Made by a program: the position numbers and the translations under genes | From: an uncultured Planctomycetota bacterium | GTDB lineage: Bacteria > Planctomycetota > Planctomycetia > Isosphaerales > Isosphaeraceae | Length of the DNA: 64,000 nt | Reading direction: 5' to 3' | NCBI GenBank assembly: GCA_963823665.1 | Contig: CAWGMQ010000008.1 | Location: forward strand, 2,048,001 to 2,112,000 | Notes under the pieces: model-generated | Database searches by the model: none | Told to the model about the DNA's origin: nothing | Seen by the model: the letters and a program-made list of their open reading frames with translations, nothing else | Shown: in pieces, positions 1 through 64,000 of the stretch | How the letters are laid out: each line of letters begins with the position of its first letter | Numbering within the stretch: position 1 is the first letter of the stretch

Positions 1-158
1 TTGGCATGCTCGCGAGTCGTGTCTTCGTGACAGATCCCATACACCACGGCGCTTAACACCGAAAGCTTGGGAGCACTCCGATCGACCTTCGGCTTGTATC
101 GCCGCTTGAGCAGGGTGTGAATGTTGTTCAGGAGCTGTGTCTTGCTTTGTGATGCCAT
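1..158 (-). CDS. N-terminus of a conserved protein, probably endonuclease III/HhH-GPD-like (runs off the window edge)
   Basis: Manual translation from ATG at 158: MASQSKTQLLNNIHTLLKRRYKPKVDRSAPKLSVLSAVVYGICHEDTTREHA; lies co-directional just downstream of rbfA. The family call is from recollection only. Confidence 0.5.
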   Translation of the reverse strand, partial: MASQSKTQLLNNIHTLLKRRYKPKVDRSAPKLSVLSAVVYGICHEDTTREHA

Positions 159-235
159 TGGTATCAATGAATGTTTAAATGGTCTTCAGGCGCGGCTACA
201 GCCGAGCCCTCAGGAAAAAACGAGCTCGGCCGCCA

Positions 236-694
236 TCACAAGGTCGTTGAATCCGCCAACTGGACCCCTTGCGCGGTTTCCGGGTCGACCGCGACTTGCT
301 CGTGCTGGCTCTCGAGAGCGGCTCGAGCTGATTCATCCCTCATCCGCAGGTCCGATGCAACCGCGTCGTCGATCAGGCGACCGAGCTCGGCCGATTTCCT
401 CACGCTGTCGTCGTATTTGAATGAAAGCACCGGAGTGAACCGAGTTTGCAACCGGGCCGCAACCCGAGCTTGAAGAAAGCCCGCGGCATGGTCCAGTCCC
501 TTTAACGACCGCTTCCTCTCGCTCTCACTCCCCATGATCGAAACAAAGACGGTCGCGAACCGCAAATCAGCCGTCACTTCAACACGCACCACCGTGACGG
601 AGCGTACCCGAGGGTCCGCGACTTCGAAGAGAATCGACGTCGCCACCACCTCTCGAATCGCTTCTCCTACCCGCAGGTTTCGATGCGACGCCAT
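236..694 (-). CDS. rbfA: 30S ribosome-binding factor A
   Basis: DPRV..VTVVRVEVTADLRFATVFVS and RFTPVLSFKYDDS motifs; follows infB. Confidence 0.97.
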   Translation of the reverse strand: MASHRNLRVGEAIREVVATSILFEVADPRVRSVTVVRVEVTADLRFATVFVSIMGSESERKRSLKGLDHAAGFLQARVAARLQTRFTPVLSFKYDDSVRKSAELGRLIDDAVASDLRMRDESARAALESQHEQVAVDPETAQGVQLADSTTL

Positions 695-821
695 TCCACC
701 ACCCCTCCCTCCGACCTCCGCGGCGAGCCAAACATGATCGCTCCGCCGCGCAGTTCAGGCAAGCAACTCGCTCGCCGACCGATTCCGGTTGTTCGTTTTT
801 CCCGTCCCCTCGCCGGCCGCT

Positions 822-3800
822 CTAGAGCGTCCGGCGAATCACGTCGACTCGATAGGCTTCGATGACGTCGTCAACCTTGATGTCGTCGAAATTGCCGATC
901 TTGATTCCACACTCAAAGTTCTGCGGCACCTCTTTCACATCGTCCTTGAACCGCTTCAGGGCGTCGATTGATCCCTTGTAGATCTCGCGGCCCTCGCGGA
1001 TCAAGCGCACCTTCCCGGCTCGCTCGATGGTGCCCTGTGTAACGAAACAACCGGCGACTGCCCCGACCTTGGAGATCTTGAACACCTGCCGCACCACCGC
1101 GCGCCCCAGGTGAACTTCCTTGATCTCCGGCACGAGCATCCCTTCGACAGCCTTCTTTATATCATCCGTCACCTGGTAGATGATGTCGTAACGGCGGATC
1201 TCGATCTTCTTTTCCTCGGCGAGCGTGATCGCCCGGTCCTCAGGTGCAACCCGGAACCCGATCACGATGGCCTGCGAAGCGTCAGCCAGCACCACGTCGC
1301 TTTCGGTGATCCCACCGACTCCCTTGAGGAGAATGCGAATCGGTACTTCCTCATTCGTGAGCTTTTCGAGCTCCTTGGTGAGCGCCTCGATCGACCCCTG
1401 CACATCCGCCTTCAAGATCAGGTTCAGCGATTTCAGCTTCCGCTCGGCCATCGTCGAGTAGAGGTTTTCGAGCGTCACGGCCTGTCGATCCGCGTGCAGC
1501 GCCTCCCGGGCACGGTTGCGCCGCGCTTCGGCAACCTCTCGCGCACTGGCTATGTCGTCGACGACGGCGAAATTCTCCCCAGCCGTCGGCACGACGTCCA
1601 GACCCGAGACCTCAACCGGCGTGGACGGGCCGGCCTCCTCGACCGAGATTCCTTTGTCGTTGAAGATCGCGCGAACCCGGCCAAAACCATCGCCGCACAC
1701 GATCACGTCGCCCACCCGCAGCGTTCCTTCTCGGACCAGCACCGAAGCAACTACACCCCGGCCCTCGGAAAGAGACGCTTCCAGGCACGTCCCGGTCGCC
1801 GGCCGGGTCGGGTCGGCCTTGAGTTCATGCAGCTCGGCAATCGTTTCCAGCGTGGTGAGCAGATCGGCGATGCCCACTCCGCTCGTGGCCGAAGTCTTCA
1901 CGACCTCCGTCTCCCCCCCCACTCAGCCGGATGCAGCTCCTGCTGCGAAAGCTCACCGTAAATCTTGTTGATATTCGCCGAAGTATCGACGTTGGGCAGA
2001 TCGATCTTGTTGAGCGCAACCACGATCGGCACGCTCGCCGCCTTGGCGTGGGCGATTGCCTCGATCGTCTGGGGCATCACGCCGTCGTCGGCTGCCACGA
2101 CCAGCACCACAATGTCGGTCACGTTGGCGCCGCGGCGCGCATCGCGGTGAATGCCTCGTGGCCCGGCGTGTCGACGAATGTGATCGCCCGGCCGTTCGAT
2201 TCGACCTGGTACGCACCGATGTGCTGGGTGATGCCTCCGCTCTCCGAATCCACGACGTTGGATTTCCGGATCCGATCCAGGAGCGACGTCTTGCCGTGGT
2301 CGACGTGCCCCAAGATCGTGATCACCGGCGGCCGAGGCCGGAGGTTCTCGGAATTGGCCGTGCTCGCAAAAGCAGCCAGCATCTCGTCCTCGGCTGTGTG
2401 CGGATGAACCACCACCAATTCGCTGCCGAACTCGATGGCCAGCACAACCGCCAGCTCGTCGTCGAGCGAGGCGTTGATATTGACCATCTGGTTCATTCCC
2501 ATCAGCTTCCGAAGCAAGTCCTGGGCCTTCACCCCGATCGCCTCCGAAAGGCTGCGGACCGTGATCGGAGGCTCGATCTCGATGTGCGTTCTTCGCGGCG
2601 ACGCAACGGCGAGCCGCTGATTGCGGTTCTTCCGGCTCCCCGAGCGGGTCCGCCGCGTCTCCTCTTCGTCGACCAGCAGGGCCGAAACCGCCACCGGAGA
2701 AGTCACCCGGCGCTCCCCGGCGCGTTCGCTTCGCCGTGCACGGCGGCCGGCACGGTCCGCCGCCGACCCCAGTCGCCCTGCCTTCGACTTGCGGTCTTCT
2801 TCCTCGTCGATCATCACGGGCGCGACCGGATGCGGGCCTGGCGGAGATCCAGGCCGGCGCACGGCCGGACCACCACCCAGCAGCGGCGCGCCCCCGGGAC
2901 GCGGTGCACCCGGAAACCCGCCCGAACGTTCTGGATGGCCGCTCCGCTCACCAACCCCCGGTGCCGCGGTCCCACCACCGCCGGGCGATTGAAGATGCCC
3001 GAGCTGCCCGGTCTTCATCAAGCGCAGCAACTCGTCCTTCGTCATCGATTTGTCGGGACGCTGCGTCTTGAGCGCTGGACCAGGCGCACTCGGCCGCGAC
3101 GCAGACGGAGACGGCCGCGGAGCACTCGCCGCCGCCACCTGGGGCAGCGGTGGTCCTTTCCGCGCGCCGCTTCCACCGGAGTCTCGCCGTCCCGATTCTC
3201 CCCCGGATTCGCCGGCAGGCCGCCGCGACAGCGATGAGGGCGGCGGTGCCGGGCTCACTCGCGGCGTCATCGTGCGAATCCCCGCCGAAGACATGTAATC
3301 CCCAGGCTTCAAGGGCTGGAAACCGCCGGGCGTCTCTCCCGTGGTCGACCCCCCGAGCGAGCTCGCCTGTCCCCCGCGCGGCTCCATCCGGCCCGAAGGC
3401 GCTGGCCCGGAAGAGTCCTGCCGACCGCCCGATCCGCGATGTGGTGTATGCGCCGACAACGGCCCGCCACCAGATCGTGAGCTCGAGAATCCGCCGTGGC
3501 GCGACAACGGCGCGGCCGACGGCGAAGCCGGCCGTGCCGGTCCCTGCGATCCCCCCTGGCCCGCACCCGGGGAACTGACGGTGCGCCCGAGAGCGCCGGA
3601 CCGGAGGCCGCCTTGGCCACGGGCGCCGCCGCCGGGCTGCTCCCCGGCGCCAGCACTTGCGAACCCGCCGCCGAGCCTCGAGCCGTGGTTTCCGAACGAA
3701 CTTGCGTTTGTGGCGCACTCGACGAAGACGACACCGGCGATGAGGGCGGAGAGATCCCCGCAGACTTCATCGGCGGCGAATCCTTCGAGCCTGGCCGGGA

Positions 3801-4052
3801 TGGCTGCGGAGCGGCCGAAACAGCCGGCTGCGCCGGTGATGCCGCGGGTCGCGCGCCCTGCGACCCACTCGAGCCACCAGCCTGGCCTGACGCCGAGCGA
3901 GCGCTCAAGTCCCTGATCCGGTCAACGGTCGCCTGATCCAGACTGGCGAAGTTGCTCGCCTTGACATCAAGCCCCCAGCTCAGAATCCGCTCCAGCAGCT
4001 CCGCGCTCTTCAAACCTAGCTCTTTGGCCAGCTCGTGCACTCGCGTCGACAA
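822..4052 (-). CDS. infB: Translation initiation factor IF-2, split by about 3 frameshifts (near 3570, 2130, 1915; probably sequencing errors)
   Basis: TTG start after GGAGGA; N-terminal [16 protein letters not shown]-domain [31 protein letters not shown]-terminal [12 protein letters not shown] and [12 protein letters not shown]. The pieces lie in ORFs 3309-4247, 2119-3507, 1898-2122 and 822-1922. Confidence 0.95.
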
Positions 4053-4358
4053 AGGCAGCTCCTCCAGAATCGAGTTCCGGTGTTCCGGGTCCGTCACAAC
4101 CCGGGTGTATGCTCGATGGTTCAGGTAAATCTCTCGCCACCCCGCCCCTTGGTCACATTCTCTTTGACTGAATCTCGGCCCGCGTCGTTCCGCCGGGCCC
4201 GCCATTCCTCCGGGCATTCCCTCTAGTATGCAGCGCCGGCCTCGCAATTGCGAGCCGAACGGTCCCCGTTCTCAACCGATCCTCGCGGATGTCGACAAAG
4301 CGGCGGGACCCCGGTAATCGGCTGACCCGGAGCCGCAATGTGCGCCCGCGAGCCGGTG

Positions 4359-6017
4359 TCAGGGTTTGTCTCCGGACCGGCCGCCTGCGCTTTCGGCAGC
4401 GCGATCCGCCCGGGAGGTTGGCGTGGATGCACCCGAGCCGCGCTTGGGTGCGGTTTGCTCGACCGCCTCGGTCACGATGCGAATCCCCTCGCCTTGATCA
4501 TTCTCGCTCGGCGGGAAAGTCACCTCGTGACCCTGCGGGGAATAATTTGAAGTCTCGACTGCCAGAGCCACATCGTGGATCTCTGCTTCACTGGCCTCGT
4601 CACGCTCCAGATCCGTGTTGTCGTCAGGGGAAGGCTCGCCGGCGACCGCGGCCGGTGGCTCGGTAGGCAAAGCCGAACCTCCCTCCGCGATCGCGTCATC
4701 GGCACCGGCTGCACCGGAATCGGCGTCCACGTCATCGAATTCCTGGTCACCTTGCGACTCGGTCTCGGTCTCGAGAACGGCCGCCTCGGAATCTCCCGCG
4801 TCGGCCGACTCGATCGCCGGTGCCGGCTCACTGGCTGACGCCCTTGATCCCTTCCGGCGCGGTAGCTCCTCGCTTTGCTCCTCGGCGAGAACCTCGGCCC
4901 TCGCAACAATTTCGACAGTTTGTTCTTCGGTTAAACCCTCAATTGTGTTCACCAGATCACTGATTTCCATGACCGAAAGATCATCAAAGCTCAGAATCCC
5001 TTGCTCGACCAGCCGCTCGGCAAGCTCGACATCCACCCCGTCAATCCTCTCGAACGCCTTCACCGCCTTCTCGATCACCTCCTCGAGTTCCTCCGCAGTC
5101 ATGATCTCGATGTCCCAGCCGACGAGCTTCGAGGCCAGCCGCACGTTTTGACCACGACGGCCAATCGCCAGTGAGAGCTGATCGTCACGCACCAGAACGA
5201 TCCCACGGCCCAGAAGATGACACAACATCACCTCGTCGATCTCGGCCGGTTGAAGCGCGTTCGGAATCAGCACCTGAAGCGACTCGTTCCACCGGACGAT
5301 GTCGATACGCTCCCCGCCCAGCTCGTCGACAATATTCTTGATGCGCGTGCCGCGAACACCCACGCACGCTCCGACGGCGTCAACCTTGGTGTCGATCGAT
5401 GTCACCGCCACTTTCGAACGATAGCCAGCCTCTCTCGCAAGCGCCCGGATCGCGATGATCTGATCGGCGATCTCGGGAATCTCCAGCTCGAACAGCCGTC
5501 GCACGAAGTCGGGGTGAGTCCTGCTCAGGATGATCTTGACCCGCTGGCCAACCTTCCTCACGTCCAGGATGATGGCCCGGATCCGCTCGTTCGGGTGATA
5601 GCTCTCACCCGGAATCTGCTCGCTCCTGGGTAGGATCGCATCCGTCTTTCCCAGGTTCACGATGACGGCCCCACCCTCGAACCGCTGCACCGTCCCCGTC
5701 ACCAGATCGCTTCGCTGGTCCTCGAACTCGTCAAACAGACTGTCACGCTCCGCTTCGCGGATCTTCTGAATGATCACTTGCTTGGCCGTCTGTGCGGCAA
5801 TCCGCCCCAGCAGGGCCGGGTCCATCTTGACCCCGTCCTTCGTCGCTTCGATCGCCCCCGAATCCGGGTCAATGCGCACCTCGATCTCGGCCGCTTCCGG
5901 ATAGTGCTTCCGCGCCGCAGTACTGAGGGCCGATTGAATCCCATCGAAAAGAATATCCTTCGAGATATTCTTGTCGCGGTGAATGCTATCGACGATGCGA
6001 ACCAGATCGACGCTCAT
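4359..6017 (-). CDS. nusA: Transcription termination/antitermination factor NusA with a long acidic C-terminal tail
   Basis: [22 protein letters not shown]1 domain, KH motifs [12 protein letters not shown] and [24 protein letters not shown] at 6017 after GGAGGAG. Confidence 0.97.
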
Positions 6018-6267
6018 TCGTCTCCTCCGAGGTGTGCTCGATGCCACTGGGCGCCGGCCTGCTCCTCGACCGGATCGAACCCGTAGAGGCGCAAACCGCC
6101 GGAAATCCTCCCCCCAAGACAGGGCTCGGACTTCCGATTCTGGTGCGCCAGCGAGCAACACCTCCTTGGAACCACCCTACCGCTCAGAGACACGACAAGC
6201 TGAGCGCAGGGAGCGAGCCAAGCCCCTGACGGGCCGAGCCCGACGAACGAATTCTCCAGCCCCGGCC

Positions 6268-6320
6268 CCGGTTTGCTATTTAACACGACGTTGACAGGAC
6301 TGTCAAGCAGCCCAAGAATG
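6268..6320. promoter_or_regulatory. Divergent nusA/tatD promoter region with palindrome TTGACAG-GA-CTGTCAA (6291-6306)
   Basis: A perfect TTGACA on each strand; 17 nt downstream are TTAAAT (minus strand, toward nusA) and AAGAAT (plus strand, toward tatD). Confidence 0.55.
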
Positions 6321-6412
6321 GAAAGGTAATTGCCTTGAAGGGATTGCGGCCAGCCCCTCACGGCTCGAAACCCACTCAAATCTGCCCCCCGCACGCCCCT
6401 CGCTCCCGAAAC

Positions 6413-7231
6413 ATGAATCCCCCGACGCCGGGCACCTACCCCGGACCACTCGTTGATACCCACGCTCACCTGGACGACCGGCGACTTCGCGCCGACCTCC
6501 CCGCGATTCTCGAGCGCGCGTCGAGCGCGGGAGTCTCCCAGATCATCGCCATCGGCATCACCGCAGCCTCGAGCATCGGCTCGCTCGAGCTCGCCAGAGA
6601 AAACCGGGGAATCTTCGCCTCCATCGGCATCCATCCCAACGAGGCGGCCGAATTTGGCCAGGAAGACTGGCCCAGAATCCTCGACATACTCGGCAGCCCC
6701 GGCGTTGTCGCCATCGGCGAAACCGGCCTCGACCGATACTGGCACCACACCCCTTTCACCCAGCAACAAGAATGGTTCGATCGACACCTCGCCCTCGCTC
6801 GCGACCATGACCTGCCAATCGTCATCCATTGCCGCGATTGCCAGCAAGATATCATCCAACAATTGCAGCGATTTGGTGCTCCAATACGTGGGGTAATGCA
6901 TTCATTCACCGGGTCCTGGGATGATGCAGAGGCCTACCTGTCTTTGGGGTTACATCTTTCCTTCGCCGGAATGATCACCTTCACGAACAAGGCACTCGAC
7001 CCTCTGCGCGAAGTGGCCGCTCGAATGCCGCTTGACCGCCTCCTGGTCGAAACCGACAGCCCCTATCTCACGCCCCATCCGTTCCGCGGCAAGATCAATG
7101 AGCCCGCGCGTGTCGCATTGACCGCCGCAAAGCTAGCCGAAATCCGCGGCCTCACTTCCACAGACCTGGCTGCACTCTCCACACAGAACGCCCGTGCACT
7201 TTTCCGCCTGCCCTACGACGAAACGCTCTGA
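6413..7231 (+). CDS. tatD: TatD family deoxyribonuclease
   Basis: DTHAHL, IGIHP, AIGETGLD, IHCRD, GVMHSFTG, LVETDSPYLTP, NEPA motifs. Confidence 0.95.
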   Translation: MNPPTPGTYPGPLVDTHAHLDDRRLRADLPAILERASSAGVSQIIAIGITAASSIGSLELARENRGIFASIGIHPNEAAEFGQEDWPRILDILGSPGVVAIGETGLDRYWHHTPFTQQQEWFDRHLALARDHDLPIVIHCRDCQQDIIQQLQRFGAPIRGVMHSFTGSWDDAEAYLSLGLHLSFAGMITFTNKALDPLREVAARMPLDRLLVETDSPYLTPHPFRGKINEPARVALTAAKLAEIRGLTSTDLAALSTQNARALFRLPYDETL

Positions 7232-7489
7232 TTCTCGTCGGCCGGTGATCATCTCGGTCGGATCTCACCCTACAGACTCCCCAAGCCGCACGATCGGTCC
7301 ATTCATCGCGAGCGCGCTCCAGAATTGCACCGTTTCGCCTCGACGCAGGTAGTAATCTAGTTTGTAATCGTGCGCCGCGGCATGGAATGTGCCCTATAGC
7401 AGGCTGTTCAGTTCGCCGTAAATACCTCTGCCGAGGTCTTTTCGGCGTCGCATTTCGTTTGTCGAGCAAGTGAGTGAGAGAGGACCGCC

Positions 7490-7723
7490 ATGAGTCTGAG
7501 CAGCGTGCTCAGTGAGGTGTGGGAGATCGTACCGGTCGTCATTCTCCTCTCGGTGGGTGGCTTGATCGCTCTGCGCAGCGGTGACGAACGCTCAAGCTCA
7601 GGATGGAATCTCCGCCAGACCGCCCGCAACATCTCACAGATGGTCCTCCGCGTAGCCGGTTACGTCGCCGTCCTCTTCGCCCTCCAATACTTCGTCGGCC
7701 AGCGCCCCATGCTGGGCTGGTAA
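7490..7723 (+). CDS. Small two-TM membrane protein, hypothetical
   Basis: GAGGA RBS before ATG; two hydrophobic segments. Confidence 0.7.
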   Translation: MSLSSVLSEVWEIVPVVILLSVGGLIALRSGDERSSSGWNLRQTARNISQMVLRVAGYVAVLFALQYFVGQRPMLGW

Positions 7724-7764
7724 ACAGCCGGGCGTGCAGCGGGGATTTGCGACGATCTCTCGCT

Positions 7765-7798
7765 CCCTCTCCCACCGGGAGAGGGCCGGGGTGAGGGT
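7765..7798. repeat. REP-like palindrome CCCTCTCCC-ACC-GGGAGAGGGCCGGGGTGAGGG (second copy at 8822-8855)
   Basis: Hairpin between convergent genes; a near-identical copy lies inside the CDS at 8822-8855. Confidence 0.75.
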
Positions 7799-7833
7799 CC
7801 GTCCGCACGCGACCGCAAATCGCAGACACGCTC

Positions 7834-8619
7834 TCATACGCCGCGAGCGGCAGGGTCCCACAAAATCTTGTGCTGCTGAAGCTGAAGCCGGATCGGCAGG
7901 CCGGATTCGAGGATCAGCTTGGCCAGCGCGGTCGGATGGAACTGACCGAATGCCGCGCTCACGAGGACCGGACACTTTGCCGTGAGACGGCGCGTACGGA
8001 TCACATCAATCGACCAGTCGAAGTCGTCGCGATCACACACGACGAATTTCACTTCGTCGGTCGGCTTCAGATGTTCCAGGTTTGCCCAGATGTTGGAGGC
8101 CGCCTCGCCCGAGCCTGGCGTCTTGACGTCGAGGATGATCCGCACGCGTGCGTCCACCGCGCCGGTGTCAACGGCGCCGCTGGTTTCGAGTAACACGGTC
8201 TTGCCCAGGTCGGCAAGCCGGGTCATGAGCGGATAAACCTCGGACTGCAAGAGCGGCTCGCCGCCGGTGATTTCGACCAGATCGTCGCCGAGCGCGAGCG
8301 CGCGGCTGACGACCGTGTCCAGCTCGATAATCTCCCCCTGCGCGAAAGCATGTGGCGTATCGCAGTACACACACCTGAGGTGGCAAGCCGTTAACCGGAT
8401 GAAGACGCACGGCAAACCCGCGAACGTGCTCTCGCCTTGCAGACTCCGGTAAATCTCATGAATGAGCAGCGTCCCCGCAGGTTTGCCCTGCAGCGGTTGC
8501 AACCGATAGGCGCGCGCGATTTCCGGCACCGGCGCCGCCCCATCGATCGCCTCCGCCACCTGGGCAGCCAGCGTCTCGGCGTCCCTCTTTCGATCCTGAA
8601 GTAAAACTTTCGTCATCAT
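7834..8619 (-). CDS. queE: 7-carboxy-7-deazaguanine synthase (radical SAM)
   Basis: IHEIYRSLQGESTFAGLPCVFIRLTACHLRCVYCDT (CX3CX2C), ITGGEPLLQ, LETSG, DVKTPGSG, QLQQHKILW. Confidence 0.9.
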   Translation of the reverse strand: MMTKVLLQDRKRDAETLAAQVAEAIDGAAPVPEIARAYRLQPLQGKPAGTLLIHEIYRSLQGESTFAGLPCVFIRLTACHLRCVYCDTPHAFAQGEIIELDTVVSRALALGDDLVEITGGEPLLQSEVYPLMTRLADLGKTVLLETSGAVDTGAVDARVRIILDVKTPGSGEAASNIWANLEHLKPTDEVKFVVCDRDDFDWSIDVIRTRRLTAKCPVLVSAAFGQFHPTALAKLILESGLPIRLQLQQHKILWDPAARGV

Positions 8620-10520
8620 CAGTCCAGGCTCAATTCAACGTGATATACGGATTTGAAATCATCATAAGCCACAAGCACCCTCCCGCCCAGAGCAGCGTGC
8701 CGCCGCAGGCGCCGCGCATTCCTCCCCTCTCGTGGGGTAGGTCCCGCCGCGGGCAGTGGTGGGCGCTCCGCACGCGGCCGGCTTCCCTCCACAACCGACG
8801 CAGGGTCCTTCGAACCTATCTCCCTCTTCCCCCGGGAGAGGGCCGGGGTGAGGGTCTCTGCACAAGCCGTGCGACTCAACATATCCGCGCACCCCGCATC
8901 CAACTCGTGGTCGCCGTCCCGGATCTCACCGAGATCTCGACCACCTTCGGATTTCGAATTTGGAGTTTCGGATTTCGATTCTACACCTTCCTCTTCGTCC
9001 CTGCGGCACTCCGGCCTTGGGTTCGTTCGTAACTTGTCAAGTCGCGAAAAGTCGCCCGAATTCGCCACAACCTCAACATTCTCTTCGTTTTGTGTTGTGA
9101 TCATATCCTGACCAGGTCCAGGTTCGTTCGTCGCGTTTTCCGGTCCCTCGCTCTCCCCGGCGAAGCGCTCAACGTCCCCACACACATCCGCTTCGGCCAG
9201 CCCATATCGCTCCCGCGCCGCATCCTCGCCGCTCACTGGCGGGTCGGCATCCGACAGCCCAAAGCACCGTTCCGGCAGCAACCCCTGACACGCCACAACG
9301 TCCTCAGCTTCGACCTTGACCGACTCCCACCCTCTCTCCTCTCTGCCCAATGTAGCAGGCTCACTCCGTGAACCGCCCGCCGCCAACCCCGTCGCCACCC
9401 GATTCTGCTCGCCACCACTCCCAGTGCCATAAGCCGGCGGCGCGATCGGCTCCCCGCGCGCCGACCCTCCGCGCCACGTCTCATCCTTGCCGTTCCACGC
9501 CCCCCGCCTCTCACCCGTCAGCTTCTCGTACACCACGATCGATTGGCGAAGCTCTCGATGGTACTTCAACTCGTAGTCATTAAGTTGCTTGCCCCGCGGG
9601 CTGGTATCAACTCCCTCGCGAGCAACCACTCGCTCGGCCTCGGCGTCCGCGTTCTCTTCATGCGTCTTCAAGATCGCTTCCAGCCGTTCGATACTCCGAT
9701 CCACGATGTCGAGCAAGATCTGCCTGCCCTTGGCTCGATTCTTGAGCGCGGCCAGCTCAGGACACCGCTTGGGCACCTCCTTCCGCAGTTCCGTAAGCTG
9801 ATCCGCATCAAGATCGCTGGCCAGCTCTCGGAACGGTTCCGGCTTCCCCGGCTCGAGCTTGGCACTGGCATAGAAGATCGCAGCGATTTCTTCATCGAAC
9901 CGCGCATCAATCGGCTGATGCCCAAGCAGGCGAATGGCCTGGAACCGATCGGGGCCCTGCCAGAACTTCCCCGGCTCAAGCCGAGCGCGCAGCCCGTACC
10001 AGACGTCAAGAAGATACATCGTCCCCAGCTCGCTCGATTCCAGTTTCTCGACGATCGCGAATGGTTCATCCGGCTCGAGTGGCAGTCCGCTGAACGAAGT
10101 CTTGATCTCGAGTGCAAAGCTCGGCTTGAGTCCATAGGTTCCCATGGATCCGCACCGATTGAAAAACAGGCATTTCCCCAGCGCAAGCACTTCTTCGTGT
10201 TCCTTCTCGTCGGCTTTCTCGATCCGCGTGCGAAATCGTTCCGCGTCCGCCCGCTCGATGCGCTCAAGTTTCGATGCCATCGAGGCGCACCGCGACATGA
10301 TGAATTCCTCGACATCATTACTGGCGTCATGCCGGGCCATCCATTTGCGCCGGCGTTCCTCATACGAGTAAGAAATGTCCTCGATGAGGGCCATTCGTTT
10401 CGAGCGCCGGCCATGGCGCAAAGCATTCATGGATGCGCTGGTGCGCCCGGCGGGAGTGACCGGTCCCCGAGATTTTCGCCCATTCGCCTGGCTGGCTGCA
10501 ATTCTCGCCGCGGATGTCAT
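8619..10520 (-). CDS. Hypothetical protein of the 'MTSAARIAASQANGRKSRGPVT' family, with a low-complexity, repeat-derived C-terminus
   Basis: Long ORF with ATG at 10520 after AAGAGGA; the N-terminal motif is familiar from a multi-copy planctomycete hypothetical family. Confidence 0.7.
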   Translation of the reverse strand: MTSAARIAASQANGRKSRGPVTPAGRTSASMNALRHGRRSKRMALIEDISYSYEERRRKWMARHDASNDVEEFIMSRCASMASKLERIERADAERFRTRIEKADEKEHEEVLALGKCLFFNRCGSMGTYGLKPSFALEIKTSFSGLPLEPDEPFAIVEKLESSELGTMYLLDVWYGLRARLEPGKFWQGPDRFQAIRLLGHQPIDARFDEEIAAIFYASAKLEPGKPEPFRELASDLDADQLTELRKEVPKRCPELAALKNRAKGRQILLDIVDRSIERLEAILKTHEENADAEAERVVAREGVDTSPRGKQLNDYELKYHRELRQSIVVYEKLTGERRGAWNGKDETWRGGSARGEPIAPPAYGTGSGGEQNRVATGLAAGGSRSEPATLGREERGWESVKVEAEDVVACQGLLPERCFGLSDADPPVSGEDAARERYGLAEADVCGDVERFAGESEGPENATNEPGPGQDMITTQNEENVEVVANSGDFSRLDKLRTNPRPECRRDEEEGVESKSETPNSKSEGGRDLGEIRDGDHELDAGCADMLSRTACAETLTPALSRGKREIGSKDPASVVEGSRPRAERPPLPAAGPTPREGRNARRLRRHAALGGRVLVAYDDFKSVYHVELSLD

Positions 10521-11431
10521 GATGGTTTCCTCTTGGTCGTCGTGATGATCCAGTCTTGCCCAGGATCCCTCGTCAGCCCACAACCGACGATCGAGCAAGT
10601 CTCTTTAAACAAGACGATCTACAAAACGGTCAAATTTTTTGCGCCCGGTCCCCCGAATTCCCCGGATTTTCCTGGGGTGGTGGCCGGATGCGCCGGTCGT
10701 AACGATGGCGGAAAAGAATTGGTCAAGCATGGTGCGAAAATGCCGCTCCCGGGCCAGCGAAACTTCGGCCGCATGTCTCACGGGCATGCCACGACCGTGG
10801 CGCCATCCGTAACACCAAAGGCGACTTGAGTTTCCGATCTCATCGAAGGCCTTTCACCCGTGATAATATTTGATAATCTATGATAATCCACGCGCGAAAT
10901 TATTCTTGGGGAGTCCTCCCGCCACGGAGCAAAATGATCACTCTTGATCCCAAAACAAAGCTCTCTTCCGATCCCCCCGCGCGCGCTTCTGACCCCGGGC
11001 ACTAGACATGCCGTCGCACCCACGACGGTGTGGTAAATGACGCGATCGAGTCTGACGTCAAAGGATCGGCTGACGCTCATCGGGATTGAAGATTGGAAAA
11101 AGACATCTCGCAATGTGGTAATGGATGAGATGAGACCAGATTCGAGCCACGGACCAACCAGCATGGTTGCCCAGGCTTCGGTCGGCGTCGCGACGCCACA
11201 CCGTTTGTCCGCGACGACGACGCACTGTCCCCCTGCTAATATTATGCGTCGGTTTTGGGAATTGGCCATTTCTCGATCGCGGTTGTGAACTTTTCTAGAA
11301 AGCGCAAGCTCAATCGCCGTACGGGATTAACTGCCGATTTGGGGTGGAACATTTACACTTCAGATGAGCCCGTTCAACACGCTTTGAAAGGTGCCGCGCA
11401 CGACATGGCGCGCACCACACCGGCGCCTCCA

Positions 11432-12616
11432 CTAAACCCGAACGCCCGCACCCATGCGCGCGAGCCGCGCCAGCTCGCTTCTGGGCCCCGGGTCGTTGGG
11501 CAGCAGGCGGGCCGCTTGCTCGCACGCGGCCCTCGCCTCCGTCAGCCGTTTGCCATCGGCAAGGGCGTAGCTCAGGTTGAAAAAAGTCGGGCCATAGTTC
11601 GGCCGATACCGCAGTGACTGCCGATACACCACCACCGCTTCCTCTCATGCCCAAATTGATGCTCGAAAACTGGAATGCGCCGCTAGCCCCGTCGTCGAGC
11701 AGAGCCATATACGCATCGCGGGCCTCGGCCAGTCGGCCCAGCTCTTGCAGTGTACCGGCCTCGCGGAACCGAAGCTCCACGTCGTGCGGCTGAAACTTCA
11801 GGCCCTGCCGGCAGGCCGCGAGCGCTTCCTCGGGCCGCTTTTGCTGCATCTCGGCCAACGCCAATAACGCAAAGGCCTTCTTCACGTGGGAATGGTGAGG
11901 CGGGGAGACGGCGAGGCTGCGGCGCAGGTAGTCAGCCGCATCCGCGGGACGGTTCAGGTGAAGCTGCGTCATCCCCAAGTTAAAGAGCGTAAACGGGTGC
12001 TCGGGCCGCTCGGCCAGCTCAAGTAACAGCAGCCGCATGTCGCGCTTCAGTTTCTTCGCCTGCCCGGCGGGGCTTCAATCGGACCCGGAGTGAACGACGT
12101 GCAGCTTGGTCACGGCAACGCGGGCGTTCATCCTGTTGATCGCGGGCAGAATCTGTTCGTGCATTCGCCCGTCAAACCGCAATTTCGGCAGGTTGCGAAA
12201 CAGCTTGACGTGATCAACGGCGCCACATCGTCGTGCTTGCGATGGACTCCAGGATCACACGCCAGCGGGAGCCATGAAGCGGATCGAACACCGATGCCGC
12301 GGAGTAGATCGACCCCGTCTCGCTGGGCCGCAAACACCAGATCAAACCGCGGCGCCTTTTCAAGGCAGCGGTCGAAATCGAGGTGAGTATCGATTGCCCA
12401 GAAAGCGCTCGGCCTGCACTCCGGCCGCAGGTGATAGCGCAGGCCGTCATCGATGTTCAGGTAGAGATCGAAGCCGGTGCGAGGCATACGCTCGAGCTCG
12501 TGAGGCTGAAAATGCTGAACCTCGACGAAGCGCTCGAGCGCGCGGTGGCAATAAACGCCGGCAGTTTCCGGCCGCAGGTTGGTATCGAAGATGATGGCGA
12601 CGCGTTGGATTTCCAT
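11432..12616 (-). pseudogene. Internally deleted glycosyltransferase/TPR gene (CgeB-like N-terminus, GT2-like fragment, TPR repeats)
   Basis: MEIQRVAIIFDTNLRPETAGVYC...WLPLACDPGVHRKHD joins abruptly near 12220 to VDHVKLFRNLPKLRFDGRMHEQILPAI, then TPRs (HPFTLFNLGMT...), with a second out-of-frame join near 11640 to the last TPR. Confidence 0.7.
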
Positions 12617-12730
12617 GGCTGTGGTCCGCAGAGTGGGGTGATCAAGGGAGAAGACGTCGGTCCGCAAGTGGACGGTCAGGAATTCAGCTCATCTTCGGGT
12701 GAAGGCGAAATTGGAGAATTCGGAACTTGG

Positions 12731-12930
12731 TCCGCAGATGACGCAGAGGAACGCAGATAAAGCCGGATCAGACTCTCAGGGACGACTTGAGCGAATGCTG
12801 ACGCGGCCGTGTCGCTCGAAAGTCAAATCCCCGGTCCGCAAATGGCGATCAGCTCAGATCAAAAAACGAGTCACTCGCAAGCGGAAGCGTCGCTTCGATT
12901 TCATCTGCGTCTATTTGCGTCCTCTGCGGA
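12731..12930. repeat. MITE-like element bounded by 28-bp imperfect inverted repeats
   Basis: TCCGCAGATGACGCAGAGGAACGCAGAT (12731-12758) and ATCTGCGTCTATTTGCGTCCTCTGCGGA (12903-12930); a related half-site is near 15200-15230. Confidence 0.6.
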
Positions 12931-12961
12931 CAGATGTCTTCTTTCCGCCCTCTCCGCTCAC

Positions 12962-15023
12962 TCACCCGCGGACCCGTTCTCTCAGCAGCGGCCGCCAATA
13001 CCGCTTGATGACATCCGGCCACATGAAGTCTTCTTCAAACCGCCTGCGCCCCGCCAACCCCATGCCAACCCCAAGCTGAGGCTCATCCAGCAACCGCCCA
13101 ATCTTCTCAGCCAGATCAAACGCATTCCCCGGCTCAAACAGCAGCCCGGTGAGTCCATCACTCACCGTATACGGCAACCCCCCAATCCGGCTGGCGATCA
13201 CGGGTTTACCTGCCGCCATTGCCTCAACCGAAGTAATGCTCAGCGCATCCTGAGCAATCGTGGGCACCAAACAAATATCCGCGTTCCGATAATGCCCGGG
13301 CAATTCATCCTGGGAGCACCACCCAACGGAACGGGTAAACTCATCAATCGGCCCCGCCGGATCAAACGTGACCACCAGTTCAAAGTCATTCCGAGTCTCG
13401 CGCAAAATCCGGCAAGCCTCGTGAGCGACATGAAAACCCTTGATCACTTCACCCGCGACGGCCGCCATAAAGAGCGTGGCCTTGGCCCCCGCACTCCCAT
13501 CTTCCTGTTGGGCGCGGGTCTCCCGACCCCGCCCGTGGCGTGACCGAAGGTCTCCCGCTTCCCCCGCGTCCCGGATGCCCGCAGTGACGTCTTCTGTGCC
13601 ACCGTTGACGCCAGTGTCATCCCCCAACCCCGTCACGATCCGCAGGCCAAGGAAACCGCGCCGGATCAATCCCCCACGGCACGATGCAAACACGGCGTGC
13701 GAATGGCTCGAGGAGTGCGGCTGTGATCGGATTGAGCACGAGCACGGCCTCGGCGTCGTAGAACATCTGGCGCATGAGGGTGTCGTATTCAGGCGTCCCG
13801 ACTCCGGCGAGGGCGCGTTCCACCTGGTGAAGGGCACCCGAAGGCTGGCCCCGTTCGGCGAGGCACTGGTGGCACACGTGTGGAGTGGCGAGCTGATTCC
13901 TGGGGCATTGCTCGGCCTTCACCGGCCCGATGCCAAGCAGTCTCAGGTTGTTGAGCGGGCACAGGCATTCCTGCGCCTGCATGAGCAAGATGGTCGGATA
14001 CCCGCGCATGGCCTCGGCCAGGTGAGGCTTCATATTCCAGGTGTCGGAGATCACCACATAGTCCGGTGCAAACCCATCCACCGCCGCCCGAAACCGCTCC
14101 CGAATCGAACCAACACTCCACTCCCGCTCAGAAAACTCAATCCCCTCGCTATTGGCTGTTGCCGTTGTTCGGCGCGGGTCTCCGACCCCGTCGTCTCCCT
14201 GACCGAAGGTCTCCGCCTTTCCTCCGCTCTCCGTCCTCCGCCCTCCGTCCTGATTCCCGCTCGCTGTTCGGCGCGGGTCTCCGACTTCGCCGTCTCCCTG
14301 ACCGAAGGTCTCCGCCATTCCTCCGCCCTCCGTCCTCCGCTCTCCGTCCTGTCGCGTGTCTCGTCCGATCCCCCAAGCCGGGTACCGTGCATAGAAGTGC
14401 CGCACCTCGAACCCATCGCGCCCGAGGAAGTCAACCAACCCCGCCGTATGCATATTGCCGCCACCAGTCGACGGCCAGTTAAACAGCAAGCTGACCACAG
14501 CCACGCGCACCGGGCGCGGCTCGCGCGCCTCCGGCTCCCCGCCATTCGAATTTCGAACTTCGAGTCTCGAATTTCCGTGCGCAGTCGACCAGCTCATTTC
14601 CGCGCGAACAAGCCCAAAGTTGAGCCGCGCCGGCAGACACGCCTCATCGGCTTCAACCACGCCGCGCCATTGCTCGCAAGCCTCGTCAAACTTGCCCCCC
14701 ATCGCTTCAAGAACCGCGAGATCATTCTGAACGAGCGCCCGAAGCCGCGGGCTTGTGCCTTTTTGGAAGCCGTGCGCGAGCCGCAAATAACCAGCCCGAG
14801 CGTCATCATACCGCCCCGCGCGTGCCAGCTCGCAAGCCTTCCAATACCCACCCGGCAGCCCATTCCTGGCACCGCTCGCCGCGCCATATCCCATGGCCAC
14901 CTGCGGCTCGTTCGCCTTCTTCTCACCCCTCCCAGATGCCTTCCCGCGCTTAGACACCGCTGCCCCCGACCAATTTTGGACTTTGGGTTGCTGAGCCCAA
15001 TCTGCGATTCGGTCCAACTCCAC
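12962..15023 (-). CDS. TPR plus GT4 (GT-B) glycosyltransferase with REP-derived in-frame insertions and one frameshift near 13620
   Basis: RVAVVSLLFNWPSTGGG, VPWGIDPARF, YRNADICLVPT, SVEAMAAGKPVIASRIGGLP, GLTGLLFEPGNA; ORFs 13617-15023 and 12962-13837. The start is uncertain. Confidence 0.8.
13507..14313 (+). repeat. Three copies of REP family GTTGGGCGCGGGTCTCC(C)GACCCCGCC..TGACCGAAGGTCTCC inside the GT4 gene (13507-13556, 14167-14214, 14266-14313)
   Basis: Direct sequence match to intergenic copies at 33532, 33602, 48796 and 53373. Confidence 0.85.
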
Positions 15024-15294
15024 GGTTCCTTCGACGGCCCTTTCGGCATCGCCCGGGTCAGTGACAACCCAGGCCCAGATCGATCCGTTCCGTCCCTTCC
15101 CCCGAATTCATTCGTGAGGATTCGCCCCATTCGTGGTCAACCAGTATTTCAGTCCTGCATCTTCCCGGCACCCTCGAATCTTCCTCGCCCGTGCCAATTC
15201 ATCTGCGCCCCATCGGCGTCATCTGCGGACAAATCTCCGTTCTCCATCGCTTTCTCATCCCCGTCCAACCACTTATCCGGCATCTTCCGTTCGC

Positions 15295-15678
15295 TCAAGT
15301 CGGTTCCTTCTGCGGACTGGGCCAGTTCGCCAGCGCATCCTTCAGCGCCCCGATCGCCAGCGCCGGGCAATGCAGCTTATCCGGCGGCACTCCGTCCAGT
15401 GCCTCGATCAGATTCTCGACCGTCAGCTTCCAGCATTCTGCGATCGATTTCCCTTTGATCATCTCCGTCAGCATCGACCCACTCGCAATGGTCGGCCCGC
15501 AACCGACTGTGTGGTATTTCGCCGACGCGATTCGCTCGTCCTCAACCCTCAAATAAAGGATCATGAACGCCCCTCGACCTGGCGCGCCAGCATGGCCGGT
15601 CAGGTCGGGGTTCTCGATCGCCCCACCGTTTCGGGGCGACATGACGTGCTCTGTCAGTGTTTCGGAGTACTTCCCCAT
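15295..15678 (-). CDS. IscU/NifU-like Fe-S scaffold protein lacking the first conserved Cys
   Basis: YSETLTEHVMSPRNGG, YHTVGCGPTIASGSMLTEMIKGKSI, LDGVPPDKLHCPALA; GAPGRGA stands where GAPACGD is canonical. Confidence 0.85.
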   Translation of the reverse strand: MGKYSETLTEHVMSPRNGGAIENPDLTGHAGAPGRGAFMILYLRVEDERIASAKYHTVGCGPTIASGSMLTEMIKGKSIAECWKLTVENLIEALDGVPPDKLHCPALAIGALKDALANWPSPQKEPT

Positions 15679-15711
15679 CTGCGAATTCCAACCTTCCCTG
15701 TACCAAGCAGC

Positions 15712-15937
15712 GACGGCCTTCCCCACATTAGTGCAAGGTCAGCGCACACATTGGACCTTTCGAGGACTGCTCAACGTTCACTCGTGTTACGGCCTGCCTG
15801 CTCGCTGCATCGCCAAAGCGACACATCTGTCTCGAAGGCGCCGACGGTTTCGTTACCTCCACCGCCGCTCCGATAGCTACCGGCTGGAGCCACCCAGTTG
15901 CCGGGTGGGAATCACACCCACTGAAGACCAACATGCA
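15712..15937 (-). mobile_element. 5' (domain I) fragment of a group II intron, no ORF
   Basis: Minus strand GTTGGTCTTCAGTGGGTGTGATTCCCACCCGGCAAC..CCAGCCGGTAGC..GGAGGTAACGAAACC..GGCCGTAAC..GAGTGAAC..GGGGAAGGCCG resembles bacterial group II intron 5' regions as I recall them. Confidence 0.6.
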
Positions 15938-15976
15938 CAGCGCTCAATAGGTCTGACCCCAGGCACGAGGACGATC

Positions 15977-16051
15977 TGAACCACAACGGTAAGGACCCGT
16001 ATGCCCTGTGGTGTGGGTGAGGTCGAGCCGCGATTAACGCCCTATCCCGAA
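15977..16051 (+). mobile_element. Degenerate 3' end (domains V-VI) of a class C-like group II intron
   Basis: GAACCACAACGGTAAGGACCCGTATGCCCTGTGGTGTGGG..CGCGA..CCCTATCCCGA resembles GAACCGCCGTGTACGGACCCGTACGCACGGTGGTGTGGG..CCCTATCCCGAT. Confidence 0.55.
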
Positions 16052-16089
16052 CAACCTCGAACGACTTGTGAATTGGGCACACATCTCCT

Positions 16090-16482
16090 CTATTCTCCGC
16101 GAATCACTTCCTGAACTTTGCCCTCCGGGCTGATCAGCACCACGCAAGATCCCCCTGGAACCGCCGGACGACGGGACACCTTTACGCGCCACCCAGAGTC
16201 AGCCTGGCTCGCCTCTGCATCCGCGTCTCGCTGAGCAGACCCGCTCAATTGTTCGACGTACTCGCGTGCGATGGCAATCGCTTCCGCTTCGTCGATGGGG
16301 TTCCGTCCTTCAGGACGTGATGGCTTGGATCCTTCGCGAGTTGCGGACCCGCCCGTTTGACCCCGATCCCCCTGCGTGCACGCGCACAAACTCGCGGCGT
16401 AGATCGCTCCTATGACAGTCGCATTTTCCCATGCGGGGCTGAGGCCTCGCCACCACACCCGACTGTTCCATTTGTTGCTCAT
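16090..16482 (-). CDS. Small exported/lipoprotein-like protein, possible immunity protein (PepSY/NTF2-like pattern)
   Basis: Hydrophobic stretch ending SLCAC; C-terminal IDEAEAIAIAREYV..WRVKV..PGGSCVVLISPEGKV; ATGA overlap with the upstream frame. Confidence 0.55.
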   Translation of the reverse strand: MSNKWNSRVWWRGLSPAWENATVIGAIYAASLCACTQGDRGQTGGSATREGSKPSRPEGRNPIDEAEAIAIAREYVEQLSGSAQRDADAEASQADSGWRVKVSRRPAVPGGSCVVLISPEGKVQEVIRGE

Positions 16483-16822
16483 GTGCAGCCCACCCTTGAG
16501 TGACATTCCGCCATGCAGCTGATCTGCTGCTGTTTAAGGCGGATATCGTACTCGACAAGACAGAAGATTTTCTCCGCGCCGGCGAACGAATCACACTCGT
16601 CACGTTTACTTCTTAATGCACTTGAGACCAGCTCTGGCCCCGGCGCACTCCTCGGTCGCAGGGTCCTTGCCACGGCGAAACGGCGGACGGTGCAGTCCAG
16701 CCGTGGGACAGTCTGTGTCGTCCAAGTGCGTTCGCTCGTGTTCCAACGTACACTCCCATTGGAAGCTATATTTCGTGGTCGGCCACCATGCACAAATATA
16801 CTTGCGACGTAACCGTCCGGTG
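16479..16822 (-). pseudogene. Truncated C-terminus of a Cys-rich HExxH metallopeptidase-like (polymorphic toxin-like) gene
   Basis: Manual translation: QWECTLEHERTHLDDTDCPTAGLHRPPFRRGKDPATEECAGARAGLKCI / SKRDECDSF..CMAECHSRVGCT* (one frameshift near 16610); cut off by the IS3 end at 16823. Confidence 0.5.
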
Positions 16823-18421
16823 TGTAGTGGTTCAGCGTGAAATGGAATTCCCGGATTGCGTCGTTAGCTACTGGTGGAGAAACGATTGAGTGGAACGATT
16901 TAGCGCATTGGTACCAATCCCGAAGCTGAGGTGAGGGGCGGCTTCCTGCCGCCCTTCCTTCGGTCTTGGTCCCTGGAACGGCGCTCAGGTCGTGTCGCCA
17001 CGGAGCCCTATCCTCCGCCCAGGCCATCGGCCATCGTAGATCCATTCGATGAGGCTGACAACTGCTGCGCCCTTCGTCAACCGACCTGACGCTGCTGGGC
17101 ACGGACTTCTTTTCGGCGACTCCTTGCCGCCTCGAGTTTGCGATCTCGGTCAGCAAAGATATGCTTGTCTTGACCGCACATCTTGGCCAGTGGTGTTACG
17201 TAGCCGATTGCACTATGAAGCCGCACCTCGTTGTAGTGCCGCACATAGCCCTCGACCAAGCGGATGGCATCCTCCACTGAAAGAGGTGTTCCCGGACGAA
17301 TGCATTCTGACTTGATCGAACGATGCCATCGCTCGATCTTGCCATTACTCTGGGGATAGTACGGTGAGGTTCTCACGTGCGTCATACCGCAGATGCGGAT
17401 GAATTCCTTGAAATCTCGAGCAATGAACTGAGGTCCGTTGTCGCTGATGATCCGGGGAGACACCCCGGGATATTGCTCGAGAGCTCGCTGGATAATTGTT
17501 TCGACGTCGTCTTCTTCCATCTTGGGCCGGATCTCCCAGTGCACGATCGACCGGCTGTAGCCGTCGAGCAAACTGCAAAGGAAGAAAAAGGTGCCGAGGA
17601 CGTTGATATAGGCAATGTCGATGTGCCAGTGCTCGTGCGGACCGAGCGGTTGCTGGAACCCTGTTCCTTTGAGCGAAGGCTTGATGTTGTGGCGGTTCAT
17701 TAGACCGGCGTCGCTGAGCACTCGGTACACGCTGGAAGGGCTGGTCGCAACAACGTCGGCATCGAGCATCATGAACGTAAGCCTGCGGTAACCCTCAAGC
17801 GGATTCTTGTCGTGAAACTCGATGATCGCCTGCTTTTCCCAGTCTTCGAGCCACCAATCGCGGGGAATCCAACCGTTGTGCTCGTTGACTTTGCCGTAAC
17901 GTTTTCGCCAGTCGTGGAACTTGCTCAGGCTGAAACCGATCCACTGGACGATTTGCTTGGCCGGGATTTCCGTCCGGTCCGACCAATAGCGAACGTAGTC
18001 GACGATCTGGTCACGAGTGTCGTGGGGAACCCAGGCTCCGGTCAGAGCTCCCCAAGAACTTTTTTTAGATTGACGTGCTCTTCCAGCAGCTCGGACACGA
18101 CCTCGTTCTTGCGCTGCAGTTTATCCTGAAGAGCAGCGATTCTGCGCTCCTGGTGCTTCTCCGGTGCCGAGCGAGTCTGCCCAAAGGCTGCGGCCCCGTT
18201 CTCGAACAACTGTTTCTGCCAGTTGTAGAACATCGATGGCTGGATGTCGTACTGATCGCAAAGATCAGAGACGGGGATACGCTCGATGAGATGGCGTCGC
18301 AGGATGGCAACTTTCTCGACCGCATCGTAGTGCTTACGTGGCTTGCTCATGGAAGACCTCCCATTCGAGTTATAAGCTAACTCGAAACCGCGGTCATTCC
18401 ATTTCCAACTGATTCAAAACA
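16823..18421 (-). mobile_element. IS3-family insertion sequence, about 1.6 kb
   Basis: Imperfect terminal IRs TGTAGTGGTTCAGCGTGAAATGGAAT and TGTTTTGAATCAGTTGGAAATGGAAT; orfA and orfB inside; no target duplication visible. Confidence 0.9.
17077..18350 (-). CDS. IS3 transposase OrfAB (orfA 18042-18350; DDE orfB to 17077) joined by a -1 frameshift
   Basis: HTH orfA (RKHYDAVEKVAILRRHL..FYNWQKQ); slippery A7G at 18059-18066; rve motifs WHIDIAY, ISDNGPQF, PQSNGKIERWHRSIKSE, RLHSAIGYVTP. Confidence 0.92.
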
Positions 18422-19051
18422 CTTGGGGCTCCCGAAGCGCTTTGCCGACGATTCCATAAAGGCACTGGGCGGCTGCCTCCAAGACTGGGCGCGATACCTA
18501 CAAATCGATGCGCTCTGATTTGATGAAGGCTCGATCCTGGCTGGCCTAGGAACAGACCTGCGAGGCAGGGTCATGCTCCGATGAAGATGTTGAACCGTCC
18601 CCGGGAAGACTGCCGAGCGTCATCGGTCGGCACGGTCGGCGGTCAGCGTAAACAGCTTTTGGCTTGGATTAGTGCCTCGGCAGATTTCGCTTTTGGATAT
18701 CCTTGATCGCGTCCCAAGTGAGCGGTTTCGTAGGGTCGGATGATCGAGTTGAACGTCTGAGACTTGCTGCTTCGGTCCGACGACACCGACGCGCGCATGA
18801 TGCCGCACGCGACGACGGAAAAGAGCTCGAGTCATCAATCGACTTGAGGAGCGAGCCGCGGTGCTCGTCCTCGGGGCCAGTCAACCAAACCTGCGATTGT
18901 ATTACCTCTCGCTCGTCGCCGCTGCCCTCTCGAGTTGCCATGCCTTTCTGACTGAAGAACGTGCAAGAGCGGCGGCTCCGGGACTTACCACCGTGACGCA
19001 CGTGGTACACGAACCGGGCGAAATCACCTGGTCTCACATGCAACACGGGGC

Positions 19052-19130
19052 GTCGTGCAGGACGTCTTCGAGCGTCACCCGCTGTTCCCAGCCAGAAATG
19101 CCCGAGGTGTGCGACAGGATGTGCCGGACC
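19052..19130 (-). pseudogene. Short fragment of a beta-lactamase-family serine hydrolase
   Basis: Translates to VRHILSHTSGISGWEQRVTLEDVLHD (LLxHTSG motif), with no flanking ORF. Confidence 0.45.
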
Positions 19131-19164
19131 AGTGCGCCCGATTTGCCAGCGGCGCAGGCACCAC

Positions 19165-19782
19165 TTACGGATGAGGTTTGCCGCCGAGCAAGCCAGGCGG
19201 GCATATCGCTAAGCTGAGCTGGACCACCTCGTCGCCGTCGAAATAGCCGTCATGATCTCGGTCGAAACTTCGGACGAAGGACAGGTCGACCTCCCGGAAG
19301 TAACAGCCGAAGGGGGTAAGTAAGCTCGCCACGCTTGTGAACGTGCGATCGGGCCCGTTGCAATCTCTGAGCATGCGGAGCGCTTCCTGGACGGTTCCGC
19401 ATTCTTTGAGCACGCGATCCAGGAGATTGAGGCTGACCAGATCCAGAGTGCTCTTGCCCGGGCCAGCCGAGGGACGTCGGGCGAGGGGATTCTGGGCCGT
19501 GGCATCGATGAAGAGTCCTGCGTCGTTCATACCTCCCTGCACACCGCCGAAGCGGAACCCGAAGACCACTCGACCATGTGCGCCTGGGGCCGCGGCGACG
19601 AATCGGAGCCGAGAGTGGCTGTCAATCCAGTCCTCGTTGTTCCCCACGAGAACTTGTCCCCCACGGCATGTCGTGAAAATCGTGCAGGCCCTTCCGGAAT
19701 CCGTGCACGAAAAGAATACGCAGAAGATCATCAAGGCCCCACGGGTACCATACGGCATATTCCATCCCTTCCACTGTTTCAC
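19165..19782 (-). CDS. Secreted Ntn-hydrolase-like (C45/choloylglycine hydrolase) protein with an EF-hand-like end, probably truncated
   Basis: Signal peptide then ACTIFT..VLVGNNEDW, GGMNDAGLFID, VLKECGTVQEAL; DRDHDGYFDGDE. Confidence 0.6.
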   Translation of the reverse strand: MKQWKGWNMPYGTRGALMIFCVFFSCTDSGRACTIFTTCRGGQVLVGNNEDWIDSHSRLRFVAAAPGAHGRVVFGFRFGGVQGGMNDAGLFIDATAQNPLARRPSAGPGKSTLDLVSLNLLDRVLKECGTVQEALRMLRDCNGPDRTFTSVASLLTPFGCYFREVDLSFVRSFDRDHDGYFDGDEVVQLSLAICPPGLLGGKPHP

Positions 19783-20054
19783 TTGACTACCAAAGCCTCC
19801 CGTTGAGGATTCGTTCCGGACGGTAACTTATTCTCGGGAGTTTGTTCAACGAACAAGGCTTCAGGCACGCCGAGGCCAGCAGGTTCGCACCCAGAACCGC
19901 TTCGTCAGAAACGCACGCGACGAAGGTCATCGGTGGATCGAAATCGTCGCCGTTCGGGTCCGCCACGGTTCAGGTCGTGGCCTCAGGGCCGCGCGACGCA
20001 AGCAATGGAATCGCCTGCTGACCAATAGCTCGTCAATCCGGGCCCACTCGGGCA

Positions 20055-21461
20055 CTACAAGCCCGCCCGCCGCCCCGGTCGGAGCAAGAAGTAATAAACC
20101 GGGATCCCCGCCAGGATGCTCAGCAACGAATAGATCGACACCCTCGGCCGCTCGACGAACGCGGCAACCGTCAAAATCGTTGTGACCGTGAGGAAGACCG
20201 CCGGAACAACCGGATAACCCGGTGTGCGGAACGGACGTGGCAGGTCCGGCCGGGTCCACCGTAGAACGTAAATGGTGCTCACCGTCAGCATCGAGAACAA
20301 AGCCAGGCCGACTCCCGCATAGATCACGATACTCTCGAATGACCCGGTCCACAACAGCACCAGGGCCCAGCCAACCTGCAAAGCCGTCGCGACGGCAGGC
20401 GTTCGGGAACGGCCCGTGAGCCGGCCCGCAATCGCCGGGAAGTGCCCGGCCCGTGCCATCGCGTACGCCACCCGCGGTCCAGTCAGCACATACGCGCTCA
20501 GCGAGGCCAGGAGCGTCAGGCCGATGGCAATTGAAAATGGTGCGGCCAGCGCCGGGCCGAACAGACGCCGCGCGGCCAGTTCAGCAATCGGCGCCACGGC
20601 TTCGAAGCCGTGACGCTTGGCGATCTCCTGGATCTCGCCGGCCGGCAGAGCCAGTGCGTACACCAGGTTCAAGCACAGGTAGAGAACGATCACGGACACG
20701 GTTCCCAGCAAGATGGACCGCGGCAGGCGACGGCCGGGGTCACCGATCTCGCCCGCCAGGTACGAGGCAGCGTTCCAGCCCGTGTAGCCATAGGAGATAT
20801 ATACCAGCGAGAACATCATCGCGCTGACGACGTGGAAATCCAGCGGCGGCCGATCGGCCAAACTTCCCCCGCGCGGCCAGCCCACCGCCAGACCCGCCAC
20901 CACCAGCGTGACCAGAACGCCGACTTTGAACACCGTGATCGCCGAATGCACCCACGTCGTGCCGCGCCGGGTCGTGGCATGAATCACGCCGAAGGCAACG
21001 ATCGCCACCGTCGCAAGCCCCAGGCGGGCGCCCCGAATCGTGGCCGCATCCAGATCGAGCGGGGCCAGCAGGTAGGAGGCCGCGGCAAACGCCGCCGCCG
21101 CGATCGGCGCCGCGAAGCCGATCAGGAACGAAACCCAACCCGACAGAAACGCCACCGCCGGGCCGTATGCCTCGAGCAGATAAACGTAGTCGCCACCCGA
21201 CGCGGGCATGGCAGCCGCCAGCTCGGACACCGTCATCGCCCCGCACAGCGCGACGATCCCGCCCAGGAGCCAGAGCCCCAGCATGAGCTGGTTGCTCCCG
21301 ACGGCCGCGACGGTGTAACCCGATGTGGTGAGCACGCCGACACCGACCATGCTCGAGATGACCACGAACGTCGCCAGTGCCAGGCCGTATTCCCGAGGTT
21401 TCGGCGCTTTTTCCAGCCCCTCGTATATGGCCTCGTCAATCCCGAGCTCCGGCATCGTCAT
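20055..21461 (-). CDS. APC-family amino acid permease
   Basis: About 12 TM segments; SMVGVGVLTTSG, PASGGDYVYL, YGYTGWNAASYLAGEI, LPRPFRTPGYPVVP. Confidence 0.92.
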   Translation of the reverse strand: MTMPELGIDEAIYEGLEKAPKPREYGLALATFVVISSMVGVGVLTTSGYTVAAVGSNQLMLGLWLLGGIVALCGAMTVSELAAAMPASGGDYVYLLEAYGPAVAFLSGWVSFLIGFAAPIAAAAFAAASYLLAPLDLDAATIRGARLGLATVAIVAFGVIHATTRRGTTWVHSAITVFKVGVLVTLVVAGLAVGWPRGGSLADRPPLDFHVVSAMMFSLVYISYGYTGWNAASYLAGEIGDPGRRLPRSILLGTVSVIVLYLCLNLVYALALPAGEIQEIAKRHGFEAVAPIAELAARRLFGPALAAPFSIAIGLTLLASLSAYVLTGPRVAYAMARAGHFPAIAGRLTGRSRTPAVATALQVGWALVLLWTGSFESIVIYAGVGLALFSMLTVSTIYVLRWTRPDLPRPFRTPGYPVVPAVFLTVTTILTVAAFVERPRVSIYSLLSILAGIPVYYFLLRPGRRAGL

Positions 21462-21575
21462 CTCGAAAGGTCTGGTGAGATATCGATCCCCATCGCGCGA
21501 GCCTCGGCCGGCAACGCACGACCACTCTCATCCAAAAAGAGTGACATGAAAATCGAACTTTCAGTTTCGCTTATT

Positions 21576-22712
21576 CTAAGGATTGGGAGAACAGTCGTTC
21601 AAGTAGGGCGGCTTCCTGCGACGCCGCGCCGCAATCGGCGCACCAGAGGGCGCCGCTTTCAGCTCTGCTCCACCCGTGTCGCGATCGGCTGGCTGAATTC
21701 CGGCCGCGGCCCTTCTTCGTCGCCTTGACGATTTGGTACCCGGCCACACCATCGTCCCGCCGCGCCGGCGCCGCTTTTTCCTGCCTGTGCCTTCCGTCGA
21801 GTCGCTCGTCTCGGGCGATACTTGAATTCTGAGCTTTTGGGCAGCCCTCAGCTCGATCATACGCACGGATTCCTTGTTCACACCCACGATTCGCGCGATC
21901 CTGGCAAGGGTCATCGGGCCGTCCTTTCCGAACCCGTGGCGCATGGCAAGAACTTGCTTCTCTTGTTCGTCCAGACACTCCAGGCGAGACTGCAACGACA
22001 GCGCATCATCCGGTGATTCATCCGCCAGCTTGTGTGGCTCGGCTGGATCCAACACCATGCCCGACGACCAGCCACCCTTCTCCCGCACATTGATGCTTTC
22101 CTGTTGAACGTTATGAACCATTTGCGCTCTGGCCACTCGCGATTTCAGCAATTCGCTGAATCCCAATGACGCAGCCACCTCGTCGAAGGTCGGCTTGCGG
22201 TCCATTTCTCGCGCCAGATCACGTTCCGCCTTGCGGACTTTGTGCAGCAGTTCCAACATCTGATGGGGCAGCCGAATGATCGCTGAAGAGTTCGCAACTT
22301 CCCGCCGCATCGCTTTCTTGATCCAAACACTCGCATACGTGCCGAATCGGACTCCATGACTGGGCTCATACTGCTCCGCTGCGCGAATGAGAGCGAGGTT
22401 CCCCTCACTGATCAAATCATCGACCGTCGCGCCGTGCCCCGCACACTCTGTTGCAATTTTCACGACCAGTCCCAGGTTGCACTCGACCAACCGCGACAGT
22501 GCGCCTTTGTCGCCTCGCGCGATCGCCTCGGCCAAGCTCGTCTCTTCGGATGCAGACAGGCGCTTCCATTGCCCGATCATCGCTAGATAAGGTCCCATCT
22601 CACGGTACTTCGCTCTGTCGGCCCGTCGCCTCGGCTGTAGCGATTCATGCCCGTGACAGCGAGCGGTCTGAATCTCTTTCTGTTTCAGCTTGCCGGTCGG
22701 TTCGTGTTGCAT
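21576..22712 (-). CDS. RpoD/RpoS-like alternative sigma-70 factor
   Basis: LVECNLGLVVKIA, DDLISEGNLALIRAAEQYEP..RFGTYASVWIKK, IIRLP, region 4 HTH; no region 1.1; ATG at 22712 after GGAGA. Confidence 0.88.
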   Translation of the reverse strand: MQHEPTGKLKQKEIQTARCHGHESLQPRRRADRAKYREMGPYLAMIGQWKRLSASEETSLAEAIARGDKGALSRLVECNLGLVVKIATECAGHGATVDDLISEGNLALIRAAEQYEPSHGVRFGTYASVWIKKAMRREVANSSAIIRLPHQMLELLHKVRKAERDLAREMDRKPTFDEVAASLGFSELLKSRVARAQMVHNVQQESINVREKGGWSSGMVLDPAEPHKLADESPDDALSLQSRLECLDEQEKQVLAMRHGFGKDGPMTLARIARIVGVNKESVRMIELRAAQKLRIQVSPETSDSTEGTGRKKRRRRGGTMVWPGTKSSRRRRRAAAGIQPADRDTGGAELKAAPSGAPIAARRRRKPPYLNDCSPNP

Positions 22713-23032
22713 TGATAAAATCTCCTTCGAGCTTCCCTCTGGTGTTCGATGTCGCTGGTCTACCCGGATGTCATGCTCCAGCTTCGGGTCCGGGTGCTTG
22801 AGAAAGGAATCTGCCGGCGGAAATCCACCAGCCAGCAGGCGCACGCCCGGTGCTCGGGGCTTCCCCCTTGGTGTCACTCCGGCCGCCGCCGTAGAGCGGC
22901 GCCGAGCGAACCCTCTACCTAAACGATCTACAAAAACACCGAAAAAATTGTATAAAAATTAACAGATTCGTTCGGCGCACATAACATCGTGCGAGATAAA
23001 GGTTTACATCTTTCGCCTCGGAGTGATGGTCA

Positions 23033-24709
23033 GTGACCGTCAATTCGCGAACTTCCCGTCCGTGCTATCCGCGATCCCCGGCGCGGTCCTCGGGCCGGCC
23101 GGGCGCGCTCAAAACGAGGCGAAAGAACTTGATAAATCGTTACTTCCCCGGCTTCCCAGACCTTTCTCACATCGTACGGATGCGCATGAACAAATTGCGC
23201 CAGCGGACTTCGGGCGCGCGGCTGTATCGTTCCCGGTCGACCAGCAGGTATGCCACGCGGTATTCGGCAATCGTCCTCGCGATCGACTCAGGGCCGGCAT
23301 CGTGCTCCGTGCGCCGCTCCTCGGTCGAGACCGCGAGCCCCTGCCGGCCCGTCTGCCAGAACACCTCGCCGGGATGCCGTGACAGGATCGCACCTGGCCG
23401 GTCACCGTGATGAACAAGCCAGTTGCAGGCGGAATCAAAATCCCGCTGAGCTGATTCCATCGCTTTGGCCCGTCCCGCGATCGTTGCGTAAACCGAGTAA
23501 GGCAGCGATCCTGCAAGCAGCAAACTCGCCGCAATCCGGCGAACCTTGGACGGTCTGAGCTTGAGCCCTCGCCACCTTCCCAGCGAAACGAGCGGCCCCG
23601 AAAGCCCTTCGAGCCCAGCGACCAGCAGGCACGGAACCAGTGGAATCAGAAATCGACCTGCTTCCGTGAAAGGCCACGGCAAAATGATCAAAATCGTCAG
23701 AATCGGAATCAGGGCGATCAGCCGCGCTCGTGGTCTCCACAATGCAATCACCAATCCCAGGGCGATGACTGCTGTCGCCACAAGACCCCACAGACCCGCC
23801 ACGCTCCGCGCTACGCCGGAGGTCTGAAAGCGTGTTCCAACTTCGACGACAGGGCCGGTAAGCTGGTCCGGAATGCGCATGACGTAAAAGAGGAGCTGGC
23901 GACCGATCAGAACGGGCCACGACGAGTTCCCCGTGAAGATCATTCCAACCTGGGTGCCCCTATATCCCACCACCGCCAACCAGACAACCCACGGAAGAAC
24001 GAGGAGCCCCGTAACGACGGCGATTGTCAGCATCTCTCGCCAGCGTCTCGCCAGAGCCCGGTCGAGCAAGACCGCCAGCACGAGCCCGATCGCTATGTGC
24101 CGCGTCATGAGACAACCGGCCAGAAGCACGCTGAGTGCGAGGGTCCTGGAAACGGTCGCTCGATGTCGGGCCGGCGCGGGCTGCCAACGGCTCGCCCGCT
24201 GCGCCCCGTGGCACTGGCTCCGCCAGTGCGCCGGCTCTCCGTCGCTTGCCGCTCCACGCGGCGAGAACGACCAACTGGCAAAGCAGCATGTAGAGTGGCT
24301 CGGACAGGATCGCGCTGCCGGTTCGCGCCCAGAGCCAGTTGACGCTCAAGGCTATTCCGAGGATGAACGCCGTGTTACTTCCCACGAGGCGCCGAAACCA
24401 CCACCACGAGGCGATCGTCGCGCCGACGGTACACACGACGGATAGAACATGAGCCGCGCCGGCCGAGATGCCGGTCAATTTCCAGACCCCGGCGAGCAAG
24501 AACGGGTATCCGGGCGGGAAGTGGCCGTGGCGGGGCTCGTCTGGATGGTCGATTGCCCGATAGCTGTGCCGCTCGAGCAGAGACCGCGCGAGCACCGCAT
24601 AGCCGGCCCCGTCATATCGCGGCGGCGCAGACCAGCTCGCATTGGCCACGATGAATGCCGCGCTGGCGATCCCGACCAGTGACCCCGCGCTCCACTGCGA
24701 GCCCATCAC
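23033..24709 (-). CDS. Membrane GT-C-like glycosyltransferase (ArnT/PMT-like), frameshifted
   Basis: PRYDGAGYAVLARSL, HFPPGYPFLLA, ILSEPLY, GRFLIPLVP, many TM segments; ORFs 23960-24709 and 23167-24129. The 3' end is approximate. Confidence 0.65.
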
Positions 24710-24715
24710 CGTGTC

Positions 24716-26932
24716 CTATCGCCGCTCCCCTTTGATCCGGTTCACCCGCGCGGCCTCCGTCTTGATGAACGCGACGTCAAGGAATGGATCGGCCGAAACC
24801 CGCTGGAAGCGGACGTCCCCTCCGGCGTCAATCAAGAACGTACCGTGCAGCGGCTGGCCCTCGAAGTCATCATAAGCTTCATAAATCTTGAATAGCTCCA
24901 GCTTGGGGTCGGCCAGGATCGGCATGGGGAACTTGATGCCGTCCTTGTTGTTCTTGAGAGCCTTCGCGGCTTCGACGTCGTCCGTCCCGATCGCCACCAC
25001 CTCGACGTTCAATTTCTTGAGCGCCTCGATCTCCTTGCCAAACAGCTCGAGCTGCTGCATGCAGTGGGCGCATTTCCCTCCCAGAAAGAAGATGATCAAG
25101 ACGTTCTTGCCCTTCCGCTCGGCGAGACTCCAGGCAGCACCGGCCGTGTCGGTTCGCCAGAACGGCGCGGCCGGAAACGCCGACCAGGTGAGCGGCCCCA
25201 GCGTCGTCAGATCGATGCGGTTGACGGTGTTCTCGTCGGTGTCGCCACCGCCGGCCGGCTCTCCCCGGGATGTCCACGCGTTGTCGGCTTTCCAGCGGGC
25301 GACAATCGCCTCCAGCCGCCGGAAGACCGGAAGGTCGCGGTCCGCAGACCGCGCAAGCGGCTCGAGAGTGCGATAGACCTCGCGCGCTTCCTTGTCCTTC
25401 CCGCAAAGATGCAAGATCTCGACCTGAGATGCCAGCGGCGCGACTTGCTTCGGGTTCTTGGCGACGGCCTCGCGGGCTTTGACTTCCGCAAAGCCGAAAT
25501 TCCGGGCCTTCAGGTGCGCCCGCGCCAGATTCTCGGGCCGCATCGTCGTGGCTTTCGCGAATGAGTCGAACGCAGGCCCGATCTCCCCGCGAGCCAGCAT
25601 CTGTAGACCTTCCAGCTCGGCAAGTGCCGATTTCGCCCCGGGGCTCGTCAGCTTGCGCAAGGCCTCGATCTGCGCGGCAAGCTTGCCCTGGTCGTTCTTG
25701 GCAGCATAGGCGAGCCCGAGCGTGTATGCCTTCTGCTCGAGCTCGATCGGCAGACTCGACCAGTCGAGTGCCCCGCTCGTTGTGGCCGCAATCAGATCAT
25801 CCCATAACTCGTACCGGATCAGTATCTCCGACCAGCGGGCGCGCCCGCTGCGCTGTGCGGAACCCCCGTCGTTGGGCCCGTTCTTGGCGGGATCACGCGG
25901 CTGCTCAACCAGGTTCCGCGCCACCGCAATCGCATCGTGCACCCGGCCGATGTGGCTCAAGCTCGTGCAAAGCCACTGATTGTTGTGGGCGTAGTTGTGG
26001 ATCTCGAACGGCATCACCCTGTCCCTGATCATGTACGCGTGATCGACCCGGGCCGATCCCTCCTGCTGATACGCGGCGTCGGCATAACGCTTGAGCTCGG
26101 TGTAGGTGTGCCCCGGCATGTGCCACGCATGCGCAATGCCCGGCGCCGTCTTGGCGTAAAGCGCAGCCGACTTCTCGGCCCGACGCGGCTTGGACCCATC
26201 CCAGAGATGAATCCGGTAATGGTGCGCCCCCGGGTGCATCGGCTCGGTTTCCATCACCGTGTCCAGCACGACATCAACGGCCTGCCGGCTGCCGATTCCG
26301 TCCCTGGAATTCTGCCAGTTCTGCCAGGTCACCATCGCCAGCCACGCGCGTGCATCGATATCTCCCGGAAACTCCTGCACGATCGATTCCAGCCCTTGCA
26401 GCCAACCCTGGCGCTTGGCTTGGTCGGTTGCTCCATCCTTGAAGAACGCTTCAAGCGCGGCCAGATAATGCGATTCCCGCGAGCTGATCCCCGCAGCCCG
26501 CTTCCGGGCTTCGCTCAAGAACCCTTTCGCGCGCCTGGGATTATTGATGTTCGACATCGCCATGCCCCAGTACGCCATGGCGCAGCGGGGGTCGATCCTG
26601 GCCGCTTCCCGGAACGATCGCTCGGATTCGAAGTAGTAAAAGGAATGAAGCTGCGCCACCCCTTGATCGACGAATTTCTGCGCATCGGGCTTGGTCGTGG
26701 TCACCGGAAAATGAACCTTGCCCATACCCGGTATGATATGCGCCGCACGCCGCGGGCCGTCGTTGAACGCCTCCCCATGCAGCGAATGGCCGGGTGGCGG
26801 CACCGCCGGATTGGCCTCCGTCGCCGACGCCGTCGGCTTCACCGGCTCCTGAGCGCCAGCCTGAAGAGAAGCGGAAAAGACCAGCCCCGCCGCGGCAATG
26901 AGCATCGCATAACCACTTTCGGCCCCGCGCAT
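24716..26932 (-). CDS. Secreted TPR-like protein with a C-terminal AhpC/TSA redoxin domain
   Basis: AQKFVDQGVAQLHSFYYFESERSF, HPGAHHYRIHLWD, HAWHMPGHTY; C-terminal CAHC (CxxC) and HGTFLIDAGG. The start is uncertain. Confidence 0.8.
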   Translation of the reverse strand: MRGAESGYAMLIAAAGLVFSASLQAGAQEPVKPTASATEANPAVPPPGHSLHGEAFNDGPRRAAHIIPGMGKVHFPVTTTKPDAQKFVDQGVAQLHSFYYFESERSFREAARIDPRCAMAYWGMAMSNINNPRRAKGFLSEARKRAAGISSRESHYLAALEAFFKDGATDQAKRQGWLQGLESIVQEFPGDIDARAWLAMVTWQNWQNSRDGIGSRQAVDVVLDTVMETEPMHPGAHHYRIHLWDGSKPRRAEKSAALYAKTAPGIAHAWHMPGHTYTELKRYADAAYQQEGSARVDHAYMIRDRVMPFEIHNYAHNNQWLCTSLSHIGRVHDAIAVARNLVEQPRDPAKNGPNDGGSAQRSGRARWSEILIRYELWDDLIAATTSGALDWSSLPIELEQKAYTLGLAYAAKNDQGKLAAQIEALRKLTSPGAKSALAELEGLQMLARGEIGPAFDSFAKATTMRPENLARAHLKARNFGFAEVKAREAVAKNPKQVAPLASQVEILHLCGKDKEAREVYRTLEPLARSADRDLPVFRRLEAIVARWKADNAWTSRGEPAGGGDTDENTVNRIDLTTLGPLTWSAFPAAPFWRTDTAGAAWSLAERKGKNVLIIFFLGGKCAHCMQQLELFGKEIEALKKLNVEVVAIGTDDVEAAKALKNNKDGIKFPMPILADPKLELFKIYEAYDDFEGQPLHGTFLIDAGGDVRFQRVSADPFLDVAFIKTEAARVNRIKGERR

Positions 26933-27090
26933 GAGAAGTTTCCCCGGTCGCCGCCACGGCTGTGATCGATTGTTTTGACTCTGACTCGGCTCGACGACAC
27001 CGCCTCTCTCGTCACCGAGCCAGGCGCCGCGCACTGCCGAGTCCAGCTATTCTCGCCCAACTAACGAATAAAAGCGAGCCTTCGCGAGCG

Positions 27091-27128
27091 AAAAAGCCCG
27101 GCGAACCCTCCCGGATCCGCCGGCCTTT
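27091..27128 (-). terminator. Probable rho-independent terminator
   Basis: Minus strand CCGGCGGATCC-GGGA-GGGTTCGCCGG followed by GCTTTTT, about 50 nt after the oxidoreductase stop. Confidence 0.5.
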
Positions 27129-27175
27129 CCCCAAGCCTGAAAATACACTTCCTCGATCTGCGACAGGCCCATCGC

Positions 27176-28594
27176 TCAGATTTCCCATCCCTTGCGAATA
27201 TAGGGCTTCAAGTACTGGCTGGCCTCGGAGTTATTCGCGACCTCGCCCGTTTCCGGATTGTATTCAATCGAGCCAGCCCACTCAGCCGGCTTTTTCTTTT
27301 CATCGATCAGCTTGCCCGAGCGCACCGCCACGTTGCCAAGCAGCATCGACTCGGTCAGGGTCGCCGCGTAGTCGAAATTGGAAAGTGCGAGGGACGGCTT
27401 CCCCGCGCGAATCGCCGCGACCCACTCTCGCTTCTGGTTGCCGTCGATGTCGCCAGGGCGCTCATGCCGCGGCAGCGTCTGCGCCGGAACCTTGAGCTCG
27501 ACATAATCGCCCTTCGGCCAAATAACTTGCTTGGCGCCGTAGTCGTTCGGTGAATACATCCGATAAAGCGAGCCCACGATCACCGACCCGCTGTCCGAAG
27601 GTGCCAGTCCCCGGTCGGGGAAAATACTCGCAGGCGGCAGGTTCCGCTTGCCGTCCTTCGCCCCTTCGTACCAGGTCAGCTTGACCGGCGGCAGGTTGCC
27701 ACGCGCGGGGAACTCATACGTGATCGTCGCCCACGCCGGGTACGTCTCCTGGTTGATCGCCCCGCTCTTGCTCGAGACGCGCGTCGGCAGCCCGAGCTGA
27801 AGCGCCATGAACGGCAGATTGGTCGTGTGACAGGCCATGTCACCGAGCGCGCCGGTCCCGAAGTCCCACCAGCCGCGCCAGTTGTGCGGATGATAAACCG
27901 GGTTGTACGGCCGCTCGGGCACCGTCCCCAGGAAGAGGTCCCAGTGCACGTGCTCGGGAATCGCCACCGATTCCTGCGATCGCGCCACGATGTCCGGCGC
28001 CTGCTTCCAGTAGTTGAACGGGCGATTGGTCCAGACGTGCACTTCCTTCACCTCGCCGATCGCCCCGGCACGAACCAGCTCGACTGCCCGGCGCAACCCG
28101 GAATCCGCCGTTCCCTGGTTCCCCATCTGCGTGCACACGCCCTTCTGCCGTGCCGTCTCGCGCATCAGACGAGCTTCCCACACGGTGTGTGCCAGCGGCT
28201 TCTGGCAATAGACGTGCTTGCCCATTCGCATTGCCATGACGGCCGCCGGCGCATGCGTGTGGTCGGGCGTCGACACGATCACAGCGTCGACCTGGTCACC
28301 AAGCGCGTGCAGCAGCTCGCGATAATCGTTGTACTTCTTGGACTCCTTCTGCCTTCGGGCCATGTCGTCCAGACGTTTCTGGTCGATGTCGCACACCGCA
28401 ACAACCCGACCGACCCGTGCGGCGTGCTCCGTGTCGCCCCCCCCTTTGCCTCCGACGCCAATGCAGGCAATGTTCAACGTGTCATTCGGCCCGACACCCC
28501 AGGCGAGGCTTCGCTTGCCCTGGACCAGAACACCAAAGCCCGCGACCGAGGCGCCGAACAAGAACGACCGACGGTTCGTCGTCATACTCATCAA
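27176..28594 (-). CDS. Tat-exported Gfo/Idh/MocA oxidoreductase
   Basis: NRRSFL Tat motif, IACIGVGGKG, STPDHTHA, HVYCQKPL, GTGALGDMACH. Confidence 0.93.
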   Translation of the reverse strand: MMSMTTNRRSFLFGASVAGFGVLVQGKRSLAWGVGPNDTLNIACIGVGGKGGGDTEHAARVGRVVAVCDIDQKRLDDMARRQKESKKYNDYRELLHALGDQVDAVIVSTPDHTHAPAAVMAMRMGKHVYCQKPLAHTVWEARLMRETARQKGVCTQMGNQGTADSGLRRAVELVRAGAIGEVKEVHVWTNRPFNYWKQAPDIVARSQESVAIPEHVHWDLFLGTVPERPYNPVYHPHNWRGWWDFGTGALGDMACHTTNLPFMALQLGLPTRVSSKSGAINQETYPAWATITYEFPARGNLPPVKLTWYEGAKDGKRNLPPASIFPDRGLAPSDSGSVIVGSLYRMYSPNDYGAKQVIWPKGDYVELKVPAQTLPRHERPGDIDGNQKREWVAAIRAGKPSLALSNFDYAATLTESMLLGNVAVRSGKLIDEKKKPAEWAGSIEYNPETGEVANNSEASQYLKPYIRKGWEI

Positions 28595-28971
28595 CGATGC
28601 TCCTGTTGATCAAACAAGGTGGGAGGGCCAACTGTCGCAGTCAGCGGCTCACTCGAAGGCGGGAATTCAGATCACTCGCCGCTGGCACAGTAACCATTCC
28701 GTTTATTGTGGCCAGAACACGCATCAATTGCGAGCCGGTTCCGCAACCGTCACCACTCGAACGGGTGCAATCAATCACGCGGGGCGAGGCGCCGCCGGGT
28801 GCGACGACAATCCGCCCCCGCCCTTGCGTTCCAGCCGACGACGACGATAATGGCAAGTGCTCATGCAGAACTCGAGCCCCAAGGCACACAGCACCGCTTC
28901 ATTGTCGCCCTTTACTCCGCACACAGCACCGTATACCTTGATTGGCCGCCGGAAGAAAATGGAGCGATACC

Positions 28972-29538
28972 ATGAAAAATCTCAGCCTGATAACTCTGTT
29001 TGTCGCTCTTCTGGCGACCGCAGATACTCGCTCCGTCTTCGCCCAGCAAGGAACCCATTTCCAGCGGGTAACGACAACGGCCTCAAGTGCTTCGCACTCG
29101 CCTTCCGCGCGTAGCCCAAGGTCCACTCCCGCACGCGACGTCCAGGCTCCGAGAGTGGCAAGCCGCGCTTCGAGTGCCAGGGCGTCCAGGGTGGCGGAGC
29201 TTGAACGCTTGCGGGCGCAGTCCGACGTGCTTCACCCCTACTCGAGTCGCTCCGCGGCTGTGGCCCAGTCGGATGATCGTGGATCCGATGGCGGCCGGTT
29301 CTCCACCTGGCGCAACCAACCGCAGCCGGCCGCTCCCGCCCCCCGAGTTGCGGCCGCACCGCGATCTCATAACTATTACCCCACCTTGCGGTCCGGCGTT
29401 TATGCCGCGCAGCCGGTCCAGCTCACGGCCAACCAGGGCTTTCTTCTCCCGCGAACGTGCTGCTCCGCCAGCCGCTCTCAGTTGATGGCCGCCGCCGGCT
29501 CTCAGTCATTATCCGGCATGGGTGCGCACCATCACTGA
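28972..29538 (+). CDS. Secreted low-complexity hypothetical protein
   Basis: GGAG RBS; signal peptide MKNLSLITLFVALLATA..AQ. Confidence 0.6.
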   Translation: MKNLSLITLFVALLATADTRSVFAQQGTHFQRVTTTASSASHSPSARSPRSTPARDVQAPRVASRASSARASRVAELERLRAQSDVLHPYSSRSAAVAQSDDRGSDGGRFSTWRNQPQPAAPAPRVAAAPRSHNYYPTLRSGVYAAQPVQLTANQGFLLPRTCCSASRSQLMAAAGSQSLSGMGAHHH

Positions 29539-29690
29539 ATTCCGGCAACCTCGGCCGCCCCGCCTCGAACCGCGCTTTGTCTGCCGGCCCCGGCGTGTTA
29601 TGATACGGACCTGAATAGTGGCCCGGCGAATTCATTCGCCGCGCTCGGGGACCGAGCGCACTGGGTTTCCTTTGGGTTTCTACAGCCTCG

Positions 29691-31973
29691 ATGAAACGGA
29701 ACAGCGAGATCCAAAAGATCGCATTCGTCGGCGATTATCTGCCGAGACGATGCGGCATAGCGACTTTCACCTACGACGTCTGCACGTCGGTTGCCACCCA
29801 GTATCCCGGCTCCGATTGTTTCGTCGTGCCCATCAACGACGTTCCTCAGGGTTACGACTACCCGTCCGAAGTCCGCTTCGAAATCGAGGAACAAGAGGCT
29901 CGATTCGTACCTCCGAGCGGCTGATTTCCTCAATTTCGCCAACGCCGATATCGTCAGCCTCCAGCACGAGTACGGCATCTTCGGCGGCACCGCCGGCAGC
30001 CATGTCGTTCGTCTGCTTCGCGACCTGCGCATGCCGATCGTCACGACGCTGCATACCGTCCTCAAGGATCCCAGCCCCGAGCAGCACCGCGTGCTCTCTC
30101 AAATCGGCGAGCTCTCGGCCCGCATGGTGGTCATGTCCGAGCGCGCCGCGCCTTCCTGCGCGAAGTCTATGACGTGCCGGACGCCAAGATTGATCTGATC
30201 GCGCACGGTATCCCCGACATGCCCTTCGTTGATCCCAATTTCTACAAGGATCAATTCGCCGTCGAAGGCAAGCTGGTCGCGCTCACTTTCGGTCTCCTGT
30301 CGCCGAACAAGGGAATCGAGCGAATGCTTCGGGCCATGCCCGCCATCCTTCGTGAATTCCCGAACTTCTTCTACATCGTGCTCGGGGCAACTCATCCCAA
30401 TCTGCTGCGGGAGCAGGGGGAGCGCTATCGTATCAGCCTCGAGAGGCTCGCCAAGGACCTGGGCATCAAGCCCAACGTCAGCTTTTACAACCGGTTCGTC
30501 GCGATCGACGAGCTGATCGAATTCATCGGCATGGCCGACATCTATATCACCCCGTATCTGAACCCGGCTCAGATCGCCTCGGGAACGCTTGCCTATGCCT
30601 TCGGCTGCGGCAAAGCCGTCGTCTCCACGCCTTACTGGTATGCCGAAGAGCTGCTGGCCGACGGCCGTGGCGTCCTCGTGCCGTTCGACGACTCGGCGGC
30701 CCTGGCCCGCGAAATCTGCGCGCTCCTCCACGACGAGCCCAGGCGCCATGCCATGCGGAAAAAGGCCTACATGCTCGGCCGCGAGATGATCTGGAGCCAC
30801 GTCGCACACCTTTACATGGAATCGTTCCAGCGCGCCAGGCGCAGCCGGCTCGACATGCCGTACAAACCGCAGGCGGTTCGAACCCTGGCCGAACAGCCCA
30901 TGGATCTGCCGAGTTGGCGGCTCGATCACCTGGTTCGAATGACTGACTCGGCCGGAATGCTCCAGCACGCCCACTCCACGATCCCGAACTTCGCCGAAGG
31001 CTACTGCACCGACGACAACGCCCGGGCTCTGCTCTTGACCGTCCAGCTCGAGCAGCTCGGTCAGAGCACGGCCCAGTTGATCCGCCTGGCGACGACCTAC
31101 TCGGCATTCTTGAACTTCGCATTCGACCGGGGAAAATGCCGGTTTCGCAACTTCCTCGGCTTCGATCGCTGCTGGCTCGAGGATGTGGGCTCCGACGACT
31201 CCCACGGCCGCGCCCTTTGGGTGCTCGGCGCCTGCGTGGGCCGCTCGCGCCGCCGCGACCTCCAGCTCTGGGCCTCGCAGCTTTTCGATCTCGCCCTGCC
31301 GACGATCGCCGAGACCACCTCGCCACGCGCCTGGGCCTCCGCGATTCTGGGCGTCTGCCTCTACCTCCAAAGATTCGGCGGCGCACGGCCACCGGGCCAG
31401 GTGCGCGACACCCTGACGGAGCGACTGATCGAGCTCCTCGAAAAAAACTCCGACGACGACTGGCCCTGGTTCGAAAACGTCCTGAGCTACGATAACGCCA
31501 AGCTCCCCCACGCGCTCATCGCCAGCGCCCGATCGAGCGGAAACGACCGCGCCTTGTCGCTGGGCCTGCAATCACTCTCCTGGCTCCTCGAACAGCAAAA
31601 GTCGCCGACCGGCCGCTTTCGTCCGATCGGTTGCAACGGATTTTACGAGCGCGGCCGGGAACGCGCCCAGTTCGATCAGCAGCCCATCGAAGCGCAGGCC
31701 ACGCTCACCGCGTGCATCGAGGCCTACCACGCCACCGAAGACCCAGTCTGGCTTCAGGAAACCCGGTTGGCCTTCGAGTGGTTCCTGGGCGCCAATGACC
31801 TCGGGCTCGACCTCTATGACCCCAAGACCGGCGGCTGCCACGACGGTCTCCAGGAAGATCGAGTCAACTCGAACCAGGGGGCCGAATCGACCCTCGCCTT
31901 TCTGCTGTCCCTGGGCGAAATGAAGCTGCTGGAAAGCACTCTGGCGACCTACCGTCAAGTGCAGGTGACTTGA
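29691..31973 (+). CDS. GT4 glycosyltransferase with a C-terminal helical domain, frameshifted near 29895 and 30150
   Basis: GDYLPRRCGIATFT, LQHEYGIFGG, TFGLLSPNKGIE, SGTLAYAFGCGKAVVSTPYWYA, YCTDDNARAL, NQGAESTLAF. Confidence 0.88.
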
Positions 31974-31979
31974 ATCACA

Positions 31980-33473
31980 ATGAATACCGTCGCCCTTGGC
32001 ACCGCAGATCGTAGCGCCCGGCCGAAAATCCGCCGCACCGGCATCGTTTTGAAACCCACGAACAGCCGGGTGGTCATCCGTCCGTTCGAGCCGACCAGCG
32101 TCCATCGAGTCGAGCGAATTCTTGCCCGGCTGATGTCGCTCTCCGAGCCCGAAGTCGACGGCCTGCTCGGTGACGTGATGAGCGAATTTCACAGCCGCCA
32201 TCAAAAGACCCGTCACTTCTTCCTGCACCGCTTTGAGCAGGTCAAGCAACACCTCTTGACCGATCAGCATCTGAGCGAGAACCGCCGCATGTTGATCGGC
32301 GCCTACTTCACCCAGGAATACGCGCTCGAATCGGCCGCTCTCTTCAACCCGTCCATGGTCTGGCACCCCGATCAAACGGGCCTTGATCCCGGCTCGCGGC
32401 GCTTCCTGCTCTCCCTCCGGGCCACCGGCGAGGGACATATCTCTTCGATCACCTTTCGCAGTGGTATCGTCGATGCCGATTGCCGCATTCGCATGGATGA
32501 GCCAACTCGCTTCGTCACCGCACCCGAGCAGGTGCCCAACGCCCTCTATGAGAAAAACTTGTTCTACCGCAAGCTGCTCGAGCTGGGCGTCGACAGCCCG
32601 TTCGTCGGCAAGGTACTCGCCACGCTCAGCGATCAGTTCACGCTCGAGCATCTCGAGCTCGCCATCACCTCCGCCATCAACCAGAGCAGACCGCGCCACC
32701 TCGAGAATGAGCCCACAGTCCAGGGAATGCGCACCCTGGCGAAGGCCAACTACGAGATCAGCTTCTCCCCCGAGCAGCATATCTCGGAACGCGTTGTTTT
32801 CCCCTCTTCACCCACCGAGGCCAACGGCATCGAAGACGCCCGCTTCGTCGCATTCCACGACGAGGACGGCTCGATCCGCTACTATGCAACCTACACTGCC
32901 TTCGACGGCAAGGTGATTCTCCCCCAGATCCTCGAAACCGACGACTTCCTCCATTTCAAGATCAGCACATTGAATGGCCCTGTGGTGCAAAATAAGGGCT
33001 TCGCCCTCTTCCCACGCAAAGTGAGCGGCCTCTACGCCATGCTCTCGCGGCAGGATAACGAGAACATTTTCTTGATGTACTCCGACCTGTTGCACTTCTG
33101 GCACACCAAGGAGCTGATCGCCAAGCCGACGTACGCATGGGAATTCGTCCAGCTCGGCAACTGCGGCTCGCCCATCGAGACCGAAAAGGGCTGGCTCGTC
33201 CTGACCCATGGCGTCGGCTCGATGCGCAAGTACGCACTCGGTGCATTCCTGCTCGATCTCGACGATCCCACCCGTGTGATCGGCCGCCTGGAATCGCCCC
33301 TCTTGGAGCCCGACGCCAACGAACGCGAGGGCTACGTCCCTAACGTGGTCTACAGTTGCGGCGGCGTGATCCACAATCGCCAGTTGATCATCCCCTACGC
33401 CATGTCCGATTACGCCAGCACCTTCGCCACCGTGTGCCTGGACGAGGTCCTCGACGCCATGACGCGTCTGTGA
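31980..33473 (+). CDS. GH130-family glycosidase/phosphorylase
   Basis: ESAALFNPS, NGIEDARFV, NKGFALFPRK, LTHGVG, REGYVPNVVYSCG. Confidence 0.9.
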   Translation: MNTVALGTADRSARPKIRRTGIVLKPTNSRVVIRPFEPTSVHRVERILARLMSLSEPEVDGLLGDVMSEFHSRHQKTRHFFLHRFEQVKQHLLTDQHLSENRRMLIGAYFTQEYALESAALFNPSMVWHPDQTGLDPGSRRFLLSLRATGEGHISSITFRSGIVDADCRIRMDEPTRFVTAPEQVPNALYEKNLFYRKLLELGVDSPFVGKVLATLSDQFTLEHLELAITSAINQSRPRHLENEPTVQGMRTLAKANYEISFSPEQHISERVVFPSSPTEANGIEDARFVAFHDEDGSIRYYATYTAFDGKVILPQILETDDFLHFKISTLNGPVVQNKGFALFPRKVSGLYAMLSRQDNENIFLMYSDLLHFWHTKELIAKPTYAWEFVQLGNCGSPIETEKGWLVLTHGVGSMRKYALGAFLLDLDDPTRVIGRLESPLLEPDANEREGYVPNVVYSCGGVIHNRQLIIPYAMSDYASTFATVCLDEVLDAMTRL

Positions 33474-33531
33474 ATGCCGGGGCTGGGCGCAGTGACATTC
33501 TTCATGTAGCCTGGCGACAACGCGAAGCGAT

Positions 33532-33650
33532 GTTGGGCGCGGGTCTCTGACCCCGCCCCAGCGGCGTGACCGCAGGTCTCCGACACGCGTCCAAAGCGTC
33601 TGTTGGGCGCGGGTCTCTGACCCCGCCCCGGAGCGTGACCGCAGGTCTCC
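33532..33650 (+). repeat. Two tandem REP copies (33532-33581, 33602-33650)
   Basis: GTTGGGCGCGGGTCTCTGACCCCGCCCC..CGTGACCGCAGGTCTCC twice, 70-bp period. Confidence 0.85.
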
Positions 33651-33714
33651 GACACTCGCCCGCAACGTCGAATTCTTACGGGCACAAATTCCAGATTTCC
33701 ACGGAACTGTTCTG

Positions 33715-35153
33715 ATGCAATCCTGGTTGATCGGCAGCGGCTCAGAGTGCGATGTCGTCGTTGACTCGCCGGCGGCCTCCCGACGTCACTGCCAGTTAGC
33801 TCGAGGCCCCGGCGGCCTCATTCTCGAAGACCTGGGCTCGACCCACGGAACTTATGTCGACGGCAAGCGCATAACCGCAGCCACCCACATCACCCCCAGC
33901 CAGGAAATCACGATCGGCCAGACCATGCCGATGCCGTGGCCGCCCGACCTCGTGAAGTTCGTCCGCATCGGTCGCGTGGAAGCCAACGACATCATCCTCG
34001 ACGACCTCCGCGTCTCGAGCCGCCACGCCCGGTTGATGATCGTCGCCGGATCCGAAGCATTGATCGAAGATCTCGGATCCTCAAACGGTACCTTCCTCAA
34101 CTCGGTCGACTCCCGCGTCACCCGGCTCACGCCACTTTCAACCTCCGACACGCTCTACTTCGGCAGTATGGCCGTCCCGGCCTCCCAGCTCTTGGCCGGG
34201 CTGCTCGTGGCTCCCGCTGCGTCACGGTCCGGGCCCGCTGCCCAACCTCCGCCGCTGCCAGCTTCGAATAGGCCACCTGAAGAACCATCCGCGCCCGGCC
34301 GCTTTCCGCGGCTCCCAGAATCGAGCCGCCCCCGGCGCAAGTCGGAGCATCACCGGGCGTCATCTTCATCGAGGGGAACCGCTGGGTGCTCTCTGCGCTG
34401 GCCCTGGCACCCTTCTTGGCGTTCCTGATCGTCTTGATCTCCGGTCGCCAGGCCGGAGTCGTCCTCACCGACTCAAACGGAGCATCGATCGCTCAGGCAG
34501 TCACCGCGACAACCTTCGAGTTGGCCGTCGCAGCGGCGTGCCTCGGTTGCGCTCTTGCCGTCGCAGAGCTCGCGGAGGGATCATGGCCGACGTATCACTC
34601 GCAAACCAGCGTGGAGTCGTACCTGGTAAGAATCGCAGCGCGTCTCGGCATCCTCGCCCTGGCCTGTGCCTTGGGCTGCGCGCTGCTTCTCGCCGTTGTT
34701 TACTGGGCTTCCGGGCTCAAGGGCCCGTGGGTCCCGATGTGGTGCGTGATGGCAATTGCCTCCGCCGTCTCCGTCGTACTGGGCCTCTTGTTTTCAATCG
34801 CGATCAGGAGCTGGCTGATCGTCGCCGCGGCCGCCGTCGCCTGCTTTGTGCTGATGACGGCGCTTGGAGGATGGTTCTGGTCGCTGCCGCGCTCGGGCCC
34901 GCCCGTGACATGGGCCATGAGCGCCACGCCCACCCGCTGGGCGTTCGAGGGACTGCTCCTGCTCGAGGCACCCTATCACCCCTCCGGGCAAAGCGCAGCC
35001 GACGCAGCGGCCGCCGACCACGATTGTGCCGAAGCCTACTTCCCTGCCGAATCACTGCGCATGGGCCCCGGCGCCGATCTGACCGCGCTGGGATCGATGC
35101 TGGTCGGCATGACCCTCATTCTACTCGCCCTGGCGGCAACCAGATCGAGCTAG
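33715..35153 (+). CDS. Double-FHA plus ABC-2-type membrane domain protein with no ATPase domain; frameshifted near 34290
   Basis: FHA motifs SRRH..EDLGSTHGT and GR..SSRH..EDLGSSNGT; TM part ending PTRWAFEGLLLLE; ORFs 33715-34428 and 34386-35153. Confidence 0.7.
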
Positions 35154-35334
35154 GCGCCGGGCGTTTTTGGCTGGAAGCGGCTGACGGGCGCCGTGTATAC
35201 TCGGGCACGGCCACAGTCGACGTCGCCGAGTTGAAACTACCTGCGGGCGCGCGATCACAATCGGCCACGTAATGGCGCCGCGGTCACGTCCTGTCCGATG
35301 ATTTGGCCTTGTTCGATGCGCGGAGGGCTGGACT

Positions 35335-37918
35335 ATGGCGATCGGATCCCAGGAATGGTCTGGACTCACACTGGCTGGCGGCCGCTACCGGGTTACCGCC
35401 AAGCTCGGTGAGGGCGGAATGGGGTTTGTCTATCGCGCCCTCGATCAGAACATCGACGCCGACGTCGTGATCAAGGTTCCCCGCCCGTCAATGATGGACG
35501 ACCCCGAGTTCGCCGCCCGCTTCACCCGAGAGATCCGCTCGCTCGTCAAGCTCTCTCACCCGCACATCGTCAAGGTCTCGGACGTCGGCAACTTTGACGG
35601 AATCCCCTTCGCCGTGATGCAATACCTCGCGGGCGGAAGTCTCGAGGATCAGCGGCCGGTCGGGCCAGGCGGCCAGGTTCTCCCATGCGATCCCAGAAAC
35701 ATCTCGCGCTGGCTGCTCGCGGTCGCCGAGGCGCTCGACTACATCCACACCCAGGGTTACGTCCACCGCGACGTCAAGCCGGGCAATATCCTCTTCGACA
35801 CGCAGGGTCACGCGTTCTTGAGCGATTTCGGCGTCGCCAAGGTGGTGGCATCCGCCAAGAACCCCGCTCCGTCTCAAACCGCAATGACGGGAGCCGGGAT
35901 GGTCCTCGGTACGCCCGAATACATGGCGCCCGAGCTGATCATGGGCGATCCGTTCGACGGCCGCGTCGATCAATACGCTCTGGCGATCACGGCCTACGAG
36001 TTGCTCTGCGGCCGGCGCCCGTTTGAAGACGAGACCAAGACCAAGGTTCTTGTTCTCCATACTTCGCAAGCCCCGTCTCCACTCACCGCGTGGTGCCCGA
36101 CGCTGCCCGTCCGTCTCTCCCAGGTCGTGATCAAGGGCCTGGCCAAGGATCCAGGAGAGCGCTACGCGAATTGCGTCGCGCTTGCCAGGGCGGTCGCATC
36201 AGCAGCCGAGAACGCCGGTGCTCAGGATGAGCGCGCCCGATTGAAATGTCCCGCCTGCGGCAAGACCCTCGCGATTCCCGTTGCCGACCTGGCCCGGCTC
36301 AAGGCCGGCGGCCGCCGCGCCGCGTGCCCGGCATGTAAATCGCCCATCGACATCGGCAACGCCGTTCAAGTCGCCCCCGGCCCCTCGACCGGCGGCACGA
36401 TGAAGTTTGCGACTTCTCCAGGCGGCACCGGCGAGTACGGTCTGGCAGCCGCACAAGGCCCGACGGCCGGCGGCACAGCGGGGTTCAGTCCCGTCGGCGG
36501 ATCCAGCGGCGGCCACGCACGGCCGCCATCCCCGCAGCCCGAGCGCGGCGGCACGATGGCGATGTCCGCGCCAGGCGTCCAGACGCCTCCGCCTGTCCCC
36601 GGTCAAGCCAGCCCACCTTCACGCGCCGCCTCCGGCACGATCATCGAGCGCACCCTACCACGCCCCGACCATACGGCGGCCGCGAGGGATATATTCAACA
36701 CCCTGGATAACGCCGGCCCGAAGGCCTCCGCGTCCGGAAACCGCGGCAGATCCGCCGAAAGTCCAGAGCCGGGCACGGATCGAACCCGGATCTGGATCGC
36801 CGCGGGCGCAGCAACAGCAGCCGGACTTCTCATGCTGGTGGGAACGGCATTATTCTTCACGTGGGTTTCCAAGAAAGATCCCGATTCGCCGTCCACCAGC
36901 CGCGCCGCCGGAGCCGAGCCGCAACCACCAATCGATTCTCGAACGTCGGAAGTCACTGCGCCACCGCCGCATGCCGAGACTGAGAAATCTCGGCTGGCAA
37001 AGGGCCCGGTGCCGACCAAGAAATCCGGCCCCACCCCAAACCTCAAGGCCGCGCGCAACAACCAGGAACGGAAGAACGCAGCCCCCGTGCCACCCTCAGA
37101 CAGCCCCGAGCTGGTTCTCGCACGACCAGCCTGTTTCGTCACCAACTGCCGATTCAACAGCGCTCACGAAAGCGGCGATGTCTGCCGCAAGTGCCGCGCC
37201 ACCACCCGCACCTGCCGGTATGTTCGCGGCGAATAACTTCAACATCGCCCAGATGCCGAAGAGGCCAAGGCAGCCCGAATATTCAGCCGGAAAGAACCTC
37301 GCCAAAGCGAAGTCACTTGGCGAGAGATTCGTGATCCCCGCGGGAATGTATCGCCTCAGACACTCCCCCCAAGACAATCGAGCCGGAGCCAGGAAATACA
37401 CGGTCATCGAGTGTTCAGTCCAGGAAAAAGGCAGAGCCCTCGCGCTAACAGAACACGGTTCATCCGACTTCGAGGTCGAGCCTCGGCTTGCAACAAAGCT
37501 CGACAGGCTGCCTGGAAGGTTTCTGGCCCAGTCGGTCGCCATTCTGACGCTCTGGATTGACAACTCCGGACAGTGCGGCGTCGTCTGCGCCGAGCTGCTC
37601 GAGAAATGCGAGCCTCGCCTCAAACCGGGATTCGGCATCGGTCAGGCCGACGTTGATTACCGTGTCCGTTTTCTGAGCCCCGAAGAAGACAAAACCGGCA
37701 AGGCGCCCGACGAAGATTGGCAGAAGGTCGGTCGAATGAATCACTTCTATACTCACTGGAAGCATCACGTCGATGGGTTGAGAAAGCGACAGCAAACCGC
37801 CACAATGGCCGCCCTCACAAACACCATGGGTGGCATGTATGCCAATGCGATGAAGGGCGCCGCCGCGGACGCAGCAGCGCAGGGGGCCCGGCAAAGTGCC
37901 ATCAGCGGCCGCCCGTGA
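35335..37918 (+). CDS. Ser/Thr protein kinase with zinc ribbon, Pro-rich linker, TM and extracellular domain; frameshift near 37115
   Basis: LGEGGMGFVY, VIK, HRDVKPGN, DFG, GTPEYMAPE; CPACG..CPACK; TM WIAAGAATAAGLLMLVGTALFF; continues in ORF 36407-37918. Confidence 0.88.
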
Positions 37919-37963
37919 GTCGGGGACGCCCGCGTCGAGCGTCGAGCGAGCAGACCTCTCAAC

Positions 37964-38854
37964 TCAAAGCACCTTGAAGAAAAACCGCTGCTCGCCGCAC
38001 TGGAAGAATCCCCCGCGCCCCAGGCTCACTTCTTGAACCCGTGCCCAGATCCCGTTCCGCGACCGTGCATTCGCGATGATCCACCGGTTCTTCTCGTCGC
38101 GATAGACCCGGGCGTGCCGTCGATCCACCATCGGATCATCGACGACGATCGAGCACCCAGTCCGATCGCGACCCAGCCAGTTGTCCTGGTCGCGAAGCGG
38201 GAACCGCTGCCCGGAGCGTCCCGGAGAAATCTCGACGATCGCCGGCTGCAACACGGCCCCAGCCTGAGACGGGGCAAGCGATTCCCACTTCCGCGTCGCA
38301 TTGCTCGCCCATTCCGGCGCCGCCTGCGGCTGCTCGGGCGCCGCCGGCACCTCGAAACGAAAGCGACGACCGCCAATCAGCAGCTCCTGCTCATGATTCA
38401 AAACGACGGTCGAGGCGCGAACGAACGTTCCGTTGGTGCTTTGCAGGTCCTTGAGGTACCAGCAGTACTCGCCGTTCTCGTGGCGCCGGCTGATCTCGAC
38501 GTGCCGGCCCGAGATTCCGCCGTCGTGCGGAATGGTGAGGTCCCCTTCAACCCTGCCGATGACAAACGAATTAGGGCGAATGCGCACGATTTCCCCCGCG
38601 TCGTCGCCGTCATCAAGTACGTGCAGAACCGCCATCGACGGTCTCAGAGTCGGCCGGAACGCCGCGGTATCTTGATCCCCGCCCGTCCCGGTCAACGTCC
38701 CCGTTGCCGTCGCCGTGCCGGCGGCCGGCGCTGCACTCGGCTCTTTGAGCGCTCCAGCGCCGCGGATCTGCGCGCGAATCTCCTCCACTGATTCCAGCAC
38801 GGTCCCTTGCCGCCGCGCCATCCCGGGGCCTCTCCCAGCGTCTCCCGGATTCAT
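37964..38854 (-). CDS. Double-FHA domain protein
   Basis: IGR..ISGRH..DLQSTNGT and LGRD..RRH..SRNG; paralogous to 43840 and 52345. Confidence 0.88.
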   Translation of the reverse strand: MNPGDAGRGPGMARRQGTVLESVEEIRAQIRGAGALKEPSAAPAAGTATATGTLTGTGGDQDTAAFRPTLRPSMAVLHVLDDGDDAGEIVRIRPNSFVIGRVEGDLTIPHDGGISGRHVEISRRHENGEYCWYLKDLQSTNGTFVRASTVVLNHEQELLIGGRRFRFEVPAAPEQPQAAPEWASNATRKWESLAPSQAGAVLQPAIVEISPGRSGQRFPLRDQDNWLGRDRTGCSIVVDDPMVDRRHARVYRDEKNRWIIANARSRNGIWARVQEVSLGRGGFFQCGEQRFFFKVL

Positions 38855-38946
38855 CTCGACAACCTTTCTTCGATCGGGACCACCACGCGAGCCCCCCTGG
38901 TGTCATGTCGCTCCAACCGCTCGCGGAGAGCAACAGATCGATGCCG

Positions 38947-40059
38947 TTACTTGATTTTTTCCTTCAGATTTTCCAGCCGCCGCCACGCCGCTGTCTGCCT
39001 TCGGTAGTGCATATCAAGGAACGACGCCGAATCCGCACCCAGACGCACCTTTCCACGGCCGTCCCCGAAGCCGTGCCTCTTGGCGTATCCATCGAGCTTG
39101 TACAAGAACGCAAGCGTCTCCCGCTTCGAGCGTCCGAAGCTGCGCATCCGGTTTGCCGTCCATTCGTCCGCTTCAAAATCCTGATTGATGGTCTCCGAAA
39201 CCAGGTAGCCAAGCGGAATGACCACCCAGTAAAGCTTCCTGATCGTCCCGCCGTTCATTTTCTGCAAACCCGGGTCTTCCAGGCACCGGATCGCGTGCCC
39301 GAGGTCGACATGCGCGATCTCATTTCCCACGGCAAACTGCAAGGCGTAGTCTTCGTCCTCGCCGATCAATTCGAAGAGGCCGCGGCTCACGTAGACATAG
39401 CCGCCAGGGTGCGAGAACGCGTTGACCTGGTCGCTTTCCATGATCTCGAAGTGATAGTGAATCTCTTTGCGCTGAAGTGCCGCGAGAAACGGCTTGGCCG
39501 CATCTTCGACGCGCTGCCGCCAGGGGCCATCCGCTGCAACCGGGTTGAGCTGCACGATCACATCGTGAAGCTGTGCGCCGAGCTTTTGCTCGTCCGCCGC
39601 ACTCATGTTCACAACATCCCAGTTCCGCATCATCTCCGGCTGCGTCCAGAACGGATTGGCCGCGAGTGGGTCGCCGCCGGCCGCTGTTTTCCCTGACGGA
39701 TTCTCGGACGATTCGTGAGCGGTCGTCGACTCTGCAGGCTTCGTCTTCGGAGTGCCCTTGGCCGTCGTCGGTCGTCGTTGTTTCGTTCGCTCCGGTGCTT
39801 TCTTGGTCGAAGGTGTCGAAACAGCAGGCTCCTCGGGCTGTGTTGCGTGCGGTTCAGTAGCGGCAATTTCATGGGAATCTGCCGCGACCGCTTCGTTTTT
39901 CACCTCCGGCTCAGGCGCCGCGGGTTTCTCACCCTTTGCCGTCGCGACGCGGTCGCGACGAAGTCCGTCGCGGTACGCCTGGCCCTGTTTGCCGACGAGC
40001 CAGACTGAAAGCGCCAGGTAAAACAGGGCCGAGACCGCGATGATCGAGTAGCGAACCAT
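38947..40059 (-). CDS. Membrane-anchored M48 peptidase-like protein with a degenerate zinc motif (NEIAH)
   Basis: VNAFSHPGGYVYVSRGL, AVGNEIAHVD, FEADE. Confidence 0.8.
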   Translation of the reverse strand: MVRYSIIAVSALFYLALSVWLVGKQGQAYRDGLRRDRVATAKGEKPAAPEPEVKNEAVAADSHEIAATEPHATQPEEPAVSTPSTKKAPERTKQRRPTTAKGTPKTKPAESTTAHESSENPSGKTAAGGDPLAANPFWTQPEMMRNWDVVNMSAADEQKLGAQLHDVIVQLNPVAADGPWRQRVEDAAKPFLAALQRKEIHYHFEIMESDQVNAFSHPGGYVYVSRGLFELIGEDEDYALQFAVGNEIAHVDLGHAIRCLEDPGLQKMNGGTIRKLYWVVIPLGYLVSETINQDFEADEWTANRMRSFGRSKRETLAFLYKLDGYAKRHGFGDGRGKVRLGADSASFLDMHYRRQTAAWRRLENLKEKIK

Positions 40060-40077
40060 GGGACAATTCCACCTCAC

Positions 40078-41067
40078 TCACTCTTTCGGGGCCTTGCCGC
40101 CTCCAGCGAACTTTTCTCGCTGGATTTGAAGCGCTTCGTAAAGCTCGGGATAGAGCTTCCGCTCCTCGGGAGTTTCGGCTTTTCCGAACGTCAGGTTGTA
40201 TTTCCGCATGAAGATCCTCAGGTCATTGACGGTGGTGCCCGAGTACTTGTCAATCTCGCCAAGGGCCTGTTGAACCCCCTGGGTCTCGAACTGCCGCGCC
40301 GTGGTTCGAAGCGACTTGAGCTGGAGCGCCGCCTCATTGAGAGCTCGCCGATCCGTGTCCGGATCAATCTCCCGGGCGAGCTTCTGTGCAAGTTCCTCGA
40401 CTGCCCTCTGAATTCTCGCAATCTTGCTCATCTGCGATTTCCCCTCGATCGCTTCTTCGAGCGCCTCGTCGACGGCCGTCTCGAATTCCTTGAGCTCCTT
40501 GACGAACCGCTTGTCCTGAAACGCCACCGGCCACTTCCCTTTGCCCTTGACCGTCAGCCGATGCATCGAGAAATTCTCACCGCGCTCGCCCAGCCGGAAC
40601 GGAATGCGCCTGACCATATCGGCCGACAGCGGAACCTCGGCATAACGGAAGCTCGATTCGGAGATCTTGGGATCCACCAGCTCGTTCATCGCAGCCGTCA
40701 GCGCATCGCCGCTGAGCACATCGCGCGCTTCGGGATGATTCTTGATGCGATCCTCGATCTTGTCGTTCATCTCTTTGTTGCGTTCGGAAAGGTACATGCG
40801 GCGCTCCACGTACTCCTTTCGCTGCTCGTTCGCCACGGCCGCCATGTATTCATTCCAGCGAATCATCGTGTCGAGATTGATCGAATTCGCGATCGCGGTC
40901 CGCTGGTTGTACAACCCCATCCCCGCCGCCGCGATGCCGGCCCCGCGCAGGTAATCCCCCCCAGGAGTAGACCCGGCTCCGATCCATTGCGCCCGCGCAC
41001 CACCTTCCGACGCCGCCAGCACCACCACTCCCGCCACAACCCACCGAACAAACGCCGTGATCCTCAT
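40078..41067 (-). CDS. Secreted helical hypothetical protein
   Basis: Signal peptide MRITAFVRWVVAGVVVLAA..ARA-Q; GSTPGGDYLRGAG motif; apparent operon with the M48-like and FHA genes. Confidence 0.7.
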   Translation of the reverse strand: MRITAFVRWVVAGVVVLAASEGGARAQWIGAGSTPGGDYLRGAGIAAAGMGLYNQRTAIANSINLDTMIRWNEYMAAVANEQRKEYVERRMYLSERNKEMNDKIEDRIKNHPEARDVLSGDALTAAMNELVDPKISESSFRYAEVPLSADMVRRIPFRLGERGENFSMHRLTVKGKGKWPVAFQDKRFVKELKEFETAVDEALEEAIEGKSQMSKIARIQRAVEELAQKLAREIDPDTDRRALNEAALQLKSLRTTARQFETQGVQQALGEIDKYSGTTVNDLRIFMRKYNLTFGKAETPEERKLYPELYEALQIQREKFAGGGKAPKE

Positions 41068-41167
41068 GAGCAACCCCTTCGTTGAATCGTCGATCGTGAG
41101 TCTACTAGGTGGTCGATTCGCGTGTGCTTTGCACCCCTTCCGGAATCCCCGAATAAGACCGCGCACC

Positions 41168-42088
41168 TCATGAAGTGCTGAGCAGGCTGTCCCAGTCGTG
41201 GATATCCGGGTCAACAATCCGCTCGCCCATGGCCTCGAGCCGCTCGACATCTCGAATGGCCTCGATCGCGGCCAACGTCGCGGGATCCGGTTTTCCGAAG
41301 CGCTTGGACCCCAGACGAACAAGAATCCGCTGTTCGCCCGTGACACGGCCCTCAATCAGGCCCTCGTTGCGCCCTTCGATCAATCCTTCGTTGCGCCCTT
41401 CGATCAATCCTTCGTTGCGCCCTTCCCTCAAAATCGCCTGATAAGTCGTCGATTCCTGCATCTCGTTCACCCCTTCCAGCAACTGCGAGACCAGTTCTTC
41501 TGAGTAGCATAGCCCCATGAGCAAGTACGTGGCCGTCCAGAGTTTCACAGATCGCGGCCGCGGCTCGGTGTTGATCCGCGCCGCCATCCGCTTCACCAAC
41601 CCGGGCAAATCCCCTTCGGTGACATTTGCCAGAGGCGCAAGTGGCAAAAGGTTGACCCCACCGGACAAGTACGGCTCAGGGTCTTCCCCCCACAATCGAA
41701 CGACCCGGTAATTATAACGATTCGTCAGCCATCCGTCTGGCATCTTAATCTCAAAACCGCCGGTCAAGCTCGGCGAGTTCGCCTCTCGCCGCAACAAGAT
41801 AAGCACCGTGAGCACGGGAAGCCGATGCCGATGAAAGAGCGCCGCCTGCCGAAACCACACCGTCTCGGCCAGATCAGTCTGATGGCTCGACTGAAGCTCG
41901 ACATTGACGAGGTACGGCTCCGCCCCACCAACGTGAATGACCTTGTCGGCCGCCGCCGTCAGTGTCGTGACATCCGAATCGATCACCTCAACCGGCCCAG
42001 CCGGCCCGATCCGCAGCCACTCGAGCCACTCAGCGGGCCCGTCCCAGACCAACTCCTTCGTCGCGACATCGAAGCGGTTGTATTCCAC
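41168..42088 (-). CDS. Rpn/transposase_31-like PD-(D/E)xK protein with a DUF4351-like C-terminus
   Basis: FDVATKEL, ADKVI..NVELQS, RYNYRVVRLW, MQESTTYQAILREG, (EGRNEGLI)x3, KRFG. Confidence 0.75.
   Translation of the reverse strand: MEYNRFDVATKELVWDGPAEWLEWLRIGPAGPVEVIDSDVTTLTAAADKVIHVGGAEPYLVNVELQSSHQTDLAETVWFRQAALFHRHRLPVLTVLILLRREANSPSLTGGFEIKMPDGWLTNRYNYRVVRLWGEDPEPYLSGGVNLLPLAPLANVTEGDLPGLVKRMAARINTEPRPRSVKLWTATYLLMGLCYSEELVSQLLEGVNEMQESTTYQAILREGRNEGLIEGRNEGLIEGRNEGLIEGRVTGEQRILVRLGSKRFGKPDPATLAAIEAIRDVERLEAMGERIVDPDIHDWDSLLSTS
41349..41425. repeat. 24-bp coding tandem repeat x3 (EGRNEGLI)
   Basis: CCTTCGATCAATCCTTCGTTGCGC units; absent from the paralogue at 57303. Confidence 0.9.
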
Positions 42089-43699
42089 GCAGTGAATTCC
42101 TCTTGGCCAATTGATGCCTCCCGCTAAGCCGCCGCATTGGCCTTCCGGGCGGGCGAAGCTCCTGTGCCAGGACGTTCCTCTGAAATGGTAAGAAATGGTA
42201 AGAAATGATACTCGGTTGGAAGAATCTCAAAACGATCCACATTTCCCAAATCGCGTATCTCGCTCCAAACCAAAGTCTTGCACGCTAGCCCGACGGCGAC
42301 GCCGTGGAACGCGGTACCCCGGTTGAAAACCGCCCGCCATTCGGGCGCTCGAACCCGGGGCAGCCGCCCATCGCGCCAGCATCGCGCGATCGCAGACTCT
42401 GCCCTATGTATGATATGCGACGGGTTTCAGTGATCGGCAACAAAAGCACCCAAAAAAAGTGCAATCACTCAATTGACACGGCTGCAACATCACGAGTTAC
42501 GGCTTTGCGCGATTTCTTTGTTAATTGTGAACACGCGGTCGAATAATGACTCGTCAAGGGCGTGCTGAAAGTCAAACAGATCACCTCGGAGAACCTGAAT
42601 CAGCTCACCAGTGCTACCCAACTGAAGCAGCAACGCCATTCGCTTCCCAGAAAACCAACTGCCCAGGACGACACCAAAAAGCCCGCCTCGGGCATTGGCG
42701 CACCGGAGCAGGGGGGATGCACGTTCCAATCGGCCGAGCTCGGATTCGTTCGCGCATTTCAGCCACGTTGTCAAGTCACCGTTCATGGGTGTTTTCGTGA
42801 TCCAACCTTCACTCCAATTCCAAGTTACGCATTTCCAGCCACCTTAGCTGAACTGGGTTCGTTCGTCACATTTTGCGATTCACGGGATTGCCGTTTCTGT
42901 ACCAGCCCGGACCTGAATTGCCGAGCCGATTCTGATCCCGGGAGAGCGAAGCTCCCGCTGAGCCGCAACGCGCAAACACCGTATCTGACGTGCCCCGCCA
43001 CGACCGAGAGGGCCACCGAAATCCACGGAAATGACAACCGTTAGGCATAGTGAACAACCCCGGAGATTGAAAGTGGCAATTTTGCGTGGCACGTGCCATC
43101 CAACTTTTCGATCGCCCAAAATCGCGGAATTCAGTTCCGATCCATTTACACCGATTGGAGTTACGGGTGAAGTGCTTCGCGTGGAAACAACCGGTCACCG
43201 CCTCGAAAAATGGCAAAAAGTGGCAATATTCGGAGGGTCTTCCAGCATCCGTACACCAGTGTAAATTGGCAGCGCGGACATGCAGTACATGACCGTCGGC
43301 CGTCCTGCGTCGTCCATCGTTCCAAACGATCGATGAACGCGGCGGAAAGCCGCTGCCGTGACCATTGAGTTCACCACAGAATTTCACCCTGTCGACTCCC
43401 GATCCGGGTATCGTGTCATTCCCTCGCCTTGCCGATCACTAGGTGCGCCCTGGAAGAACCTCGGCGCAGAGTCTTCTTGACGAACGACGCACGTCGCCCT
43501 CTCTACCTGAAATGATCTACAAAAACGCCGAGCCAGTTTCCTGAAACGAGGCAAATTCCGGCTGTTTTTTCCAACCGCGGTCCGATTGTGCGAGTCGTAG
43601 GCAAAGTCCCGGAAAAACAGGCATTCAAGCGCGACGGACTAGCCTCCCAGGCCGCACCTGAGTCCCACACTTTCCAGAGTTTCGCCGCTCGAGCCTGCG

Positions 43700-43780
43700 T
43701 ACCCCCAGCCGCTCCGACACCGCCGCCGGATCATCCCAGATCAGCTCCTTGGTCGAGACTTCGCAGCGGTTGAATGCTAC
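43700..43780 (-). pseudogene. 5' remnant of an Rpn-like gene
   Basis: AFNRCEVSTKELIWDDPAA matches EFNRFDVSAKELVWDDPAA at the start of the 58151 gene. Confidence 0.7.
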
Positions 43781-43839
43781 AGAGAGGTCCCCGAATTCGT
43801 TCGCCCCGAGCTTCGAGAAGATCTCTCTGCAGCGTCGCT

Positions 43840-44733
43840 TCACTTCACCCTGAGCTGAAACCGCTGCTCGCCGATCTGGAATTGCGCCAGCGACTCCACG
43901 GTAATCTGCGGCATCCGCAGCCACAGTCCATTCGGCGTCTTGTGATGCTCGGCGTGCCAGTTTCCTCGAGGCCCGCGGTAAAGCCGCACGTGCCGCAGCT
44001 CGCAGAACGGGTCGTCAGCCCGACAGATCGGGCACGTTGGGTCGGCGCCGATCCAGTACTCATTCTTGACAAGGAGGATCCGGTTTCCGATGTCCTTTCC
44101 GATTAGCTCGGTCACAGCCGGCGGCCGGGTCGGGCTTGCGCCCTCGTCCAGCCCCTGAGTTTGGCCGAAACCCTGCTCGTTTCCGGCATGGTCGATCGTC
44201 GGCCCCGCGTCGACGACTGGTCCCTCGAACCGGTAGCGCCCGTTGCCGACCAGAAACTCCGCCTTCTCGGCGAGAACCGTCCTGCTCACGCGGACGAACA
44301 TCCCGTGCGTGCTCTGGAGGTCCGTGACAACCCAGCGATGCAGCCCGCCGACGACCTGGTGCGTGATCTCAACATGCCGCGCCGACATCCGCCCGTCGAG
44401 CGGAATACAGAAATCCCCTTCGGTTCGTCCGATGATGAATCGATGATCGCGGATGCGGATGATTTCACCATCGGTCTTGCCATCGTCAAACACGGTCAAG
44501 ACGGCAACCGGCGGCCGCGCCGTCGGGTGGAACGGCACGGCCGAACGCACCGCGCCGGGCGATGGCGGCGCCGAGACCGGGGCAGAGGATTCGACCGCGA
44601 CCGGCGGGCCGGGCTGCCGTCCCTTGTGACCCGACAGCAACGCATGTCGGATCTCATCGTCAGTTTCGATCAAGGTGCCGGACCGTTCGACCTGAGGGTT
44701 CGGTTGACCGGGTTCAGTTGGCTGGGACATCAT
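43840..44733 (-). CDS. Double-FHA domain protein
   Basis: IGRTEG..MSARH..DLQSTHG; close paralogue of 52345-53235. Confidence 0.88.
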   Translation of the reverse strand: MMSQPTEPGQPNPQVERSGTLIETDDEIRHALLSGHKGRQPGPPVAVESSAPVSAPPSPGAVRSAVPFHPTARPPVAVLTVFDDGKTDGEIIRIRDHRFIIGRTEGDFCIPLDGRMSARHVEITHQVVGGLHRWVVTDLQSTHGMFVRVSRTVLAEKAEFLVGNGRYRFEGPVVDAGPTIDHAGNEQGFGQTQGLDEGASPTRPPAVTELIGKDIGNRILLVKNEYWIGADPTCPICRADDPFCELRHVRLYRGPRGNWHAEHHKTPNGLWLRMPQITVESLAQFQIGEQRFQLRVK

Positions 44734-44804
44734 TCACCTCCTTTCCGCGGGCAATCCACTCCAGCGACAGAATCGTTACACACGCGCCTGCATTCCACCT
44801 GTGT

Positions 44805-47800
44805 TCAGCGGCCAAACTGACCCAGGACCACGCGGAAGCCCAAGTTGCCCCACCGCCAGTCCGGAGCGAGCGCCTCGCCGAACGCCGATCGGCAGTCGCG
44901 GGGCCCGCCGTACCAGCTCCCGCCGCGGAATATCCGGTTCGAACCCCTCGCCGGGCCGGTCGGGTCGTCCGCCGGCGACTGATTGTAATAGCCCGCGCCC
45001 TGCCAATCCCAGCACCATTCCCAGACGTTCCCATGCATGTCGTACAGCCCGAAACCATTCGGCTTTTTCAGGCCCGTCGGGTGCGTTCGCGAATCGGAGT
45101 TACGTTTGAACCACGCATAGTCGTCCAGCTCTCCCGCATCATTACCGAACGAGAAGCGCATCGGAGTGGACGCGATCGCCCGGCAGGCGTATTCCCACTC
45201 CGCCTCCGTCGGCAATCGATACCCCGGCCCGTTCCAGTCCGGAACGCGGATCTCTTTCCCACCGATCTCATAGAACGGCTTCTTACGCTCCTTCTCGCTG
45301 AGCTTGTTGCAGAACTGAGTCGCCTCCAGCCAGGTGACGTTTTCCACCGGATGCCGGTCGGTCGAGTGCCCCGCGACCAAGTCCTTGCCCGAACCATTTG
45401 CTGAGAACGTGCTCGGATTGTTCCCCATCACAGCCTCATATTGCGCCTGGGTGACCTCGCAAACGCCCAGGTAGAACGGTTTGCTGATCCGCACTTTGTG
45501 CTGCAGCTTCTCGGGGGCACTGGAATCCTTGTCGCCGTCGGACGGCCCCATCAAGAATTCACCGGCCGGAATCAGCTTGAGCGTCACGCCGATCGAGTTC
45601 GTGATTGACTCCTGAGTTGAGGGAGTCTTGACCGCGCGGACTGCGTCGGGGCGGCCAGACTGACCCAGAGCCAGACGGAAGCCCACGTCGTAAGTCCGGT
45701 ATTCTGGAACGTGCCAGTTGCGGCTCGCTGACCGGTGTTGGCCGGGATCGCTGAGCCAGCCCCCGCCGCGGAACATTCGGCACTCGCCGTCCCCACCACG
45801 CTCGTGGACCCGGGTGATCGAGGCCCCCGCGGGGCCGGTTGGGTTGTCCGCGGCTGACTGAGTGTAATAGCCCTCGCCGTACCAATCCCAGCACCACTCC
45901 CAGACGTTCCCATGCAGGTCATACAGCCCAAATCCATTCGGCTTTTTCTGGCTCACCTGGTGCGTTCGCAAATCGGAGTTACCCTTGAACCACCCATATT
46001 CGCCCAGCTCCGGCGCATCGTCACCGAATGAGTAGCGCGTCGGGGTCGGCGCGTTCGCCCTGCAGGCGTATTCCCACTCCGCCTCCGTCGGCAAACGATA
46101 GCCCGAGCCCGTTCCAGTCCGGAATCCGGATATCTTTCCCATCGATCTCATAGAACGGCTTCTTACCCTCCTTCTCGCTGAGCTTGTTGCAGAATTTGAC
46201 CGCGTCGAACCAGGAAACTTGCTCAACCGGATACTGGTCGGTCGACTGGCCTGCGACCTCATCCTTGCCTCGACCATTTGCGGAGAAGTAGCTCGGATTG
46301 TTACCCATCACGGCTTTGTACTGCGCCTGGGTCACTTCGTACACGCCCAGGTAGATACGACTGCTGATCCGCACCTTGTGCTGCGGCTTCTCGCTGGGAT
46401 CGGCATCCTTGTCGTCCGTCGGGCGAGCCCATCAGGAATTCGCCGCCAGGAATCAGCTTTAGCGTCATCCCGATCGAGTTTTTGATCGATTGCTGAGATA
46501 GAGCGAGTCTTGACCGCGGGGCCTGCGTCGGAGCGGACGTCTTTCTTCGCCGTCCGGGTTGAATCGGCACCGTCATCTTTCGGAAGTTCGTGGGGCAGTT
46601 TGGTGGAGGCTACAAACCGCACCGTGAACTTCTCTCTACCTGCCGCCTGCACGGTCACCTCGTCGCCGGATATCTCAAGCCCATCCTTCTTGACCATGAT
46701 CTTGTGCTTGCCGGCGGTGACCGTGACCACGGCGGGCTTGCCGCCGCCCGGCCAGGTGATGGCAACCTCCTCGCCGTCGACCAAGACCTCGGCATCCTTC
46801 GGGAGATTCACCAGCTCGATCATCCCGTTCGCGGTCTTCACCCTGATAACCAGCCCCCAAGCGACGACGAAACCGAGCAGCAACAAACCGGCCAAGGCCC
46901 ACCAGGCGCGGGCCCCGAGCCGATTCAGCTTCTCAACCGCAGTCGACCAGAGCGCGAGGTTCCTTCGACTCGCCGGCGGAGTAGCCACCGGAAGCGGTGT
47001 ATCCAGAACCTTGTCGAACAGCGGATCCGTCTCGCGCGAGCTCGACCAGACCCTCCAGGATCGAACCCGGTTGCATGGGCGCCGGCGTCCTCCGCACGGC
47101 CGGCCGCGGTGGCGCCGAGGTCGTGGCGGGACTCGAATGTTTCGCCTCGGGTTGACCCGTCTGAGAGATCTCGGGATCCACGCCTTTCAGCGCCACGCTC
47201 CCCTTCTTGAAAAAAGGCGTCAGCGCCTGGGCCACCTCGCCGGGTGTCTGAAATCGCCGGCCCGGCTCCTTCGCCATCATCTTCGCCACCAACGCGGCCA
47301 GCTCGACCGGGACCTCGGGCCGGACAAGGTTCAGCGGCCCGGCGTCCATCGAGAAGTGGGCCTGGTACACATCCCATAGATGCTCGCCGCGGAATGGCGG
47401 TCCGCCGGTCAGGAGATAGTAAAACGTACAGCCCAGGCTGTAGATATCGGCGCGGATGTCCGCCGACTGGGCGTTGCGAATCTGTTCCGGAGCGATGTAG
47501 TCCGGCGTGCCCAGCATCTGGCCCTCGCGGGTCAGGCCGCCGTCGACCTCGCCCTCGCTGCTCACCTTGGCCAGTCCGAAGTCGAGAACCTTGACGACCG
47601 CTTTCTTCCCCTCAGGCGCGAGGATGAGGTTCGCCGGCTTGATGTCGCGGTGCACCATCCCTCGCTCGTGGGCGTGCTGCAACCCGAGCGCCGCCTGCTG
47701 AATAAAGTAGCAGGCGTGAGCCACCGGCAGCGGCCCCTTGGTCTTGACCATCTTTTGCAGGTCGAGACCCTCGACGTACTCCATCGCCAGCACAAGACCC

Positions 47801-48324
47801 TCGCCGAGCCGCAGGGCCGAATAGGCACCGACGATGTTGGTGTGATGCAGCTTGGCGGCCGACTGCACCTCGCGCAGGAACCGGTCGCGAACACCGGGCC
47901 GCTCGACCAGGTTCGCGCCGACAACCTTGAGTACCTCCAGACGCCCCATGAGCTTGTTGCGGGCAAGGTACACCACCCCCATCCCGCCTCGCCCTAATTC
48001 GCGCAGGATCTCGTAGTCGGCAAGGTCCGCCAGCCCCGGAGGCAGCGTGTCCGCCGGCGGCGGTGCAGTGGAGACGGCCGCCCCAACGCCGGCCGGAGAT
48101 CCGCCGAATTGCAAATTCTCCGTGGCCGAGATCCCCGGCTCTCCCTGCGCACCGCGAAGCCGCCCCAGAAAGCTGTCGGACGACATCTCGGCAACGCGGC
48201 GCTGACACTCCGAGCACGAGCTCAAGTGCGTGTTCACCGATTCTGCCGAGGCCTCATCAAGCTTGCCCAGACTGTAGGCCTGCAACGTCGGATCATTCGG
48301 GTGGACGGCGGCTGTGGCGCCCAT
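44805..48324 (-). CDS. Receptor Ser/Thr kinase 1: zinc finger - kinase - TM - PEGA-like - two FGE-sulfatase domains (several frameshifts)
   Basis: HLSSCSEC, LGRGGMGVVY, HRDIKPAN, DFG, GTPDYIAPE; TM WWALAGLLLLGFVVAW; two RLPTEAEWEYACR/NGFGLYDxHGNVWEWC/GFR sets; ORFs 46933-48369, 46332-46988, 46301-46576, 46021-46374, 44805-46277. Confidence 0.88.
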
Positions 48325-48566
48325 GGCAGGATCTCCGGAGGCGGAACAACTTCGACTTCGATCGCTCAATCACTAATCAAGAAAGGCCGCATCAGCGCGA
48401 AACCTGCCGCGAAAACAACAGAATATCCCGAGAAACGTTCGAGCTCTACCCGTAACTGCTTGAAATCTCACGACTTGGCCTGACGATGAATTGTGCGCCA
48501 GCGCGACGAACCAGAATACGCTCGTCGCCGCCCGACGCTCGGCAGCCCTCGGCAGGCCCTGGCGGC
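48325..48566 (-). promoter_or_regulatory. Conserved kinase 5' leader, with copies at about 51460-51615 and 57062-57300
   Basis: Shared CACTAATCAAGAAAGGCCGCA..CAGCGCGAAACCTGCCGCGAAAACAA..CTCTACCCGTAACTG..TGAAAT..CACGA..TTGGC upstream of three kinase genes. Confidence 0.75.
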
Positions 48567-48658
48567 TCACGGTGCGCTGAGCAGATCCTGCCAGCCATGG
48601 AGTTGCCGGAGTGCTCGACCGGGGCATCCGGCTGCTCGGGCTTCGGTTGTTCGGGCAC
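48567..48658 (-). pseudogene. Deletion scar: first about 18 codons of a double-FHA gene fused to the last about 11 codons of an Rpn-like gene
   Basis: MPEQPKPEQPDAPVEHSG (compare MPQPPKPEQPDPPVEHSG at 53235) joined near 48603 to LHGWQDLLSAP* (compare LHGWEDLLQGP* at 57303). Confidence 0.8.
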
Positions 48659-48691
48659 GCTGCGCCGCCTTCCCGGGACAGGAAACTCGCC

Positions 48692-49216
48692 TCAGGACCT
48701 GGCCGCTTTACGACCCACGGCACGCGGTGATCGTTGGGCGCGGGTCTCGTGTTCCGCGCCCAATGTCGACTTTCGCTCCGCGAAAGTTCCTCCTCGTTGG
48801 GCGCGGGTCTCCCGACCCCGCCCGGAGTTCGACCGAAGGTCTCCCTGGTTCGCCGGCTTCTCGTTGCCAGGAGTCTCGGTCGGACACGACATCCCGACCA
48901 ATTCGAGCAGCCCGTTCGGATTCTGCCGGTAAACCTGGATCAGCCGAAGCACCGCCTGCGACGGTTTCCGGTTGCCTTGTTCCCAGCTCTGAACGGTCTT
49001 GGTCGACACGTTGAGCAACAGTGCGAAAACTGCCTGCGACATTCCACTCTCGTGGCGGAGCCTGATTAGCTCCGACGCATCGACCTCCGGCGGCCGGTCA
49101 GGCAGTTCGAGGGTCGTGGTCTTCAATGTAATCTCGCCCTTTGCATGGCGGATCGCTTCCTCGAGGCCCTTCCGAATCTGTGCTGCAACCGGAAGTCGCT
49201 GACGTTCATCTTTCAC
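48692..49216 (-). CDS. XRE-type HTH protein (HigA/YiaG-like antitoxin) reading through a REP pair
   Basis: IRKGLEEAI, MSQAVFALLLNVSTKTVQSWEQGNRKPS. The start is uncertain. Confidence 0.75.
   Translation of the reverse strand: MKDERQRLPVAAQIRKGLEEAIRHAKGEITLKTTTLELPDRPPEVDASELIRLRHESGMSQAVFALLLNVSTKTVQSWEQGNRKPSQAVLRLIQVYRQNPNGLLELVGMSCPTETPGNEKPANQGDLRSNSGRGRETRAQRGGTFAERKSTLGAEHETRAQRSPRAVGRKAARS
48733..48845 (+). repeat. REP pair (equivalent copy at 53311-53422)
   Basis: GTTGGGCGCGGGTCTC twice, the second followed by CCGACCCCGCC..GACCGAAGGTCTCCC. Confidence 0.8.
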
Positions 49217-49320
49217 GTTCGCTTTGATCCGCTTCGGTGGGCACAACCACTTGTTCAGTTTCTGAACGACCCTGTGAACCTTAACCGACCGAATCTTTTC
49301 GACGATTGGCCCTAGCCACA

Positions 49321-51459
49321 TCAGAACGGCGCCGGCCCCTTCAACTGCAACAATTTGACCTCGATCTTGCGAATCTGAAGGGTCCCGCCCTTCGCAAGCC
49401 GAATCGCAATCTGACCCTGTTTCAGCATCGATCGCGTGTCCTCAAACGCGGACACCTCGCGGCCATTGACGCGCATCCGGAAAACGTTTCCCTCCGCGAT
49501 GATCTCTACCTTTTGCCACTTACCGTTGGGAAGACCGGGGAGCCCCGGCGCGGTGATTTCTCGGAGACCGTCCATGGTAGTCTGACTCCTGTCAGTCGCC
49601 CCCCCTCCGAACTTGAGTCTGTACTCGCCCAACAAGAGTCTTTCGCCGTCGAATGTCGATCCCCCCGCACAAAACCTGTAATACTTCACGGAACCCAGGG
49701 AATGGAACGCTCGAACAAGAAATATGTTATCCAAGCTACCGCTCACACGAACCTCCATGCGCAGGTGGAAGTTTTCGTAATCGAACCGTTCTGTGGCAAT
49801 CGTGGAAGCGTCAGTCGAACCCGAGCCTTGGATCGAACCATCATCCGCCACCGTCCAGTCGTTTTCGTCGCCAACGGGAAAAGTCCAGCCTGAGAGATCC
49901 CTCCCGTTGAACAATTTAACGAAACCAGGCTCCCCCGTCTCATGGTCCGCCTCGAATGACTTGCCATCAGGCGCGCTGAACGTCGCCACGTCCTTGTCTG
50001 TTTTGATGTAAACAACGACGCCCGCTGCGATGAAACTGAACAGCGACGCTGCGGCAGCAACCGCCGGCCACCGCCACCGCGGCCGAAAACGATTTGCCTG
50101 CACGGTGGTAGGCAAGGGCTCCGTCTCGTTGAACTCGACCAGACCATCCCACATGGGATCCCGGTGCGCCGCTTGCGTGGGGATCGCTTTCGCCGGCGCA
50201 GAAGCAGGAACGGGAGCAACATCCGCACTCGTCGTGCGGTGTGCCGACGCGCAATCTATGCCAGCCTGCGCCGGCCTTGCTTTCGACCGACCTGCCTGCG
50301 AGATATTGTGGCCAGATCCGCTCGATGCCGGGCTCCCCTTCCTGAAGAACGGCCCCAGCGCCTCCGCGACCTCCTTCGGCTCCTGAAACCGTCGCCCCAC
50401 GTCCTTCGCCAGCATCTTCGCAACCAGCGCCGCCAACTCCGCCGGAACCTCCGGCCGAACAAAATTCAGCGGATCCGCATCCCGCGACATGTGCGCCTGG
50501 TACATGTCATACAACGAGCTGGCCTGAACCGGCGGTCGACCCGTGAGGAGATGATAGAGCGTGCCGCCCAAGCAATAGATATCAGCCCGGATGTCGGCGG
50601 TCGTCGCATCAACAATCTGCTCCGGAGCAATGTAGTCAGGCGTGCCGAGCGCTTGCCCTTCCGACGTCAGCCGCAAGTCAACTTTCTCTTCACGCGTCAC
50701 GCGGGCCAGACCGAAGTCGAGGATCTTGACGGTCGACTTGTTCTTCTTATACGAGAGCATCAAGTTGCCGGGCTTCATATCCCGGTGAACCAAACCCTCC
50801 TCGTGAGCATGCTGAAGGCCCAAGGCCGCTTGGTGCGCATAGAAGCACGCATGGGCGACCGGCAACGCTCCCTTCGCCTTTACCATTCGCGATAGATCCA
50901 ATCCCTCGACGTATTCCATCGCAAGGACGAAGCTCTCACCAATCCGCGTCGCGTGATAAGCCGTCACAATGTTGGGATGGCGAAGCTTCGCGACAGCCCG
51001 GATCTCTCGCAGGAACCGCTCAAGCACACCGGGCCGTTCCATGATGTGCCGGCCCATCACCTTGAGCACCTCGTCGCGACCCATCAGCCGGTTATGAGCC
51101 AGGTACACCACCCCCATGCCGCCGCGGCCAAGCTCCCGCTTGATCTCATAGTCAGCGTGGTCAGCCAGACCAGGCGGCAACGTCTCAGCCGGCGGCGGCA
51201 CGACCGCGACAGCCGGCCGTTGGCCCAGCAGCGATGCACCAAACTGCGACTTGTCCGTGGCCGACATCCCCGGGCCAACGCGCGCCTCGCGAAGCCGTCC
51301 CAGAAAACTGTCGGACGACATCTCCGCAACCCGGCACTGACACTCCGAGCACGAGCTCAGATGCTGATTCACCGATTCAGCCGAAGCGTCATCGAGCTTG
51401 CCCAGACTGTAGGCCGGCAAAGTCGGATCATTCGGGTGGACGGCGTCTGTGGCGCCCAT
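49321..51459 (-). CDS. Receptor Ser/Thr kinase 2: zinc finger - kinase - TM - DUF1080 (3-keto-disaccharide hydrolase-like)
   Basis: HLSSCSEC, HRDMKPGN, DFG, APE; TM WPAVAAAASLFSFIAAGVVVY; LFNGRDLSGW, YENFHLRME, WQKVEIIAEG, GQIAI. Confidence 0.9.
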   Translation of the reverse strand: MGATDAVHPNDPTLPAYSLGKLDDASAESVNQHLSSCSECQCRVAEMSSDSFLGRLREARVGPGMSATDKSQFGASLLGQRPAVAVVPPPAETLPPGLADHADYEIKRELGRGGMGVVYLAHNRLMGRDEVLKVMGRHIMERPGVLERFLREIRAVAKLRHPNIVTAYHATRIGESFVLAMEYVEGLDLSRMVKAKGALPVAHACFYAHQAALGLQHAHEEGLVHRDMKPGNLMLSYKKNKSTVKILDFGLARVTREEKVDLRLTSEGQALGTPDYIAPEQIVDATTADIRADIYCLGGTLYHLLTGRPPVQASSLYDMYQAHMSRDADPLNFVRPEVPAELAALVAKMLAKDVGRRFQEPKEVAEALGPFFRKGSPASSGSGHNISQAGRSKARPAQAGIDCASAHRTTSADVAPVPASAPAKAIPTQAAHRDPMWDGLVEFNETEPLPTTVQANRFRPRWRWPAVAAAASLFSFIAAGVVVYIKTDKDVATFSAPDGKSFEADHETGEPGFVKLFNGRDLSGWTFPVGDENDWTVADDGSIQGSGSTDASTIATERFDYENFHLRMEVRVSGSLDNIFLVRAFHSLGSVKYYRFCAGGSTFDGERLLLGEYRLKFGGGATDRSQTTMDGLREITAPGLPGLPNGKWQKVEIIAEGNVFRMRVNGREVSAFEDTRSMLKQGQIAIRLAKGGTLQIRKIEVKLLQLKGPAPF

Positions 51460-51715
51460 GGCAGGATCTCCGGAGGTTTAACAACTTCGACGTCGATCGC
51501 TCAATCACTAATCAAGAAAGGCCGCACCAGCGCGAAACCTGCCGCGAAAACAAAAGAATATCTCGAGAATCGTCCAAGCTCTACCCGTAACTGTTTGAAA
51601 TTTCACGAGTTGGCCCAATGGACGATTTTGCGCCCAGGCGATGGAAGCGACTACATTCCACTCGATCTGGTGCATCCCAATCACCAGCGGCTTCGGGGGC
51701 CCGTCGGCGATCCAT

Positions 51716-52284
51716 TCACGAACCGTTAAGCAGGTCGTTCCAGTCGAGGACATCAGGGTCGAGGACTCGCTCACCGATGGCCTCGAGACGGTCGATGTCC
51801 TTGATCGCCTCGAGCGCGCTGACGGTTGTTGCGTCAGGCTCTCCGAATCGCTTGGTCCCCTGACGAATCAAGAACCGTCGCGCCTCCTCCAACCGTCCAT
51901 CATTGATGATTTTTCGATAGGTCGTCGACTCGTGCATCGTCTGAACCCCCCAAGAACTGAAAATGTAAGCTCGTCGGGAAAGCGCAGCCCCATCAACGAA
52001 TACGTCGCGGTCCAGAGCGTGGCGGACCTGGATCCCGGCTCGCCATTGATGCGTTCCGCCATTCGCCGCACAAGCCTTGGCAAGTCACCCTCCGGCACGT
52101 CGGTCAATGCTGCCAGCGGCACCAGCCCGACCCCGGCCGTCAGGAAAAATGGGGGCAAGTTCGTGATATCCGAATCGATCACCTCAATCGGCCCAGCGGG
52201 CCCGATCCGCAGCCCCTCCAGCCACTCCGTGGGCCCATCCCAGATCAGCTCCTTGGTCGAGATGTCGAAGCGGTCGAATTCCAC
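51716..52284 (-). pseudogene. Internally deleted Rpn-like gene that keeps an intact 73-aa C-terminal ORF (51716-51937)
   Basis: EVIDSDIT joins via a short filler (NLPPF) to LTAGVGLVPLA, removing the ADK..NIEL nuclease core present in 57303-58151. Confidence 0.8.
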
Positions 52285-52344
52285 GATGTGATTTCCAGTT
52301 AATGCGCGCCGCCATCGTGATCCATAACGTCTTTGCCCCGCGGT

Positions 52345-53235
52345 TCATTTCACCTTGAGCTGAAACTGTTGCTCGCCGATCTGAAACCGGACTGGTGATT
52401 CCACGATAATCTGCGGCACTCGCAGCCATAGTCCGTTCGGCGTCTTGTGGTGCTCGGCATGCCAGCTTCCTCGCGGTCGGCGGTAAAGCCGAACGTGCCT
52501 CGGCTCGCAAAACGGATCATCCGCCCTGCAGATCGGACACGACGGGTCCGACCCAATCCAGTATTCACTCTTGACGAGGAGCATCCGGTTGCCGATCTCC
52601 GAGCCAACGAGCTCAGTGACGGCTGGCGAACGGACGGCACTGGCGCCGTCATCCCAGCCACGAGTCCCGCTGAACTCCGGTGTCCCGAGCGAGTTGTCGA
52701 TCGTTGGCCCGGCGTCGGCCACGGGCGCGTCGAACCAGTATCGTCCGTTCCCAACCAAGAACTCGGCCCTATCCGCCAGAATGGTCCGGGTGACGCGCAC
52801 AAACAGCCCATGCGTGCTCTGGAGATCAGTGATCACCCAGCGGTGCAGCCCCCCGACAACTTGGTGCGTGATCTCCACATGCCGCGCCGACATCCGCCCA
52901 TCGAGCGGTATGCAGAAATCCCCTTCGGTGCGCCCGATGATGAACCGATGGTCGCGAATGCGAATGATTTCACCATCGGTCTTGCCATCGTCAAACACCG
53001 TCAGCACAGCAACCGGCGGCCGCGCCGTGGGCCGAAACGGAACAGCAGAGCGCACCGAAGCCTGCGGACGCGTGGACGCCGGGGCAGGGGACTGACCACC
53101 CGCAGGTGGCGGCCCCGGCGGCTCGCCCTTGTGCTGCGACAACAGCACCTGGCGAATCTCCTCGTCGGTCTCGATCAAAGTGCCGGAGTGCTCGACCGGC
53201 GGATCCGGCTGCTCGGGCTTCGGTGGTTGGGGCAT
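52345..53235 (-). CDS. Double-FHA domain protein
   Basis: Same motifs as 43840-44733, with long identical stretches. Confidence 0.88.
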   Translation of the reverse strand: MPQPPKPEQPDPPVEHSGTLIETDEEIRQVLLSQHKGEPPGPPPAGGQSPAPASTRPQASVRSAVPFRPTARPPVAVLTVFDDGKTDGEIIRIRDHRFIIGRTEGDFCIPLDGRMSARHVEITHQVVGGLHRWVITDLQSTHGLFVRVTRTILADRAEFLVGNGRYWFDAPVADAGPTIDNSLGTPEFSGTRGWDDGASAVRSPAVTELVGSEIGNRMLLVKSEYWIGSDPSCPICRADDPFCEPRHVRLYRRPRGSWHAEHHKTPNGLWLRVPQIIVESPVRFQIGEQQFQLKVK

Positions 53236-53268
53236 ATTTCCCTTCTTTCCCGCGACAGGAGACTCCCC

Positions 53269-53793
53269 TCAGGACCTCGTTGCTTTACGACCCACCGCAC
53301 GCGGTGATCGCTGGGCGCGGACCTCGTGTTCCGCGCCCAATGTCGACTTTCGCTCCGCGAAAGTTCCTCCTCGTTGGGCGCGGGCCTCGCGACCCCGCCC
53401 GGAGTTCGACCGAAAGTCTCCCCGGTTCGCCGTCTTCTCGTTGCCAGGAGTCTCGATTGGACACGACATCCCGACCAATTCGAGCAGCCCGTTCGGATTC
53501 TGCCAGTAAACCTGGATCAGCCGGAGCGCCGCCTGCGACGGTTTCCGGTTACCTTGTTCCCAGCTCTGAACGGTCTTGGTCGACACGTTCAGCACCCGCG
53601 CAAAGCCAGCCTGGGACATCCCACTACTAAGTCGGAGCTCCGTCAGTTGCGAGGCACCAATCGAGGGCGGTGGTTCGGGCATTTGGAGGGTCGTCGTCTT
53701 CAACGTGATCTCACCCTGCGCGAAACGAATCGCTTCCTCTAGACCCTTTCGGATTTGCGCTGCAACGGGAATTCGCTTACCTATCAACCTCAT
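53269..53793 (-). CDS. XRE-type HTH protein (HigA/YiaG-like antitoxin) reading through a REP pair
   Basis: IRKGLEEAI, MSQAGFARVLNVSTKTVQSWEQGNRKPS; AAGGGG upstream. Confidence 0.78.
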   Translation of the reverse strand: MRLIGKRIPVAAQIRKGLEEAIRFAQGEITLKTTTLQMPEPPPSIGASQLTELRLSSGMSQAGFARVLNVSTKTVQSWEQGNRKPSQAALRLIQVYWQNPNGLLELVGMSCPIETPGNEKTANRGDFRSNSGRGREARAQRGGTFAERKSTLGAEHEVRAQRSPRAVGRKATRS

Positions 53794-53925
53794 GTATGCT
53801 TATCCCTTTCTGATTGGTCCTGAGTGGCGCTCAAGAAGCTCGACAAGCTTTCGATAAGACTTTTTGTCGGCGGCCGTCTTGTTATCTACCGGGCAACCTG
53901 CGATACACGCCGATCCACTAATCGA

Positions 53926-56900
53926 TCAGTCCGGTAGCTCCTCAATCAGAATCTCCTGGAACTGAATCACCGTCTTGCCCAGGACGAGCAACGAAATCGC
54001 ACCCGAGCCATACCACCAAGACGCGTCCCGATAATCGGCGACCGTTTTTCCATTTATCGACGTCGTGACACGATCCCGGATTGCGGTGATCTCGGCAGTA
54101 TTCCAAGAATTCACCGGAACGGGAGTTGGCTCAGCTCGTGCATCCCAAGCGATATGGTGGAATCGCTGGTTTCTCATTTTCGTGATACTTCCGGCGGGTA
54201 TTTGCCACTGATCCGTTCTGGGCCACGAGTTTAGGTTAACCAGATAGCCGCTTCTGTTGTCGCCACTGCCGGAAAATCGGACTTCGATCAAACTATTGCC
54301 TCCTTGTTGATGCCGAAACTTTGTCCGCAACCGGTAATTTGTGAAGTTTCGACTATGCGTAACGAGGTTGCCCGCGCCCGCTTCGCCAGCACCACGACCT
54401 TCGAGCAACCCGTCCACGACTTTCCACTCGCTTCCATTGGTGAGAACGTCCTTCCAGCCATCGAGGTTCTTGCCGTTGAACAGGGCGGTAAACTCGCCGT
54501 TCCTCGACAGAACACGCGGCGATACCGAACCGCCAAGTTCTATTGCGCCGCCACCTGCATTCCTCGCGACGCGAAATCCCTGCTGGGGAACGTGAATACC
54601 CGGATCCTTATGGAAGTTTGGCCAGCTCCCTCGAAAAAGCGAGCTAAACAACATCCGGGTGTTCCACGTGTACGCACAACCGCGACTAACGCGGCCTATT
54701 CCCGTTACCGGACCGGTGGGATCCTTCACAGGCCCCCCGTCGTCTCGGTATTTGCCATACCAATCCCAGCACCACTCAAACACGTTCCCCGTCATGTCGT
54801 ATAATCCGTAGCGGTTCGGCTTCAACTCACCAACTGGGTGGGTCTGCTTACCGCTGTTCGTCCCAGTCCACGCGAATAGATCGACGCGCTCCCAGTCATC
54901 ACCGTGGGGATAAATCGTTTGGGTGCCGCCTCGGCATGCGTATTCCCACTCTGCCTCGGTCGGCAGGCGGTAACCATCGCCACCGATGATAGACACCTCG
55001 TTACGGTCGATTCTGTAGAAAGGCGGGCGGCCCTCCTTTTCGCTCAGTCGGTTGCAGAACTCGACCGCTTCGTACCACGACACGGAATCAACCGGAAGAT
55101 TTCGCTGACCGCGAAACTTGCTGGGTTCGCTGCCCAAGACCAGTTGGTACTCTTCCTGGGTAACCTCGTATGCACCAATATAGAATGGCTTGGTGATCTG
55201 TACCGCGTGAGCCGGACGAGCACGCTCAGTCTCAGAGAGGTGCATTTTGGACACCTCGGGATTGTCCGGGGCACCCATCAAGAACCCACCGGCCGGGATG
55301 TGTTTCAGCTTCATGCCAATCGAGTTCGTCAAAGTCAGTGGCAGCGCGGCCGGCGCCTGCCCATGTCCTGCGTCCCGCAAAGGTTCCAGCCGGACTACGA
55401 TCTCTTCCGACCCTTCCACGGCAACCGTCACAGATTCTCCGTACGTTTTAAACCCTTCCTTCTTCACCTCGATCCTGCGCTCACCTGGAAGAGCCCGAAT
55501 CACGATAGGTTTGCCACCGCCAGGCCATGAGACCGTAACCTTGTTTCCGTCGACATAGACGTCCGCACCGTCTGGCACATTTTCTAGTACGATCACTCCA
55601 TCGGGCGTTCCCACGCGAATCACGCTGGCAACCCACCAACCGGCGAAGCCCAAGACGACTGCCGCGATGCACACGGCCGGCCAGAGCCACATCGGCCGAC
55701 GATTCGGTTCGGCGCGAGCGGCTTTGAGTATGGTAGCTGCGTCAGCCCCCACGTTAGCGAGGCTGTCCCACCGCGCGTCGGCCTGCGCCCGCTCGGCCGG
55801 CTTTCCTAGGTCTACTCCCGTGGGTTCGCTCGCGGCGGTCGTTTTCGACGTAGGGCCGGCACGTCGAGCTCCATCGCCAACTGCGCGCTGTTCGATCAAC
55901 GAAACCTCGCCAACCGCGGTGTGCGCGTTTCGAAACACCCTTCTTGAAAAACGGCAGAAGCGCGTCCGCCACTTCCTTCGGCGTCTGAAACCGCCGCCCC
56001 GGATCCTTCGCCAGCATCTTCGCAACCAGCGCCGCCAACTCCGCCGGCACCTCGGGCCGAACAAAATTCAGCGGATCCGCATCCCGCGACATGTGCGCCT
56101 GGTACATGTCATACAGCGAGCTGGCCTGGAACGGTGGTCGACCTGTGAGCAGATGGTACAGGGTGGCGCCGAAGCTATAGATATCAGCCCGGATGTCAGC
56201 GGTCGTCGCATCAACAATCTGCTCCGGAGCAATGTAGTCAGGCGTGCCCAGCGCCTGCCCCTCCGAGGTCAGCCGCAAATCAACTTTCTCTTCACGCGTC
56301 ACGCGGGCCAGGCCGAAATCGAGGATCTTGACGGTCGACTTGTTCTTCTTATACGAGAGCATCAAGTTGCCGGGCTTTATATCCCGGTGAACCAAACCCT
56401 CCTCGTGCGCATGCTGAATGCCCAAGGCCGCCTGGTGTGCGAAGAAGCACGCATGGGCGACAGGCAACGCTCCCTTTGCCTTCACCATTCGCGACAGATC
56501 CAATCCTTCAACGTACTCCATCGCAAGGACGAAGCTCTCACCAATGCGCGTCGCGTGATAAGCCGTCACAATGTTGGGATGGCGAAGCTTCGCGACAGCC
56601 CGGATCTCTCGCAGGAACCGCTCAAGCACACCGGGCCGTTCCATGATGTGCCGGCCCATCACCTTGAGCACCTCGTCACGACCCATCAGCCGGTTATGAG
56701 CCAGGTACACCACCCCCATGCCGCCGCGGCCAAGCTCCCGCTTGATCTCATAGTCAGCGTGGTCAGCCAGTCCAGGCGGCAACGTCTCAGCCGGCGGCGG
56801 CGCGACCGCGACAGCCGGCCGTTGGCCCAGCAGCGATGCACCAAACTGCGACTTGTCGGTGGCCGACATCTCCGGACCAACGCGCGCCTCGCGAAGCCGT

Positions 56901-57061
56901 CCCAGAAAACTGTCGGACGACATCTCCGCAACCCGGCACTGACACTCCGAGCACGAGCTCAAATGCTGGTTCACCGATCCAGCCGAAGCGTCATCGAGCT
57001 TGCCCAGACTGTAGGCCTGCAAAGTCGGATCATTCGGGTGGACGGCGTCTGTGGCGCCCAT
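53926..57061 (-). CDS. Receptor Ser/Thr kinase 3: zinc finger - kinase - TM - PEGA-like - FGE-sulfatase - DUF1080 (frameshift near 55940)
   Basis: Kinase half nearly identical to kinase 2; TM WLWPAVCIAAVVLGFAGWWVA; RLPTEAEWEYACRGG, GLYDMTGNVFEWC; LFNGKNLDGW; ORFs 55754-57061 and 53926-56064. Confidence 0.9.
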
Positions 57062-57302
57062 GGCAGGATCTCCGGAGTGGTAACAACTTCAACGTCGATC
57101 GCTAAATCACTAATCAAGAAAGGCCGCACCAGCGCGAAACCTGCCGCGAAAACAAAAGAATATCCCGAAAAACATTCGAGCTCTACCCGTAACTGCTTGA
57201 AATTTCACGACTTGGCTTGACAATTAACTGTGCGCCAACGAGCCGAACCACCACACACTCGTCGCCGTCGAAAGCTCGGTAGCGCTGCCCCGCGCCCGCG
57301 AC

Positions 57303-58151
57303 TCACGGTCCCTGGAGCAGATCCTCCCAGCCATGGAGGTCAGGATCGACGATTCGCTCACCGATGGCCTCGAGACGGTCAATGTCTCTGATCGCCTCGA
57401 GTGCGCTCACGGTCGTGGCATCAGGCTCTCGAAATCGCTTGGTCCCTTGACGAATCAGGAACCGCCGTGCCTCCTCCAATCGTCCATCGTTGATGATTTT
57501 TCGATAGGTCGTCGACTCGTGCATCGTCTGAACCCCCTCAAGAAGTGAAAATGTAAGCTCGTCGGGAAAGCGCAGCCCCATCAACAAATACGTCGCGGTC
57601 CAGAGCCTGGCGGCCCTCGGTCGCGGCTCGCCATTGATGCGTGCCGCCATTCGCTGCACAAGCCCCGGCAAGTCCGCTTCCCCCACGTCGGTCAATGGGG
57701 CCAAGGGCACCAGCCCGACTCCAGCCGTCAGATAGGCCTCGGGATCTTCCTTCCACAGCCGCAGCACACGATAATTGTACCGATTCGTAAGCCAGCCGTC
57801 TGGAAGCTCTCGCTCGTATCCACCCGTCAAACTCGGCGAGTTGGCCTCCTTGCACAGCAACACCAACACGGTGAGCACAGGCAGATCATGGCGATAGTCA
57901 AGGGCGACCTGGCGGAACCAGAGCGTTCTTTGCAGATTCGTCTCGTGATAGGAATGGAGCTCGATGTTGACCAGATAGGGCTCGGACCCTCCGATCCTGA
58001 GCACCTTGTCCGCCGCAGCCGTCAGCGCGGTGATGTCGGAGTCGATCACCTCGACGAGCGCGGCAGAGCCAATGCCGAACCGTGCAAGCCAGGCCGCGGG
58101 GTCGTCCCACACCAGTTCTTTGGCCGAGACGTCGAATCGGTTGAACTCCAT
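57303..58151 (-). CDS. Rpn/transposase_31-like PD-(D/E)xK protein
   Basis: Paralogue of 41168-42088: ADKVL..NIELHS, RYNYRVLRLW, MHESTTY, KRF. Confidence 0.75.
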   Translation of the reverse strand: MEFNRFDVSAKELVWDDPAAWLARFGIGSAALVEVIDSDITALTAAADKVLRIGGSEPYLVNIELHSYHETNLQRTLWFRQVALDYRHDLPVLTVLVLLCKEANSPSLTGGYERELPDGWLTNRYNYRVLRLWKEDPEAYLTAGVGLVPLAPLTDVGEADLPGLVQRMAARINGEPRPRAARLWTATYLLMGLRFPDELTFSLLEGVQTMHESTTYRKIINDGRLEEARRFLIRQGTKRFREPDATTVSALEAIRDIDRLEAIGERIVDPDLHGWEDLLQGP

Positions 58152-58165
58152 GAAGCGACTCCAGT

Positions 58166-60502
58166 CTACCCTTTTCTAGCCTTGCCCCGACCGAGCACAA
58201 CAATCGTCGCCGCGGCACCCACAGCCGCGTGCGCGAGCACGATCATCCAAGCAGGAAACCACTCCCCGCCCTCTCGTCCGAGCGATTTCAAATATCCGTC
58301 CGGCAATAAGCGCTGGATCGCCTCCTGCCCCCAGTAGACCGTCACAAACGCCTTCGCGATCCAGAGCGCAATGCCGCTCAGTGGAGCGCTTACCCCGGCC
58401 AGGATGATCTGTGGGATCACGGCGACCGGGACCAGCGCGATCGCCACCTCCTCGGATCGAGCCACGGCCGAGATGAGCAAGCCGACCGTCGTCCCGACCA
58501 CCGCGAGCGCCGCAAGCGTGGCCAACTGAAGTAGCACGTTACCCTCCGGCCCACACCACATCCTCACAATCGTGAACAGCAGCGTCGCCTGCACAATTCC
58601 GATCACGGCAAGCACGAAGAATTTGGATGCGAAGTAACCCCCGACGCGCAGGTTGAAGTCGCGCTCACGCAAGTAGATCACCCGCTCCTTCACCAGTTCC
58701 TTCGCCGCCGTGTTGCACCCAAACCAGAGACACGACACGGTCAGCAGCAACAGCAAATTGACCGATCGCAGCGCACGTTCATGCAATTGGGACACATCGC
58801 TGAGATTCCCGTAAACCAATCCCAGCAAGAGCGCCACCAGGACGCTCTGCCCCAGCATCACCCCGAGCGCTTGCCGGTCGCCTCGCCAGATCGACACATA
58901 CCGCCGCGTCAGAACCATCGCCTGCCGCAAGCTGCTCGCGCCGCGGCCGCCCGGGCGAACAAGCGGCGTCGTGCCGTCGCGCTCACTCAGCGTCTCGGAC
59001 GGCAGTCGATCGATGACGTACTGTTTGAAAAGAGGGTTCGCTCGAAACCGATTGTGCCAATCCTCGGGTGTTTTTTGGGCGAGCTGCCGGTACACATCGC
59101 CAAGCCGCGAGATCTGGAAATACGCCTTCGCCTCATCCGGCGTGCCGACGAACGCCAGCCGCCCGCCCTCCGTGAGGATGACCACGAGGTGGCACGTCGC
59201 TTCGACATTGGCCAGGCTGTGCGTGATGCAGACAACGGTCTTTCCCCCCTCGGCGACCTGCCGGAACAACTCCATCACTTCCCTGTCCGTCTGTTCGTCA
59301 AGCCCTGAAGTCACCTCGTCCAGGAACAACAGGCTCGGGCGCGACACCAGTTCGTTCGCCAAGCTCGCACGCTTCACTTGGCCCCCGCTCAGGTGGCGGA
59401 TCAGCATTTTCCTCCGGCTGGAGAGCCCGACGACATCCAGAATATCGGAGACGCTCGACTCGACCTCGTCGCGCGACAGATCCTCAGGCAGCCGCAGCTC
59501 GGCCGTGTAGCGCAGCGCCTGCCCAACCGCGAGCGAGTCATGCAGAACGTCCTTCTGCGGCACGACGGCGATGTCTTCCTTGAGGGCCTCAAAGTGTGTG
59601 TACAAGTCCTGGCCGTTGAGTGTCAACATCCCGGCATCGGGCGGGTTTCGACCGCTCATGATGGTGAGCAGCGTCGACTTCCCCGACCCGCTCGGGCCCA
59701 GCACGCAAACGAATTCCTTGGGGCGGATCACCAGGCTGATCTGATCGAGCAGCTTCAGCGGCCGGCCGGTGTTCCTGTCTTGAACGACGCGACTCACACC
59801 GCGCGCAGCAAGCTCGACGTTATTCGACCGCGACCGGCTGACCAGCCTCGACCCGTCGAATCGAAGTGAGAACGGCCCGATATCGATGTTGTCGCCGGGA
59901 TTGAGCAAGGTTGGGCCGGTGAGCCGGCGGCCGTTGACAAACGTTCCGTTCGGGCTTCCCAGGTCGGCCAGAGCAACCCGCTGCCCATCCACGGCCAATC
60001 GGGCATGTGCCCGAGAGACGTGCGGGTGGTCGAGATGAAACTGGACGGTCGTGGCATCGCGGCCGATGACACCTCCCTTTCCCAGCTCGAACTGCTGAGC
60101 CCGGGCCGTGCCGCGCAGCAAGGCGATATGCCGCGAATCGGCGAGGACGGTCGCATCGAATTGCCGGGCCGGCGGCGTGCTGGTTCGATCCGGCTCGATC
60201 GAGAGGACCACGATACTGGGGCCAGTAAAGCCCAGGCGAACCCGATCGCCGGCCTTGATCGGCGATGACGTATCGAGTGGGTTGCCGTTCAAGAGAGTCT
60301 TGTTGCTCTGGCTCAAATGGACCAGAACGAACCCCGTCGCCGTTGGTTCGATCCGGGCATGAAAACCGGAGACTTTCGGAAATGCGATCGCATCGATAGC
60401 TACCTCGCACCCGGCGTCGCGGCCCAGGCGGATGTGCGAGCCCGTGGTCTCGACGATTTGTGTCCGCCCATCAGGCTGATCCACCTGCAGCCGAGCTTGC
60501 AT
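58166..60502 (-). CDS. FHA-FHA-ATPase-membrane ABC transporter (Rv1747-like architecture)
   Basis: Two FHA domains (LGRD..VSGFH; IGRD..VSRAH..DLGSPNGT), Walker A GPSGSGKST, LSGGQ, LFLDEVTSGLD, ABC-2 TM region. Confidence 0.92.
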   Translation of the reverse strand: MQARLQVDQPDGRTQIVETTGSHIRLGRDAGCEVAIDAIAFPKVSGFHARIEPTATGFVLVHLSQSNKTLLNGNPLDTSSPIKAGDRVRLGFTGPSIVVLSIEPDRTSTPPARQFDATVLADSRHIALLRGTARAQQFELGKGGVIGRDATTVQFHLDHPHVSRAHARLAVDGQRVALADLGSPNGTFVNGRRLTGPTLLNPGDNIDIGPFSLRFDGSRLVSRSRSNNVELAARGVSRVVQDRNTGRPLKLLDQISLVIRPKEFVCVLGPSGSGKSTLLTIMSGRNPPDAGMLTLNGQDLYTHFEALKEDIAVVPQKDVLHDSLAVGQALRYTAELRLPEDLSRDEVESSVSDILDVVGLSSRRKMLIRHLSGGQVKRASLANELVSRPSLLFLDEVTSGLDEQTDREVMELFRQVAEGGKTVVCITHSLANVEATCHLVVILTEGGRLAFVGTPDEAKAYFQISRLGDVYRQLAQKTPEDWHNRFRANPLFKQYVIDRLPSETLSERDGTTPLVRPGGRGASSLRQAMVLTRRYVSIWRGDRQALGVMLGQSVLVALLLGLVYGNLSDVSQLHERALRSVNLLLLLTVSCLWFGCNTAAKELVKERVIYLRERDFNLRVGGYFASKFFVLAVIGIVQATLLFTIVRMWCGPEGNVLLQLATLAALAVVGTTVGLLISAVARSEEVAIALVPVAVIPQIILAGVSAPLSGIALWIAKAFVTVYWGQEAIQRLLPDGYLKSLGREGGEWFPAWMIVLAHAAVGAAATIVVLGRGKARKG

Positions 60503-60764
60503 GGAATGCTTCCCATAAACCTACGCAGCCGACGCGACGCCCGCTGACACTGGCTGCCCTACGGTTGAACCCGGAATTTGACCCTTCCGCCGTGTGGGAG
60601 CCACTTAGTCGCCGGTCAACGGCATCGTCTGAGTACCAACGGGCTGTGCACAAAAACCGAATCTGCACGACGAGGCGAGCCGCACCGACTACCGTTTCCG
60701 CTTGCAGCAACCTGGCAAATGGAGTTTCGCGCATCCGCGGCAATGCGGTTTCCGGAGGCCTTTT

Positions 60765-63635
60765 CTACTCGCCAAGCTCTTCTATCCTGATATCTTTGAA
60801 CTGAATACGTGAGTCCCCGCGGGCGGCAATCGCAATCCCTCCAGACCCGTACGATCCAACGGCGTCGGTGTAATCCGCCAACGTTTTACCGTTCATCGAA
60901 CTGATAATGTGACTCCTGAGCGCCACGATTTCCAAGGTGCGCCACTCGTTCACCGGAACACGGTCGGACTCGGCCCGCTTCTCCCAGGCAAGCCCAGTGC
61001 CATATGCGTAGTTACTCAATTTTGTAATGCTACCGGTCGGCGGTAAACCGCCGTCCGTGGTCGCCCCTGAGCCGATATAGACCATGTAGCCATTGGTGTT
61101 GTCGCCAACCGGCGAGCGACGCACCTCGATCCATCCCCATCCCTCCTCCGGGCAGCTAAACTGAACGCGTAAACGAAAATCCGCATAGGTTTGACGCTTG
61201 TAGATGAGTAACGCTGGTTTTCCGATACCGCCTCCTTTACCCTCGAGTATGCCTCCAGAGACTTTCCATTTGCTACCGTTCGTGAGCAATTCTTCCCACC
61301 CATTCTGAGTACCGTCAAATAACGGCACGAACTTGGACGCCGCCGCCTCTGTCACCAAACCCCCAGCCTCCGATTCGGTGTTCGAATTCCTTTGGACGTC
61401 CTCCGCCTGCGCCGGCCCGTTCAACTCGGCCTTATCCTTCTCCTCAACGCCCTTCAACTTCGTCTCAACTGCCTCTCGATTGCTGATGTTCAGCTCGCCT
61501 TCCTCGACGTAAAATGCCAAGTCGAGCTGCCGCAGCAATAGGCGCAGCGTCGTCTTAAGTGGAACGCCTTCAAGATCGAGCATGCGCACAGGTGATGCCT
61601 TCGTTTTGTCTGCCGCGCTGAGCCCGTCCGGATCTAGATAGATCTGGAGACCAAAGTCCTTCTTAACGGCTTTCGTGGCCTGCTGGATGAACTTGATCAC
61701 GTTCTCAAGCGGCGTTTCTTCTTGAAACGCCATGCCAATCGGCATCTCAAGGACTTGCAGCACCTCTTGAGTCTCCGGCGTCGCATCGACGGCCAGTGCA
61801 GGCGAGTCCTTGCGTTCTCGCTCCACCCCGGCTGCTGAGCTGATAAAGAGAACCCCATCCTTCACGCAGTAATCCAGGTTCAATTGGCCGAGAATGTTCC
61901 GAAGCGTTGTCTTCAACCGTAATCGATCGAACTTAACATTTCTAAAGGGCGACGCCATCGTCTTGTCGGCCTCAGAAAGTCCGACGGGGTCGACGTAGAT
62001 CGGTATGTCCGGTTGACCCGGCCCTTTGGTCGCCTCTTTGATGTATTTGAGCCCGTCCTCGAACGGCGTCTCATCTTCAAAATCCATGGAGATCACTTTT
62101 TCGAGCGCCTCGCGGATCGCCTTTGTTGTATCTAACTCGTAAGCATTAGAAGACGACTTTTTCTGCTGCGGCGACGACGCGGTCTTCACCCTCAAGATCC
62201 AGGCGACCGTCAACGCGACGACGAGCCCAAGTACCAACGCCCCCGCCACCACCGATCGCCACGTGCGCCGCTGTGTCTTACCTGGAAAGGCAAGCGCATC
62301 AGCCAAAACACGCGCGGTCTCACTCGCGTCGTCCGGGCCCTGCCGATCTCCCGTCACGGCAATCTGGCTCGACCGATCCGCAGACGGCTTGCTGATTGGT
62401 CCCGAATTCGGAATGGATTCGTTCGGTACGGAGATAAGCGATCGTCTGCGTTCGATCTCCCTGGTCTGGTCATTCTTGGACAGAGCCGAATCCAAACTCT
62501 TTACCACTGCAACCGCTTTCTTGAAAAAAGGCGTCAGCTCTCGCGCCACGTCGGCCGGCGTCTGAAACCGCCGCTCCGGCTCCTTTGCCATCATCTTCGC
62601 CACCAAGGCCGCCAGCTCGACTGGCACCTCCGGACGCGCCAGGTTGAGCGGCATCGCGTCCATCGAGTGATGCGCCTGAAGGATCTCATACAAACTACTC
62701 GCTGCGAACGGCGGCTTTCCCATCAGCAAGTAGTAAAACGTGCACCCCAGGCTGTAAATGTCCGCCCGGATGTCGGCTTCGCGCGCGTCCCTGATCTGCT
62801 CTGGTGCGATGTAGTCCGGCGTGCCCAGCATCTGGCCTTCATGAGTCAGTCCTCCGTCAACAGCGCCCTCGCTCTTGACTTTGGCCAGCCCGAAATCCAG
62901 TACCTTGATGATCGCCCGATTGGCCTGCCGGGCAAGCATCAGATTGCTCGGCTTGATGTCGCGATGGACCATTCCCAGCTCATGCGCATGTTGTAGCCCC
63001 AGGGACGCCTGGTGGATGTAATTGCAAGCATTCGCGACCGGCAACCCGCCCTTGGCCTTGACCAGCCTCGAAAGATCGAGCCCCTCGACATATTCCATCG
63101 CGAAGACAATGCTCTCGCCGACGCGGCTCGCGGAGTACGCGGTAACGATATTCGTGTGGTGCAGCCTCGCCGCATTGCGAATCTCTGCTGAAAACCGCTC
63201 GCTAACCCCGCGCCGGTTCATGAGGTGGCCACTGACGACCTTCAGAACCTCGAGCCGGCCCATCAACCGATTCTTCGCGAGATACACCGTCCCCATCCCC
63301 CCCTGGCCAAGCTCGCGAATCACCTCGTAGTCAGGGTGCTCCGCCAACCCCGGCGGAAGCGTCTCGGCGGCCGGCGGTGGCCCAGCGTCGTCCGCCCGGT
63401 TTTGGATCAGCGACGCGCCGAACTGAGACCTGTCCGTCGCCGACATGTCCGGCGATTCCGGTGCCTTGCGCAGCCGCCCAAGGAAGCTGTCCGGCGCCAC
63501 TTCGGCCACGCGACGCTGGCACTCCGGACACAGATCCAGGTGCTCATTGACCGATGCGGCCGAGGCATCGTCGAGCTTGCCCAGGCCGTACGATTGCAAG
63601 ATCTGGTCCGTGGGGTGGTTCACAAGATCGCTCAT
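60765..63635 (-). CDS. Receptor Ser/Thr kinase 4: zinc finger - kinase - TM - two STN/secretin-N-like repeats - DUF1080
   Basis: ATG at 63635 after AGGAGG; HLDLCPEC, HRDIKPSN, DFG, APE; TM VVAGALVLGLVVALTVAWIL; two repeats (ISMDFEDETPFED..LKTTLR; IGMAFQEETPLEN..LKTTLR); FVPLFDG..W..GGIAI. Confidence 0.9.
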   Translation of the reverse strand: MSDLVNHPTDQILQSYGLGKLDDASAASVNEHLDLCPECQRRVAEVAPDSFLGRLRKAPESPDMSATDRSQFGASLIQNRADDAGPPPAAETLPPGLAEHPDYEVIRELGQGGMGTVYLAKNRLMGRLEVLKVVSGHLMNRRGVSERFSAEIRNAARLHHTNIVTAYSASRVGESIVFAMEYVEGLDLSRLVKAKGGLPVANACNYIHQASLGLQHAHELGMVHRDIKPSNLMLARQANRAIIKVLDFGLAKVKSEGAVDGGLTHEGQMLGTPDYIAPEQIRDAREADIRADIYSLGCTFYYLLMGKPPFAASSLYEILQAHHSMDAMPLNLARPEVPVELAALVAKMMAKEPERRFQTPADVARELTPFFKKAVAVVKSLDSALSKNDQTREIERRRSLISVPNESIPNSGPISKPSADRSSQIAVTGDRQGPDDASETARVLADALAFPGKTQRRTWRSVVAGALVLGLVVALTVAWILRVKTASSPQQKKSSSNAYELDTTKAIREALEKVISMDFEDETPFEDGLKYIKEATKGPGQPDIPIYVDPVGLSEADKTMASPFRNVKFDRLRLKTTLRNILGQLNLDYCVKDGVLFISSAAGVERERKDSPALAVDATPETQEVLQVLEMPIGMAFQEETPLENVIKFIQQATKAVKKDFGLQIYLDPDGLSAADKTKASPVRMLDLEGVPLKTTLRLLLRQLDLAFYVEEGELNISNREAVETKLKGVEEKDKAELNGPAQAEDVQRNSNTESEAGGLVTEAAASKFVPLFDGTQNGWEELLTNGSKWKVSGGILEGKGGGIGKPALLIYKRQTYADFRLRVQFSCPEEGWGWIEVRRSPVGDNTNGYMVYIGSGATTDGGLPPTGSITKLSNYAYGTGLAWEKRAESDRVPVNEWRTLEIVALRSHIISSMNGKTLADYTDAVGSYGSGGIAIAARGDSRIQFKDIRIEELGE

Positions 63636-64000
63636 CACATACCTCCTGACCGAAGATTCAAAACGTCGTCGTTTCAGCGCTCGATAGAAGACGCAGTAAC
63701 CGTCCGGAACTTGCGCGAATTGGAAAATGACCTGAAAGAGCTGTTCAGTCATGAACTGCACGCTCACAACCCGCGGCGCACGCACCTGACCCATGTTGTC
63801 CGTCGACACGAACACAGCGGCTCAAGCGCAAGCCACCGAAAGTCCGAGCCGGTTCAGTGCCAGTTTTCCCGTCTCCCCGTCAATCAATTGCCTTTCAACT
63901 CAATGACGATGTTGCCAACCGTGGGATTGCCATCGGTTTTGATTCCCTGCATCGTAAGAAACCCGAGGCTGCCGACAACCTGGCCGGAATACTCGAACTG

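Follow-up and report, generated by a model that had tools for sequence, protein, structure and literature searches.

How did the outer halves of a tandem cluster of planctomycete receptor kinases come to differ, and to which partners do these kinases report? The origin of the hundreds of planctomycete kinase architectures is described at phylum level only in those parts of the literature that we covered, and while parts of the array studied here are already known, a literature search outside subscription journals found no paper on the array itself. We propose, at a probability of roughly 0.6, that the locus comprises tandem zinc-finger kinase receptors below one ECF sigma factor, that their modules were exchanged by homologous recombination, and that the receptors release or phosphorylate the sigma factor and phosphorylate FHA proteins.

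The array, its neighbors, and its reading frames

Within the window (the whole 64,000-nt stretch of DNA analyzed), four zf-HC2, Hanks-kinase, single-transmembrane (TM) genes, K1 to K4, lie co-directionally in tandem on the minus strand, among the following features (ZAS, predicted anti-sigma zinc finger).

63884..64000, minus: 3′ end of a hypothetical gene (299 aa) with a signal-peptide-like start
60765..63635, minus: K4; ZAS, Hanks kinase (PFF at 62531), TM, two STN-like repeats (weak), DUF1080; ORF intact
58166..60502, minus: FHA-FHA-ABC ATPase-ABC2 permease fusion; exporter, likely kinase-regulated
57303..58151, minus: Rpn-like/DUF4351 gene; passenger
53926..57061, minus: K3; ZAS, kinase (PFF at 55954), frameshift at ~55940, TM, PEGA, FGE-like, DUF1080
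53269..53793, minus: XRE/HigA-like HTH gene
52345..53235, minus: double-FHA protein; GR..SxxH..STxG retained in the first FHA
51716..52284, minus: Rpn-like copy, broken
49321..51459, minus: K2; ZAS, kinase (PFF at 50352), TM, DUF1080; ORF intact
48692..49321, minus: XRE/HigA-like HTH gene, second copy
44805..48324, minus: K1; ZAS, kinase (PFF at 47217), TM, PEGA-like, two TvpA-like FGE; four breaks; mosaic
47217..47327, minus: conserved terminal kinase block of K1; ancestry switch and putative crossover zone
44805..44930, minus: C-terminal segment of the last FGE in K1; hypervariable
43840..44733, minus: double-FHA protein, second
41168..42088, minus: Rpn-like gene with four-residue repeats
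40078..41070, minus: conserved hypothetical, operon member; no family assigned
38947..40077, minus: M48 peptidase, in the operon of some relatives

The zf-HC2 matches are weak in each of K1 to K4 (Pfam E 2.5e-4 to 5.7e-3, below cut-off), each Pkinase domain ends at PFF(K/R)K, each protein has one Arg-flanked TM, and the Gly loop, lysine, HRD, DFG, APE, and activation-loop Thr are present in all four kinases. An earlier sequence-only reading described these co-directional genes, their domains, and the shared PFF(K/R)K end correctly, but K1 and K3 are not single ORFs here: K1 is broken at about 47040, 46500, 46416, and 46107, and K3 at about 55940. Among the neighbors, family searches found no family for a 425-aa hypothetical protein, PADLOC matched only HTH genes at the locus, and no RelE partner of the HTH gene at 53269..53793 was found there; RelE precedes an XRE/HigA-like HTH gene in two related loci.

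These breaks bear on neutral birth-and-death, an unlikely alternative in which shuffling simply follows from recombination in an unstable repeat cluster, K1 and K3 are genuine pseudogenes, and selection acts on no repertoire. The five breaks across K1 and K3, the broken Rpn copy, the HTH genes without partner, and the sheer number of kinase candidates (628 in the 16.5-Mb genome) are what such a process would leave behind. However, the three aligned K1 breaks are single-base insertions and the K1 segments hold no in-frame stops; CopA and CHAD, ordinary neighbor genes, are likewise split here and intact in the syntenic congener G001, which shows breaks of its own in other genes. Further, the kinases of K1 and its G001 counterpart gK1 diverge by 0.02 at positions 1+2 vs 0.19 at four-fold sites, amino-acid changes are enriched in the FGE binding segment (11/32 vs 10/160, p 6e-5), and in an isolate genome (Tundrisphaera TA3, L084) an operon of two kinases is intact and shows this seam too. 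The K1 and K3 frameshifts are likely indel errors of the assembly. Four soil runs gave short contigs, and none among the listed pieces spans a K1 or K3 break at high identity.

Probable exchange of outer modules and the position of the seam

K2 and K3 share 94.6% DNA identity over 1124 nt, ending 17 nt beyond the P of PFF, and their 61 mismatches, mostly synonymous, make them very close rather than "almost identical" as first described. Past that point, their linker identity (0.45) falls to shuffle level (shuffled 0.47; 1138 distant pairs 0.50), in contrast to 0.78 for K4 and its G001 ortholog gK4 at equal kinase identity, although whole tails drift faster without any swap in these orthologs (79% vs 93% for the kinase). 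Ancestry is mosaic: K1 and gK1 are 93.6% identical to PFF+12, then unrelated (the gK1 linker and middle module differ from those of K1), and then 90.3% identical in the last FGE, while the PEGA+FGE1 of K1 is 83.7% identical to gC18b on another G001 contig and the DUF1080 of K3 is 91.2% identical to the last module of gKb. In G001, moreover, gK4 carries one more PEGA behind its TM, and there are three K2-clade kinases with different tails; four-fold-site divergence within the K2 clade (0.13-0.31) is comparable to that of orthologs (0.19-0.23). The earlier reading had proposed a conserved intracellular half with exchanged sensor modules, and had named identical architectures in relatives and congruence of kinases with modules as counter-evidence; the proposal stands on both counts, with different tails at the syntenic G001 locus and uncorrelated kinase and module identities across relatives (Spearman -0.13, 0.05, 0.02; compared pairs and loci are non-independent).

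Other parts of that reading were too strong. The tails do not "diverge completely", as a W(E/D)xL(V/I)E motif and an RRxW-P-TM layout recur in most linkers, and the modules said to be shared crosswise, while homologous, are by their identities old homologs and not recent shares (PEGA of K1 vs K3, 43%, rank 145 of 666 pairs; DUF1080 of K3 vs K4, 46%, rank 33 of 703 pairs). In favor of exchange, a tandem pair in L081 has a 633-nt identical run confined to the kinase, possibly a polishing artefact.

The same reading placed exchange at a single fixed PFFKK junction and paired it with signaling through pThr and FHA only, a combination we consider improbable. Among 45 close pairs, alignment gives out within 61 nt of PFF in 27, and within 25 nt in 22 of these as a fixed junction would predict, but 14 break further on (+81 to +120 in 3 pairs, +311 to +510 in 11) and 4 keep the whole tail; breaks elsewhere fall in the linker, past the TM, and between modules, and modules are also swapped internally. 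In K1, the switch lies upstream of PFF: over roughly the final 110 nt, to which its crossover would map, informative sites side with the oC10 clade (12:6 vs 23:194, p 2e-7, with the 110-nt cut chosen post hoc from an earlier result). A weaker 3′ shift occurs in 10/10 triples, partly due to conservation, and the ratio is reversed in K1 only. Site-specific recombination was rejected, as no 11-mer repeat links junction to tail in K1-K4 and the 25 longest inverted repeats are chance-like or part of HTH 3′ duplicates. So was a 3′-end conversion hotspot in distant paralogs, in which four-fold divergence at the 3′ end (0.55-0.59) resembles that elsewhere (about 0.55), low values lie 5′, and no synonymous homogenization of the kinase 3′ end was found among 135 distant pairs. 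PFFKK is, on these alignments, the end of kinase homology; a fixed junction is not supported, and the visible seam would sit there because homology ends there.

Exchange of the outer halves by ordinary homologous recombination between paralogs is likely. The kinase gene would serve as a long homology block for crossovers or conversion tracts, crossovers would in many cases be resolved within the final conserved part of that gene, and the FGE, DUF1080, and PEGA modules may act as additional homology blocks.

Programmed diversification, in which an Rpn-like nuclease primes recombination or a diversity-generating retroelement (DGR) rewrites the FGE tips, is very improbable. Rpn-like genes do keep company with the arrays (9/12 genomic matches in or beside two arrays; 16/34 close vs 0/30 distant loci), Rpn-started recombination is left open in PMC10400941, and the FGE domains are TvpA-like with a variable tip. 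However, many arrays lack Rpn, same-clade Rpn genes lie away from such kinases in 4/5 relative stretches checked, and PMC10400941 presents Rpn as antiphage toxin-antitoxin passengers. Rpn toxin-antitoxin genes encode a PD-(D/E)XK nuclease that has four-residue repeats at its C-terminus and an internal start; here such repeats are present at 41168..42088 and Atlas neighbors are named Rpn/DUF2887, with no Rpn match in NCBIfam and PADLOC searches. For a DGR, no template repeat was found in a genome that is 92% complete, none of 22 reverse-transcriptase (RT) matches is near the array, and 5 of the changes in the tips fall at third positions, which AAY templates would not give, so that a DGR was rejected. 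Finally, repeat mis-assembly as the source of the K2/K3 similarity and the mosaics is scarcely credible, since even in an indel-rich assembly with no read or contig spanning the array, K2 and K3 differ at 61 mostly synonymous positions, three K2-clade kinases bearing other tails occur independently in G001, and the pattern recurs in many genomes, one of them an isolate.

The exchanged modules themselves are probably binding domains. Tails on the array kinases and their relatives comprise PEGA, FGE, DUF1080, WD40, LRR, and lectins. The array FGE is closest to TvpA (2Y3C, E 5e-47), and formylglycine-generating enzyme identity is ruled out by the missing catalytic cysteine pair after RGGS (alignment to 6MUJ/2Q17; 16 tips). 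Equally, 3-keto-glycoside lyase identity was rejected for the DUF1080 of K2-K4, in which nearly all BT2 site residues (N134, E164, Q166, Y190, Q273, H275) are gone (K2 0/6, K3 1/6, K4 0/6); E, Q, Q, and H are retained in 3/38 modules, with columns mapped by motif via one relative. A PDB sequence search with the K4 DUF1080 gave no match. The "STN-like" label given earlier to the K4 repeats is weakly supported (Pfam E 0.044, and 1.9e-5 for a relative that shares 56% identity in this region; the top Foldseek rows, with E at least 0.024, match secretin N0/STN-type domains and come from a model of pLDDT 66).

Sigma factor, anti-sigma-type zinc finger, and putative FHA partners

In the leader that the sequence-only reading saw as shared by K2 and K3 lies the decayed 3′ end of an ECF sigma gene, and another such remnant precedes K1.

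L038:5990-6571 (window-equivalent 65990-66571): intact ECF sigma at the head of the array, 2 kb beyond the window
57154..57220, minus: decayed ECF sigma 3′ end, K3 leader; z 7.5 vs shuffles
51552..51614, minus: decayed ECF sigma 3′ end, K2 leader; z 8.7 vs shuffles
48417..48483, minus: decayed ECF sigma 3′ end, K1 leader; z 5.8 vs shuffles

A sigma-kinase pair may have been duplicated from a starting point inside the sigma 3′ end, because of which the later kinase copies would lack a sigma of their own. An ECF gene adjoins the kinase in paralogs oC8a and oC5 and lies upstream in 16/34 close loci (directly adjacent in 12/34; none within the fetched flank in 18/34). The partner of the array kinases is not certain because the genome has 31 related sigmas (E<=1e-15); for the head sigma, NCBIfam gave only the sigma70-ECF superfamily above cut-off.

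The ZAS ligand pattern is H-x(23-26)-H-x3-C-x2-C. The kinase zinc finger fits it and is by this measure of anti-sigma type, with His, His, Cys, Cys invariant in 31/31 and 5/6 PDB matches falling on an anti-sigma domain or on 3HUG, a membrane protein of RslA type (matches include ChrR, DdvA, RsiW, and 3HUG). The sigma keeps its acidic motif EADD (Asp49 invariant in 24/24), and the Ser/Thr replacement of DAED that marks phosphorylation-activated ECF43 sigmas was not seen, so that this identity was rejected. On the FHA side, a double-FHA clade (>=54%) occurs in the same 9/41 genomes as the kinase clade, and double-FHA genes are present in 15/34 close vs 0/30 distant loci. The pThr/FHA output proposed earlier fits this co-occurrence, but as the only output it is unsupported because that reading overlooked both the ECF sigma and the ZAS domain.

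The kinases, probably acting as periplasmic receptors for ligands, likely pass different outside signals to one neighboring sigma and FHA-domain partners. In the chain that we slightly favor on balance, non-catalytic lectin-like ectodomains would bind glycans or proteins; the kinases would dimerize and then autophosphorylate; the ZAS domain would release the sigma, or its invariant N-terminal Thr-Ser would be phosphorylated; and pThr would recruit the double-FHA proteins and the FHA-ABC exporter. More tentatively, this may be a selected variable-receptor locus, with plant receptor-kinase clusters as its proposed counterpart: anti-sigma/kinase hybrids would keep gaining new lectin-type ectodomains through recombination at the conserved kinase-end block and module borders, no DGR would be needed for their binding tips to diversify, and a single ECF sigma together with an FHA-gated exporter would serve several receptors, which would survey glycans of predators, competitors, or phage damage.

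Crossovers can be mapped at this locus, the kinase-fused ZAS and the invariant Thr4-Ser5 of the sigma form a candidate switch, and Tundrisphaera TA3 is a relative in culture whose operon is intact, all of which makes the questions of architecture origin and sigma activation testable. Its natural head/tail modularity also suggests a possible chassis for chimeric bacterial receptors.

Comparison with known systems

Polymorphic toxins (Rhs, CdiA) have a conserved N-terminal half and a variable C-terminal part, with recombination near the end of homology. The array shares this logic, as the tip-swapping analogy drawn earlier had it, but its tips are sensors, each with its own kinase head; no toxin domain or adjacent immunity gene was found in the array (neighbors being FHA, HTH, Rpn-like, and ABC genes) and no module copy without kinase within the window, and identity as such a system was rejected. 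TvpA-type DGR targets, as presented in the pertinent parts of PMC5758913, resemble the array FGE in fold subclass and C-terminal variation; for the array, however, no template repeat or linked RT was found, and the changes are not adenine-templated. Single-pass Planctomycetota kinases share the topology and the accessory domains (periplasmic FGE, DUF1080, WD40), and their architectures form no clades on the kinase tree in the sections of PMC11032199 concerned; that incongruence is at phylum level, whereas here exchange is mapped in DNA between sister copies and congeners.

EcfP-PknT and EcfK-PknS (ECF43; PMC8999054, in part) also pair a membrane kinase gene with an ECF sigma, but ECF43 lacks the DAED motif, whereas the array sigma keeps EADD and the kinase carries a ZAS domain; how an ECF sigma becomes active when it is linked to a kinase but retains the acidic motif is called unresolved in that part of the paper. 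The ECF62 pair is closer: in the relevant entries of the PMC7826278 supplement, a planctomycete sigma usually has a Ser/Thr kinase directly downstream, with one TM and an N-terminal zinc finger (Jogler 2012, as cited there). The array likewise has kinases downstream of an ECF sigma, each with one TM and an N-terminal zinc finger, the same kind of host (closest named relatives Isosphaeraceae/Planctomycetota), and, in some clade members (oC10, gC9), a WD40 tail as well. It differs in its 1-5 tandem kinases sharing one sigma, which here stands three genes from K4 and not beside it, with remnants at K1-K3; in its double-FHA/hypothetical/M48/FHA-ABC tail; and in recent module exchange. It fits a putative ECF62-type pair that appears to have grown, within Isosphaeraceae, into operons of the form sigma-(kinase)n-double-FHA.

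Architecture and integrity of the kinase array

Four co-directional zinc-finger kinases had been proposed in the sequence-only reading and were confirmed here, each with a zf-HC2 zinc finger, a Hanks kinase with intact motifs closing at PFF(K/R)K, and one transmembrane segment (TM).

48324-44805, minus strand: K1, kinase with PEGA and FGE modules
51459-49321, minus strand: K2, kinase with DUF1080
57061-53926, minus strand: K3, kinase with PEGA, FGE and DUF1080
63635-60765, minus strand: K4, kinase with DUF1080 and a putative STN-like region

Pfam supports the PEGA, FGE and DUF1080 labels (the PEGA match in K1 being weak) and, weakly, the STN label of K4. Self-comparison, a check suggested with that reading, showed that an Rpn-like gene, a kinase, an HTH gene and a double-FHA gene recur together as a unit. 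The genome is 16.5 Mb with 628 kinase candidates, and its closest named relatives are Isosphaeraceae. The K1 reading frame has four breaks and that of K3 one; all three alignable K1 breaks are single-base insertions. Since two neighbours less than 10 kb away, the CopA and CHAD genes, are likewise split here, and both are intact in the congener genome G001, assembly indels appear likelier than decay.

Several further features were observed. A second array (L032/L033, G000:C8:1169-1186 kb of the same genome) comprises ECF, kinase-FGE, Rpn-like, kinase-PEGA-DUF1080-TPR-DUF1080, double-FHA, hypothetical and a third kinase, while the paralog oC5 (L036:7943-13300) carries three FGE domains and a helical region, with a double-FHA and then a hypothetical gene downstream. 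In the window, 40078-41070 encodes a conserved operon protein of no family, present in 9 of 34 loci with a close kinase, whose Atlas neighbours are unnamed Planctomycetota clusters; 33715-38854 holds more double-FHA genes and an unrelated kinase (35335-37236), converging on the array end; and a REP-like dispersed repeat of 50-75 nt recurs at 13500-13573, 33531-33669, 48788-48863 and 53365-53422, partly within HTH 3′ ends.

Exchange of sensor modules and position of the breaks

The array is real and exchange of its sensor modules is well supported (probability about 0.9). The syntenic locus, proposed for comparison, is present in G001 with five kinases, and architectures differ there. K1 and its counterpart gK1 are 93.6% identical up to 12 nt beyond the P of PFF, then unalignable across linker, TM and middle, and again 90.3% identical in the last FGE; the position of K1's FGE holds DUF1080 in gK1. 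K1 PEGA+FGE1 matches gC18b, from a different contig, at 83.7% identity, and the DUF1080 of K3 matches at 91.2% the final module of gKb, which follows a DUF1080+WD40 middle. K2 and K3, as claimed, have near-identical kinases (0.94) and unrelated linkers (0.45; shuffled 0.47, 1138 distant pairs 0.50). Fast linker drift is ruled out as the cause, because the orthologs K4 and gK4, which differ in a PEGA indel following the TM, keep a linker identity of 0.78 at a kinase identity of 0.93. Across 61 genes, kinase identity had no predictive value for module identity (Spearman -0.13 for DUF1080, 27 genes; 0.05 for FGE, 19; 0.02 for PEGA, 37), and near-identical kinases bore differing tails on the kinase tree (64 rows, 3 of them outgroups). 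In relatives, WD40, LRR, TPR, C-type lectin, ricin-B, VHL and 5′-nucleotidase C domains occur in the tails as well. The motifs taken as crosswise module sharing between K1/K3 and K3/K4 proved to be old subfamily homology.

A fixed PFFKK exchange junction was not supported. PFF was locatable in 52 of the 61 genes, giving 45 pairs with kinase DNA at least 85% identical, from about ten clades and mutually non-independent; alignment ended within 61 nt of PFF in 27, at +81 to +120 nt in 3 and at +311 to +510 in 11, and the whole tail was retained in 4. K1 ancestry shifts over the final 110 nt of its kinase, before PFF, towards the oC10/gC18b clade (informative sites 12:6 vs 23:194, the cut being post hoc), to which the linker start is alignable as far as +80. 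These scattered breaks, together with no repeat found at the kinase/tail junction and no homogenisation of the kinase 3′ end seen among distant paralogs, argue from sequence that PFFKK is the end of homology and that homologous recombination would suffice, with no dedicated site. A tandem kinase pair at L081 has a 633-nt identical run in the kinase only (zinc finger 61-70%, linker 60-85%), which reads as head conversion or else a polishing artefact.

Kinase codons 1-50, beside the conserved leader, show the lowest four-fold-site divergence among distant paralogs (0.32-0.40 vs about 0.55); this stretch may serve as a second block of exchange or contain a cis element. Separately, the paralog oC10 (L037:9810-12690) and its G001 ortholog (L067:8191-11051) share tails at 98% and kinases at 94%, exceeding the 82-89% of flanking synteny, which suggests recent transfer between species.

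Sigma factor, FHA proteins and passenger genes

The common leader of K1-K3 aligns to the 3′ end of the ECF sigma genes found intact ahead of paralogs oC8a and oC5 (best z 5.8, 8.7 and 7.5, respectively; K4 at most 2.5). Another intact sigma lies ~2 kb outside the window (L038:5990-6571), at the same position in G001; an opposite-strand DUF4058 gene (L038:5152-5976) sits between it and the kinases. We surveyed 64 loci, overlapping and with flanks of at most 8 kb. The 34 with a close kinase had an upstream sigma in 16, double-FHA in 15, two or more kinases in 17 and an Rpn-like gene in 16, while the 30 distant ones had an adjacent sigma in 11 and neither the FHA nor the Rpn clade. Among 41 genomes, the kinase clade and the FHA clade were present in the same 9. 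The kinase zinc finger matches anti-sigma domains (ZAS), its four ligands invariant; the sigma retains an acidic region-2.2 motif, with Thr4-Ser5 invariant. The FHA part of the single pThr/FHA output proposed earlier is plausible, but not as sole output, given the sigma and the anti-sigma-type finger. We infer a dual output, in which the sigma would be controlled via the ZAS, perhaps also by phosphorylation, and FHA proteins would dock on pThr, several receptors likely converging on one sigma.

PMC10400941 presents Rpn genes as antiphage toxin-antitoxin genes. Those of this genome cluster in both arrays, and the same clade also occurs apart from such kinases; RelE precedes the HTH genes in two relatives, and none was found in this array. 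The Rpn-like and HTH passengers hint at a possible defence-island setting.

Sensing domains and known systems

By topology, the receptor tails are predicted to be periplasmic, as also concluded for this kinase class in PMC11032199. The lyase residues of BT2 (bioRxiv 2024.03.25.586180) are missing from the DUF1080 domains in K2-K4, and the FGE domain lacks the enzyme cysteines and is nearest to TvpA, a DGR target with an FGE-type fold (PMC5758913). The outer modules would bind ligands, probably glycans for DUF1080. The last-FGE tip differs between K1 and gK1 by 11 changes in 32 codons vs 10 in 160 upstream, in this one pair. Neither a template repeat for tip variation nor a reverse transcriptase (RT) near the array was found. 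Elsewhere in the genome (L143-L152) there are 22 RT matches, seven sharing score and a 634-aa frame, and several are paired, in inverted orientation, with an RT of another type.

ECF62 is described as a group of planctomycete sigmas whose genes are followed by a kinase with one TM, WD40 and a zinc finger at the N-terminus (PMC7826278); non-ECF43 groups retain DAED-like motifs, possibly with a different mechanism (PMC8999054); and periplasmic FGE and DUF1080 kinases are reported, with non-monophyletic architectures (PMC11032199). Tandem kinase arrays with DNA-level module swaps were not found described in the literature searched, most subscription journals lying outside its scope, and in this layout the array would be a variation on the known sigma/kinase pairs and periplasmic-tail kinases.
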